DNA from: Thalia democratica
Taxonomy: Eukaryota
Direction: 5' to 3'
Assembly: GCA_965202585.1 (NCBI GenBank)
Contig: OZ241826.1
Coordinates: 85,808,001-85,872,000 of the forward strand
Length of the DNA: 64,000 nucleotides
Shown: positions 1 to 64,000 of the stretch, in pieces
How the letters are laid out: every line of letters starts with the position of its first letter
Position numbering within the stretch: position 1 is the stretch's first letter
The notes under the pieces: generated by a model
Database searches by the model: none
What the model was told of the DNA's origin: nothing
The model's input: only the letters and a program-made list of their open reading frames with translations
Translations under genes and position numbers: made by a program

Positions 1-111
1 ATATAAAATACTAGTAAAGGTAAAGTTCTGGTTTTATAGCTAAAATTGGACTAGAATTGGCTTATAAAGGCAAAAATTTTTAAGTGATTATTAATAACCG
101 AAGTTTTAGAC

Positions 112-440
112 CAGGAGTCGGCAATATGCGGCCCGCAGGCAAAAACCTGCGGCCTGCGAGTTCCTTTTCAGCCAAAAATATACATTTAAAAAACAATAAA
201 ATTTAAAGATTTTGTAATTAAAACTTACATTCAGGCCTGTAATTTAACAAAAACTATTTATTATTGCTCTTGTTTTACTTAGGTTATCATATTTTTTATT
301 AAATTTTTTTTTAATGGTTACTAGAACTTCTTTTTAAATAAATGCGGCCCTCAAAGGTTTTTTTTTACAAATAGTGCGGCCCGCGAGCATTTTTTCTTAG
401 AAAAGTTAGCCCGCGAGTTACATAAAGCTGCTGACCCCTA
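112..440. mobile_element. Non-autonomous hAT (Charlie-like) DNA transposon / MITE, 329 bp, downstream of ZF-A exon 2 (probably intronic)
   Basis: Imperfect terminal inverted repeats: CAGGAGTCGGCAA at 112 and CTGCTGACCCCTA ending at 440. Flanking 8-bp near-direct repeats TTTTAGAC (104-111) and TGTTAGAC (441-448) match at 7/8 and resemble the Charlie NTCTAGAN target. Several internal GCGGCC(C/T)G repeats; a GC-rich island in AT-rich DNA. Confidence 0.8.
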
Positions 441-792
441 TGTTAGACCATATAGTATAATACATAACTTAAACCTTAAAAATTGAAATAAGTAAAATAA
501 CTATAAACTTGCTTTTCATTCAAATTAATTATTTTCAGAATTAAAAAACTATTTCATTGAAAAAACTTACTTCATTATTACTTGTTGAGAGCTTTACAAA
601 ACTCGTTTGCCTAAGTTTTAAGAAAATAAAAGATAAAAGGCGTTTTTGGTATAGAATTTTTTTTTTGAGCTAACAAAATTAAACTTTCAAGTATAAATAA
701 AGTAGCGTTTATTTGAATTCGTTGCTTTTGTTTTTAAACTAACACATATCTAGTCAATGCTTTTTAATTTTAAAATTAAAATAACAGAAAAC

Positions 793-3291
793 CTCAGTTT
801 TATTTTTAGTTTCTGTCAGTTCATGGTCACATTTGCTTAATGACGTCATACTTTTTATTATACCCTTTTTTACGTTACAAATGTTTGATGACGTAACACT
901 TTCAATTTCCGCTCTACTATAAGAAGATCCCGCTTCAGAGTTTGTTTGATTTTCAGTTGAGGGAGTTTTATCTGATAAATATTGTGAAGTAATATAATTT
1001 GTTTAAAGAAAATTTTGCGTCAGTATCATATCACTTTTTATGATTCTGACTTTTATAATAAAGAATTTATTAATGAAAATATTGTTTTAAACTTTAAATG
1101 TGCAAAAAAGTTATTATAAACGTTTCAAGTAAAAAAATAATCCGTTCTTAAAATATCGAGCCGAATTCATACTGTTTACATAAGTTACTTTGTTCAAGTA
1201 TAAGTTTTAAAAGTTTGTTTAAAGTAAAGGTCGCATAACAAAAAGTTAATAGTAAGATATTAATTTTTTGAGCTGAATGCTTTTACTTGATAAGATAAGA
1301 ATACTTTAAAACAAGATTCAAGTTAAAACCGCAGTAAGCAATAAGTTAGTATTTAAAAACTTAATTGTTGTTAACTATAAGTATTAGTACAGTTATATTA
1401 ATTTTATTAGTGATTTAATTTTAGATATTATTAAGTATATACTTTGAAAATAAAAAAAATATTAAAATAAAAGAAAAAAACTTATTAATTTCACAACAAC
1501 CAACATTAAATAATTCGGTAAACAACAATTTTATATGTCAGAAAATATTATTTAGGTAAATTTTACTGTTTTATACAATTTGTTTTAAAAGTATTTGAAA
1601 CTTTCAACGGAAATACAAATATAAGTCATAAGCAAACACCTGGTCAAACTTTTTTTTGATAGGAAAGACAATTTAAAGCATCATTAACCACGTAATTTAC
1701 AAATAAAATGTGCACATGAGAGTTTCATCCAACTGTATAATTTTGAATTTTTGAACAAATTTTTGATTTGTTTTGTTTTTTAGAAATACAGTTTAATATC
1801 TTTAAAATAAACTTAAAGACTGATTTTTAATATTTTTGATACCACACCTACGATATAATGAAATAATACAATTTATTTTATTAGATTGTAAAATTTGTTC
1901 TCAATCACTTGATTTAAAGTTTTTAAAACCGTTGTATTATAATTATTATTAATTTGCATTAAAGAAATTTAAGTATATATGTTTTCTGCTTTTAGACAAA
2001 CTATATTTTATTTATAGCTTAACTGTTATTACTTGTATTTTGAAGTATTATAATGTTCTAAAACTAAAAAAAGTAGTTTTTTATGTAAGAAGCTCATTTA
2101 AAGTCTTTGTATTTGTTTTAAACTTTTACCGCTTAGTGCATACTTATTATCCTGTATACAAGGTAAAACATAGCTCTAAAATACATCTTTAATATCTAAA
2201 AATTTACGCAGAGTTTTAATATATTTATTATTAAAATCAAAAACTAAGTATAACTTCTTTCACTATAATTGGCATGAAATACTATATCTATCTGCTTCAA
2301 ACATTCTGAGCTTAAAAAAATTTAATAAAACGCACTTATTCAAAAGCAGTAAACCGACTTGAAGTGTCAGTAACGATAATATATTAAATAAACTGTCATT
2401 TTTGCTACAAACCAAAAAATTTTTGCAAAACTGAACGCATTGTATAGGGCGTCACTAAATTTATTTTATTGTCAAAATGTTTAAAAAGTACTTGTAAAAT
2501 TTCATAAACTATGTTCTCGAGCTTATTTTAAAGTTTTTCACAAAGTTTTATCAAGAGAATCTTTAAAAATATATTGAAGATTTTACTGCTTTGTTGTAGA
2601 AAGAGATTCACTACAATCTATAATAGTTTAAAAGTATTTGTTAACATTTAAAATGACTATTCCTTAATACAAAAGCTTTAATTTTAGTAGTTATGGCGAA
2701 ACTATTTTTTAAATTTAAGCAAACTTTCTTTCTTTGAGATATTATCTTAAAATATAATTTAATCAACCCGATAAAAAACTATTTCAAAATCACTGTTAAA
2801 TAAAGTTACACATACAATCTTAATCTGAAATTACAAGTTGTTTGGTTTTCAATAAAAATAACGATGATAATATGCTTATACAGCAAATTTATATAGTTTT
2901 AAAGTTAATTTAGGAAAAAACTTGACAATAAAGATACATATTTGATGAATAAGTTAATGTTTGTAAATCATTTACAAAATATAATTTAAACTAAAAGTAT
3001 ATAGTTACATAAAAAAATTGTTAATATAAAAATTTATTTATAGGTTGTAGTATAAAGCTAATTTTTTTTGTACATCAGGTCTTTAGTCGTAACGGGTTTA
3101 GCGATTTTCTTCTTTCATATAATAATCAATATTAATACAGCATGCTTAAAAAATCACTTACCTAATGATGAAGTCTCATTTAATTGTGACGTAAAATGAG
3201 GTAATTTATTGGATAGATGTGACGTCATAACACAAACACTTTGCATTAAATTTGGTGTTTGTTTCGTATGGTCTTGCTTAAATTTCGGCAT
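793..3291 (-). CDS. ZF-A: 5' part of a family member (exon 1 3291..3162, exon 2 971..793); the rest would lie left of the window
   Basis: Exon 1 reads MPKFKQDHTKQTPNLMQSVCVMTSHLSNKLPHFTSQLNETSSL+G (130 nt, as in paralogues) and ends at a GTAAGT donor. Exon 2 follows a TATCAG acceptor in matching phase and reads DKTPSTENQTNSEAGSSYSRAEIESVTSS...KTE, ending at GAG|GT. No stops or frameshifts. No recognisable exon 3 within the window, so functionality is unproven. Confidence 0.7.
1631..1700 (-). promoter_or_regulatory. Intron-1 element II (about 65 bp: GTGGTTAATGATGCTTTAAATTGTCTTTCC...CCAGGTGTTTGCT) in ZF-A
   Basis: Conserved in six places. Contains TAATGA, ATTGT and CAGGTG cores; no conserved acceptor or open frame. 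Confidence 0.55.
2516..2524 (-). promoter_or_regulatory. Intron-1 element I, partial copy (AAGCTCGAG) in ZF-A
   Basis: Same position in intron 1 as the five exact 14-mer copies; the 3' part has diverged. Confidence 0.45.
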
Positions 3292-4814
3292 GCTTTGATA
3301 AATATTTTACTTAGACTCTACAACATAAACAAGTTTCAAAAAACTATTATCAAACTAAAAAAAGGTATTAAGTTATAAATTTTGCTGATAAGAAATATAA
3401 AAATATAAAACAGAAAAGAAAAGTATAATACTTTCTTTCGAACTACATGTATGTATACGCTACAAGTACAAATGAGAATATTTCTATATAACTTATTTTT
3501 AAATAAAACTCCTGTTTAAAAATAACTGCTTATCATAAATAAAACTTTGTTATGAAAAATAAAATTTTCAAATGACACTTGAACATTAGAACAAGTTTGT
3601 ACTGGAAAATCTAAACAAATAAATTTAGCGACAATCACTTTCTACAAAATCTGAAAGAACTTATAAAAAGCATTTTCTCTTCGTCAGGCTAGCACCTTAA
3701 GCGGCCAAAGAACAACTTTGTTTTGTTGTGGTAGACTACCTTGAAATATATTTATGTTGGAAATCAGTTTGGTAACAACAAATATGATTACACAAATGTT
3801 CTCGATTTACAAGACGACATACATTTCTTGATAAGTAAATATCATAGTTTTGTGAGGTCATTGAAGCACTTTCATTTAAAAAACTGTTTAATTAAAAAAA
3901 AAAAAAAAGATAACAAAAAGTACTTTGTTAAGATTATATAAATAATTGTGAAATTGTAACTTATGTTAATTTTATCAGTTTTACTCTACATAGCATAAGG
4001 AATATTTTTATAAAAGAATACTTAAAGTATCGTTTTAACAAATAAGTCAATTGCTAAAACTTTAAGTATTTTCAACAAAATAAAGTTTTAAAGAGCTTGA
4101 AGTCAGATTTTATAAACAGAAATCAAAAGTTTTTTAAAAATAGTTAGATATTTTGTTTAAATGTTGAAAAAACAATGAAATATTCAAATAGCTTTTATAA
4201 CTAATTTGTTTTATTTTACTACTGCTAACATAGAACCCTAATTATTTTGTTTTTATAGTAATTTTAAATATCTATCTGCGATGATTTCACAAAAATAAAA
4301 ATAAAAAATACTTTTGTCTAATAACTTAAATACTAAATTAAACCAGTTGCTAAAAAATTTATTATTTAAATGACTTTAATCAAACATCTTAAACTTTTAT
4401 TTTTCTTAATTTGTGAACTGTTAACTAGGTTATAAACGTATCGTTTATTAAATTGCTCCTAAAAACAATTGATGAATATTAATTATATTTCTAGTACTCT
4501 TTTAGTTGAGAAAAAACTTAAAAGCTTAGTAATTTTGTGTTATTTTGTTATTTAATTAAAATTGTATATTTTTATAATATTTAAACATTTGATTAAAAAA
4601 AAAAAAATTGACAGATACTTTAACTTTATTAAAGAGCATAAATTACTAAGCTATAAAATATAAAAACGAACCTAAGCAATTGAGATAATATAAAACTCAA
4701 AACTAATTCTCAAAAGCTTAGTAAAAACAGTCATTTGAAAAAAAAAAAACTATATCTTAAGGTCTAAACTACACACACCAACTGAGGTATAAAGCATTAG
4801 GTAATTTAAAACAA

Positions 4815-4855
4815 AACGTAGACTAGCACCTCAGTGCTGTTTGTCATTTGTTACT
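4815..4855 (-). promoter_or_regulatory. Upstream conserved element with near-palindrome TAGCAC-CTCA-GTGCTG (ZF-A)
   Basis: About 40-bp block shared with 17762-17800 and 42455-42495, degenerate at 32201-32230; 1.2-1.5 kb upstream of each ATG. Confidence 0.5.
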
Positions 4856-7236
4856 ATTTATTTCTTGTTAGGCACATACAATGCTTACGTAAGAAAATAC
4901 TTCTTTATTCTGAAACATATCAACCCTTAAACAGTTTTTAATATACTTTACAACTTGTTCGTTTTAACTGTACATTATAACTGGTAAAAATTCTTTTACA
5001 ATTGATTAACTTATGTTGAAACAATTTAACACATCTCTAAAGTTAAGAAAAATAAACCTTTTTTTTTATAAATTATTAACTATAATCAAATTAATTTAGT
5101 ATTAATACTTTTATACATAAAAACTAAAACCAAAACATTTGATAACTTGTTATAAAAAATTTTACAAAATAATTTCAAATATATTAGAAATTTTTCTAAA
5201 CTAGAATTTTGAGCTTTCTAGATTCTTTTTGTCTAGATCTTTTAATACAAAGTACTAAAAGATTATAACCCTTTTTAAATCTAGCTTCCTTAGTAAATGT
5301 TTTCTTTTAAAGTCTTGTAAAAAATTAGTAGCGTTAGTGTTAATTAAAATTAAAGAAATTAAGAAAGTTAAAATTCACACAATACAGCAAATTCTTCTTA
5401 CAAAACAATATCGGTTTAAACTTTTTCCCTTGAAAAGCTGTAAAACTATAGTGAAAGATGCGTTTATTTTCCGCCTACTTATTTTATGCATACATTTCAG
5501 TTTTATATTTAAAATTTCTAAACAAACTTTATTTTTAGTTACTTTTAGCATTAAACTAGTCTTTATAAAAACATTTTATAGATATATATACATTTTTTAT
5601 GAAATAAAAATAAATTTTTTGAATAAATTTTCCTAAAGAAAAATTCAAAACCTACAAAACTTAGTAAAAAAAAGTGCCGTAAAGTTTACTTATATTTTAA
5701 AAAACATTAAGTTTACTTGAAAAAGATATACAGTGATAGAATGTAAAATAGATGAGTTATTATTTACTTTTGTTTATTATTATATTTTCTGCTTGTCAAA
5801 CATATCTGAACAAATACTAATAACAAATTGCTGAACTTGGAAGTTTTTTTTAATTCAAATGTTTTTTTGTTAAATAAACATACAGTTTGTAAATGTTAAA
5901 ATGTTGTAGAAAAACTCTATCATAAATTTTTTCTTTTGAACCTATGCTTTAAATACGTTTTTCAAATAAAATCTTAAAGAAAACTTTGAACTTCTGAAAA
6001 AATTATTCAAAATTAGACATATGTGATTCGAAATATTATAATAGTTAACTTTAGTTGAATTAAAATAAATAACAAGTAATACATAAAAACTTTAATAAAC
6101 CGCAGATTATATAAGTATCTATTTTTTAAATAATATACAATGATTATGCGAACGTTTTTGTTTAAACCCGTAAGTTGTACTAAGATTTTGCAGTCGTTCT
6201 CAAAACAAATGATTCTGTAATAAATCTTGTGACTTCTTACAAGGTTCTTAATTTTTACAGTTTTTCGTTTACTTACGAAAAAAATGTGTTAATTATACAA
6301 CTTTTAAATTTGTTGATAGACTTAATAAGAAGTTTTTTTTTTGTTGAACTTATGGTAGGTTTATATTTTAATTGCAAGTTTTGCTTATTAAACGTCAAAA
6401 AAGAAACAACTATATTTACAATTTAAAGGATTACATTAGTTATCAAATTAAACTATTATTAAAGTTATATATATATATATTATAAAAAAATTTATATTCA
6501 AACTAAATGAATTTTATTGTTTAAAATGTACTTAAACTTGTTCAATAAACTGTATTTATTTAATAATTTGCTTCATGTTTTCTGAAAAGCTGAGTAATCA
6601 AAATTGGCAACCATTTAACATAAAAAAAGATTCAAAATTAAAATTTTTGATTAGATCTTTATTTGAATAGATCTTTAGTTTGAAAGTATTGTGCTTTTAT
6701 CAGCTGTTTATAAGAATGCAATTAATCATCTAAATTATTTTCTTCTAGCTCCTATTAGATAATGCTTCAATTTCGTTCTTAATTGCATTTTGATTTATTT
6801 ATATACCATTTTTGAAACGTGTAAATAATTTTAAATCTTTTAGATTTAGAGTTTTGTTATTAGGGATAAAAAAATATTAAAAAATAGCTTATTGGTACAT
6901 ATTAACTTTTAAATAGAATATTTTAATCATAAAACTTTCACCAAATTTCAAAGGTTATTTTAAATTATTTTTTTCTTTTCCTTGTAAAATTGTATTTAGT
7001 TGTTTAAAGCTTTAACATCTGACAGCTCACAGTAATTTATTTTTAAACACAAATAACCAATGATTTGAAGAATTTAGCTTTAATAATACCGTCACCACGA
7101 AATTTCTATCCGTAATTTTTAAACTTATACTTTGTTTCATATTTAAAATAATTAATTTAATTCTTTATAAAATCTGATAAAATTCCTTTAACTTGTGTAC
7201 ACATAAAATTTTCTAACTATATACATGAGCCTATAC

Positions 7237-7313
7237 TTTATTAGCAACTATCAGTACTCACTTTTTATTTTTTTACAAAAAATAAAAAGTGAGTACTGAT
7301 AGTTGCTAATAAA
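7237..7313. repeat. Perfect 37-bp inverted repeat (hairpin/cruciform) with 3-nt loop
   Basis: 7237-7273 TTTATTAGCAACTATCAGTACTCACTTTTTATTTTTT is the exact reverse complement of 7277-7313; the loop is TAC. Confidence 0.95.
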
Positions 7314-7518
7314 TTTTTTGTAAAATAAATAAAAATTTATAGTTAATAAATCAAACAGAAAATTAAATAACTTGATTTAAATTTAATCAAAAACCACTTA
7401 AGCAATTAACACATTCTTCTCACAGCCTAAGAAATATTTGTAAACAAAAGCATCGTATAAAACGTCACAAGATTTTTTTGAGCGACATATTTGAGAAATT
7501 TTTTGTATTTAAGAATGC

Positions 7519-7532
7519 AAGCCCTCGAGCTT
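7519..7532 (-). promoter_or_regulatory. Intron-1 element I (AAGCTCGAGGGCTT) in psi1
   Basis: Exact 14-mer shared by five paralogous introns while the flanks diverge. Confidence 0.55.
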
Positions 7533-10500
7533 TATTAAGCCTTGACATACTAATAATAACTAAAAAATTCTCAATTTCTACGGTTTCATGTCAACTTACA
7601 ACTACTATGGTAAATTTGTGTAATGATGTATTTATGATAAGATTAATAACTTATGAGAAAAAAAAATTAAAACTACAATACATATTTTTAGAATGACTGG
7701 TTTTTTACAAGATAATTCAAGCTAAACTTAAATTTTTGTAATTTACAGTTTGTGCAAACTAATAAATCTAAAATTAGTTTATGAATGAAAAACAAAACGA
7801 CCATATTAAAAACATTTTTGTGTTACTAGGTTCGATATACACTTTTTTTGAAACAATTTGTAAACAAAACTTATTTTTAGTAGATAACACGTCGTTACTA
7901 CATATTTAACTTATTTTAAAGATTTATTGTTATCACATTATACCTATTGAAATCTATTTAATTTTAGTTTGTACCTTTTTACTATTTTCGGAGTAGTTTT
8001 ACGTTTAAAACGTCTAAGACTAGCAAAAGTTATTGACATACTTTTATTTTATCGTTTGATAACATAGTTAAAACTTGTTTTAACATATTTTATTTTTATA
8101 ATTTGTTTTTTGTATCAAAAAACACATAACAATAATTTTTTACGTTTAATAACTTCTTCTTTTATAGATATCAACAACTTAGTTATTATTTCCGTTGAGC
8201 TAACAAACACACTACATATTTTAAATTACTTCCTAAATAGTGATCCTATAGTAATACAAATTAAAACAATACTTTGCAATCGTTTTTCTACTGTGCACAA
8301 ATAGTTACAGAAAAACAGTGTATACACATAGTATTCTTTAATTTCCAATGAAATCATTATTGTATTTATTTGTGTTTAATAAATACTTCAGTCAGCTATC
8401 AAAATTTAACTAGAGCAAAAGTTTAATTTGTTAAAAAAAACATGTTTAAATTGCTATGTACGGTAAACTTGTTAATATATACACAACTGCTCAACCTGTA
8501 AATTTCAGAATTAGTTTTCAAATAAATTTACCTTTAACATAAAACTTTATCAACTACATCGATGTAAGTTTTTATACAACTTTATGAACTATAAATATAA
8601 AGTTTTGTTTCTTATTTACCATTTGATAAAGTCTTTTTCATTGGTGACGTAATAATGCAAATGTCTGTCTTATATTTAGATTTTGTTTATGGTGCTCCTG
8701 CTTATATCGCGGCATTTCTTATTAAAATTGGTAAAATTCTAGAACAACGTACTAATAACATTTAAGTTTTTTAGTTTTTTTTTACGGATTTTTACAAGAC
8801 AAAGTTATAAAAAAATTTAACAAATTAAAAACAAGTAAACTAGATTTTAACTTTACATATATAAAACTTATTAAATAGTTTTTTACTGTTTCGTAATCAA
8901 TAAACATAGTTAGAATTTAGTACAATATTTTTAGTATAAGTTGTTAGTAAAATGTTTTTAAACAGCACAAAACCAACTCTTTGACTTTTTGCATGCCTTG
9001 TACATTTATAATTTCTTTAAGACGGCGTTTCAAACGCATTTAAACTTTAATATATACAAATTTCAGGCTTAAGCTGATGAAGGACAGTAACTTAATTTTT
9101 GTTGTTTTTTAAACTGTAAATAGAAATTAATATGCATTTAAAACAAAAATTACAAAAGAATTTTATAAAGTACTAAGTTTAAAAATAATTCAAGTTGTAA
9201 TTCGTAACTTTATTGTTTAAAAGATTTGGTTCTTTAAATTTCAGAAACATTTTGTATAAAGTATTTTAATGTTAAATGAAAATCATATCGATAAAGGTTT
9301 ATTCAAAATAGTAGTTTTTAATGTTCCTTAGTCTCGTTTATCAAATTGGTTTTTTGAAGTATTAAGCAGATACAATTTAAAAACGCCCTTCGATTTGATT
9401 AATCTAACGATGATATAATTAGTATAGGAACTGTGCTATGGTTCTGATTTAAACTTGTTAATTTTAAAACGTTACATATGTTTTATAACTATTTATTTAT
9501 CACATGTTATCTAATGTATAAAATAATAGCGAAAAATATTAATAATTATCATTGTAGATTTTTTTTATAGGTTTACATGTAAATAATTTATCTTTTAACT
9601 CACTTTTAGAATTTTTGTTAAAACATCAAGATTTTAAAAACAAAACGTTTGACATTATTTTTATTATTTAGAAAATAGTTGAAGTTCATTAACGATAGTT
9701 ATATAAAAATAAAAATTATTATTCTAATAACTAATTTTGTACAAAAAAATGTTTTAGATAAAAAATTTTAGGTCGTATTTTAGAGTAAAAGCGTAAAATG
9801 TGAAATTTGTTTTATTTTAAAGCAAATATTTTTAAATTTAACCTTTTCATTAAATTTGGCACGTCCAAGTATTTATATTTAATACTGTCGAAGCAAACTT
9901 TTTAAATTTAATCCAAGTTTAAGTCAGTAGGGTGGGAAAGATTTAAGATAGATTTAAATTCGCTAAAACACTTATTCAAGTGAAAACAAAAATCAACCAG
10001 AACTTGTTACAATGTTTATACTTTAGATTATTGAAGCTTAACCAAATCAGGATGTTAAAAATACAATTGAAATACTTAGAACTTGACAACTGAATATGGG
10101 AAAATAAAATTGCAGAACTAATACGTTTGCTTCTATGGATTTTTATGAAATCCTTGGAATAAAAAGTATTTTATTTTTGGGTTTTAAACCACTATACATG
10201 CGAAATTTTGATTTAGAATTTTTATGCAAAAATAATCATTAAATACAATAAAATACAGTATTAAATATGTGCATAGGTTACTATACATATAGATTTTTTA
10301 TTATAGGCAAATGATTAAAGTCGTGTATTACAAGTAACAAAACTAGAAAAACTAAATTGCTTAAAAGTTATCATATAAAATTATTATTCTAAAAGTAACT
10401 TTTTTAAAGACTAATCTTAGTGCAAAGTTAAACCAAGTAGCTAACTTACTGATAATGACATAATTTATAAATATGAATATTAAGTTTATTTAAATGACAT

Positions 10501-11485
10501 TAGCTTAGCTTTCTTTTAATTTATACAGAAATAATTAAAATTTTGCTACAAAGTAAAGATCTGAATTACTCAGATGGCAGTTTTAATCTTTAAAAAAACG
10601 TTTCTACGCCATTTTGAAAAATTTAGTAGAAATAAAAACGTCATAAAACGTTTAAATTGTAATTTCAAAAATATTTTATTGTGATAGATTAAAATAAAAT
10701 TTAAATCAAAAAAAAGATGTGAACATGATAGTTTGTTTAGTCGTACTAAAACTTGATCACAAATACACTAAACATAATTTTCAATAACTAAAAATACGTT
10801 TATTTTAAAATTTAAATTCTAAATTAGCAAAGTAAACGCTTCCAAATATCAATAATCTAAACAAACTAAAGTTTAGAACAATTCTTTTTGAGGCTGTTCA
10901 TTATTACGGCTGTAGCCATAGTGTTTTAAGAGTAAATCAAAACTATTTCAAATAAATTAAGCATGTTTTTTAACTTATCAGCAAAGTTTGAAAGTTATTA
11001 ACCAGTAAAAGGTTTTTTTAAATTGACAGTAAACCTTGTTCTTATTCTTAAACAAATGTATAAAGTTTGTTTAAAAACGGTATTAATCAAATAAAGTTTT
11101 TTGATTTTTGTAATATTAAAATATCCGTAATAAAAAACACTTGAAATAAAGTATATTTTACATTTTAGGATAAAAAAAGTAAAAGACCAAAAAAGTTAAG
11201 CGTAATAAAATTAGTTGTTATTAGTAAAATTGTACTTTATATACCAAATAAATTTTAAACAATTAAATGCAAATATTAAAATATAAAAACTCCTTGTTAA
11301 AAAATAACTTAGTATAAAACTTATAGTAATAATACAGGTACATATATTTAAAACTTTGTAACTTGTATAAAAAATGTTTAACAATATTGAAAACAAAAGG
11401 TTAGTGTATTTTCTATTTACTTTATTAGCTGAAAAATGCTAGTAGAACATTATTACAAGAACAGTTTTTGATCTTTTTTTAAATG

Positions 11486-14400
11486 TTAGTAATTTTTTGT
11501 GACAAGGTCTTCATATGGACGGAATAAATTAACATGCTTTTCATAGTGTTTTCTAGTTTCTGTTGACAGATATTGCTGTTCGTTTGGAGACTTAACTTTT
11601 AGCTTTTGGTTAGTTTCCGTACCACAACTAAATTGCTGTTCAGTAACATCCGTTATTTTCGCGCTGTTCCTATTCTTTGTAACATCTTCATAACGCCTCT
11701 GCTTTGCAGGTGGAGTCATTTGATCGTAAGAAAACGTACTTTGTCCTGGGAAAATGTTACCTTGCGAACATTGTTGCATTAACGGGTTGAACTCGATTGA
11801 GGTGCTGTTAAGTCCAAAATTACGATTTAATGTTTCGAGATTGTAAAGGCTCTTTCTGATTGGACCACCAGTAATAACTTTTTTGCTCTGACTGGTTGCT
11901 GTCAGCATCGGAAAAGTTATTTGCTGATAATTGACAAAATTAGGAAGGCCACTAGAGGGCGTTGTTCGCTTCTTTGTCGTTGATTGGTCGTTAATTTTAT
12001 CATGTGTCTTCATATGGGACTTGAGGTTGTCCTTTCGGACGGAACTGTAGTCACAGTGGGGACATTTGTGGTCCTTTTTACCCAGATGAATGCGCATATG
12101 ACGATGAAAATGATATAGTCTGAAAAATTAACTTATCAAGTATTAAAATACAACGTTTTATTTTTTGTTAAAGTTCATAGTATTTTACTTAGTTTTTTAT
12201 ATGAATAAAAAAAACAATTTTTAAACAGTTAACCATGAATTACTACGATTAAGTATGTTTATAGTTAAAAGATTAAACAGTTTTTACCTTTTTATTCGTT
12301 TTTCACACAGTGGACACTTTATGTACATACTTTCGGGATCTCTGCCTCTCATTTCTTCTTTGACCTGATTAACTATCAATTCAGCCTGTTTTTCAGTAAC
12401 GATTATTTGATAATTTGTTGAAGATGTACTCCCCAGAGGTAAACTCGGATAACTCGACGGTTTGTAAGTTTTTGGTAGACTAATAGAAATTACATCTGAA
12501 GACTTGTTACTAATTGGAGTTCCCAAATTATTTGAATTTCTATCTGACGAACTAGTTTTATTTCTATTAGAGAAGTCTGCAGTCATAGCTTGTATGTGTT
12601 CGATTTCTTTTTTATTCTTCGTAGTTGGTGTAAATTTTGTACTTGTAGTTTTATTATGTTTATGATAAACTTTTTTTAATGAACTAAACAGTTCTTCCTG
12701 ACTAGACTTTTTGGGAATAGCTTTACCTCCAATGTTTGTAGTAGCATTACTTTTTGCGTTCATATTTGTCCCAAGTTTATGTTCAGATTGATAAAACCTG
12801 TTGTTTGTCTTGTTCCAAAGGTTAAACATGTTTTGGTTGCACTTAACATTCTGAAAGTTTTGTTGAGGTATTATATAGTCACTGAAATTTTGTTGACTAT
12901 GCATAAACCGTCTTTGTCTTAAGTTGTTTTGTGCCATCATGTATGCTGCATATATTAATTGTTGTCTTCTTTGATTATAGAAACTATTAAGATAAGCCCA
13001 TTTCAATTGTCTTTCGTACAAAGCTTGCATTCTTTCTAAACTGTTTGGTTCTTTGCTCATGTACAAAAACGGTTTAGCCAATGAAAACTGCTGTAATTCT
13101 TCTGTTCGCAAATAAAAATTGTATGTTTGTTGATAACTTTGTTGTTTTTGCTGTGTTTTTAGTAAGATTTTTCTTGCTTCATCTTTTGAAATATTTACGT
13201 GCTTCGTTGAAACAAATTTAGTTTGATCTGAAGTATAAAAAACCGCTAGTTTGTTGATATAATGTTTATTTTTTTACAGTATTTTGTACATTTTAACATG
13301 GGAAAAAGAAGACTCTTATAATTGCATTATAGAAAATAATAAAAACAACTTTTATTTTTTAGAATAATTAGTAACTTTAGTGAATTACTTAGGAACATAT
13401 TATATTGTATATTATATATTATATTATTTTTACTCTAACAAAATTATTAACGTAAGATAAACAAATTAAGACTTAAATATATTTATTTTATTGCTTGAAT
13501 TTATAAAAAAAAATTACAGCTAGAACATGTTTTAACTTTCTTTTTATTATTACACTGTAAACATTATCTTAAATGTAAAAATTAATTTAAAATTTAAAAA
13601 CAGTATCTTAACAGTATCTTCAGAGCTAAACTATTTCATTTAATTTTATATACAAATTACTGTACTCTAAAAAACAGAAATATTAAATGTTAACAAAAAT
13701 GTTAAGCGTTTATCTAACCTTGAAATTTGGGTGAAGCTTTTTTATCGTTGTCATTAATGATAGGTTTTTTCATCAGTTCTTTGTGTGTTAAGTTATTAAA
13801 GTTTAACTGTAAAACAAATTAAGTTTATTTTTTATTATTTAAGACCACTTGGTTTCTTAAATCATTAACAAACCTCTGCTACTGTTTAAGTTCTGCATTA
13901 AAATCACGTTTGCTTAAACTCTTAGAGTTACAATTAAAATTAAATTATTGTTTTTCTGAAATAAGAAAAACAACAAACCTTAGGTTCAATTTTAGTTTCG
14001 GTCTTTAATTGTTCCCGACTACATTTTGACGTCATTTCTATTTCCTTATTTGTGACGCAATTTTTTGATGACGTCACACTTTTGACTTCTGGCCTACTTA
14101 AAAAAGATCCCGTTTCAGAGATTTGATTTTCAGGTAAGGAAGTTTTATCTGAAAAACATTATGACGTAACTAATATATTTCGTTAAAATACTTCGTAAAA
14201 GTAATACATATTTTATTAAATATCGTCTAGTATATTAATTTGGTGTTTTCCAAATATTATTTTAAATGTCATTATTATCTTTAAAGTAGCCGAAGGTTTG
14301 ATTATAAACATTTCAAGTGGGATAAATACCCGTTCTTAAGATGTCGGGCCGAATGTTTACGTAAGTTTTTTTTTTTCTAATTCTCAAGTAAAATAGTGTA

Positions 14401-16437
14401 AAAAAAATAATTAAAATACTTTTAACTTCAAATAGAAAAAGCTAAAACAGAAACTTTATAAGCAGTGATATTTAACTTTGAAACAATGCTATTCTGAAAC
14501 AACAGTATTTTAGGAAAGTTTATAATAAATAAAAATATAATTCCAGAAACAATAATTCTTATAATAAACAACTGATTACTATAAACGTACTAAATTTATT
14601 AAATCAATTGCAATTAGTCAACTTAAAGTTTTCATTCTAGATGCTATATATTTTATCATTCAAAAAAATACTGTGATTCCAAAATAAAACAAAGTTTATA
14701 ATTAAGTCATTTAAATAAAATGAAAAATAACTTTATTTTCTGACAACACAATCTTTTTGTTAAATGTTACTGTTTTTATACAGTTCAAGTATTTTGAAGG
14801 TAATTAAAATGTATAACGGAAATACAAACATAGGTTATAAGCAAACACCTGGTAAAAATTTATTTGATGGGAAAAACAATTTAAAGCATCATTAACTACG
14901 TAATTTACAAATAAAATTAGCAAACGGGAGTTATGTTCCTAACTTTAAATTTTTAGATGCATTTATCTGACTTTTGTATCTACTTAAAAAGTGGTAAACA
15001 GTTTTGTACTAAAACTTTTACATAGTTAAACTAATGATTGTTTTGAAAAACGTAGAAATACATGTATACTTTTTTAAGTATTTTCAGGAAACTTAGAAAA
15101 AACATGAGAAACATTGTGTAATAAGCTTCGTTATTTTAAATTTAAAAGCTGCATACCTTAGCAATGATAAAATAACAACTTTAATATTTTCGTAAGTAGT
15201 CTGTTTATTAAACGGAGTTTTATGTTTTAAGTATAATTTTTTCTTTACTTATTTGTAAACCATTATAGTGTTTTGAAAACAATTAAAAACGCAATAACAT
15301 AAAAATATAAAAAAAAGCCGTTTTGAAAGTTTGATTGAAATATTTCAGCGCTTAGTGGAACATTTTTGTATACAAGTTATAAAAAACATCGGCCGGTACT
15401 ACATAGTTAAACCTTATTTTTCACATAGTTTTTTTTTTATAATTAGAACATTACAAATAAGTGCTTTTAGTAAACTAACTTAAATAAATATTTTTTACTG
15501 ATTTATATACTTTTAATATTTTTTAAAACAGCATAATTTTTTAATATACGACAACTCGTTAAATATAGAATATTGATTTGCACAGATAAAAATAATAAAG
15601 AAATGTCAAATATCTATTTTCCTCCCAGCAAACAAATGTCTGTAAATTAGAAGCAACTTTTATAAGGTGTCTCAAAAACTTATTTCATTGTCAATTTGTC
15701 TAACAAAGTACTTGTGAAATTTAGCTATGTAAGCCCTCGAGCTTAATTCAAGTTTTTTAAGAAATTTTAGCAAAGAAACTTATTTCATAAAACAAAGATT
15801 TTTACAGTTTACATATCTTCTTTTTTGAATTTTTAAGCTATAATTGAAAATCGTATCTTAAGTTTTTATTAAGAATCTTTGTTTAAAAAGATCTTTAGAA
15901 AAAATGTTTAAAATGTTGATTTATATTAAAAATATTGAAAATGACTGTTTTCGTTTCACTACAAAAACTTTATTTTTAGTAATAACTGCGAACTTTTTTA
16001 TAAACTTCTTCAACTCCCTTTCTTTAAAGTAAAATCTTAATATAAACTTTAAACAGTTCTTTAAAAAGTAATCTAAAAATAATGTAAAGTTAAAATTCCA
16101 AATACATTATTTTTAAGAAACTACATTATTTTCTTATACGGTAAATAAAATATATACTCGATAAGATTAACAAAAAATACTATAATCCATTTACAAGGAA
16201 TTTAAATAGAATTTTTTTAAACAAGGCTTACAAAATAAAAATAAGTTTAGTGAAAAATTTACCTTAAAAAAAAGATATATCTTTTTTTATTTAATAGGTT
16301 TATTTACCTGATAGCGAATTCTCGTTCAACTGTGACGTATAATGAGACAATTGATGGGGTAGATGTGACGTCATAATACAAAAATCCTGCATCAAATTTG
16401 GTATTTGTTTCGGTTGATCCTGCTTGAGTCTCGGCAT
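11486..16437 (-). CDS. ZF-B: two-finger C2H2 zinc-finger transcription factor, 653 aa; complement(join(11486..12119,12288..13227,13719..13806,13979..14148,16308..16437))
   Basis: All introns are GT-AG with compatible phases (1,0,1,2) and the frame is open. Finger 1 CPLCEKRIKR|LYHFHRHMRIH (C-x2-C-x12-H-x3-H, split by intron 4), linker LGKKD, finger 2 CPHCDYSSVRKDNLKSHMKTH. The tail contains LFRPY. Exons 1-3 were inferred from in-frame conservation across paralogues. Confidence 0.85.
14841..14910 (-). promoter_or_regulatory. Intron-1 element II in ZF-B
   Basis: Homologous to 1631-1700, about 700 bp before exon 2. Confidence 0.55.
15731..15744 (-). promoter_or_regulatory. Intron-1 element I (AAGCTCGAGGGCTT) in ZF-B
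   Basis: Exact 14-mer; no conserved reading frame or splice sites around it. Confidence 0.6.
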
Positions 16438-17761
16438 AACTAGTAAACTTTTTAGATAGACGCTATTAAAAAAAAACTTTATAAGAATAATCATTTACTA
16501 TCGAAGATCAAAACAACCAAAATATACCATGAATTTTGCTGAGTAATATAAAAAATGGCAAGCTACAGATGGTTTGTTTAACACTAAGCTTTGTTATTAG
16601 AGCTAAAAGAAATCTAAACAGTACCTATACTAGCAATTTAAAAGTAAACACTATTAAAAAAATATTGATTATTTTAATTTTAAAAGGTTTAAAATTTAGT
16701 TATTGAATATTAAAACTTCGAGTTACGCAAAAACTGAACATTTAAGTCAGCTAATGCTTGGTTAAAAAGTTCCAACTGAAATCTCAAGCGACAAACGATG
16801 TTAAAAATTTTGAGAGAACAAAAAAAAAAGCAAACTTCTTTTTGTTAGCTCTCTCTAGCACCATAAATGGCTAGAGTAGAAATTTATGTTATGGCCAAAC
16901 ATTATAGATTTTAATTAAAAGGTATGAAATAGTTTATTATAACATAAGCACTCTTCTATCTTTTTTAATAGTTTCTACACTATTTCTTTGAAATAAAATA
17001 AAAAAATAAATCACTAATAATAACAAACACTTATACATAGCTTAGTTATAATACGATTATAAAAACCCTTTCGTATTATTAATAAACTAAGCTAAAAAAT
17101 TAAATTGCTTTATTCTAAGCAAAAAAATAAACTTTAAGTAATGATGAACAAAATAATAGTTTTAAAAAGTTTAAACTGAAGCTTTATATAGATAGATAAA
17201 TATTAAGAACTTGTTTATTTAGTTAGTTTAATCCTTAAAATTCAATTATAAAATAGTTAACATACTCAATTAGCTTTTACGACTAATTTGTCTTATTTTA
17301 TTACTAGAAGCATTGAACCCCTAAATATTTTTTACTAACTATAATATTTATGAGCAATGATTTAAACAGAATCTAAAACTAATTATGACTTTTTCTAATA
17401 ACTTAAAAAAAAATGAATGTAGAAAATATTTTATTAAATCATTTATTTTACTTCTTTTGAGCTTTTAGTTCTTATAAACTTTACACTGTTAATTCATTGT
17501 TTATCTAATCGTCAATTGCAAATAACAAATAAATGCTTATGACAGTTTAGAAACTAGGTTGGTATCTGCTTAAGAACTGAAAACAGAAAAACAAGACTAA
17601 AATTTTATAGTAACTTAAATGTAAATTTTAAATCTAGTTAAATCTAGTAGTTCAAAAGTAAAATGAGTAATATCCTCAAAAATTCATTTAGAATAAACTA
17701 AGATTTAATTTCTTTATTACATACACTAACTAAAATATAAAGCAAAAGCTAGTTCAAAACA

Positions 17762-17800
17762 AAACGTAAACTAGCACCTCAGTGCTATTTGTCATTTATT
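17762..17800 (-). promoter_or_regulatory. Upstream conserved element with palindrome TAGCAC-CTCA-GTGCTA (ZF-B)
   Basis: Perfect 6-4-6 inverted repeat at 17772-17787 followed by TTTGTCATTT. Confidence 0.5.
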
Positions 17801-20800
17801 ACTAATTCTTACTGGTTAGGCACATAAACTGCTAATGTATGGTAAAATAGTTGCTCATTCTAAAACATACTATTTTAAATTTCAACCCTAAGACTGTTAC
17901 CATAATTTGTTAAAAATTTCATATTTCTATTTTAATTCATATTATTTCAAATACTCAAAACTCAAATATGCTTAAACAACTAATCTCTTTATTTGAATGA
18001 GATTTTACACGTCTCTAAAATAAATAAAATTTAAACATGGTTTACAGAAAAAATTAGTTTAAGCCAAAGAAACTATGTTTAAACATTAAATACACCTTTC
18101 GGTTCTTTGTTTTATAAAACATCTGCAAAAGAACACAACAGTTAATAATATGTTTTAAAACAAGTAACCTAGACTTCACTAATAATAAATTAATATATGC
18201 TTTTTTACTGTTTTTAAAATATATTTCTATTGTTAGAATGTGGTTTAAAGATTATCCCTTTTTAAAATCAAACTTCCTTAATTGATGTTTTATTTTTCAA
18301 GTCTTTTATATAGTTTATAGACCTATTGTTTAAGAGATTTCATACAATTTAGAAAAATATTAATCGCATAACACCAAACCGCTTATTACCAAACAAAACC
18401 GTTTTATTAATCTGTTTCCCTTTTAATGCTGTAACACTAAAAGTAAAGTGTGTTTATTTCCACTTATTTATTTGCTGTATATAATTTCAAGTTTTGTTAA
18501 GAATTTCAAAAATAATAGATAGAATAAATTTGAACGGAATGTTTTATTTAGAATTAATAAATTTATATAGTTTTTCTATTTAAATTTTTCACTTTATGTT
18601 TTATTTAAAATTATCAAAGCTCTACAAACGTTTTAGTATTATTTTTATTTTAATTTTTTGAATAATAAAAATCTAAGGAAATTTTGATTACATTGTTAAA
18701 AAAAATTTGTTGTATCACGTAAATTGACAAATTTAGTACGTGAGGTTTTTTTCTAAACAAAGTAAACCGCAGGCTATTCAAAATTTTACTTTTCGACTAA
18801 TTAAGAACGATTATAAGAATGCTATTGTTTAAAACCCGTAGCTTTTAGCAAAAAAACTAAAGATTATATTAATCAAAAAAAAAAAAACGTTATTTTTGTT
18901 TAGAACCCATTTTAATATTTTCACATTCAGTTGCAAAAATAAACGACGTTGAAAAAATTTGAGAATAGTTTGTTTATTGAAGATTTTTTTAATACCAAAT
19001 TAGAAGGTTTTTTTATAGTTTTAACATATTTTATTTACGCAGGTTTTCACACTTTATTAAAAGCTTTGCTTATTCTATTTGCAGAAAACAGCTGTTTTGA
19101 CAACTTAAAAGTTACAATAAGACAAAAAATTAAGTCAAGAAATTGTACAATTAATAAGATAAGTAAAATATTTAAAGGTACAGATTTTTAAAAACTTGAG
19201 TTATATTAGACTGAAGCTTCTAATAGCCAATCAAATATAGGTCGTTTAAAAAGTACACTACATTATCCTTATGATTTGATTAATCTTTATGGTTGCGAAC
19301 TAATAATACAATTCTTGATAAAACTAATTACAATTTCAAATGTTGATTACGTTACAACACAAAACAAATCAAGCATGTTCTAAAACAAAATGTAGTTTCA
19401 AACACCCGAATTTAGATTGTATCACCTTACGGGTAATACTTTTTCTATTTTGGTAGTGTTATAAGACCATGTTCAACACAAAAGGTAATTTTAAACAAGC
19501 TAAACTCAATATAGGTGGTTTATAATTTCGCATAAAAGTTGTAAACAAGACAAAAGGGCTGCAATTTGTTTATAGAATTTGTCAAATAACAAAGTTCAAA
19601 TTGTAATTTGCTGATGATTAATTTATAAATCCCTGTTTTATCTTTTATAAGAAATAAGTTTGTGACGAGAATACTTTAATTAAAATTACTTACCTTTAAT
19701 TAAAAACTCTAAAACATAAAAGTTGTTGACAACGACTTAGTTCTAATCTTGTTCGAATTAAGTTCCTGTAAATTTATATTTTGATAACTATTTATGTCAA
19801 GCTTAAATAAAGTTGGTCAAGTCTTTGTGTATATATATAACAAACAACCGTACAGCGCCATTTCACAAAAATTATTAGGTTGGATTATAAAATTATACAA
19901 AATTAATTTAATCATTTTAATCTTATATATTAATAACTTATTTAAACTTTTGTTTGTACGACATTTCAACACAAAGCCTTATAATAAGTTTATAAATTGT
20001 TTTTTTTTACTTAAAAGAGACAAAAACAAAAACTAATAGTGTACAAATAAAGTTTGCCAACAATATCTACACAAATTAATGTCAACACAAAAACTTTTAT
20101 AAAAAATTTACAAACTACAATCAGCTTTATCAAAAATTTATTTTTATTTTAAATACCGGTGTTTGTTAGGGAAATTTTCAAAAAAAGCTTTAAAGGTCAA
20201 TCACATCTTTTTTAGCCTACTTTTTTAGTTACTTTCGAGGTAAAATTAGCAAGTTGCAAACAAAGTTTGTCTAATAAAATGTTTGTTTCTTGCTTAAACT
20301 CAAGTAACTATTTTATTGTGTCGAAGAGTCATTAAAGAAATGATTTTTAAAGGTCTGTTTGAGATAGTATTGAAGATATAAATAAAATAAAATTCAAATA
20401 CTTTTACTATTTGATTAAAAAAAAAACAATACCCGAACTTTTTCTAATGAATAAAAAAAAACACTTAAAAATTTTACTTATTAGTTAAAATGGAGTGCAA
20501 TTCAAACTTTACAATTTTTTTACATTTTAATGTATAATTTTCATATAAGTACAATGTTAGTTGCTATCTTCAGTTTACAAAAAATGACTATCTTTTCAAT
20601 AAATTACCAAAGGCTATTTCTAAAAAATTTTTTTTGTAATTACGTGTACATATTCATTTTACTTTAAGGATTTTTAAAAACCTCAAGTCCTAAGATAAAG
20701 GCAATTAATTATTTATATTTTGTGGAAAAACAGGTGTTGCTACAAATTCTTTCCTAAAAATTATAATGGTGTGATAAATTTTATTACAGAAGATAAAACT

Positions 20801-23422
20801 TCCGTTATTGCATTTTTTAGGCTTTCCAATAAAAATTTGATAAATGTAAAATTTTGTAATTTAGTTTAAAAGGTTTTATAAAACGTTTTAAAATAAAATA
20901 GAAAGTAACAACCCAAAAACAAATCTTTTTTTTTTTTACATGATTACTTATTGTAAAATTAAATGTTTTTGTTATTATTTAAATATATTTTTAAACCAAC
21001 GCAGTTTATTAAACAAAGGTATAGTGATTATTTTATTTCAGATGTTGTTTTATGAAGTTTGATATTTTTAACAACTGTTTTAATGTATTTTTGCTATTTT
21101 AAATAAAAAACTATATGTTTGTGATGAATTTTATAGTTAAGTATCTACTAAAAAGACAAATATTCAGATCAAAGGTTTTAGACATATTATTATATATATT
21201 ATGCTTCAAGTCATTTAAATTAAAAAAAAATGTTTAAATATTAACTTGATTTGTATTATATTATAGAAGAATTAACCATTTTTATGGTTACATACTTTTG
21301 TTCTTTTTTTAACAAAATATATAGTAGGTCTGAAATATATATATTTTATTATTATCACAAATATTATCCTAAATTGCAATAACTAAACTTTTATTAATAA
21401 AAGCAAAAGTAACAAACAAACTTTAACGAGTTAGTTCATTAATGCTCTTTGCTTTGTGAGTGTTATACATTATCAAACCAAAAGGTAAAATTATAAATTT
21501 TAACAAGGTAACAAAAATCTCAGTTTATAAATAAGTCAAGGTAGACTGTCACTTTTAATAAACAAACTGTCACTTAGTCGTAAATATTTTGAGTTTTACA
21601 AATAAAATGTATCAAAAAAGCCGGTTAGTTCAAGCAATCAAGTTTTAAATGTTGATTTTTTTTTAATATTTTATTTAAAACATACAACAGTATTTTTATG
21701 TTTTTATTTAGCTCTAATACGTTAAAAAAAAATTATTAATATAAATTAACTAATAATGTTATAATGATTTAGATTTTTAAATCACTTTAAGTATGCCAAC
21801 ATTGTCTTGACTTTGCTTAATTGAAAATATAACAATAGGTTAAATAGGTATTTTTGATTAAAATGCTTGAAACTTGTTCGAATAGGTATAAACATACACA
21901 AAATAATAAAGATTCAAACCAAAAAACAAGCATCCAAAACCGTAAATAATGTTATATGTTTTAAAAGTTTTGAAAAACTCATAAAAATTTTTTACAGCTG
22001 TGAAGCTTAACGTCAGAACTCAAGTACAAATGCACTTAAAAAACAACTTATAACTAGTTGAAATACTAAGTTTAACCACGTTTGATCAATGAAGCCATAG
22101 GGCGTTGTAAAATAATATCAATTTAATATTTCATAGACAGTTTTATTTAATATAAATAAGTTTAAGGAGCATCTAAAACTACGACTTAAAAAAACATGAT
22201 CGATTGAATTTTTGCCACAAACATAATTTATATAAAGTATTTTAAAACTTTTGTCAACAGTTTTCAAGTTGTACAGTTACGGGTTATAACTTGAAATAGT
22301 TTGTACATTCAAATTAAAACAAATCAGTTTGTTTAAACATCTTTTAACGTTAGAATCAACAAAATTTATTTTCGTAAATTTTAGGAATAATTTTTTTTAG
22401 TTTATCAAACCTTTTATAGAAATTTTTACACTTTAAATTTATAATTAATAAAGAAGCAAAACCTTAAATATTCAAAAAATTCTCAACTTTTTTATAGATA
22501 TTTAAGTAAAAACTATTTTAAATATATGATCATTCTTAAAATTAATCAAAATTGAAAATACTAATTAAATTTTTATTTGAACTTAAAATTACCTGCTTTA
22601 GGTTTTTACAAAAAAAAGCTCAGTTGGTTTATTCTAAAAACGTTTTATAGTTAAAACCAACAAGTTAAATACCTTTTAAAACTTTTCATAGTTATTATAA
22701 GTTAATCAACATACGAGAGCAATAAAAATAAATACTATGTAGAGTTAAAAATATTTGTTTAAATCGTAACGAACCATTATATTTCTAAGAAAATTTTAAA
22801 AGTCATTAAACAGTTTTAAAACGGAGTAATTATTAAATTTCTTATTTGTGTAACAAGTTAAATAAACTGTTATAAAAAAATACACTTATAAAGTATATTG
22901 AAATACTTGGATGAGTTTTTAAAACTATATTTAGGTTTACAGTTTAAACTTTTAGTTATAAGTATAACGTTTTAGATAAAATCTACAACACTTTAATTTT
23001 AATAAGTTTATGATCATTATTGTTAGCTAACTTATCAAACAACAATGGTTTAAGTAAAAAAAAAACCAGAAAGAAAACAACAGTATTTCGGATTTTTTAT
23101 TAAAGTAAAAGTAAGTATTCAGTATACATGTTTATTTTTTAATAAACTTTAGAAAATATCACTTAGTTTGATGTTTGCATATTTGAATAACTTTCAAATC
23201 TCTTTATGAACACTAAAATAAATTTAAAATTAACTAAAAAAGAACTTTTACGGAAAACATTTTAAAGTATGTACTTAATTTACAGTACACATACAAACTT
23301 CAAAAAGTTGATTGCAGTAGTGTCAAAACGCACGTCGTAAGGTAAAACCAACTGATTAAATTAAAACTTTATCAACACAGCATAAGCAGTAAGTGGTATT
23401 AGATTAAAGCAATTTGCAAGTT

Positions 23423-26400
23423 TTAGTGCAGATAAGGTCTAAAAAGTTCAACCGGATCTTTCTTATCATGTATTGTTAAAGTTTCCTGTTTATTTGTTGC
23501 AAACTTATTTTCATTGCAAAAAGGTTCACATTTGGTTGACTCTTCAGCAATTTCTGATATTTTAGTTAAGGTTCCATTGATTGTTTGGTTTTTAACTTTA
23601 CGTCGCTTAGTAGATATTGAATCGGTTGAAAACGTATTTCCATACAAACCCGGGCACATTGGTGGGTAAAATCCATTAGAAGCGTAGTTGAGTGTATTAC
23701 CGTTCTGCTTAGTAGAATGGTGTCTTCTCATTTTCTCACTTTTTTGAAAGTTGTTACGGTTAGACCCATTTAGCATCGGTAAACTGAACTGCTGATGATT
23801 GAGAAACGTTGACAGATCACTAGTGGGCGTTGTTCGCTTCCTTGTTGTTGATTGGTCGTTATTTTTGTCATGGGTCTTCATATGGGATTTGAGGTTGTCT
23901 TTTCTGACGGAACTGTAGTCACAGTGAGGACATTTGTGGTCCTTTTTGCCCAGATGAATACGCATATGACGATGGAAATGATATAGTCTGAAAAAGATAA
24001 AAACACGTTTGACTTGGTGGTTTTTAAATAAGTATTAAAAAAATGAATAACAAAAACAATACTGATGGATGTAAACAACAACTTACTTTTACGAGAAAAC
24101 AGTTATTTTGTTTTAAAGTTTTATAAAGTTTAAAACTAAAAATTAACCTATATCAAGTTGTAAAATCTTAACAATACTTTTAATATTTTAGTTTCTCCTA
24201 TGTACAAAGTTGCTTATTTAAAAAATAAAAAAATTGCATTTTCAATTTTCTTAATTAATTTTTTGTACTAATTGTTATAACAAAACATTGATTCAAAAAG
24301 TTATACTGCTAAGATAAAAACAAAACAATTATTTGTATTAAACTTAGTTTTAAATTAAATGTAACAATATGAAAATAAATTTAAGCTAGAATTTTTGAGT
24401 TATAATTTTAAATTTTAATCTTAGATTTTTAAAATAAAAACCTATATATTGAAAACTTAAAACATATAAAAGTTTCCATTTATTTAACTTAAAAAAACTA
24501 GATTGAAAATCATACTGATTGTCTTGATTCTAAATACATTGATGTATCAAACCTTTTTATTCGTTTTTCACACAGTGGACATTTTATGTACATATTTTCA
24601 GGATCTCTGCCTCTCATTTCTTCTTTGACCTGATTAACTATCATTTCTGCTTGTTTTTCAGTTACAATGATCTGATTACTTGTTGAAGAAGATGAGTTAA
24701 TGTGATTAGTAGGTTTAAAGCGTTCTGTGACATTTGGTAGTCTAATTGAAATCACATTAGAAGAATTAATACTATACTGAGTTTTTGCTTGTTTTGATGT
24801 ACTAGCAGTTGAAGAAGGGTGCTTATTCTTTATGGCAAAACCATTGATAAGAGCTTGCATATGGTTTTTAATAATCTTTTTGTTAGTAGAAGAAGTAATT
24901 TGTATATCAGTATTATTGCCTACCGGTAGTTTATTAGTTTTCAAAAAGCTAAAAGTGTTTTTTGCCTTACTACAGTTTTTAAAACTATATCCTTTTTTAA
25001 TTTCTTTACTAGTTGTGTTGTTAAAATGTTTATTATTGTTGTGTATATTACAAAAGTTGTTGTAGTTATGACTTATATTTGGTTGATTAAGAAAAGTCCT
25101 TTGATTGTTGTTTATGGCATTACATCTTTTTTGTTGCATAAATCCGTTAGCAAAATGTTGCTGATGCTGTAGATTACTGTTGTATTTTAACTTATTCTGA
25201 GCAAATATGTAAGCAGCATATAGCATTTGTTGTCTTCTTTGATTGTAAAAATTATTGAGATAAACTAATCTCATTTGAGACTCGTACAAAGCTCGCATTC
25301 TTGGATTGGCTGAAGGAAACTGTTGCAAGTGATTCATTTGTTGATGGTAGCCATTTGTTTGTTCATTAATAACTGGTTTCTGTTGCATTTTTAGCCAGTT
25401 TTCAAGAATTTTTTCGTTTGATACGTTGTCAACTTCTGTTGAGTAAGTTCTTCTGAGATCTAAACGTTTTGTTACTTTAGACATCGATAATATTGATCAA
25501 TGCAAATTTTGCTAAACAGTTTTAAAGGTAAACTTTTAAGGCAAAAACGATAAAATATATGTCAAAAAAAATACAATTGCTTTATTACGTCATCAAAAAA
25601 GTAAAGTGCAGCAATATTTGCCAGGGAGATAAGATGTTTTGATGCAAATTATCGATTTATATTTGTTTAATAAACTGCCTAAAACTTTCCCGCGAATTTT
25701 GAAATATTACACTTAAACTGTAAACCTTATTAATCTGCTGAAATAAATGAAACTTATATTTTTTAATTAATTTTTGTCGATTTTTAAATAGAAACAAAAA
25801 ACCATTAAATACTCCCTTAACATCAAAACACTTAGAAAATATAAAACATCAAAATTCTCATCTAACCTTGAACTTCGGGTGTTTCTTTTATATCGTTGTC
25901 ATTACTGATAGCGTTTTTCATCACTTCTTTATGAGATAAGTTTTTCCAGTTTACCTAGAAAGGCAATAAAGTCGAATTTTAGGATAAAAAAGGGAGTTCA
26001 TTTAGTTGTCAAGGGCATAAAAAGTTTCCGTATAGTAATAGTTAAAAATTAAAGTTCTTTAATAAAACATTATTTTGACAATGCTTTAAAGCATTTTAAT
26101 GCTTTAAAAACAGTTAGTATTAATTAAAAAGTTTTATTAAAATATCTTTTTTATTTTTTATTTTAGAAATCAGTAGTTGAAGCTAACTGAAACTGCCTTC
26201 TATTTACAATTTTAAAATAGTTTAGTTCAAAATGATTGCAAAAAAAATAATTAAAATGAACCGATCGTTATAAAATCATAAAAAGTAAAGCTTGCTTAAA
26301 AACATAAACACCAAGGTTTATGATAAATTAAACATATACATTTTTTTTAAATCAACTAACACTTTATAGCTTTTACATACTATGTATAATGTGTAATTAT

Positions 26401-29400
26401 CACAGTTATTTTGTATAAAAATTCTTTTGGTAACTATTAAAATTAAAAAAAAAAAAATTTATCTATAACATCTTTGCAATCTCTTTATTTGGTATCTTTT
26501 AATTTTATGTAGTAAATATTTCTTTCATAATTACCTCATCTACAAACTTCTTTTCTTTCTTTGTGACGCAATTGTTTGATGACGTCATACTTTCGATTTC
26601 CGCTTCACTTGAAGAAGATCCCGTTTCGGAGTTTATTTTATTTTTAAGTGATGAAGTTTTATCTGATAGATATTGAGAAGTAATAATAACGTTTCGTAGA
26701 ATAATTGTGAAAACTGACAAAATAAATCACGATTTTTTATGTAAATATTTATCAAGTTTTATTCAAGTGTTATTTCACCCGACTTTATTAAAATATTCTT
26801 TTTGATAAAAGTCGCTGTAGAAAACTTGCTTATAAACATTTCAAGTGATAAAAATTACCGTATTTAATGTAAAAGGCCTGGAGTAAAAAGTTGCACAAAA
26901 TAAATATTTTAGTTCAAAAAATAAAAAGCACTATAGCAAAAAATTTTTTAAATATATATGTTTAGGTGTAAAATGAGAACATCATGCGATATAACCAAAG
27001 CTTGCTTAATGAAAAATAAAAAAAAAAGCAGCAACTAATAACTTATTAATACAGTTTGTACAGTAACTAAAAACTAAGATTTTATAGTATGCACGTTTCG
27101 AAAAAAAAAAAACTTAAAATAAAAAGTGAAACATCTAGATATAGTTGTAAAAAATGTTTCAATCATATATAAGAAGACTATAAAATTAAGTTTATAGCAA
27201 AAACAACTTATTAATATCTTTTTGATATTTTAAAAAAGTAATCGTTTCTTCTCAAGTTTTTAATGTCAAATTAAGGCCATAGGGGGGGGGTAAAACATGT
27301 TTTTTACAAGTTGATCTTATTTTATAGAGTTTTTTCTAAGCTTCAAGATGCTTTTTATCGTTTAAAAAATTCAATTTACGTTTTAAATATGACCAGTCAA
27401 AGTCGGGCTGCATTATAGGTTCCCTATTAAAAGGGAAAACTAAAACAGCGAAAAAAGACTTTTTCATTTAAAATCTATCTCCTTCTACCTTTTTCAAGCA
27501 ATCTTCTTCAAACTTTCACAGTCTAATATTTATACAATAATAAAAAAACGTTACTTTGAATTTAAAAAGATTTTTGTAAAAATATTTTTTTTTTGAAAAA
27601 AAAATCTTTTTTGTAAATGTTGAACCCCCCCTATGGCCTTAAACTAAAACCTGTTAACTATGTGTGAAAGTTGAGTTATTAAATAGCTGAAAGCGACTTA
27701 AGAAATCGAAGATAGATCAACTTTTCAATAGTCGAAAGGTAGAAATAATACGCTAAATAAAATCTCAAAACTGAGAAAAAAACAAGTAAGTGTAATGTTT
27801 TCAAATGAAAGTGTAAAAAACTAGATTGCAAAAAGAACCTGTTTTTTTTTTATAGATACTAGGTTTGTAAGTAGTGAAAAAATTCTTTACAGCGGAAACA
27901 CAAAAGTAGTTTATTAGCAAGCACCTGGTCAAATTTTGTTTCGATAGGAAAGACAATTTAAAGCTTCATTAACCACGTAATAATCGTATAACTTTGACGT
28001 CATAAAGTACATATGTGATCGGATGGGAGTTTGCTGGGAATATGTGTGAAAAGTTAAAATTCAATGCATTCAGGTGAATAAATTAATGGTTCTTGCTTTT
28101 ATTAAACAAAGTTGATACAAAATTTGTCATGTTTTAATAGATTAAAAACTAATGCTTAACAAAACTGCAATATTATAAAAATAGATAACTTAAATTGTTG
28201 TAATAGTTTTTAAATGCAACATGTATTTGTATGAAATGTATCAAATTTCAAATGTTTATTAAAGCCAGTAACTATTACACAGTGTAGTTGTAAAACTTTG
28301 GTTAACAACACTATACAAATGATTTAATTAGATGTTATTGTCTTACTTTTTGTCTATTGCTATTAACTTGTTTTATCAATATAATAGTAAACAAAATATT
28401 TACTGAGCCTTATACAGTTGGTATACAAAGAGTTATCGACATAAAAAGGAATAAATTGTTTACACGAAAAACATCGTGTTGTAGTTTAAAATTTTTAAAA
28501 TTAAATTTCAACAAAAAAAGCTTCAACAAACAATTGAATTTTTTTATTTTCTGTTTTGTGATATATTTTAGTTGAATTTATAACAGCTGTTAAAAAATGC
28601 AATTAATCATTTAAACTATTTGCTCCTAGCTGTTTTAATTGCCTCAAAACATTTATAAAAATGTTATGATTTATTAGCAAGCCGTGGGTTATATGAAAAC
28701 TCAGTAAACATGTAATTTAAATAAAAAATGCTTTGATTTTAGTCTTTCTTTTTACTTTAAAAAAATGTAAAATTTTAACTTCTCTTAAATAATATTACAA
28801 GTAAGTTTTAAATTAATGTAAACTAATATATTCCGAAAATGTAACGATAAGTTTTAAGACATAAAATTCATAAAAATTTTGTTTTTTATTTAAAATTATA
28901 AAGTATAGATTAACAAATGGTATATTTTACTTTTATTGAACAAAAAACATGTAAAACGCCACAAATCACATACTGGTATTTTATAAAGAGCTAACTATTT
29001 ACTTTTTTGTTTTTCAAATTTAACTCAGTAAGTCAAATAAGTTTACTTGTAACTTTAATATATGTGCGTTAACATAAATAGTAACACAAGAGATTTAACA
29101 TTAAGTCTACTTTAACTTCAAAAAGTAGTGTTAAGTAGAAAAAATGTTTATAGTAATTTTCTCATAAAGTTTTAAACAAATTGCCAAACAGAAGCAATCA
29201 TAAAGAAACGCATTTAAAAGTTATTTTCTACAATTATAATTGCAAATGACATGGTTTTTTTCAAAATAACAAATAACTGTAAACATTAAGAACCTAGTCA
29301 AGGTTTCACAAAATTTCAGTGTATGTTTACAATAGAATAAAGTTGTAAAATAGTACAACGCAAGCCCTCGAGCTTTAGCTTAAACTCAATAATGTTTTTC

Positions 29401-30782
29401 TAGAGTTAATAAAGACAAAAGTCTCATAGAGGTTGAGGTTTCTTTTCTTATATGACAATTAACAACTTTTTTTTTTGTATTTATTTTTGTGTAGTCTCTG
29501 CATATCTATTACAAAATGATTTAAATTAAATTTAATTATTAAAAAAATTTAAAGCATCTTAAATTATTTTTAATACTCTTAAAGACGGGTTATAGCTTTA
29601 ATTTTTTTTTGTTCTAAAGTAGTAGTTTAAAATACTAAACTATAAAATAAACTTACTTAAATTTTTGCTAAAACTCACTTAAAAAATTTTAAACTTTGAT
29701 AAATTTAGAAAAGAGCACAACTTTTTATAAATATATAAACAAAATAAGCTTCTTCAGTCTTAAAATAACTGTTTAAGAAAGTTATGTTTGATGATTTTCA
29801 AAAATAAATAACTTGTAAACAAAAACTATGTTTTTAGTAATCAAAAGTACTTTACTGTATAATAAACTCCCTTTAAAACTATTATTGTTATTTTAAAGCT
29901 TTCTATGAAATCTATTTAAATTTTTTACAATAAATTTTAGCTTTTAAATAAATTTTACTGAAACTAAGCTGAATAACGTCATTTAAGAGAAACTTATGGT
30001 TGTGTATGTACAAAAGTTTTCATATTTTTTCTGCAAAATAATACTATAAGTTTTTTTTTATACATGATCAACTATTTTAAGACGAAGGACAATTAAGTCA
30101 ACTAACTAAATTTTAAAATCAGCAATATTTTTTCTTTTATGAAATGTTGTTAAAATTGTATTGTTTTGTTTGTTTAAAAGTTGTTTAATAAAATAAGGCA
30201 ATGTTTTCATTCTATCTAATTTTTTAAGTTTTTAATTAAATTTTTATATGTAATTTCCAGTATTATTTAAATAATATACGTTGTCTAATTATTATCAGAC
30301 TAGTATACCTACTTCTTATTATATATGAATACTTAATTAACAATTAAAATAAATCTTAAACGTTTCCGTTCATTTATTTTTAACTCTCGAAAATTAGTTT
30401 AAAACAAATGTAAATTTCAAAAAAAAACCTACAACGTTTATAGTAATTTATGTGCAATACCTAGAAAGTTAGTACAATCATTTTATTAAAACTTCATTAA
30501 AAAAAATAATAGAAAATATTACTAAACCTGTTTAGTAAACGTAAGTAAAACATATTTTTTCTAACTCAATAAACGGAATATATTTTTATAGGGAAATGTT
30601 TTAAAGACATTTTTTTAAACGTGTTTTAAAATATTTTTTTGTTTTAGTTTACCTGATGATGAAGTCTCATTTAGTTGTGACGCCATATGAGGCAATTGAT
30701 TGGGTAGGCGTGACGTCATAACACAAACATTTTGCATCAAGTTTGGTATTTGCTTCGGTAGGTCCTGCTTAAATCTTGGCAT
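23423..30782 (-). CDS. ZF-C: two-finger C2H2 zinc-finger transcription factor, 605 aa; complement(join(23423..23987,24553..25459,25867..25954,26535..26662,30653..30782))
   Basis: Same exon architecture and phases as ZF-B. Exon 1 MPRFKQDLPKQIPNLMQNVCVMTSRL..., exon 2 DKTSSLKNKINSETGSSSSEAEIESMTSSNNCVTKKEKKFVDE, exon 3 VNWKNLSHKEVMK...(88 nt). Both fingers are identical in protein sequence to those of ZF-B. Ends LFRPYLH*. The exon-2 donor and exon-4 acceptor were chosen by phase and alignment. Confidence 0.82.
27275..27638. mobile_element. MITE with TTAA target-site duplication and GG..CC termini (Kolobok-like), 364 bp, in ZF-C intron 1
   Basis: TTAA|GGCCATAGGGGGGG... at the left end and ...CCCCCCCTATGGCC|TTAA at the right end (14-bp perfect TIR). 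No coding capacity. TTAA duplication with RR..YY ends fits Kolobok better than piggyBac (CCC..GGG). Confidence 0.8.
27916..27980 (-). promoter_or_regulatory. Intron-1 element II in ZF-C
   Basis: Homologous to 1631-1700; a perfect TGACGTCA lies next to it at 27995-28002. Confidence 0.55.
29362..29375 (-). promoter_or_regulatory. Intron-1 element I (AAGCTCGAGGGCTT) in ZF-C
   Basis: Exact 14-mer in the most divergent intact paralogue. Confidence 0.6.
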
Positions 30783-33700
30783 TTCGTATAAGAAAAGTTA
30801 CGTGTCTAAGAAAATAAAGATTGCAAACATTTTTTTAATATGAGTAAAATATGTATAAATTTTTAAAAGTTTTATCAAAGTTTAGAGTAAAAGTACTGAT
30901 AAAAATCAATTTTTTCTTAACTTCTAACAATTACGTAATATAGTGTAACAACATAATTATATATAACAATTATAAAACTTAACTTAAGTTCTTAGTTAAA
31001 CTAGCTACATTATGATAAGTAAACTGATTTGTTAATTAGCTTAAAAACTCTCTGTATACATGCCATATCTAAACAAATATATGTAGACCCTAATACAATT
31101 ATCATTTAATAGCTTTTTAATTTTATTTTTCAATTTTAGTACATGAACCATTCGAACCAAAAATAATTCAAATATATAGTTATATAACTTTGAAACAAAC
31201 AAAACACTATCTTAACTATGAAGCTCTTCTAGCCTAGATCAAATGTGAACTAACTAAGAACTTTCTTACAAAAAAGTGAGACGAGAAAAAAAGATAACTT
31301 TTTCTATCAAAATTCTCTGTTGCGCCTAAAAGTGACCAAATACTAATGTTTTAGTAACAATTTGTCACTTAAAGTAAAATTTTGTGTTAGATAATTATTA
31401 TTCTATTCTAAAAACAGAAAATTCAGCCTTTGCAACATTGTTACATAATTAATTTTATTTTTAAAAGGAAACATATATAGCCAACTACTTACAAACATAC
31501 AAAATCGGTCGTAATATTATATTTCATAAAATTATTAATAACCATAGCTATCTATTGAAGATAAAACAATATTCATTTACAAATTACAAAGTATTTATAG
31601 CTGTTCATTTAAATAAACTAGAAAGAGTTGAAATAAAACTTAATTGCAGATAGAGTAGCATTGACGAAATTATTGGTAAATCTATCTAATTTATTATGAT
31701 TATTCACGATTTAGTATTAAATTTAATAATTAATTAACAACCTCATCTATATTAACTTCTAATAATTTTAGTAGAGTATAACAATCAACAAATTTAATAA
31801 AACAAGTTAAATGCTTTTTTCAATTGTAATATAACTAATAATCAGATTATAATGTAGTTATTCAGTTTTAAAACTTAATCAACAGTATCAAAAAGATTAA
31901 AACGTTATTAAATTATTTTGTGTTTACAAACTTAGACTAAAAGTAATATTAAAAGGTTCTATTTAAGTTTGTTACTTGCTTTATAACTATACAATTAAGA
32001 AAAATAATTGTGTTTTAAGTTGTTTAAAAAGTGATACATAATAACCAAACTCATTTTTTAACTTTTTAAGTAAACATAATTTTCTTTAAATGAATCAAAA
32101 AACAACATTAGAGTGTTTTTTATCGAAACAAAATCTGAAACTATATTAAAGCAAGCTTGAAAAAATTATACAAAGTAAAGTTATTAAAAAAAAGTTAAAA
32201 TAGCACCTCAATATAACTTGTCATCAATTACTAATGCTTATCACTAAGGTCAATGCAACGCTTATTTCACATAAAAAACATAATAAACATTACAATAAAA
32301 TTTTCACTTAGTTCAACTAGTATGCAAAAAAATTCTGAAATCTATTTAAAAGAAATCTTATTAAATTTGATACTTCATTTTTTTTTTAAACTGCACAGCT
32401 CTAAAGTATTAAAAAAAGGCTACAAGTATACTAAACAAGTGTTTTATAACTACCATGTATGCTATCTAAAAAAAAATTGTAACTACAACAAACATTTATT
32501 TATGTCTATTTTTAGTTGTAGTTATGTTTATTACTGAGTACAAATTTATTGTTTCCAAGTTTTTCAACGTATGGCACATGATTAGTAAAAACAAAAAAAA
32601 TAAGTTCGTTTAACAACATTTGTTATACAATTAAACTTCTACTTAAAAGTTGATAACTTTTCAAATTAAGTAAACAGTATACAAAAACTATCTATTTTTT
32701 CATTTTATCAAATAACTTAAAAACTTACTTAAATAATCACTTTTGGTGTTAAAAACTGATGACTTAAAAAAAATACCAATAATAAAACACAGCATTTAAA
32801 ATGAAAACAAGTACTTCTAGCTAAAAAAAAGTGAATGTCAAACCCTTATAAAGCAGTTCAACTAAAACGTAAAACCACCTACTGTTTTTGTCCACCTACT
32901 CACTTTTTATTTTTGGTCATTGTATACAGTAACAAATTCTAGCGAGTAACTTATATTAGTTATGTATTAAGATTTTACTTTTGTTTAAAAAAATATTCTG
33001 TTAAAAAAAGTTCAACCTCAACTGTTCATTTTATTTACCTTGGTGATTAGTTTCTTTAGAAATTTAAGCTTTAATTAATGTAAAGAAATAGTTTAAATGA
33101 GTTTTGTAAACTTTGCTTCCAAACCTGTAGCATGATTGTCATATATTAATATACGTAGTCTAATTGAATTTAATTTTTTTTTATTATACGTTTTAAACAG
33201 TACTCTGAATTATTTAAAAAAGATAAAGAAGGTGTTTGATTGAAAACTCTTTATATCATATTAAATTAGACAAAGGAGTTACAAAACTTTGATCTTAAAT
33301 TTCTTAAAACTTTGCAAGCTTTGATTTCGCGCTTCTTATTTATAAGCATTTTAACATAATTTTTAGTTTATTTATTGTTTAAACTTTAGTTTTGTTTTTT
33401 AAGTAGTGGTAAATCAATTAACTTTGTTGTTTTCTGTGTTTAAAGTATGTTAGTTTTAAGCCTAAAGTAAAAGGTAGAGATTCAGTTGAAATAAAACACT
33501 TTTTGCCTTATTATATAGATATATTTAAGAAAAAGTATAACTATTATAGTTTAATCATTATTATTGTTATTATCAAACAAAATGGACTTTAGCCAGTTTC
33601 TGAGCTAAACGTAAATTTTGTTTTAATTAAGCTTCCTAAAGTGAAACGGTTTTCAAGTATTAAAATTATTTATTTAATTAAACAAAACTAAATATATTTA

Positions 33701-35296
33701 AACGATATTTAATGTAAAATATAAGCAATTTATTTTTCTAATATAAGTTAAATAGTTTTAGCTTTTAGTTTTCTAAAAACCGTTAATCTCATCAAACTTT
33801 GGAGAAAATTTTATTACTATTACTAAAGAATTTCTCCTAACATAGAAACAGCCAAATGATAAATTTAATTTTTTTTTGTTTCTCACTCCAAGGTTAGTTA
33901 GATAGTGTACATTAGACGGTTTGCAACTATTATACTACTTATGAACTTGCTTTTAATTTGATTAAACACCATGAAAATGATAAATAAACTGTTATGATTA
34001 ATTTGAGTTAAAATCACTTTTACTCAAACTTAAAACAGTTTATAAGTTTGCTTCAGTATAAATAAGTTAGAAAATTATTACATGAAAGTTATTATTTTTA
34101 ACATTTAAATTACTATTACAACTAAAAAAATTTTTTCTGTTATTACATTTTAATAATGGTAAAAATTAAATAGTTTAACTTTAACAAAAATGGTAAAGTA
34201 ACTTTACAGTATTTTCATAACTTTTATATTTTATATAGTTTTATAATTTTAATGAATGGCCTGTAACATTAATTGGCAAACATTATAAAACCTTTAAATG
34301 TCGTTTTCAAAGTTTAAGTTTTAAACATTTATGGTTAAACAAAAGGTAGTAACTTTTTTCTAAAAGCTTAGTAGTGCATGAAGATAATTTTGAAAGTAAT
34401 TAGGGTAGAACTTTATAAACGACTTTTGAAAAGCTAATGTGTTTACTACGGTAGTTAGTTCTGAATATTATTTTGTCATCAGTTAAATTTAGATCTGAAA
34501 TTTAAGCTATTGTCAAACCCCTTAAAAATAAAGGTTTCATCTTAATCTGTTTTAAATTTATCTAATTTTAAAGTTACTTGTTTATAAAATAATAATTTAT
34601 TGTGTTTTTATCTAAGAAATTCGTTAGTGCTTTCTACGTCATAATAACAAATCATAATTTTTCTGTTTACAAACATATAATTTTGAAACTCTTGCATAAA
34701 CCTTCTAAAATAGTAAAAAACTCATAAGGTTTTAGACAACCTACTTGTAATTATTACGATGATCTAAACTTTTTAAGTACAACTTAAACTAAAAGCTTCA
34801 TTTGAAAAAAACTTGTAAACATATCAATAGCAGATATCCTGATATACTAGATTTCTGTTGCTTAAATCGAACTGTATATACTTGGCAAGCTGTATGTCGT
34901 ACACAATTTAAGTATGATATTTTGATTGATCATTGCATTGAAAACTTGTTATATGCTTGAAGGTGTTACTTTTAAATGTTTTCTTATTTTTTATTACTAA
35001 TATTGATCACTAATACTGTTTTATTTATAACCTCTGATAATAAAATTATAGATAATATTTTTTAAATATCTTATTTTGGTTAAAAGAATTAATTTACTTC
35101 ATTATTTTATAATACTATGTATAAACTTTTATATATAATGATAGTTCTTTCAATAAATCGAGAATTTTTTTCTACTTTTTAGTACTTTTCTAACTGTAAC
35201 TAAATGTAAATGAGCTTTTAAATCAAGTTCAATTTACAGTTTAAACATTTGTTTCAAAAAAAAATTCCCTATTTTTATCAATTTTTTGATTGTTAG

Positions 35297-35357
35297 GTGG
35301 TTAATGATGCTTTAAATTATCTTTCCAAACAGAACATATTCTGACCAGGTGTTTGCT
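35297..35357 (+). promoter_or_regulatory. Orphan copy of intron element II with no recognisable exons nearby
   Basis: GTGGTTAATGATGCTTTAAATTATCTTTCC...GACCAGGTGTTTGCTA; a TTCCCACA lies at 35432. Confidence 0.5.
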
Positions 35358-38300
35358 AATAAGCTTTATTTTATTACCATCTCGGATAACTGTCAGAAAA
35401 ATATTGTTGTAAAACTTTAAGCAGCTTATTATTCCCACATCTCAAATGTGATTTTTTGAAGGTTTTGTTACTCATTATTTTGTAATCTTAAAATAAATCG
35501 CATAATTAAGATCTATTACCAAAATGGTTACAGATAAGTAGTTACTGTATTTAAATCAATAGTTATTTCTGTAATTTCAATCAAGTTTTAATTTAAAAGT
35601 AGTTAGGCAGCTTCTTAAGTCTACATACTAGATAATATTTTTTATAGATAATGGGTTATATTAAAAAAATCTTAAACCGCTGTATTTTGTAGAGTTATAC
35701 ACAAAACGATTAAACATTTTAACCAATAAAAAAATATTGTTTAAAAGTGTAGGTCTAGTTTAATCAAAATCAAAACATGCAATGTAATATTTTTTTACCG
35801 AGTATATATTTTGCGTACAAGTAGCGGGCAGTCTGTTAAAGTTTCAAAACATAGGTTTAAAACACAGTTTAAAACAAGTTTAAAGTATACAACTAGTTAT
35901 AAAATAAGTTATTTAACTTTCAAACTATTTTTTTTTAATCAAATTAAAAATAACCTTTAAAATCGATGTACATATAGTAAATGCATATGTATAGAAAAGT
36001 AAGTTTAATTCTTACTTTTATGTAAAATTTAAATACTTTTTTTAGTTGACAAAAATACTCTAACTAAATTAGTATTATTGTTTTACGTAATAGATATAAA
36101 AAATTGTTAGTGCTAGACAGTGTCAAATTTTTATTGTTGATCAAAATACCTTCACAAGTAGCGCTTAGTTTTACGGATATTTAAGAATAGTTAACTGGTC
36201 CGATAATCTGTTAATTGTAAGCTGCACTTCAATTATGTTTTTGACCAAATTAGATTGTTAGATTGTTAGAATATTAAGTAATGTTTACTTCTTTTAAGTT
36301 TGCTAAGTTTTAAATTTATTAAATTCAGTTAAGACTTTGACAAAAAATAGATTACATTTTTATCAAGCAACTGTTGATTCACAAGTTAAAAGACCGTCTA
36401 AAGTAGTTTAATACACCCAAAGCTCATGCAATTTTATAAACTTCAACGCAATTAAACATCTTTTTGACTATAAACCAACCCGTTATTATCAATAATATAA
36501 TAAATAAACAAATAACAGGCGGATAAGTTTTTTTACGCAGTTCATATCATTTCTTTATACTTTTGTTAAATAAATATGACAATTAAAACACTAACACCTA
36601 ACGTTTTAAAAAGCTAGTGGTACAATAGCTGAAGAGAGGATTACAGGAAGTCAATAATTTAGAACAGAAGTTCGTATTACCCTCAAAAACAATTAAATCA
36701 CGTCACTTGATTATATGACGTAATAGAGCAATTGTATTTTGATCGATAAGTTTTATATTATCCATTGCCTCAGGGGTTGATTGTACTTTAACTCTTTAGA
36801 TATTTACTCATAAAACTTTAGATTAAACTCTCATACCGTTCGATAACATATATTTATCTTTTTTATAAATTTAAGTATAAAGTATAATATCTCAACAAAA
36901 ATTTAATTTATAAAAAAAATTATTAGTGTTTGAAAGGTATAATACGATTATATTTTCTACGATATTTTATAAAAGTTCTAGTTTATATAACTTTTTACCT
37001 TAATATAGTATTGTAATTCATACAAGAAATAAAGTAGTACACTTTGTAAAAAAAATATTTTAATGTAGTAATTTAAAAGACGTTTTCTACTTACAATTTT
37101 TTTTAATTTTATTATGCGTTAAATAACATTTAAACTGTTATAGTACTACACTTTGAAAAATAATTTGTTTACACGGTATTTTATAATACTTTATCACCTA
37201 ATAATGTTACTTTAAACAAGACAATCTACATATAAAACTCAAACACTTCAAGTTAATAGAAAATTAGATATTTTGCAGATATTAAAATGCAATAGCACAA
37301 TAGTTTTTTGATAAGTTAGTGTTTAGTTGTAGCACTTAGAACTGACATACTTTAACTAATCGTTACTAATTTCTTAGAATAAACTTTGTCATTTGACAAG
37401 TATTATAAACTTAATGCAGCCCTTTTGTTATCGTAAACAGTCTTCGTGTGAAGTAGCAACCACACAAGGTGACTTCAATTGTTATTTTGATAATGTTACA
37501 GTTGATTTTTTCTTTCAGCAGTTAATGAAATATTTACTTTAGGTAAACGTGGTTAAAATTGATGTTTTCTAGCACATTTTAAATAGTTTGAACTATATAA
37601 TTAAAAATTGATCATTAATAATATACTTTCAATTTCTAAAAATTGAATTTTAAGTAAAATCTTACTAAAACTTTCTTTTTGAATGAGAAATTAAATCTTA
37701 TATACTAGTTTATGATCTTTTATTCGAATAGCTAAAAAATTTACAAACATTAGTAATAAAGTGTTATGGTAATGTAAGTAATTAGAATAATTGTTTTGTT
37801 TAGTTATCAACTATATTTAAAAGTGATATAATATTCTAAATAAACAACTTTACTATTAAAAAAAAATATTTGTTGAAAGAATTTGTATCTTTTTTTGTTC
37901 ATATTAATTAAGAATAGTTTAAAAACTTTAACGAAAAATTAACAAAATATTTTTTTCATTACGTAAATTTAATGTTTAATTAAGCTAGTTTAGATAAATT
38001 ATTCGTTTTACGTAAATTGTAAATTAAATAACTACTTTTCAATTTATTTTCTTGATATAAGATGCATAGAAAAATTCCTTATTAATCAGCTTTTGTTAAC
38101 TATAATGAACTTTGTCATTTGACAAGTTTTATAAACAATTGCAGCCCCTCTGTCTTTTTAAGATTAGCATTTGAATTTTAAAACCTCGAAATTAAAATGC
38201 TCATTGTTTACGATAGTCATTGGTCTTATTAAAAATTTACTTAAAATTTTTTTGTACGCTCGTAAAAAATAAATGTGTGTGTTTTTTTTTTATTTAATTC

Positions 38301-41300
38301 TACAAACACTATTTTTATTAACAAAATATACTGCACTCATTAAAAAAAATAAACTTTTAAACTTGCATTGCATTAAGTTTTAAAGAAAATATCTAAACAA
38401 AACTGGCAATTCTATCAAGGAATTTATACAAGCGGTTAATAAAACATCTGTTAAATAGACTTAACTGTTATACAGTAACAAGCGTTACTGTATAAAAAAC
38501 AAAGTAAAAATATTAGTATAGTTTCTTGTGAGCACATTTTTCATTTACCCACTAAAATTAAAATCAAAATTGCTAATTAAATATGATTTAATATCAAATA
38601 TGTTATATTAAACCGCTAACTAACTACAAAATAATAATTCACAAATGCATAAAAGAATTGTCCATTCTTTAGAACAAAAACACTTGTGAATCATTTAGAA
38701 CTTAACATAACTTGTTGGACTGTAAAAAAATAAGGTATAATGTATACTTTTTATTAAATATAAACTTATTGTGAATGTCATTATAAACTTTTAACACTAT
38801 GATTGATAAATCAACTTGAAAAATAAGATGTCTTGTTTAAAAGTGTATGCTATTTACGTTTTTGTGAAACTATGGACATATAAAATAAAAAGTTAAAGTC
38901 GTTTTTAAAAATAGTTTTAATTTTATTAAAATAACAAAACGTTTTCATAAAATGTCTTAATTTTTAAGTTGTTCAACGTTTTTAAAGTTTTCATTATACT
39001 AATAAAATTTGAAATGTTTATCTTTTTTTAATGTACTTAATATACCGCTTGTTTGTTATCAAATTTACATATACAGTTCAAAAAAGTAAGTGACTATTGT
39101 GTTTCACAACATCATGTGTGTTTGAAACAAAATAATACTTTTTTTCTGCAAAATTTAGTAATTGGTTTATATCTTTTATTTGTTTACTATATCATGATTT
39201 AGTTTAAGGTACTTATAAAGACAGTTAATAGGAAAATAACATTTAAAACTTCCTAAAGTAACTTACTTAAAAAAATTGTCAGAATTTAACACTTTAATGA
39301 TTTTTGAACAAGGTAAATTATAGATTTAAGGTTTTTTGCTTTTTAATAATAGTTATAGATAAAATAGTTGACTGTACATTATAATAAACGATTATAATAA
39401 TTACACAACTTACTTTGTTTGATTTTTGTTTTTTAAGTACTTAAAATGTAGTTAATTTGAGCAATATGCTTTATTGTATTAATAAATCAATTGAAACTAT
39501 AACAAAGTTGAAATTTATTTAAAGCTACTGTTGGTTTTCAAATTTTACAACTTAATGCGTTTGCCCTTGACAAATTAACCTATCTTATTTCAGATCTAAC
39601 TTACGACTTGTATGACTAAACTAAATAGTTGACAGTCCAAGTCGGCAAACTAAAAATTTCTAAACTAAAAGTTAAAAGAAAGCGGCTGAAATATTGGTTT
39701 TACTAATTAATATATATATATTTCTATATTATAATACTACTGACAGTCTTAAATGGTATTTGTATAGCTTAATCAATAACATACTATTTAATCAATTATC
39801 AAAGAAACAAAAATAGAAACTTAAGTATTACGATTAATCTTTCTACTTTTAGAGTTTTTACGTGTACGTTTGATTTAAATGATACTTCCTTCGTTTTAAA
39901 TAATAGTTTCGAAAAAAAAACATCAAAACCTGAACAATTTTATTGCAATACTTATCAAAAAAATTTAAAACAAAGTTAATTTGCTAAAAACACTGTTACT
40001 TTTAAAAAATAATTACAGAATTCAATCATTTTGACACTTTTAAAAGGGCAAGTTTTTTTACCCGTAAGATAGTAATACAAATGGAATTCAAATTTTAAAT
40101 TACCAATTTGTTTTGCAACATGTATGATTTGTTATGTGTTGTAAACAAACATTAATTGTTTTTGTGAAAAGTTTGTATAAATGATTGAACGTACAAATAT
40201 CTAAAATCGCTTACGGATAATATCAGCTTCTTGAACGTTAAAGTAGTAATTTTCAATTCTTATTAACAAAATTAAACTGCTTTAACAATTGTGACTAATG
40301 ATTTCGATTACTTGCTCCTAGCTCAAAACTGCTTTAAAACATTTTAAAACTTTCATTTTGATAGATCAGCTTAAGTAAAACTTCATTCAAAATAATTAAA
40401 ATTAAAAATAAACTTAAAAAAACTTAATTTGCTTACTAAACAAATATGCAAGTTAACTTGCAAGTTCGTGCAAATTATTTCCATATTTTTCAAGCTACCC
40501 ATATTTATTACTCTAAACTAAGTAATAAATAAGAACTTATAAACATTTTGACTGGATAATTTACAATATGATTTGAAAAATCATAATTTTTAGCCTCAAA
40601 GATATACGAAAGCAAATAACTTAGCACCTTTTCAATTGACTTTAAATTAATCTTATTTAGGCTAATTAATAAAAACTAACGGTTCTGAGGAAACTTTTGT
40701 TGTTATGATAGGTCATAAAACATTAAGTTTATCATAATGTGTACAAATTCAAAAAGACTGTAAAGTTCAACTTTAAACATTCTGCAGAAACTTGTTTAAA
40801 ACAACGGAAATAATAGATTGCTTCTGCTATAAATCACTGTCCTTTTTTAAAAATATTTTACAGAACTTAATCATATGAACACTACTAAAAACGTAAAAGT
40901 TTTACCCGTAAGGTAACACAAACAGAATTGAGATGTTTAAAACAAGAACTTTTTTTTACGAAATTTTTGGTTTGATTTGTGTTGTAATGTAATAAAAAAC
41001 TTGGAACTGTAATTTGTTTTATCAAAAATTGTATTAATGGTTGGAATTTATTAAGGCTATTCAAGCCATATAATTCAGTATATTTTTTGAACGATCTATG
41101 TTTGTTAGATTACTCTAAGCTTTTGTCTAAAATAACTTAGTTTTCAAAGAGTCTCTTCTTTTAGATATCTTACTTATCTCAATAAACTAAACAAACTCTT
41201 AAGTCTTTTATTCTGTCTTATCGTAACTTTTAAGTTGTCAAAACAGTTTTTTTTCGGCAAATAAAATAAGCAAAGCTTTTGATAAAAGTATCAAAACCTG

Positions 41301-42454
41301 CGAAATTAGAAATTGGTAAATCTGTTAAAATCACTTCTAATTTAATACTAACAAATTTTTTTATAAACAAATTATTTTTTCATTTTTTCAGCGTCGGTTT
41401 TCTTTAACTAATAATTGTGAACATTTTAGAAAACAAAAACAACATTATTTTTGTTGATAAATTTTAATTTTTTAGGATAAGCTACGGGTGTTAAACAAAA
41501 GCATTCTCATGATCATTCTACAGTAGTTGAAAAGTAAAAGTCTGCGGTTTACTTTGTTAAGAAAAGTTCACATGTACTAAAAATGGTAATTTTATGAGAT
41601 ACCAGAAAGTTGTTTTAACAATGTAATTAAAACTTCTTTAGATTTTTATTATTAAATTAACAAAATTAAAAACAATATTAAAACGTCTGTAAACCGTTGA
41701 TAATATTAGATAAAATATTAAGTGAGACTTCTAATAGAAAAAGAATAAATTAATTAAACTAAATAAAAATTTTCCTTTAAAACTTATTTTAACTGTCCTT
41801 TGTAAAATTATATACTATAAAAATAAGTGGGAGGAAATAAACGCATTTTACATTTTAGTGTTACAGCTTTACAAGGGAAACAGTTTAAAACGTTTGTGTT
41901 TGGTAAGAAGTATTTATTGTTTTAAGCGATTTATAGTTTTCTCAATTTTAGAAAATTTGTTAAACAATAGGTCTATAAACTGTATACAAGACTTAATAAA
42001 AACATTAAAAAAGGAAGTTTGATTTAAATAAGGGATAATCGTTTAAACACACTTTAACAAAGAAGTAGATTAAAAAACAGTAAAAAAGAACATTCTAATT
42101 AAATTTAAAAGTCTAGAATTACTTATTTTAAAACATATTATATACTGTTGTGTACTTTTGCAGATGTTTTACTATAAAAGTTCCGAAAGGTTATTTTTAA
42201 TGTTTAAAAATAGTTGTAATTTTAGCTTACTTTTATATTTCTGTAAATAATTTTTCTTCATCCTAAAGACGTGTTAAAGCTCATTAAAATAAAGAAATTA
42301 GCTGTTTAAGCATACTTGTAATTTGAGTATTTAAAATGTTTACATATAGAAATATGATTATTATAACAAATTATGGTAACAGTCTTAGGGTTGAAATTTA
42401 AAATAGTATGTTTTAGAATAGCAGTGTATGTGTCTAACTAGTATAAATTAGTAA

Positions 42455-42495
42455 TAAATGACAAATAACACTGAGGTGCTAGTTTACGTTTTGTT
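42455..42495 (+). promoter_or_regulatory. Upstream conserved element TAACAC-TGAG-GTGCTA (ZF-D)
   Basis: Reverse-complement homologue of 17762-17800. Confidence 0.5.
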
Positions 42496-43638
42496 TTGAA
42501 TTAGCTTTTGCTTTATATTTTAGTTTGTCTATGTAATAAAGAAGAAAAGTTTTAGTTAATATAGAACGAATTTATAAGGGTATTGTTTATTTTAATTTTG
42601 AACTGTTAGATTGAAAATTTCGTTTAAGTTACTACAAAATTTTAGTTTTTTGTTTTTTACTATAACTAAAAGATTCATAAACAGATTACAATTTAATTTC
42701 CAAACTATTTTAAGCATTTATTTGTTATTTGCAATTGACGAATAAATAAAAAAATAATTAACAGTTTAAAACTTTTAAGAAAAAAAAGCTAAATAGAAGT
42801 AAAATAAAATGATTTAGTGAAGTATTTAAAAAAAATTTTTTGTCATTTAAGTTGTTAAATAAAGTCATAATTAGTTTAAGATTCTGTTTAAACCATTGCT
42901 AATTAATATTATAGTTAGCAAAAAACAATTAGGGTTCTATGCTTATAATAAAATGAGACAAAATAGTCGTAAAATCTAATTGAATATGTTAACTATCTAT
43001 ATTACCAGACTTTTAAGGACTAAATTAACCAAAAATAAACTAACTTTTATTGGAGAATTTTTATTTTTGCTAAATTAATCTATAATACTAAAGGGTTTTT
43101 AAAAACTTGTATCAAAACTGTTGAAACAGATAGAATAGTGCTTATGTTATAATAACCCATTTTATAGCAAAAATTCTAATTAAAATAAATAATTTGACCC
43201 ATAAAATAAATTTTTACTCTAGCCGCTTAAGGTGGTAAAGAAAGCTAACAAAAAAAAGGTTTCTTTTTTTTTATTTCTCCCAGATTTTGTAACGAATATT
43301 TGTCGTTTGAGTTTATCAGTTATAACTTTGTAACCAAACATAAGCAGACTTAAAAGTTCAAGCGTTTAGTAGTTTGAAGTTTTCATATAGAATGACAAAC
43401 TTTTATACTATTTATAACTAAAATAGTCATTGCTTTTATTTAAATTGCTAGTTTAGGTATTGTCTAAGTTTTTTTTTGCTTATATATAACAAAGCTTAAA
43501 GTTCAAATTAAAATTTGTAGTTTATCATTTGTATAATTTAATCAGCAAATGTTATGGTTTATTTTGGTTGTTTTGATATTTTTATATAAATTATTTTTCT
43601 AATTTTTTACTAGACTATATCAAAAAAAGTTATTAATT

Positions 43639-46600
43639 ATGCCGAGATTCAAGCAGGATCATCCTAAGCAAATACCAAATATGATGCAAAACTTTTGTGT
43701 TATGACATCAAATCTAGTCAATAAATCGCACCATAAGACATCACAATTGAAAGATTCTTCATCATCAGGTTAATAAATCTATTTAAAAAATAAAGGTGCA
43801 TCATTTATATTACGAAAATTCATCTAATAATTAACTTTAATTTAAATTAGTTAGTAAATACGACAATTGTTTATAATCATACTTTTCACTAAATATTTAT
43901 TTTATAAATTAGCCCTATTTGAAAATGTTTCCTTTGTATTAAATTTTCTTGTAAAGGCAGTTTGTTTTAGTAATTTTTGTTAATTTTATCGGGTATATAT
44001 TTTATTTTTCATGAAAAAAATAACGTAGTTACAAAAGTATTATAAACTTGAATTTTAATTTTTACCATTTTTTTAAAAATAACTTTTTAACGAACTGAAT
44101 AAAGTACATATTAAAATTTTATCTTTAAAAATGGGAGTTGAAGTAAACTTATATATAAGGTCGCAATTATTACTAAAAATAACATATTTGTAGTAAAAAC
44201 AAACACATTTATTTTGATTATAAAAAAAAATTAAAAATTTTTATTAGATTCGATACTTAAGATACGATTGACATAAATAGCTTAAAAAAAATCGAAAACT
44301 AACGAAAAAAAATGTTTATAAAATATAAAAAATTTCCTTATATGATATTAGTTTTTCTTGCTAAAACTTCTTAAAAAACTTTAAATTAAGCTCGAGGGCT
44401 TACATTACAAAATTTCACAACTACTTTTTTAGATAGATTACAAATGAAATAAGTTTTTGTGACACGTTATACAAGGTGCTTCTTATTTATAGACACTTGT
44501 TTGCTTGAAGCAAAATAGATATTTGAAAATTAATTATCATTTTTAATTGTGCGAATCAGTATGCTATATCTAAGTTGTCTTATAATAAATAATAAATTAT
44601 ATTAAAAGCATATAAATATGTAAGAGCTACTAATTTAACTCAATTCACTTAAAACTCTCAGTTTATATGTTTCAGTTATAAAAATAATAATGTGAAAAAC
44701 AAGATTTAGTTATGTAGTACAAGCTGATGTTTTGACTTGTATCCAGTATAAAAAATGTTTCATTACGCGCTGAAATCTTACAATCAAACTTTTGGAACAG
44801 CTTCCTATTTTTTTTGTTATTAATCGTTTTTACAACATTGTATTAGTTTTTAAATTAGATTTTTTTTTATAAAATACATATAATTCTTTTAATAAACAGA
44901 CTACTTATGAAAATAATGAGATTTTAAAAAAGTATACACGTCATTCTATGTTTTCAAAACGATCTTAAATTTAACTATGTAAAGTTTTAGAACAAAACTG
45001 TTAACGACTTTTAAAGCAGATAAGTTATGAAAGTCAAAAGTATAAAGTTAGGAACATAACTTCCATTTGCGCATTTTATTTGTAAATTAAGTGGTTAATG
45101 ATGCTTTAAATTGTCTTTCCTATCAATATAAGTTTTGTCCAGGTGTTTGCTTATAACCTTTTTTGTATTTCCGTTGAAAATTTAAATACCTTTAAAATAC
45201 TTGAACTGTATAAAAACAGTAAAATTTCACAAAAAGATTATTTTCTCACAAAATATAGTTATTTCTCGTTTAAATAAATGTTTTTAGCTGTAAACTTTGT
45301 TTTATTTTGGAAGCCCTAGTTATTTTGAAATTGTAATAACATCTAGAATAAAAACTTTAAGTACACTAACTAGAACAAAAAATATTTCATTAGTTCAAGT
45401 TTTAAACCTATTATTATAGACTTGCATTGTTTCAAAATTTAAGCTATTATCTCAGAAAATTTCTATTATAGCTTTTTATATTTTAAGCTACTAGTACTTT
45501 AATATTTTTCTAAAACGCTTTTCTCGAAGCTGAAAAAAAAAACTTATGCAAACAATTTCAATTCGGCTTATTTTCTCAAGAACGGGTATTTATATCACTT
45601 GAAATGTTTATAATCAAACCTTCGGCTTTTTTAAAAATCATATTGACACTTAAAATAATATTTGGAAAATACTAAGTTACTATAAAAGACGATATTTAAA
45701 AAATATTTTACGAAGTACTTTAAGGTAATGTTTTATGTACGTCATAATATTCATTAGATAAAATTTCCTCACCTGAAAATCAAATCTCTGAAACGGGATT
45801 TTTTTCAAGTGCAACTGAAATCGAAAGTGTGACGTCATCAAGCAATTGCGTAACAAAGAAAGAAATAGAAATGACGTCAAAATGTAGTCAGGAACATTTA
45901 AAGAAGGAAACTAAATTTGAATCTAAGGTTTGTTGTTTTTTTTTTTTCTTTAAAAAAGAATGAGTTTATTTTTTATTAAAAAACTAAGCGTTTCAGCGAA
46001 TGTATTTGTAATTGCTAGCAAAGTTTAATCAGTAGAATTGGTTTGTTAATGCTTAAAAAACCAAAATGGTCATAATAGTTAACTTACTAGGTTTTACAGT
46101 TAAACTTGAAACTCTTATCGCACAAAGAACTGATGAAAAAACCTAGCATTCACCCCAACGATAAAAAAAATACACCTAAATTTCAAGGTAAGATAAACTT
46201 TTAGTATTTTTTGTAAGATTTAAAACTATTCTGTATTCAATACAGTAGTTTGAATTAAGAAAAAATAAATAACTTAGCTCTAAATATAGGTTAATATTTT
46301 TAATTTTTAAGTTAATTTTTCTGTTTAAGATAATGTTTACAGTGTTATAATAAACAAATTAAAAAATGGTGTAAAAAAAAAAACATTAAACCAACAAACT
46401 AGAGGTATATAAAACATTTCAGATCAAACAAGTTTTGTTTCAACAAAAAGCGTAAGTATTTCAAAGGATGAAGCGAGTAAAAGCTCACTAAAAAGACAGC
46501 AAAAACAACAAAGTTATCAACAAACATTCGATTATAACTTGCCAACCAATCAACTACAGCAGTTTTTATTGACTAACCCGTTTTTGTACATGAGCAAAGA

Positions 46601-48195
46601 AATAAACAACGTTGCAAGAATAAAGGCCTTGTACGAGAATCAAATGAAATGGGCTTGTCTAAATAACTTTTACAATCAAAGAAGACAACAATTGATGTAT
46701 GCATCACATATGATTACTCGAAACAATTTAAAACAGAAAGGGTTTATGCATTATCGACAAAATTTTACTGACTGCATGATACCTCAACACAACTTTAATA
46801 ATGTTAAGCGCAATCAAAACATGTTCAACCTTTGCAACAAGGCAAACAACAAGTTTAATCAATTTAAACATAAAAATGGAACAACTAACAAAGTAAGGAG
46901 TAATGTCACTACAAACATTAAAGTTAATGCTTTGAACAAAAATCCTAGCAAGGAAAATTTATTAAATTCATTACAACAAGCTCTTAATAAACATAAGAAG
47001 CTTACAAAAACAAATATTAATGGTTTAAAATGTACACCAACTACGAACGATAAAAAAGAAATTGAACATATACAAGCTATGATTGCAAACTTTTCTAATA
47101 AAAATGAAACTAGTTCGTCAACCAAAGATACTTCAAATAGTCTGGGAACTCTTCCAATTAATAACATTTCTTCAGATGTAATTTCTATCAGTCTACAAGA
47201 AACTTACAAATCATCAAGTTATCCAAATTTACCTCAGGGAAGTATGTCTTCAATAAGCCATCAGATTATTGTTACTGAAAAGCAGGCAGAAATGATAGTC
47301 AATCAGGTCAAAGAAAAAATGAGAGGCAGAGATCCTGAAAATATGTACATAAAATGTCCACTATGTAAAAAACGTATAAAAAGGTAAAAACTGTATAATC
47401 TATCAAACTTAAAACATACTAAATCGTAACACTTCATGATTAACTATTTAAAAATTAAACTTTAGTTTTTAACTAAATTCCAAAGTTTAATCAATAAAAA
47501 CTTAACATTAAATAATACGTTGTATTATAATACTTGAAAAATTCAATTTTTGCAGATTGTACCATTTCCATCGTCATATGCGTATTCACCTGGGTAAAAA
47601 GGACCACAAATGTCCCCACTGTGACTACAGTTCCGTCAGAAAGGACAATTTTAAGTCACATATGAAGACCCACGAGAAAAATAACGACCAATCAACAACG
47701 AGGAAGCGAACAACGCCCACTAGTGATCTTCTTAATTCTGTCAATTATCAGCAAACTACTTATCCGAGGCTGACAGCAGCCAGTCAGAGGACAAAAGTTA
47801 TTAATGGTGGTCCAATAAGAAAGAGCCTTTACAATCTCGAAACACTAAAAAGTAATTTTGGACATAACCACACTTCAATCGAGTTCGACCACTCAATGCA
47901 ACAATGTTTACAAGGGAACATTTTCTTAGGGCAAAGTACGTTTTCTTACGAACAAATGGCTCCACCTACGAAGCAGAGGCGTTATGAATATGTTACAACG
48001 AATAAGAACAGCGCAAAAATAACGGATATTACTGAACATCAGTTTAGTTGTAGTATGAAAACTAACCAAAATCTAAAAGATAAGTCTGCACACAAACAGC
48101 AAAACATATCAACAGAAACTAGAAAACGCAATGAAAAGCATGGTAATTTATTCTGCCCATACGAAGAATTTTTCACAAAAAATACTATTATTTAA
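43639..48195 (+). CDS. ZF-D: two-finger C2H2 zinc-finger transcription factor, 662 aa; join(43639..43768,45758..45927,46100..46187,46423..47383,47556..48195)
   Basis: GT-AG introns with phases 1,0,1,2 and an open frame. Exon 1 MPRFKQDHPKQIPNMMQNFCVMTS..., exon 3 LNLKLLSHKELMKK... Fingers CPLCKKRIKR|LYHFHRHMRIH and CPHCDYSSVRKDNFKSHMKTH. The tail has LFCPY. Closest paralogue of ZF-B (inverted duplicate). AATAAA overlaps the stop codon. Confidence 0.85.
44388..44401 (+). promoter_or_regulatory. Intron-1 element I (AAGCTCGAGGGCTT) in ZF-D
   Basis: Exact 14-mer. Confidence 0.6.
45088..45152 (+). promoter_or_regulatory. Intron-1 element II in ZF-D
   Basis: Homologous to 1631-1700, about 600 bp before exon 2. 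Confidence 0.55.
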
Positions 48196-51100
48196 TAAAA
48201 AATCAAAAAATGTTCTTGTAAAAATATTCTAATAACATATTTCGGTTTATAAAATAAACAGTACTACTCTTTTGTTTTCAATATCGTTATTACAGCTTAT
48301 ATACAAATTATAAAGTTTTCACTAAATGCACCTCTTAAGATTTTTATCATATATTTTATACTTAATTTTGTTTTTCAATTAATAGTTTTTATATTTGAGT
48401 AAAGGCATTTAATTATCTAAAATTTATTTGGTCTATAAAGTACATTGTTATTAATAGCAACAAATTTTATTACGCTTAACTTTTTTATTGTATTTTCACT
48501 TGTATCAAGCTTATATGTAATATATATTCTATTTTAAGTGTATTTAAATACGGTTAATTTAATATCGTAAAAAGCAAAAAACGAGTTTTGATTAATAATA
48601 GTTTTAAATAAACTTTATACATTTGCTTAAGAATAAGTACAAAGGTTTACTGTTAATTCAAAAACCCTTTACTGGTTAATAATTTTCAAATTCTGCTGAT
48701 AATCTAAAAAACATGCAAAATTTATTAAAAATACTTTTGATTTACTCTTAAAACACTATGATTACAGTCGTAGGAATGAACAGCCTAAAATAGAATTATT
48801 CTACAATTAGCTTGTATTTTTATCGATATTTGGTAGGGTTTACTTTGCTAGCTTAGAATTAAACTTTAAAAATATAGATTTTTAGCTACTTAAAACTATG
48901 TTTAATTTTTATTTATCAAACTTTAGTACGACTAAACAAATCATTAACTACACATTTTGTTCACAACATTGTTTTTGATTTACGTTTTATTCTTATAATT
49001 TTAGTAAAACAGTTTTCAAACTACAACTAAAATGTTTTATAATGTTTTTCGTGCTACTAGTATTTTTTCAAAATGGCGTAGCAACGTTTTTTATAAGGAT
49101 TAAAACTGCAATCTGTTTAATTCAGTTCTTTACTTTGTAGCAAAATTTTAATTATTTCTGTAAAAACTGAATGAAAGCTAAGTTAATGTCATTTGAATAA
49201 ATATGATACTTATATTCATAATGTATGTCATTATCAGTAAGTTAGCTACTTGGTTTACACTAAGATACGTCTTTGAAAATTATTACTTTTAAAGCATTAA
49301 TGTTATATAACAATTGATGAGAAGTTTATTTATTCTAGTCTTTTTACTTGAATTACTCAACATTAATCATTTGCCTGAAATTAAAAAAATATATGTATAG
49401 TAACTTATGCACAACTTTAATATTTTGTATTTATTGTATCTAATGTTTTTTTGCAAATTTTTATACATTTAGATTTTTTTTTATGTAAAAATACACGTAC
49501 TTTGTTCGTATCAATTTTTTTTTTTGTATGATAACTAACTTAAAGTTATTTATCTTGCTTAGCCTTTTGTGCTGTAAGAGTTGTATAAAGAGTTATTTTT
49601 TTATAACCATCATCACTACTAGAAGTTAACTTTAAAATTTGACAAACTGAATGCACAAAATACTGCCTTTAGTTAACAGTTTTTTAAAATTGATTATCAA
49701 AGCAATACAAGTTTTAATTTTTGTTTTTATTTTTTTTGTTAAGATAATTTTAGTTATTAAATTGAAGCTAAATGATAAAAAATATATACATCTTTACTGC
49801 TTTAAACTGTTTTAGTAAAAGGGTTCATTTATTACTTTAACAATTATTTTCATATTTTAAAACTTTTTTTTATCAACATGTAATATGTTACAAAAAAAAA
49901 CAACTATTTTGCTTTAAGATAATTTATATAAACTTTTACAAACAGTTTACAATTAACAACTATAACTCGTATCAGTACTACATAAAAGTTTTTGAAAAAA
50001 CTTAAAACATAAATTTGATATAAACTGATGTTGTGTTAGTGGCGAATTTTATATTGATTCTGCTTTCTTGAACTCATAGTTTTATATCTTCCTAAAAAGC
50101 AGTTATCTTAAACATATTCATTTTTGAAGTAATAAATTTTTAACATTTATAAATTCCCTGTGGTTTTATTAATCATTACGGTCTTATTATGTATTTAAAT
50201 CGGTTATAGTTTGTTTATTAAGCCATTAGCGTAACCATTTCTAAATTTATAATTAAAACATAAAAAAAATCGATTACTTAAGAATTTTTTACATTTATCC
50301 ACAATTATTAAAATGGTCAAATAATTCTAAAATTATAAAATATTACCTTAATATTATTTTATTTCACTATTCTTTAAGTCAATTAAAGAAACTATTTTTG
50401 TAATACAAGATGCAAGTTCTCATTTTAAACTTCTGTTTTCTTCTTAAAATTTCTACAGTTTTCTGACACATATTTTTCAATATTGTATGATAAGATTACA
50501 CAAAACTTCATAGTTTTAATCTTGTCGAAGTTAAATAACTCAAAAACGCACTTTTGCGAAAAGTACCGACAATAATTTTTCAATAATGTAAAACTAGAAC
50601 GACATGTGCTCGTATTTAAAATTTTATTGCAAGTTTCAAATTGAAATGTTTAACTTAAACTAGTCTTTTTTTTTGTGCTAGTTATGTAAAATACATTAAA
50701 CTATTTTTCGTTTATTCTGTAACTACTTTAGCTTTCCAACAACTGAAACTTTATAAACAGATTATAAAAAAGTAATCATCTATTTATAATTAAAATGTTA
50801 CAAAACAGCGAAAATTTACAAAAAATGTTTAAAAAGTTTTTTATGATTTCAAGCTTTGTATTGAAAATGTAATTAAAATTTTCGTGTGAATAGTGGTATA
50901 CAGACCTAAAAGAGAGTACTTTTTATTGCTAGGATATAATTAAAATCCATAGAAGTAAAAGTATTAGTTCTGCAACTTTATTTTCCCATATGAATTGTCA
51001 AGTTCTAAGTGTTTCAATTTTATGTTTAAACCCTGATTTGTCTAAGCTTCGACTATCTAAAATATCAACATTGTATAAAGTTTTAGTTTGAATTTTGTTA

Positions 51101-54100
51101 AAATTATGCTTTTTTTTCACTTGACTAATTTTTTCTTTTAGTTTTAAATCTTTTTAATTTTTCGCCATCCTACAGACTTAAACTTGGATTATTTTTAAAC
51201 AATTTGCTTCGACAGTATTAAAATTAACACTTGAACGTGACAAATTAAATGAAAACTTTACATTTAAAAATATGAGGTTTAAAATAATTTTCACGTTTTA
51301 CGCTTTTACCCTAAAAAATGACCTATAATACTTTAACTAAAATAGTTTTTTTATCAAAAATTATTTATTAAAATAATAAATTTGATTTTTGTATAACTAC
51401 CTTTAACAAACTAGAAATATTTTCTGAATGATAATAAATAATGTCAAACGTTATGTGTTTTCTATCTAGGTGTTTTGACAAAAATTCTAAAAGTAAGTGA
51501 AAAGATAAAATATTTACATATATATCTATAAAACATTTTTATAAAAGTAATTGTTTAGACTTTTTGCTTTTATTTTATACACTAGAAGACTTAATATAAA
51601 TAAGTAGTAATAAAATATTTAATTTTACAAATTTAAGTCAGAATCATAGCACAAACTATTTGTAATATGTGTAAAAAATCTCAAGAAACAGTTGCTATAC
51701 TTATTATAACCACGTTAGATTAATCAAATCGTAGGGCGTTTTTAAATTGTATCTACTTAATACTTTAAAGTAATAATATGATAAACGAGAATAAGAAACA
51801 TTAAAAACTACTATTTCAAACAAACCTTGATCGATGTGATTTTCATTTACCTCTAAAATACTTTATAAAAGTATCTCTTAATTTTTTTGAACTAAAGTTT
51901 TTAAACAATAAAGTTACGGGTTTCAACTTAAACTATTTTTAAACCAAGTATTTTCTAGAACTTTTATAAGATATTTGTCTTCATTGCATAAAAATTTGTC
52001 GTTGCAGTTTTAAAAACAATAACATAAATTTAATTACTGTCCTTCATCAGCTTTAGATAAAATTTTTATTAAAGTTAAAGTTTAAATGCGTTTGAAACGC
52101 CGTCTTTTAGAAGTTATAAATGTAAAAGGCATGCAAAAAATCAAAGGGTTGGTTTTGTGCTGTTTAAAACATTTTACTAAGATCTTATATCAAAAAATGC
52201 TTATAACTAAACTAAGTTGTAATTGAATTCTACTAAATTCTAAATAAATTTATTGAACACAAAAAGTAAACAATTCTTTGACAAGTTTTATTTAAGTATA
52301 GTTAAAATTAAGTTTATATGTGTTTTATAAAAGTTTTATACTTGCGTTTTTTAAGTAGAAAAAACATAATATATTAGTTTGTCAAATCTTAACCTTAAAA
52401 AGCTTTTTAACTAATCAAACAATTACACTTTCACACTAAATTTTAAGATTAAAATAATACTAAGTTATCGTCGCTACAAATGTTTACAATAGTCGTAAAT
52501 TAAAATACAAATTTTTTTAAGTACTATTTTTGTGTTTTTCTACGTAAAGTTAAGATAAAAAACTCGTTTTTTCTATTAAAGTTGTTAAACAAAATTTTAT
52601 TGCGAGCAGTTTAAATATAATATAAAACATTATTTGATTAACTTTAGAAACTGATGCAAAAACTTATAAATTTAGACAAAACATATGGGATATTAAAAAT
52701 TATTTGTAAAATTTCTCATTTGTGTAAGCGAGAAATTAGATTGCTTTTTTTTTAACCATTTCTCGTAACATAAAAAATGATTTCATACATATCACCTAAA
52801 CTTGTAAAGAAAACTTTAGATGGAATATTGTTTTTTTAAAAAAAAATATTTTTGAATGAAGTTATACTTAATTATAATAGTTTTAGTATATCAAAGTTTA
52901 TTATTTATTTAACAAAATTCAAAAGTACACTTAAACATGATACCAAAAAATAATGCTTTTTGCAACATTGAGTATTAAAGGTTTTTTTAATTTTAGTATA
53001 ATATTTTAATTAGTGTTCAAAGTTGTGAAAAAAAGTTAGTAATTTTTCTATAAAACTTTATCTTGTAAAAAAAATTATAAAAATAATAAAATAAAAGAAA
53101 TAATATAATGATTTTTTTTAGATTATTATCAATTTTATTAATAACTGCCGAGATTTATGCAGGAGCACCATAAAAAACTACCAAGTACGATGCAGAAATT
53201 TTTTATTCTTACGTCACGAATGAAAAATACTTTATTATCAGGTAAATAAGAAACTAAAGTTTGAATTTATAGTTTATAATATTTTATAAAATAGCTTTAC
53301 ATATAAACTTTTTAAATAAATCAATATAATTTCTTATGTTAGAATTGAAATACTTGAAATTAGTTCTGAATTAAAACAGTATGCGCAGTTGTGTATATAT
53401 AAATATATTTAATTACACAGATATTAATTTTTTTTTTTAATAAAATTTACAACTATGTAATACAAATAAGCACAAATATGATTTTTTTCTTAGTTATATA
53501 AAATAATGTAATCATTTTTGTTTCCAGTAACTAGTTGTACAGAGTTAAAAATGATAGTTAACATTCTTGTAATTTGTATTACTATAGTATCACTATCAAG
53601 AGAGTAATGTAAAATATATAGTGTGTACGTTAACTAAAAGGAAATTATAAATAACTGATTGATATCTACAAAGGAAGTAATACAAAGCCTATAATTTTGT
53701 TCGACCAACTAAATACATTTTGATATAAAAAACAAAGTATAAATAAATAAAAATACATTAAAATAAAATTTTACTGTAAATAACAAATGCTAGAAGGAAA
53801 GTATTTTGATAATAAGAATCACAGGTTTTTTTTTAAACTACTCCAAAAATAGTGAAAAGTAAAAAAAATTCGTTTTTGCAATCTAAAATTAAATGGATTT
53901 CAAAACAAATAATCTGATAACAATGAATCTTTGAAATAAGTTAAATGTTTGTAACGACGTGATATTTAATAAAAATAATAAATAAGTATGTATCATGCCT
54001 AGTAACACAAAAAAAATTCTAAAACTGGTCGATGTTTTTATCATTCAATAGTTATTTTGAATTTATTAGTTTGCATAAACTGTAAAAGTATGACATGTAT

Positions 54101-54284
54101 AATTTAAGTTGAATAAACTTTTAATAAACTAAATAATTTGTATATAACACTTTGTTTTTTTTCTCTCAACAGTTATTAAACTATCATAAATATATCAGCG
54201 CACAAATTTACCATATTTGGTGTTAATCGTCATAAAACAACAGAAATCGAGATTTAATTTTTACGTTTATGTGAAAGTTTGATA

Positions 54285-54298
54285 AAGCTCGAGGGCTT
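54285..54298 (+). promoter_or_regulatory. Intron-1 element I (AAGCTCGAGGGCTT) in psi2
   Basis: Exact 14-mer. Confidence 0.55.
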
Positions 54299-57200
54299 GC
54301 ATTGTTAAGCACACAAAAATTCTCTAAAATGACGATAAATAAATCTTGTGACATTTAAAAGGTGCTTTTTGTTTACTATTATTGCTTAGGCTGTGAGAAG
54401 AATGTGTAATTGCTATAGTGGTTTTAAACTAGATGTAAAATTTTTTTAACAATACATCTTTAGTTTTTCAACAAATAATTATAAGTAACTACTATTAGTT
54501 GCCACAAATTTATAGACTTAAGTATGTAGTTAAAAGATTTTATGTTAACACAAATTTAAGAAAGAATCAATTTATAAAAAAAAATAATTTTAATAAACAT
54601 GAAAAGAAGGTAAAGTTTCAATATTACAAAAAGAAGTTTCAAGGTGAGAATATATTTAACGCAAAGTTCTTTAAATAAGCGTTTATATTTTTCTCAAAAG
54701 TAAGTACTGTAATCTAACAAATGTTAAAGTTTTAAGAACCAAAAACAATATAATATGAAAATAGTTTTTATTCTAGTTTAAAATATTTTACTTAGCCTTT
54801 GAAACTTGATAAAAGTTTTACGACTAAAATATATTTGTTAAAGAGCCAGTAAAAAATTTTTAAATATCTTTTTAATTACTAATAAGAAAAATCAAAACTT
54901 TAACCTTAATAAGTTATTTACATGTTTTTAAAATGGTATATATCAATCAAAATGCAATTAAGAACGAAATTAAAGCAGCAACTAGTAGAAGCTAGTGGCA
55001 GGTATTTTAGATGATTAATCACATTCTTTTAAACATCTGATAAAAAATACGGTGCTTTTAAACTATAGATCTACTCAACTACAGATCTAAACAAAAGTTG
55101 AATATTATAAACTGACTCTTTTAATGTTACATGGTTACCAACTTTCATTAGTTAACCTTTAGGAAAAAACATGAAGCAAACAATTAAATAAATACTAAAT
55201 ATTGAACAAGTTTAAGTACACTTTTAAACAATAAAATTCCTAGTGTTTTAACATAAAAATTCAAAAAAGTATATAACTTTTTTAAATAATTTAATTTATA
55301 AAAAAGTAGTTTAATTTAAGAAAAAGCTATTTTTGTTATACTTATAAGTTTAAATTTATTAATTCTAAAAAAATCTTAACCAAAATCGCTTTAAATCTTT
55401 TTTTTTTGAAATTTAGGTGACTAAGTTGGTTTAGTTTTCGTAATATTTAAGTCTGTTTTGTAAATAAAATGTAATGTAATATAATAATGACTTAGTTTGA
55501 ATTAGTTGAATTTTATAGTTTTTTAACTGATATAAGTGTGAAATTCAAGTATATTATTATACTATCTAAAACTAACACTGTGGTTATTACTAATTAAGTA
55601 AACATTGAACGAATTCTAGTTCGGTTATTAAATAAAAATTTTAAACTTTTAAAAATTTTAAAAATCTAATTTTAATAACTTTACCTATATTAATATTCTT
55701 TACAAATTATAACTAGCCCTAAAAACATACTAAAAAATCCAATAACTGACATTAAATTCAGATTTTATTAAACTAGTTTTATTATGACGGCTTTATATAT
55801 AAAGACTTTAACGTGAAAATTTTAGTTAAAATGTGTTTGATTATTTTAATTCTTATAGGTATAATTCTATTGTATAAACTCTTTGTAAACAACAACTATT
55901 TTGATTTTTTAGAAAGTTTAAAGTTAATTGTACAGATTATAATTTAACAAAGTTAACGATCAATAATTTCCTTATAAATTAAGATTTATAAGAAATAGTT
56001 CGTTTATATTTTATTTACTAAATTTATTCCTTAAACTATGCTTTAATCAATTCAAAATGTAATAGATTTTTTTAATAAATTTAGTAAATGTTTACTTAAT
56101 TTGATAAAAACAGATAAGTTTACAAAACTTATCACACAAAAAACTGATGAAAAAACCAATAATTAATAATTACGATTAAAATGAAATACAAGAAGTTCAA
56201 GGTTAGATAAATTATAGATGTTTGTAAATTTAAATGATTAAAGTTTGTTTTCTCTGTTTTTTTTAAACATCTTTAAGTAAAATAAATAAAATTTATCTAA
56301 AAGAGTATATAGTTTTTAACTTCTTTTTATATTAAAAACTATCAAAAAATTTTAACTGTAATGACTAGGCTTTTCAGAAATTTTTTTTTTTAGATAAACT
56401 ATCTTGTTTTAATTAGTCTATGTATTACATGATAAATCATGCAACATTAAAGTACTATACTCAACAGTATTTTAGTAAAATTAATTTAGTTTACTTAAAC
56501 TGTTCTAACAGTAGCATTACGATTTTGGTTTTATCTTTGTTATTGTGATATTGATGTGTTAAGTATATACATTGATGAAGTAGATAGATTAAGAATAAAC
56601 ACAAATTATTCTATTTAGAACATAAAGAATTTGTTTCGACAAAGATTATAACCACTCGAAAATATAATGCAACAAAATTCTAAAAAACTAAAAACACAGT
56701 ATCACCATCAGAGTTTTCAACAAACAGACGAATATAATTTGCCAACCAGTCAATTACAGCAGTTTTCATTGGCTAATACTTTATCATCAATTTATAAGCA
56801 AACAAACAATGTAGCAAGAATGCAAGCTTCGTACGAAAATCAAATTAAATGGGCTTGTTTTAATAATTTCTATTATCAAAAAAGACAACAACTGATATAT
56901 GCATCATACATAATGGCACAAAATAACATAAAGCAAGGTAGATTGTTACAAAGTAATCACAATTTTAACAGCTGTTTTATGTCATAACAAAAGTTAAGTA
57001 GTGTGAATCAAAACTTGTCTAATATTGAAAACCAGAGATACAACAGCTATTTTCAACCTAAAGTTTAAAATATTAGAACTTATAAATTCCGTAGTAATGC
57101 CACAACAAAGATTAAAAATGATGTTTTAACAAAAGTTCTTATAATGCAAATCTAAATAATTTAATACCGACGAGTCAAGAAAAACAGAAAAATCCGCTAA

Positions 57201-57350
57201 ATACAACTAAAAATGCTCTAGGAAATACTGCAACTAAAAATAATAAAAAAGGTATTGAAAATATAAAAGGTATAATTGCTGATTTCTCTAAGAAAAAGAA
57301 AAAAGTTAGTTAAGTAACTACACAGAAAAAAGTAAAAAAAAGGTTTTCCA

Positions 57351-57937
57351 ATGGCTTCAAAGTCTTCTGACGTGATTTTAATTAATCCACTAGAAACTTA
57401 CAAATCAGCGAATTATCGAAATTTATCTCCTGGAACTACATCTTTAAAAAACAACCAGATAATCGTCACTGAAAAACAAGCAGAAATGATAGTTAATCAG
57501 GTCAAGGAAGAAATGAGAGGCAGAAATCCTGAAAACAAGTACATAAAATGTTCATTATGTAAAAAAAGTATGAAAAGGTATAAAAATGTATATTTTTACT
57601 ATGACACACTATTTTAAATACTTACTTTTGCATAGTATTGTATCATTTTGACATCAAATTTCTAAACTAACACAAAAAAATTTTAGAAATTGCACACAAT
57701 ACAAATAAAGATAAAAAATCGTTTTATTTAGCTTATTAAATTATAGATGTAAACTTATTTCTATATATTTACGAAGCTTAAATTTTTAGATTATACAATT
57801 TTCATCGTCATATGCGCATTCATCTGGGTCAAAAAGATCACAAATGTCCCCACTGTGACCACAGTTCCGTCAGAAAGGACAATCTCAAGTCCCATATGAA
57901 GACCCATGACAAAAACAACCACCAATCAACAGCATAG
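57351..57937 (+). CDS. Candidate 124-aa fingers-only protein within psi2; join(57351..57577,57790..57937)
   Basis: Uninterrupted spliced frame MASKSSDVIL...QIIVTEKQAEMIVNQVKEEMRGRNPENKYIKCSLCKKSMKR|LYNFHRHMRIHLGQKDHKCPHCDHSSVRKDNLKSHMKTHDKNNHQSTA*. Intact GT-AG intron and all eight zinc ligands retained. Expression is unknown. Confidence 0.35.
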
Positions 57938-60451
57938 TAGCGAACAAGACTCACTCATGACTTTCCTACGTTTGATAATTTTAGACAATTTAATGCAGCA
58001 AGATTTAAAAGTAGCGATAAAAATAGTAACAATCTTTACAATGACGTTAAACTTCGAAAAAGTTTGCAACACAACTACGCCCCTAACATATTTTACCCAC
58101 CAATCAACTCTAGTTTCCAGTACATTCCACACCATACACCCTTCCTTACGAACCACTAGCTCCCGTTGTAAAGCGAAGAACGGTTCGAAAAACAAACAGA
58201 CAATAAAAGTTCCGCTAAAGTAACTGATACTACCGAACAACAAACAAGAATGGAACAAAATGTAAAAGATAAGTCTATGAATACACAGCAAAAAGTATCA
58301 ACAGCTATTGAGAAAATCAGTAAAAAGCATTGAGATTTGCCGTTATAAATGTATTGTCACAAAAAACTATTAAATAAGAACAAAAAACGGTTAATCTCGA
58401 AACTGTTTTGCTCGTAATATTTTCTAATCAGTTTTCATATGAAATTTTCAATCTTTTTGTTAGTGTAGTTTGATAAAACTGTAAATTTTAAAACAAAATT
58501 GATATATTCTACGGTTTTAAACTTCATTAATGCATAATTATCTGTAGTTTCAATTATAATATATATGTTTTATATTTAGTAAATATAAGACTTAAAAGAA
58601 TTTTGCATCGATTTTGCACTCATTACGTTTTTTTATTGAAATTAAGTATGTTAGTTTCGAAATATTTTAAAGCTAAGGTGCATAAAATTCTTTTTTAATT
58701 TTATCAACTATCTTTTTACTTTATTTTTGAAAGTTGTTAAACAAATTTAAACAACTATGTCTAGAATACATATTGATACAAGCTTTTAAATATTTTTTAA
58801 TTTTTTATGTAATATGCTCAAATCACCAAAATATTTTAATTTATTTAATTTTTTTTATGAGTTAACGTAAAACGCATTTCATTTTAACACTTAAGAATAT
58901 TTTACTTATGAAAATAGCGTCTCTACGCTCTTTACAAAAGTTTTTAAAGTCAGTTTTATATCAATTAGTTTTATTTGTCTGATTTGATTAACATTTGTTA
59001 AAATTTGATAAACTATAATAATAAAAAGTAAGAGTAGCAAAAACATCAACAATTTCAATATAAACTTCTAACTTGTTTTTAACATAATATTTAAAAAGTG
59101 AGGTGTGAAGTTTAAATAGATTAAAGTAATTTAACCGTTCTTTTTGTACTTGGATAAAAAGTTCAAAATTTTGACGTATAAATAAACCATGTACTTATAA
59201 AAAGTTTAAAACAAGAGACAGTATAAATAATTTTTGTGTTTACATTATCCAAATTTATGCTTATACTAAATTAATTTTTATACACGGAAGTTTAATGTAT
59301 TTTTAATTATTAAAGATCATTTCACAATTTATGTTTGATTACATTATGATTTACAATAAAAGAGTTAGAACTTTTAAATTTTATTAATTTTACAATCATA
59401 ACTTAGTTTGTATGATACTATTGCGTTTAAACAATATTAAAGTTTTTTTAAATTTGTGAAAAAGGTTTACTCAAAATGTGCCAGGATTAAATTACGATAG
59501 AAATAATATCATTTTTTTAAACGGCAAAATTCTTGAAAAACAAGATGTAGATACCAATTTGAACGATTCAAGCTGCTTTTTTGTTCAAAACTTTCAACAA
59601 AAGTATAATATAACAATTTAAAAACTCATATCTAATTTAATACTTTTTTACTAAAAACTTATATATCTAATTAATATATGTATTTATTGAGAAATTACTA
59701 ATAAAAATAAATAATATACTAGTTAAGAAAATTTGCTCAACAAAAGACAGTTCAATTATAAGCTTCTTATTACGCTAATGTTTCTTTTTTAATTTAGTTT
59801 TAATTAGTTGTACATGTCTTTTATCTAACTTGCTTTTTTTATTGATAAAGAAAAGTAAAACAGTTTTAGCATTTAAAAATAAAATAATATTAAACATCAA
59901 AATTAATCTAATTTAGTATTTTTTTTCCGAATAAGATAAAAAATAATACTTTGTATTGTAGTTTTACAAGTTTTCTTATTTAGAAAATCTGTTTGTTCAC
60001 TTACTAGGATATATGTAAATTTGGTTTTGGTTTTAGTTCAAGACATTTAAAATAAAATATGATTTACCTGTATCACAGATAAAAACATTAATTTGGAATA
60101 TTGATTAATTATTAAATTTAACCATTTTAAACTTACATTTAAGACAAGTTATAAAAAAATGTAACTCACTTATCTTATTAACAATTTTTACCACCCATGT
60201 TGATTTTTATTACAAACATAAAAATTGCAAACATTAAAAAACTTTAATTACAGTATGAAATTTCCTAACTAAAATTTTAAAATTATTTAAATATTTATTT
60301 AACTTAAAGAGTTTGCTTTAAGTTATGTGAGAAAAAATGAAGTTTTTATTAGATGTGGGAATTAAACTGACCTATAAAATTTTACAGGTCAACATAGCTA
60401 CTTTTATTTTCAAAGTTTTAACAGTTAAAATTGAAACATAGTAGTATTTTA

Positions 60452-60506
60452 TTAGCAAGCACCTTAATTTTCTTAGGAAATGCTATTTAAAGCATCATTA
60501 ACTATG
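60452..60506 (-). promoter_or_regulatory. Orphan, degenerate copy of intron element II
   Basis: TAGCAAGCACCTT...GGAAATGCTATTTAAAGCATCATTAACTA; shares the flanking ATTCCCACATCT with the 35.3-kb orphan. Confidence 0.45.
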
Positions 60507-63500
60507 TATAATCAAATCGATTTGAATTTTTCGGAAATATGTATGAGAAATTGTATTTTTTCTCCATCATATCTATTTTCATAAAATGAGTTCATGTTAT
60601 TTTTATAGGTTTTAATTTAGCAAATAAAATAAACCTCGCTAAGAACATAAAAAATGATATCATGCCTAAACTAAAGACAAGCTTAAAGAGAGTTTTAAAA
60701 GCTTTAGTACTTTTTATTTTTATTAAATGGTAAATAAGTTTTGGTTGTTTTTTCAGTAAATTATACTTGTTTAGTTTCTTAGTAGTAAAGGTTTTTGTTA
60801 ATTATAATAACCTTAAATTGTTATAAAATTAAAAATATTTTAAGTTATTTAATTAAAAAAAACCATTTTAATTTCCAAGGAAACCAAAGTAACAAAACAT
60901 TTGTACAGTTTTGATGAATGGTTGAATGGTAAAAATTCACTTTTTTGTTTAACTGGTTTTTAAGCATTTAGCACTAAATAGTGTGCTTAAAACGGTAAAA
61001 ATACTGTATACTCGTTTTTTACACGAATGTGATAGTTTTTACCTTACACTAAAGCTTTTAAACTATATAACAATATAAAACGAAATATAAAAACTACATA
61101 ATTTCTATTAAATTAAGTTAACTAATAATGAATACGTATTTATACCTTGTAAATATATTAAGTACTATGAGCAAAAATAGATATATTATAGAAATTAATG
61201 AGTAGTTTCAAGTACTTTACTAAAACAAATGAAAACTTGCCAAACACAGAACTGTTGTTTACTAAAATTTCATTTAAATATGATAATTGAAATACAGTTA
61301 TTTAAAGTTTCAATGATTTCCAAAATTTCTAAGGTTCAAGTTTTAAGTAAAAAACCTCTTCAAGCTACAATTAACTGAGTCAAAAAATCTTTTAAATGTT
61401 AAATCCGGAGGTTTATATGAGGGAAATTTTCTGAAAAAAACTCAAAAGGTCGTTCCCATATAATCCACCCTTTTAAGTGGTTTCGAGGAAAAACATCAAG
61501 TTGTAAACAAAATTGTCTTTAAAACATCTTATTTTAAAACTTTTCTTCATTTTAAGTAATGAGAAGATGTTTATATATTGCTTTTTTAGCAAGAATGCTT
61601 AAAAGTTAGCAAAGTCAATAAAATGAAAGGTAATGTACTGATTTTGAAACGAAAATAACACTTGAACACTATACATGTTACTTGTAAACTAGTTGATTCA
61701 TTAAACATATTAATCTTTTTTTATCTATGGCATACGTTCTGAAAAAGAAATATTATACTATTTTAGACTTATTTAGTATGGTAGTCATATAACTGTTAAA
61801 TTTTTTTTGTTTAAAAATAATTTGTTTTATTGTAAAAATTCAAAAATATTCTCTAATGACGCTAATAAAAATATCGTGACGTATTTTTTAGAAACTTTTA
61901 TTCACAATTTAAATAGAATTTTTGAAAATTCCATAATTGAACAACTGTATTTATACAAAATAACAAATTTTTTGCATTTTTTTAATATGATTAATTTTTT
62001 TATAGACTATTTACTGATATACTTTATCATTGAATACTTATTAATGAAAGAACAACTACTGTTGTGAATAAAGTATATTTTGAATAAATTGCTTCTGGCA
62101 TTTGCATACGCTTCACAAATAAGAACCTTTACTTCTTCAAAGCAATAGTTTAAAAACAATTTACGTTAAATCAGATGACCAATATTAAACTTTTTATTTT
62201 ATAAGCATAACGTTATTAAAAGTCTTTAAGTTTTTTATTAAAACTAACGAAATTTTGCTGATAAGACTAAAATTTACAATAAAATTAGTTTTAAGTACAA
62301 GTTTGAAATAATCAAATAGCTATAGATTATATAAAAAGCTATTATAATTAATATTTAAAACATACTAAGTTAAAGTACAAAATATATGATATATTTTAAA
62401 AATTTTACAAAAGAAAAATAAAGGGAGCAATGATATGTTACCTATTTAAACAAAGCATACTTAAGTTTTTATTAAGAAGTTAACTATTAAGAATGATCTC
62501 AAATATTTCTGTAAAGTGATCTATCAGAATAATAAAAATATGTATGAAGTGTATTAACGCACCTAAGAAATAGTAATCATAACAATTAATTACATTTGGT
62601 ATCCTTGATTTATATGTAGCAATGAAAACATAAAAACACTACTTGCAAAAGTAAATGAAGTAGCTTATATTTTCCTAAAATTTAGATGTATAAAATCAAC
62701 CATTTAAAGAAACATTGTACAATAACAATTGATGTTTGTTTACAAGACATAACAAATCATACATGCTACAAAACAAAATGATAATAAAAAACCTGAATTC
62801 CACTTGTATTACTACCTTACGGGTAAAATCACTTGCCCTTTTAAAAATGTCAAAATGATTGATTTCAGTTAGTTATTCTTATGAAATACATTTCACAGCA
62901 AAGACACTTTCTAAGTCAGAAAACAAACATTTGTTTAATGTTTAGTATTTTTCTTAACATGTCTACAAATATATTATAAAATTATTCTTTCAGTTCCTGC
63001 ACTACTTAGAATCTGTTTCATATTTAGGTGATAAAGTATTATGATGACGAAAAATTATGTTTCTAATAAAAACTTCGTTTTTACTTTAAATTCCGTGTTT
63101 CGGAACAGTTTTTAAATTGTTGAACTACAAAAATAAAACTAAATGAAAAAAAAAATACAACTATCTTTTATCAAATAAGTTAGTTTAGCATATTTCTAGT
63201 CTCATTTAAAACTTTAATAAAAACATTTTTAAAACAACTATAAGACTTTTATCTTGTTTGTTAACTTATGTAAAATATTAATAATTTTTTTATGCAAATT
63301 AATATATGCTTCTTTTTTAAACTTTGTTAAAAATAATCAATATGTTGTGCTTCTCAACGTTTTTATTACTATTAAATATGTATTTATCTTATATTTTATA
63401 TAGTTTTTTATATTGCATGAGAATATATAACTAAATTAAGACTAAACTTTTAGTTTTAACTTTTTCGATAATTTTAATCTTTAAAAAGTGCTTTTATGTG

Positions 63501-64000
63501 AGAAGTACTGTTAAGAATTTCTCAATAGCATGTAAGTATAACTACACGTGCTTTGATTTGAAGTGTTGACTATTTGGTTACAACTTGAAACACAGAGATA
63601 GTTATAACAAATATACTATTATCAACCACTTTGTTTATCCTTTTGGTTATTTTAGTTATATCAAGCAGCTGTTGATGTAACTGCTAAATTTGACTTTAAT
63701 AAATTGTATTGAGGTTCAACTAATGTTTTTCTATTATTAACAGCAGTTGAAAAAAAAATATAAAACTTGACTTTATATAAACGACACATTAGTAAACTTT
63801 TGAGTTAAGTATAACTAATTTAAACAATGTTTATTTGATTTTCTTGATTTAAAAAAATGTAAACTTTATGTTATAGTTTGCTTCAGTTTAATACGAAAAT
63901 AATTCATTATTATGCGATTACAACTATTTTTCTAAAAATTCACATGCATAGAGTATTTTGGTTACAAACATACAAAGTTATTTTATATCACATTACTAAT

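Follow-up and report, generated by a model that had tools for sequence, protein, structure and literature searches.

Among the lineage-specific zinc-finger arrays known, most evolve through changes in the targets that their fingers read. Multicopy transcription-factor arrays under concerted evolution include mammalian Zscan4 and Dux/DUX4 and ascidian Zic-r.b/ZicL. Here, we describe a C2H2 array from the salp Thalia democratica that reverses the usual zinc-finger mode, in that one DNA-binding module is constant over approximately 40 copies, dead ones included, amid genes that have diverged. The 64,000-nt stretch of DNA that was analysed (the window) covers only a small slice of this array; a genome search located ~42 family loci across C1:85.50-86.56 Mb (1.06 Mb). 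The explanation that we consider likely is that a lineage-specific, four-subfamily array of ~1 Mb keeps a finger-encoding block through purifying selection together with gene conversion, while the rest of each gene drifts. A literature search for a previously described salp zinc-finger array returned nothing relevant.

As the preliminary description of the window had proposed, the array constitutes a genuine C2H2 family, lineage-specific and hitherto unannotated, that is under birth and death: coding exons are uninterrupted in ~20 of the ~42 loci, and about half are broken by stops, frameshifts or truncations. It shares clustered birth and death with fast-evolving ZNF clusters, and in place of a long finger array with diversifying DNA-contact residues it has two fingers only. 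The copies fall into four old and distinct subfamilies (A-, B-, C- and D-type), each with intact members, whose non-finger regions are 40-50% identical between subfamilies; the intact A-type copies number four, c1 and c3 among them. An inverted segmental duplication in the window, with arms 70-81% identical, pairs positions 6440-19474, containing c1, with positions 40863-55301, containing c3. The array probably grew by segmental duplication, inverted duplication included, with copies subsequently decaying. Scans of the window with Rfam and tRNA searches gave no match.

A large exon and a finger exon are present at four loci in the window, c1 and c2 on the minus strand and c3 and c4 on the plus strand, matching the reported arrangement of left copies on minus and right copies on plus. 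Three of them, c1, c2 and c3, are intact, in agreement with the three full genes originally counted. In c1, the finger exon (11486-12119) runs from the latter half of finger 1 through finger 2 and the tail to the stop codon, and is preceded by a 940-nt large exon (12288-13227) with a phase-1 acceptor and an AG/gt end inside finger 1, an 88-nt exon 2 (13719-13806) and the open-frame part of exon 1 (13979-14158), which extends to the donor AAG/gtttgt; a TATA-like motif lies at 14302-14319 and a far-upstream core at 14614-14954. The corresponding parts of c2 are the finger exon at 23423-23987, the 907-nt large exon at 24553-25459, the 88-nt exon 2 at 25867-25954 and the open-frame part of exon 1 at 26535-26672, with candidate start ATGACGTCA and donor GAG/gtaatt, followed by a TATA-like motif at 26830-26847 and a far-upstream core at 27886-27981. 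On the plus strand, c3 has a far-upstream core at 45030-45250, which is cluster-specific and has an ~85-nt kernel containing CAGGTG, a TATA-like promoter-proximal motif (CACTTGAAATGTTTATAA) at 45596-45613, the open-frame part of exon 1 at 45748-45927, an 88-nt exon 2 at 46100-46187, a 961-nt large exon at 46423-47383 and the finger exon at 47556-48195. The far-upstream core was considered as a coding exon and rejected, as it has stops in every frame.

The remaining copies are decayed or incomplete. The c4 pseudogene spans 56110-58339 on the plus strand and retains relics of exon 2 (56110-56208), the large exon (56667-57617; ten stops) and the finger exon (57791-58339; five stops), with a finger block that is still ~92% identical to intact copies. 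Where two broken copies had been claimed, c4 is the only one in the window, together with an orphan far-upstream core at 35275-35400 (plus strand) that has no exon matches close by and is probably what remains of a copy since lost. The edge copy, c0, does contribute exon 1 (789-983, minus strand, by nhmmer), a TATA-like motif (1114-1131) and a conserved far-upstream core (1536-1750), but its body to the left of the window (C1:85806000-85807800) is a pseudogene with stops and a frameshift, so that the edge gene previously described is not an intact one. The exon-1 copies are also fewer than the six reported: searches with nhmmer and tblastn matched four, at 789-983, 13973-14160, 26546-26674 and 45746-45933, the promoter-proximal motif likewise occurs exactly four times in the window, and searches of the window for further copies with nhmmer --max and relaxed tblastn found none beyond, at most, a decayed remnant upstream of c4.

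Each gene most likely consists of four exons joined in phase. We infer this splicing from conserved GT-AG sites, matching phases and an exon-specific absence of indels, and put the number of exons at four, not the five first suggested, because only two upstream exons are conserved between subfamilies. A candidate fifth exon was discarded, since neither the interval from exon 1 to exon 2 nor that from exon 2 to the large exon holds any segment conserved across subfamilies. As the preliminary description held, the upstream exons join the finger exons in the correct phase, with exons 1 and 2 of c1, c2 and c3 leading in frame and without stops into the large exon and the finger exon, and nearly every array copy is accompanied by exons 1 and 2. 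Finger 1 is interrupted by a phase-2 GT-AG intron (AG/gt...ag/A) in all copies examined. Exon 1 has sustained one indel event and exon 2 none, compared with ~14 per kb in the adjoining introns. Changes in exon 1 at codon positions 1, 2 and 3 number 13, 8 and 28, a bias confined to the sequence after the ATG, and a third-position excess is absent from exon 2. Of the 19 intact copies, 15 have this ATG and 17 have one in exon 2; GTG replaces the exon-1 ATG in the four A-type copies, c1 and c3 included. A search of RNA runs for the locus gave no match, and the two runs compared with c3 are genomic DNA: a 287-base contig spans the c3 finger intron unspliced, with read 'joints' lying off the GT-AG ends. 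The database relatives closest to the array genes are, without exception, unspliced ORFs on DNA contigs from marine metagenomes.

The predicted protein of ~540-580 residues would begin with a short N-terminal stretch and a conserved long helix, continue through a disordered middle region to a short helix, two classical C2H2 fingers and a basic tail, and close with a disordered segment bearing LFRPY. Alignment and AlphaFold models place the long N-terminal helix, a VISI.LP motif and the C-terminal LFRPY motif in all subfamilies, and the divergent regions are predicted to be disordered. After in-silico joining, both fingers have C-X2-C-X12-H-X3-H spacing, with finger 1 reading CPLCEKRIKR/LYHFHRHMRIH (slash at the junction) and finger 2 reading CPHCDYSSVRKDNLKSHMKTH. 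In the genomic ORFs, Pfam recovered finger 2 at or close to its thresholds and missed finger 1 because it is split by the intron; in the array exons and outside relatives C2H2 was the only Pfam domain found, with no KRAB-, ZAD-, SCAN- or FiNZ-type N-terminal effector domain. The beta-beta-alpha fold was seen in an AlphaFold model of the C10 orthologue (P0022:165-275), which forms two units of beta-hairpin plus helix with pLDDT ~88-92 and is 68-80% identical to array copies over the aligning part. Complex prediction for the long helix as a homodimer returned a score of 0.01, which argues neither for nor against dimerisation. Of the 19 intact copies, 16 have LFRPY within their final 3-12 residues, and the other three carry one-residue variants (LFCPY in c3, LYRPY in L035 and L036).

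The short helix, two fingers and basic tail together form a block of 96 codons (~290 nt) that is nearly invariant across copies, with dN/dS of 0.02-0.1 over the block and 0.008-0.026 over the fingers. Helix positions -1, 2, 3 and 6, as assigned by us, are invariant in intact copies, apart from an L-to-F change at position +4 of finger 2 in c3. The fingers are thus frozen, with dN/dS of 0.02, the opposite of the KRAB-ZF pattern, as had been noted, and the rest of the protein does diverge; the long helix, VISI.LP and LFRPY are nevertheless conserved in all subfamilies, so that the earlier statement that everything else diverges went too far. Pooled over nine independent sister pairs, omega in the two flanks is 0.57 (0.48-0.69) and 0.68 (0.54-0.88), with confidence intervals below 1, and sliding windows over the divergent parts give ~0.6-1.0. 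Flank values of 0.6-1 imply very little constraint on parts of the protein, and the divergent regions appear to be drifting, near-neutrally, under weak constraint.

The preliminary description had instead proposed that the cluster diversifies regulatory output. In its adaptive form, paralogues would address one DNA target with different regulatory outcomes through neofunctionalisation of effector regions outside the fingers. Identical fingers paired with non-finger regions of 40-50% identity, the persistence of intact members in all four old subfamilies, and middle-region windows that reach omega of ~1.0-1.16 are what such a process could leave. We consider it unlikely: the divergent regions are predicted to be disordered, the pooled omega is significantly below 1 and no window is clearly above 1, as drift predicts, and the possible effector contacts (the long helix, VISI.LP and LFRPY) are the parts common to all subfamilies. 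Adaptive diversification of output is therefore unsupported, because the divergent parts are both disordered by prediction and near-neutral.

Purifying selection alone does not account for the pattern in the block. Block dS is ~0.3-0.45 for any pair of copies regardless of subfamily, whereas flank dS ranges from 0.2 within subfamily B to more than 1.2 between subfamilies. The finger and non-finger regions, which the preliminary description had singled out for separate trees, have discordant genealogies, the block tree mixing all four subfamilies; the consistency index of the block is 0.37 on the flank trees and 0.44 on its own tree, compared with 0.60-0.66 for the flanks in the reciprocal comparison. 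GC3 is 0.40-0.43 in the block versus 0.26-0.29 in the flanks. In badly decayed pseudogenes, the block still matches intact copies of other subfamilies at 92-98% identity, whereas the flanks are only 70-80% identical to any intact copy. Uniform block dS, a scrambled tree, raised GC3 and preserved pseudogene blocks together make selection alone insufficient, and point to gene conversion, confined to the ~290 nt, that homogenises the block alongside purifying selection. Discordant genealogy, subfamily-independent similarity and conversion into pseudogenes, the marks of concerted evolution, were found for the 96-codon block only.

Could the block be explained without conversion, by purifying selection combined with a local mutation hotspot or with a low saturation ceiling from AT-biased codon use? 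Third positions are ~60-75% A/T, which would saturate pS at only ~0.3-0.4, and block pS is ~0.26-0.34 everywhere. We give this account almost no credence, as the flanks of subfamily B are far from saturation at a dS of 0.2 while their block is already at the full 0.3-0.4, a hotspot would also have ruined the pseudogene blocks, and homoplasy is heavy even on the block's own tree. Another account keeps conversion and removes function from the array, whose blocks would merely be overwritten from a small number of functional donors, perhaps a single one, such as the C6 or C10 genes; the breakage of half of the loci, the near-perfect blocks retained in pseudogenes and the RNA-run search that did not return the locus fit such a scheme. 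It is nonetheless very improbable, since ~20 copies retain open frames of ~480-500 codons in sequence of 23% GC, flank omega is significantly below 1 in nine independent pairs, and 12 of 14 large-exon indels are multiples of three. The array block (LGKKDH...DYSS) also differs consistently from those of the C6 and C10 genes (LGKKNH...EYKS and TGEKTH...NYKS), which are therefore not its donors.

The array shares its DNA-binding core with the C10 gene and with Oikopleura dioica OKI2018_I69 chr1.g386 (P0025/P0026). The core, DPENMYI.CP.C.K.IKRLYHF.RHMRIH..K.H.CP.C.Y.SVRKDNLKSH.KTH, has 34 invariant columns in an alignment of 19 proteins, and phmmer/HMMER searches recovered it from Oikopleura dioica and from numerous unnamed proteins of marine eukaryotes; the array copies carry this motif of the chr1.g386-like two-finger family. 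The canonical orthologue on C10 is intronless and, across the finger region of 77 residues, matches P0022 at 99% identity. Array copies and the single C6 and C2 genes have finger 1 interrupted by an intron, in contrast to the C10 and C7 genes, and the C6 and C2 genes align to array copies in the finger region only. The helix just before finger 1 occurs in most family members but not in P0022 of the C10 gene, the array linker is LGKK versus the canonical TGEK, and one outside relative, P0011, ends in IFRPY, comparable to the array's LFRPY. The array's ~42 loci also contrast with the other members in the same genome, which are single genes at separate loci. No N-terminal homology to Oikopleura proteins was established. 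The serine-rich peptide of exon 1 resembles Oikopleura proteins through low complexity. A protein-atlas search for a gene name returned only generic C2H2 neighbours (BCL11A, ZBTB, Pegasus), and with relatives otherwise unnamed this is a conserved two-finger family to which, as first reported, a known name cannot be assigned. We thereby define a conserved unnamed family with a candidate corepressor motif, for which exact predicted junctions and motifs are supplied.

In the explanation that we favour, two processes would act on the block, the first being very strong purifying selection on its protein sequence and the second short-tract conversion among copies of all subfamilies, pseudogenes too, which is probably GC-biased. 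All copies, we infer, would bind one DNA motif, in which case the benefit of many copies would lie in dosage and/or partitioned expression and not in new targets. The conserved helix and LFRPY, which is WRPY/FKPY-like, may provide shared effector contacts, possibly for a Groucho/TLE-type corepressor. Germline and very early embryo are typical settings for multicopy regulators and palindromic amplicons. A quite unlikely extension, which we can only offer tentatively, is that the array is an ampliconic system of one motif and many proteins, in which dozens of paralogues, truncated ones included, carry a DNA-binding module that conversion keeps interchangeable and act in competition or cooperation on shared genomic sites, possibly at these germline or very early embryonic stages; if so, block-restricted, GC-biased conversion would keep every member directed at one target and leave the effector parts free to change.

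How does this array compare with described systems? Repressors that recruit Groucho/TLE through WRPW/WRPY/FKPY-type motifs include Hairy/Hes, Runx, Brinker and the insect NET proteins. Like the array proteins, they have an aromatic-R/K-P-aromatic tetrapeptide near the C-terminus, and LFRPY conforms to the C-terminal W/F-R/K-P-W/Y pattern of the WRPW class. To our knowledge, FRPY is not a documented variant of the Groucho motif. The motif resemblance serves only as a lead, and vertebrate NET proteins do not need FKPY to bind Groucho (PMC5144077). The KRAB-, ZAD-, SCAN- and FiNZ-type clusters are likewise lineage-specific tandem or inverted C2H2 clusters that evolve by duplication and decay; unlike them, the array has two fingers, no Pfam N-terminal effector domain and DNA-contact residues that are invariant (omega 0.02). 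The Zscan4, Dux/DUX4 and Zic-r.b/ZicL arrays are similar to ours in having many copies of a regulator, with one DNA-binding specificity, homogenised by conversion or unequal exchange. In contrast to those arrays, homogenisation here is limited to a block of ~290 nt, split by an intron, and the remainder of the genes persists as four old subfamilies.

A search of the whole assembly returned 49 matches that group into ~42 loci, spaced 10-40 kb apart in both orientations across C1:85.50-86.56 Mb, with one further locus on contig C172. Large and finger exons are uninterrupted and full length at 19 loci, and L033 appears intact as well, beyond these 19; the remaining loci carry stops, frameshifts or truncations, or are fragments. 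The finger block has a read depth that is, as a rough figure, ~100 times that of unique contigs, which is compatible with a copy number of ~42 loci in a heterozygous diploid. This is a real, undescribed and large array of two-finger C2H2 genes. The window has a GC content of ~23% and few long ORFs, and tblastn searches with both types of large ORF as queries located four loci in it, in each of which a finger exon follows a large exon: c1 (large exon 12288-13227, finger exon 11486-12119) and c2 (24553-25459 and 23423-23987) on the minus strand, and c3 (46423-47383 and 47556-48195) and the decayed copy c4 (56667-58339) on the plus strand. The body of the edge copy, c0, lies beyond the window and belongs to the broken loci. 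While c1 and c3 occupy one arm each of an inverted segmental duplication (6440-19474 versus 55301-40863; arms of ~13-14 kb, 70-81% identity), c2 is found within its 21-kb spacer, a palindrome-like arrangement that resembles ampliconic gene regions. An inverted repeat of ~180 nt (40012-40194, plus, versus 62690-62872, minus; translated identity 67-75%) lies outside the gene units and could represent a dispersed repeat.

In all copies, ...AAA AG|gt closes the large exon and ag|A TTR TAY CAY opens the following one, and thus finger 1 (CPLCEKRIKR|LYHFHRHMRIH) is split by a phase-2 intron; finger 2 is CPHCDYSSVRKDNLKSHMKTH. The GT and AG of this intron are kept in 29/29 loci, pseudogenes included, at which both splice sites could be placed by script. 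Alignment of 5' regions and profile searches revealed two short conserved segments, exons 1 and 2, 5' of nearly all copies genome-wide. Within the window, profile searches placed exon 1 at 789-983, 13973-14160, 26546-26674 and 45746-45933, and exon 2 at 13719-13806, 25867-25954 and 46100-46187; 56110-56208 is a relic of exon 2. The end of exon 1 is in phase 0, exon 2 is bounded by a YAG acceptor and a phase 1 AAG|GT donor and is exactly 88 nt, without gaps, in all 19 intact copies, and the large exon starts in phase 1 at a conserved TTYAG|AT acceptor. The four exons joined read open in c1, c2 and c3, yielding 613, 565 and 622 codons counted from the exon-1 open-frame start or, with the first in-frame ATG as start, ~572, ~537 and ~581 residues. 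This reproduces the in-phase joining of upstream exons to finger exons proposed in the preliminary description, but its five exons reduce to a four-exon chain, as no third upstream exon was found in the 5' regions of the window copies, and its six copies of exon 1 to just four clear ones. Across nine sister pairs, one indel event falls in exon 1 and none in exon 2, versus ~14 per kb in adjacent introns, and 12 of the 14 large-exon indels are multiples of three. Changes by codon position after the ATG of the exon-1 motif ATGACGTCA (13/8/28) bear a coding signature that is absent before it (39/33/26); those in exon 2 (40/29/33) are uninformative. This ATG is present in 15 of the 19 intact copies and replaced by GTG in all four copies of type A (c1 and c3 among them), and an in-frame exon-2 ATG is present in 17. 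A search for RNA runs containing the locus found none; the two short-read runs that cover it are genomic DNA, with one contig running unspliced through the finger intron, and the close database relatives are all unspliced ORFs from marine metagenome DNA. Splicing and expression of the array genes are therefore inferred.

Alignment of the 19 intact copies revealed the conserved pieces LQQF..ANP, RMQALYESQMK.A.LNNFYNQRRQQLMYAAYM.AQN (~35 residues) and SS.VISI.LP, a 96-residue block (NQIIVTEKQAEMIVNQVKEEMRGRDPENMYIKCPLCEKRIKRLYHFHRHMRIHLGKKDHKCPHCDYSSVRKDNLKSHMKTHDKNNDQSTTRKRTTP) and LFRPY, 3-12 residues before the C-terminus. AlphaFold predicted one long helix in the large exon (residues 24-71, pLDDT ~70-79) and a short helix directly before finger 1, with the low-confidence remainder of this exon probably disordered, and two confident beta-beta-alpha fingers in the intronless orthologue. 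One member outside the array (P0011) ends in IFRPY. WRPW, WRPY and FKPY motifs recruit Groucho/TLE, and LFRPY resembles them; by this analogy we hypothesize only that LFRPY could be a Groucho/TLE-recruiting motif. A role for FKPY has been reported in insects, not in vertebrates (PMC5144077).

Four subfamilies separated by long branches were recovered: A (c3, L041, c1 and L044), B (c2 and ten others), C (L038 and L040) and D (L016 and L019). Omega (Nei-Gojobori) is 0.008-0.026 in the fingers, 0.07-0.14 in the block and 0.13-0.38 in the helix segment, while nine independent sister pairs gave 0.57 (95% bootstrap interval 0.48-0.69) for the N-terminal flank and 0.68 (0.54-0.88) for the tail. Sliding-window values in the predicted disordered middle are ~0.84-1.16, with none of the windows clearly >1. 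These values indicate coding constraint on the genes, extreme in the fingers, and confirm the frozen fingers noted previously. The omega estimates from sister pairs and the sliding window gave no sign of adaptive diversification, and the suggestion that the cluster diversifies regulatory output was unsupported by the tests run.

Separate trees for finger and non-finger regions, a check put forward in the preliminary description, disagree: the N-terminal and C-terminal flank trees agree on the subfamilies, whereas the block tree has short branches only and mixes them. Synonymous divergence in the block is ~0.3-0.45 for any pair compared, versus flank values of 0.2 among subfamily-B copies and >1.2 for A against B, such that sister copies differ more in the block than in the flanks and distant copies far less. 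The consistency index of block sites is 0.37 on either flank tree and 0.44 on their own tree (reciprocal flank values 0.60-0.66), and block GC3 is 0.40-0.43 versus 0.26-0.29 in the flanks, as expected under GC-biased conversion. Six heavily decayed pseudogenes (L020, L022, c0, c4, L028 and L032), on which selection is unable to act, have flanks that reach only 70-80% identity with any intact copy; both halves of the block match intact copies, usually from another subfamily, at 91-98% identity in five of the six, and L028 does so in the finger-exon half only (97.5%; large-exon half 84%). Divergence, tree, GC3 and pseudogene blocks together reveal a history particular to the block. Neither a low saturation ceiling nor a mutation hotspot explains the uniform divergence and the pseudogene blocks. 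The region of raised pS in a sliding window extends from approximately SNVISI.LP to TTRKRTTP. Strong purifying selection combined with block-restricted gene conversion explains the frozen fingers. In c4, a helix-plus-half-finger ORF (57351-57937, plus) is still open and the finger block near-intact, which is accounted for by conversion into a pseudogene; a new micro-protein is not needed.

Upstream of exon 1, a TATA-like motif, CACTTGAAATGTTTATAA, occurs at ~135-190 nt in all subfamilies (~135-140 nt in c1-c3) and exactly four times in the window. A conserved core lies further upstream (45030-45250, plus; 1536-1750, 14614-14954 and 27886-27981, minus), with one orphan copy (35275-35400, plus) lacking a downstream gene. 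Its non-coding 85-nt kernel, ATTACGTGGTTAATGATGCTTTAAATTGTCTTTCC...GACCAGGTGYTTGC...TTTCCG, is located 0.6-1.3 kb 5' of exon 1, is ~84% identical even across subfamilies and contains an E-box, CAGGTG, alternatively readable as a splice donor; the 40 matches listed are all in the array (C1:85.50-86.56 Mb, C172 or C1600). Perfect palindromic CRE octamers, TGACGTCA, number ten in the window versus 0.24 expected (841, 3220, 14027, 14069, 16366, 26580, 27995, 30711, 45830 and 45872). Six are within exon 1, overlapping the candidate start codon (A-TGACGTCA = Met-Thr-Ser), and four lie 14 nt to ~4 kb past the upstream core of c0, c1 and c2; the octamers may be CREB/ATF sites or simply coding sequence.

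A HMMER search of 1.8 billion representatives matched 17 proteins only, the sole eukaryote-named match being an uncharacterised protein of the larvacean Oikopleura dioica, and array-like ORFs are present in Tara Oceans metagenome contigs. Pfam identified C2H2 fingers and no other domain in the array exons and relatives, and the protein atlas returned generic neighbours only. Apart from the array's own relatives, the matches define a conserved family whose core is DPENMYI.CP.C.K.IKRLYHF.RHMRIH..K.H.CP.C.Y.SVRKDNLKSH.KTH. The canonical orthologue, a gene on C10 (17723696-17723926, minus), 99% identical over the finger region to P0022, a protein of the intronless canonical type, has no intron in finger 1, and finger 1 is likewise uninterrupted in a C7 paralogue (45454609-45454803, plus). 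Single genes on C6 (15735910-15736463) and C2 (27551140-27552097) have a split finger with the same phase-2 intron as the array. Within the family, this difference looks like the gain of an intron or a retrogene-type loss. The C6 gene also has the LGKK linker of the array and is its closest relative; the array is thus derived, by amplification, from a C6-like gene. The interfinger linker (e.g. 47590-47610, plus) reads LGKKDH in every copy of the array and LGKKNH in the C6 gene, and is TGEK or SGEK in other family members; versus the canonical TGEKP-type, the array and C6 linker has lost the conserved threonine and proline.

Follow-up and report, generated by a model that had tools for sequence, protein, structure and literature searches.

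Groucho/TLE co-repressors recognise short peptides with the consensus [WF]RP[WY] (PMC4943189). Mutations of WRPW in a HES1 peptide abolished the pull-down of TLE1-4 (preprint, PMC13061025), and WRPY binds more weakly than WRPW (PMC13043292). The FKPY variant of Znf703, predicted to recruit Groucho, proved dispensable both in Xenopus, where Znf703 represses without it, and for the interaction with Groucho in zebrafish (PMC6547707), which warns against deducing function from a motif.

We analysed a window of 64,000 nucleotides of Thalia democratica DNA, which holds the intact zinc-finger genes B, C and D and a dead fourth copy, psi2 (Table 1). A block conserved upstream of B, C and D is probably their promoter. 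The earlier note had read LFRPY near the C-terminus of B and C and LFCPY in D, and on re-reading both the coordinates and the codons proved exact. The ICRY that it gave for psi2 is a frame-shifted remnant: the ATG exon of this gene contains a stop, its large and last exons are broken by stops and frameshifts, and the motif itself has suffered a deletion.

Table 1. Features of the B, C, D and psi2 loci, in positions of the window.
Feature	Position	Strand	Remarks
Gene B	11486..13773	(-)	542 aa; intact; GT-AG introns; Pfam C2H2
Gene B, coding exons	13773-13719, 13227-12288, 12119-11486	(-)	
Gene B, finger 1	12316-12288 + 12119-12086	(-)	phase-2 intron between the two parts
Gene B, finger 2	12064-12002	(-)	
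FRPY of B	11513-11524	(-)	TTC CGT CCA TAT; 8 residues before stop
Upstream block of B	14027..14175	(-)	conserved with C and D; TGACGTCA palindromes at 14027 and 14069
Gene C	23423..25921	(-)	513 aa; intact; GT-AG introns
Gene C, coding exons	25921-25867, 25474-24553 (acceptor here uncertain), 23987-23423	(-)	
Gene C, finger 2	23932-23870	(-)	
FRPY of C	23432-23443	(-)	TTT AGA CCT TAT; 2 residues before stop
Gene D	46133..48195	(+)	551 aa; intact; canonical GT-AG splice sites
Gene D, coding exons	46133-46187, 46423-47383, 47556-48195	(+)	
Gene D, finger 2	47611-47673	(+)	helix position +4 is Phe, not Leu
FCPY of D	48151-48162	(+)	TTC TGC CCA TAC; Cys codon TGC at 48154-48156
Upstream block of D	45739..45879	(+)	same as that of B; TGACGTCA at 45830 and 45872
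psi2	56147..58340	(+)	dead fourth copy, member of the P0018 clade

HMMER, word searches and alignment of the core define a conserved unit made of a helix, DPENMYI, a first finger (CPxC..KRIKRLYHFxRHMRIH), a linker and a second finger (CPxCxYxSVRKDNLKSHMKTH). By this unit B, C and D can be assigned to a tunicate family of two-finger proteins of the Ciona LOC104266396 type, and with two canonical C2H2 fingers and invariant recognition residues the carriers are predicted to be sequence-specific transcription factors. Pfam and the ESM Atlas returned generic C2H2 families alone, together with a weak DUF7838 match below its cut-off, and a literature search with the finger peptide RKDNLKSH gave no match. 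The closest known tunicate proteins, all uncharacterised, are LOC104266396 of Ciona intestinalis, LOC120341096 of Styela clava and an unnamed protein of Clavelina lepadiformis, which share a core of about 70 residues at roughly 75-85% identity, comprising the pre-finger helix, DPENMYI, both fingers and the linker. Unlike the genes of the window, which belong to a short (~500-550 aa), multi-copy subfamily whose finger 1 has His for Gln and whose linker reads LGKKDH, these orthologues are 1182-1559 aa long and their C-terminus lacks [WF][RK]P[WY]. The Ciona protein does contain YRPW and the Styela protein FKPF, but by our own estimate neither exceeds what chance would give.

The recognition residues at positions -1, 2, 3 and 6 are R,Y,H,R in finger 1 and R,D,N,S in finger 2, identical in B, C and D, as had been claimed, once the phase-2 intron within finger 1 is spliced. 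They are, however, no mark of this cluster, since the Ciona, Styela and Clavelina proteins carry the same ones. Because they are common to every family member, shared helices are no sign of a designed pair; and because the DNA-reading residues never vary, every member should recognise one and the same set of sites.

In their tails B and C differ at a dN of 0.68. The tails had been called otherwise unalignable apart from the tag, yet they do align, at 31-32% identity with several small islands. Across the tail alignment 8 of 153 columns are invariant, four of which are contiguous and spell FRPY, the sole invariant run (shuffle P = 0.0005). All 17 relatives for which DNA or protein sequence extends that far carry [LI]FRPY at the corresponding position; they represent five clades or more, the GC-rich P0074 among them, and encode the Arg in four ways (CGT, CGC, CGG and AGA), which points to selection on the motif at the protein level. 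In the B/D clade 8-10 residues separate it from the stop. AlphaFold2 predicts a disordered tail with no secondary structure and a pLDDT <50, save over residues 191-199, where the motif lies. An apparent shift of ±1 in an A-run immediately before the tag puts it out of frame in 5 of 15 metagenomic relatives. A motif scan found neither eh1 nor CtBP motifs in B, C or D, and a CtBP-type PIDLS is present in another branch of the family. A degenerate DNA pattern of the B/D motif region, run against metagenome contigs, returned just two bacterial chance matches. FRPY is far beyond chance, and it is a real linear motif under selection in the C-terminal tail of zinc-finger proteins predicted to bind specific sequences.

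As to the partner, the proposal that FRPY is a Groucho-type tag is partly supported: the sequence of B and C fits [WF]RP[WY] (PMC4943189) as well as [WF][RK]P[WY], it is selected, and it lies in a disordered C-terminal tail. It also resembles the consensus sites in its hydrophobic residue at -1 and its C-terminal position. FCPY of D fits neither pattern. From the motif we infer Groucho as the likely partner of FRPY, and a loss of its binding in D. The mechanism we propose starts from B, C and D as paralogues in a tunicate-specific family of two-C2H2-finger transcription factors, whose short subfamily carries [LI]FRPY as an island in the disordered tail. Like WRPW, WRPY, FRPW and FKPY, FRPY would most likely fit the pore of the Groucho/TLE WD40 domain, and docking would make FRPY-bearing proteins repressors. 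In D, a single C-to-T step replaced Arg by Cys and moved the tag outside the known consensus, and docking would probably be weakened or abolished. Since WRPY is already weaker than WRPW, a tag with Phe and Tyr at its ends may itself be weak. We give this whole account, with FRPY as a Groucho tag and D as a maintained gene whose tag is weakened, a probability of about 0.5. The long Ciona, Styela and Clavelina orthologues, being free of the motif, speak against a Groucho account.

D is the only copy with Cys in the tag, its TGC being one C-to-T step from the CGC of P0017. The latter is the orthologue of B, groups with B and was the closest relative that the search for a D orthologue found; no D orthologue was recovered. 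D alone lies outside [WF]RP[WY], yet it is an intact gene with a constrained DNA-binding core. Its splice sites, the conserved promoter block, a B-D core dN/dS of 0.056 and a rate as in B (35 unique changes in D, 34 in B) argue for a maintained gene. Decay of D, considered as a candidate, is rejected for most of its history on the same core dN/dS and rate; a very recent loss of constraint is conceivable. CpG hypermutability is a weak candidate for the origin of the Cys, with CpG observed/expected of 0.9 in the window and 0.7-0.85 in coding sequences. At other family-invariant sites, too, D has private replacements: Leu-to-Phe in finger 2, Glu-to-Lys in finger 1 and a second Glu-to-Lys immediately ahead of the fingers. 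These argue for a distinct, diverged copy. Of the words sampled from D's last exon, three marine metatranscriptome runs contained 5-7%, too few to separate D from the conserved finger region of relatives. When D was compared with the contigs of four runs at 80% likeness, hundreds of paralogous contigs matched, 361 of them in run X1.

Selection on FRPY could also serve a partner other than Groucho. One candidate is a PY-type nuclear import signal, of which FRPY would be the C-terminal half; another is a tyrosine-phosphorylated docking site. PY-type signals follow [RKH]-x2-5-PY in a basic disordered stretch; FRPY ends in PY, and in B and D it is preceded by basic residues (RKHYEKH and RKRNEKH), among which a His lies five residues ahead of PY. 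In the C clade and in P0074, however, no basic residue occurs 2-5 positions ahead of PY, and the invariant Phe and Arg directly before the Pro are required by the Groucho consensus, not by the import signal. For the docking site, a precedent exists in the terminal Tyr of Runx WRPY, which is phospho-regulated (PMC13043292). We regard a partner other than Groucho as somewhat unlikely. That TGC reflects a mistake in the assembly, or a rare allele in the individual sequenced, with D normally reading FRPY, is very improbable. In favour of this, the codon lies one transition from CGC at a CpG, and only 68-74% of the 31-mers sampled from D's last exon occur in runs X1 and X2, so haplotypes differ; D's other private replacements speak against it, and at the site the window shows neither an N nor any other sign of poor assembly.

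More was claimed for D in the earlier note, which saw in the cluster a repressor/anti-repressor set. As an evolved set, it would require selection for a D that sits on the shared sites, recruits no Groucho and thereby antagonises B and C. This proposal is speculative, and we think it improbable. In its favour is a non-consensus tag in D only, on a protein with identical recognition residues, a constrained core and an intact promoter block, and the relatives with an out-of-frame tag would fit recurrent tag-less competitors. These relatives could, however, also be copies in decay, as pseudogenes like psi2 occur in the family. The change in D is a single transition, and no sign of selection accompanies it: the rate of D is unchanged, and one further replacement needs no selection because the B-D tail evolves nearly neutrally, at a dN/dS of 0.72. 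No D orthologue, by which persistence could be judged, was found. A broader version, in which the DNA-reading code is frozen and the family diversifies solely via its co-repressor tag, with tagged and untagged binders competing at the same sites, strikes us as a long shot. It would take in FRPY in most short paralogues, FCPY in D and the out-of-frame tag in a third of the metagenomic relatives, as well as the absence of the tag from the long orthologues and the PIDLS of the other branch. Most likely, D is no evolved anti-repressor but a paralogue whose co-repressor tag has been weakened, perhaps as a polymorphism or at the onset of decay.

Docking of FRPY to Groucho, if real, would provide a predicted mechanism, namely repression through one shared DNA motif, for a zinc-finger family that is uncharacterised, restricted to tunicates and locally expanded. 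FRPY would then join the working variants of the WRPW class, and D would become a natural Arg-to-Cys test of motif position 2. Together with the frameshifted relatives, D would offer a cheap experimental handle on whether same-specificity paralogues are tuned by gain or loss of a four-residue tag. Should FRPY not bind Groucho, it would still be a strongly selected orphan motif.

Like WRPW of Hairy/HES and VWRPY of Runx, the putative tag is a tetrapeptide of the pattern aromatic-Arg-Pro-aromatic that stands at the C-terminus or close to it, after a hydrophobic residue and in the disordered tail of a DNA-binding factor. C ends in FRPYLH, and HES1 in WRPWRN. The tag differs from both in its carrier, whose DNA-binding domain consists of two C2H2 fingers in place of bHLH or Runt, in the 8-10 residues that follow the motif in the B/D clade, and in combining Phe at position 1 with Tyr at position 4, for which a literature search on FRPY together with Groucho gave no match. 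Phe-first variants of the motif are FRPW of Huckebein and FKPY of Brinker and of the NET zinc-finger proteins Elbow, Noc and Znf703, several of whose carriers are likewise C2H2 proteins; FRPY and FKPY differ by Arg for Lys alone. Those proteins and their fingers are unrelated to the tunicate family, and their motifs are internal, whereas FRPY lies close to the C-terminus.

The tetrapeptides and codons reported by the earlier note, FRPY in B and C and FCPY in D with TGC for its Cys, were confirmed at the stated positions; the motif lies 8 residues from the stop in B and 2 in C. Their tails had been called unalignable, but those of B and C are 32% identical, and the tblastn alignment runs through to the motif. 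A word search with the last exon of B against marine metagenome assemblies returned 18 open reading frames, and an exhaustive profile search added the relatives P0058, P0170 and P0074, the last a 513-aa protein. [LI]FRPY is present in all 17 relatives that reach the motif, spread over at least five clades: it is in frame in the 12 whose sequence extends to the C-terminus, while in the other five, P0030 (L009), P0031 (L010), P0028 (L011), P0022 (L012) and P0024 (L013), the finger frame is ended by a +/-1 shift, and a few codons further on the motif and its stop can be read intact in the new frame. The motif's Arg is encoded by CGT, CGC, CGG or AGA, hence it is the protein sequence and not the DNA that is conserved. 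Across 11 complete aligned tails, 8 of the 153 columns past the linker never vary. FRPY supplies four of these as an uninterrupted run (shuffle P = 0.0005), despite a B-C tail dN of 0.68. In an AlphaFold2 prediction from the alignment, the tail is disordered and without secondary structure (pLDDT <50), pLDDT rising slightly exactly at residues 191–199, the motif-bearing stretch. Given its presence in 17 of 17 relatives, the varied Arg codons and its invariance in a predicted-disordered tail, FRPY is a short linear motif maintained by purifying selection.

The window is AT-rich (23% GC overall, 0.20–0.30 GC per 2-kb window, zero N) and contains one gene in four copies, of which psi2 is broken. 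By copy-to-copy comparison, B, C and D have canonical GT-AG introns and, further upstream, a small coding exon; one phase-2 intron interrupts the finger 1 helix, and all three spliced models are intact. In psi2, by comparison, the ATG exon contains a stop, the reading frame is broken further by more stops and by frameshifts, and part of the motif is deleted; the ICRY attributed to it is a frame-shifted remnant. An inverted segmental duplication, at least 6 kb long, includes both B and D; its two copies are 70–81% identical, introns, flanks and non-coding sequence included. A conserved upstream block common to B, C and D bears TGACGTCA palindromes. This CRE/ATF-type site occurs 10 times in the window versus ~0.25 expected by base composition, with a pair in each of the conserved blocks ahead of B and D and a single site ahead of C. 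Two short remnants, both reading SKHLV...(R/W)KDNLKHH and then a stop, are finger-helix-like yet fall outside the B/C/D family; they may be the other 'ZF' or 'psi' loci of the first reading.

Features of the window and their coordinates
Feature	Position	Strand	Remark
Gene B	11486-13773	-	542 aa
Gene C	23423-25921	-	513 aa
Gene D	46133-48195	+	551 aa
psi2	56147-58340	+	broken copy
Duplicated segment with B	10500-16500	-	
Duplicated segment with D	43200-49200	+	
Finger DNA (core), B	12002-12316		
Finger DNA (core), C	23870-24581		
Finger DNA (core), D	47355-47673		
Cys codon of FCPY, D	48154-48156		TGC
TGACGTCA palindromes	841, 3220, 14027, 14069, 16366, 26580, 27995, 30711, 45830, 45872		
SKHLV remnant	~1600-1720	+	
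SKHLV remnant	~35300-35340	-	
Region of D compared with contigs	46400-48300		runs X1, X3

Pfam recognises only generic C2H2 fingers in these proteins; by profile and word searches, the fingers belong to a tunicate family that includes Ciona intestinalis LOC104266396 (1182 aa), Styela clava LOC120341096 (1518 aa), an unnamed Clavelina lepadiformis protein (1559 aa) and unnamed proteins of ~900 aa from large eukaryotic contigs. In the spliced proteins of B, C and D, as had been claimed, residues -1, 2, 3 and 6 are R,Y,H,R in finger 1 and R,D,N,S in finger 2. Since all these family members share the ~70-residue core, recognition residues of both fingers included, the shared DNA-binding helices are a family-wide constant and not specific to the cluster. 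A motif scan of the long orthologues found no WRPW-type motif at the C-terminus; FRPY marks a short-protein subfamily (~500–550 aa) comprising this cluster, the metagenomic relatives and P0074. The latter (L006, MEL6741121.1) is intronless and GC-rich, ends in IFRPYSMET and is filed under a Planctomycetota MAG, its source being probably a mis-binned eukaryotic contig. In the wider family, P0123 and P0195 carry a CtBP-type PIDLS in the tail behind the same two fingers, which hints at different co-repressor tags in different branches, although a lone occurrence can be chance. When contigs of runs X1 and X3 were aligned to the region of D at >=80% likeness, hundreds covered the finger region, with a summed depth of ~6000–10000 versus ~45–80 per contig, which makes it probable that the source organism has far more copies of this family than the four in the window.

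D has been kept as a gene and evolves no faster than B, as indicated by its position in the tree, core constraint, a rate equal to that of B and an upstream block conserved with that of B. D is sister to B and its orthologue P0017 (support 99/92), and is thus older than the split from the P0017-carrying species; a B-D dS of 0.35 and 73% identity of the finger intron likewise mark the duplication as old. The B-D dN/dS values are 0.056 for the core, 0.54 for the N-terminal part and 0.72 for the tail. When C serves as outgroup, 35 replacements are private to D and 34 to B. At otherwise invariant sites D shows Leu-to-Phe at finger 2 helix position +4, Asp-to-Glu past the last His and two Glu-to-Lys changes, one directly ahead of the fingers and one in finger 1; B has as many private core changes. 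Synonymous divergence is far lower in the core than in the rest (B-C dS 0.41 versus 1.2–1.9), and core dS is higher for B-D (0.64) than for B-C, a pattern suggestive of gene conversion, or else of synonymous constraint, in and around the finger-coding DNA.

The earlier note had proposed that B, C and D form an encoded repressor/anti-repressor set. We regard an evolved set of this kind as improbable and the anti-repressor reading of D as speculative: a single C-to-T change at a CpG would turn the CGC of P0017 into the Cys codon (the codon in B is CGT), and nothing supports selection on this lone transition, which lies in a tail evolving almost neutrally, nor does gene D show a rate shift. Searches of the metagenomic relatives found no D orthologue in which persistence of the Cys could be tested. 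Finger frames that are otherwise open but have lost the tag do recur in the sequences, the tag being out of frame in 5 of 15 metagenomic relatives through +/-1 shifts at A-runs (A3–A10), 5–25 codons upstream of the motif. Birth-and-death decay combined with a search bias to long open frames can account for these cases, as can assembly error at A-runs; real production of untagged competitors is less likely.

The Groucho/TLE consensus used by Copley (PMC4943189) is [WF]RP[WY]. FRPY fits it, is C-terminal and predicted disordered, and has a hydrophobic residue directly before it; a role as Groucho tag is plausible from sequence. Relative to WRPW, WRPY is a weaker binder, and one that tyrosine phosphorylation regulates (PMC13043292); the analogous FKPY of Znf703 is dispensable for repression (PMC6547707). 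A literature search found no paper tying FRPY to Groucho. If the Groucho/TLE pocket binds FRPY, the Arg-to-Cys change in D should weaken binding. FRPY belongs to the WRPW class of motifs and sits on a family of transcription factors that is new and uncharacterised; the FCPY of D is a natural position-2 variant. Groucho-linked motifs include FRPW in Huckebein, FKPY in Brinker and Elbow, and WRPY in Runx, and every residue of FRPY occurs in some motif of this kind.
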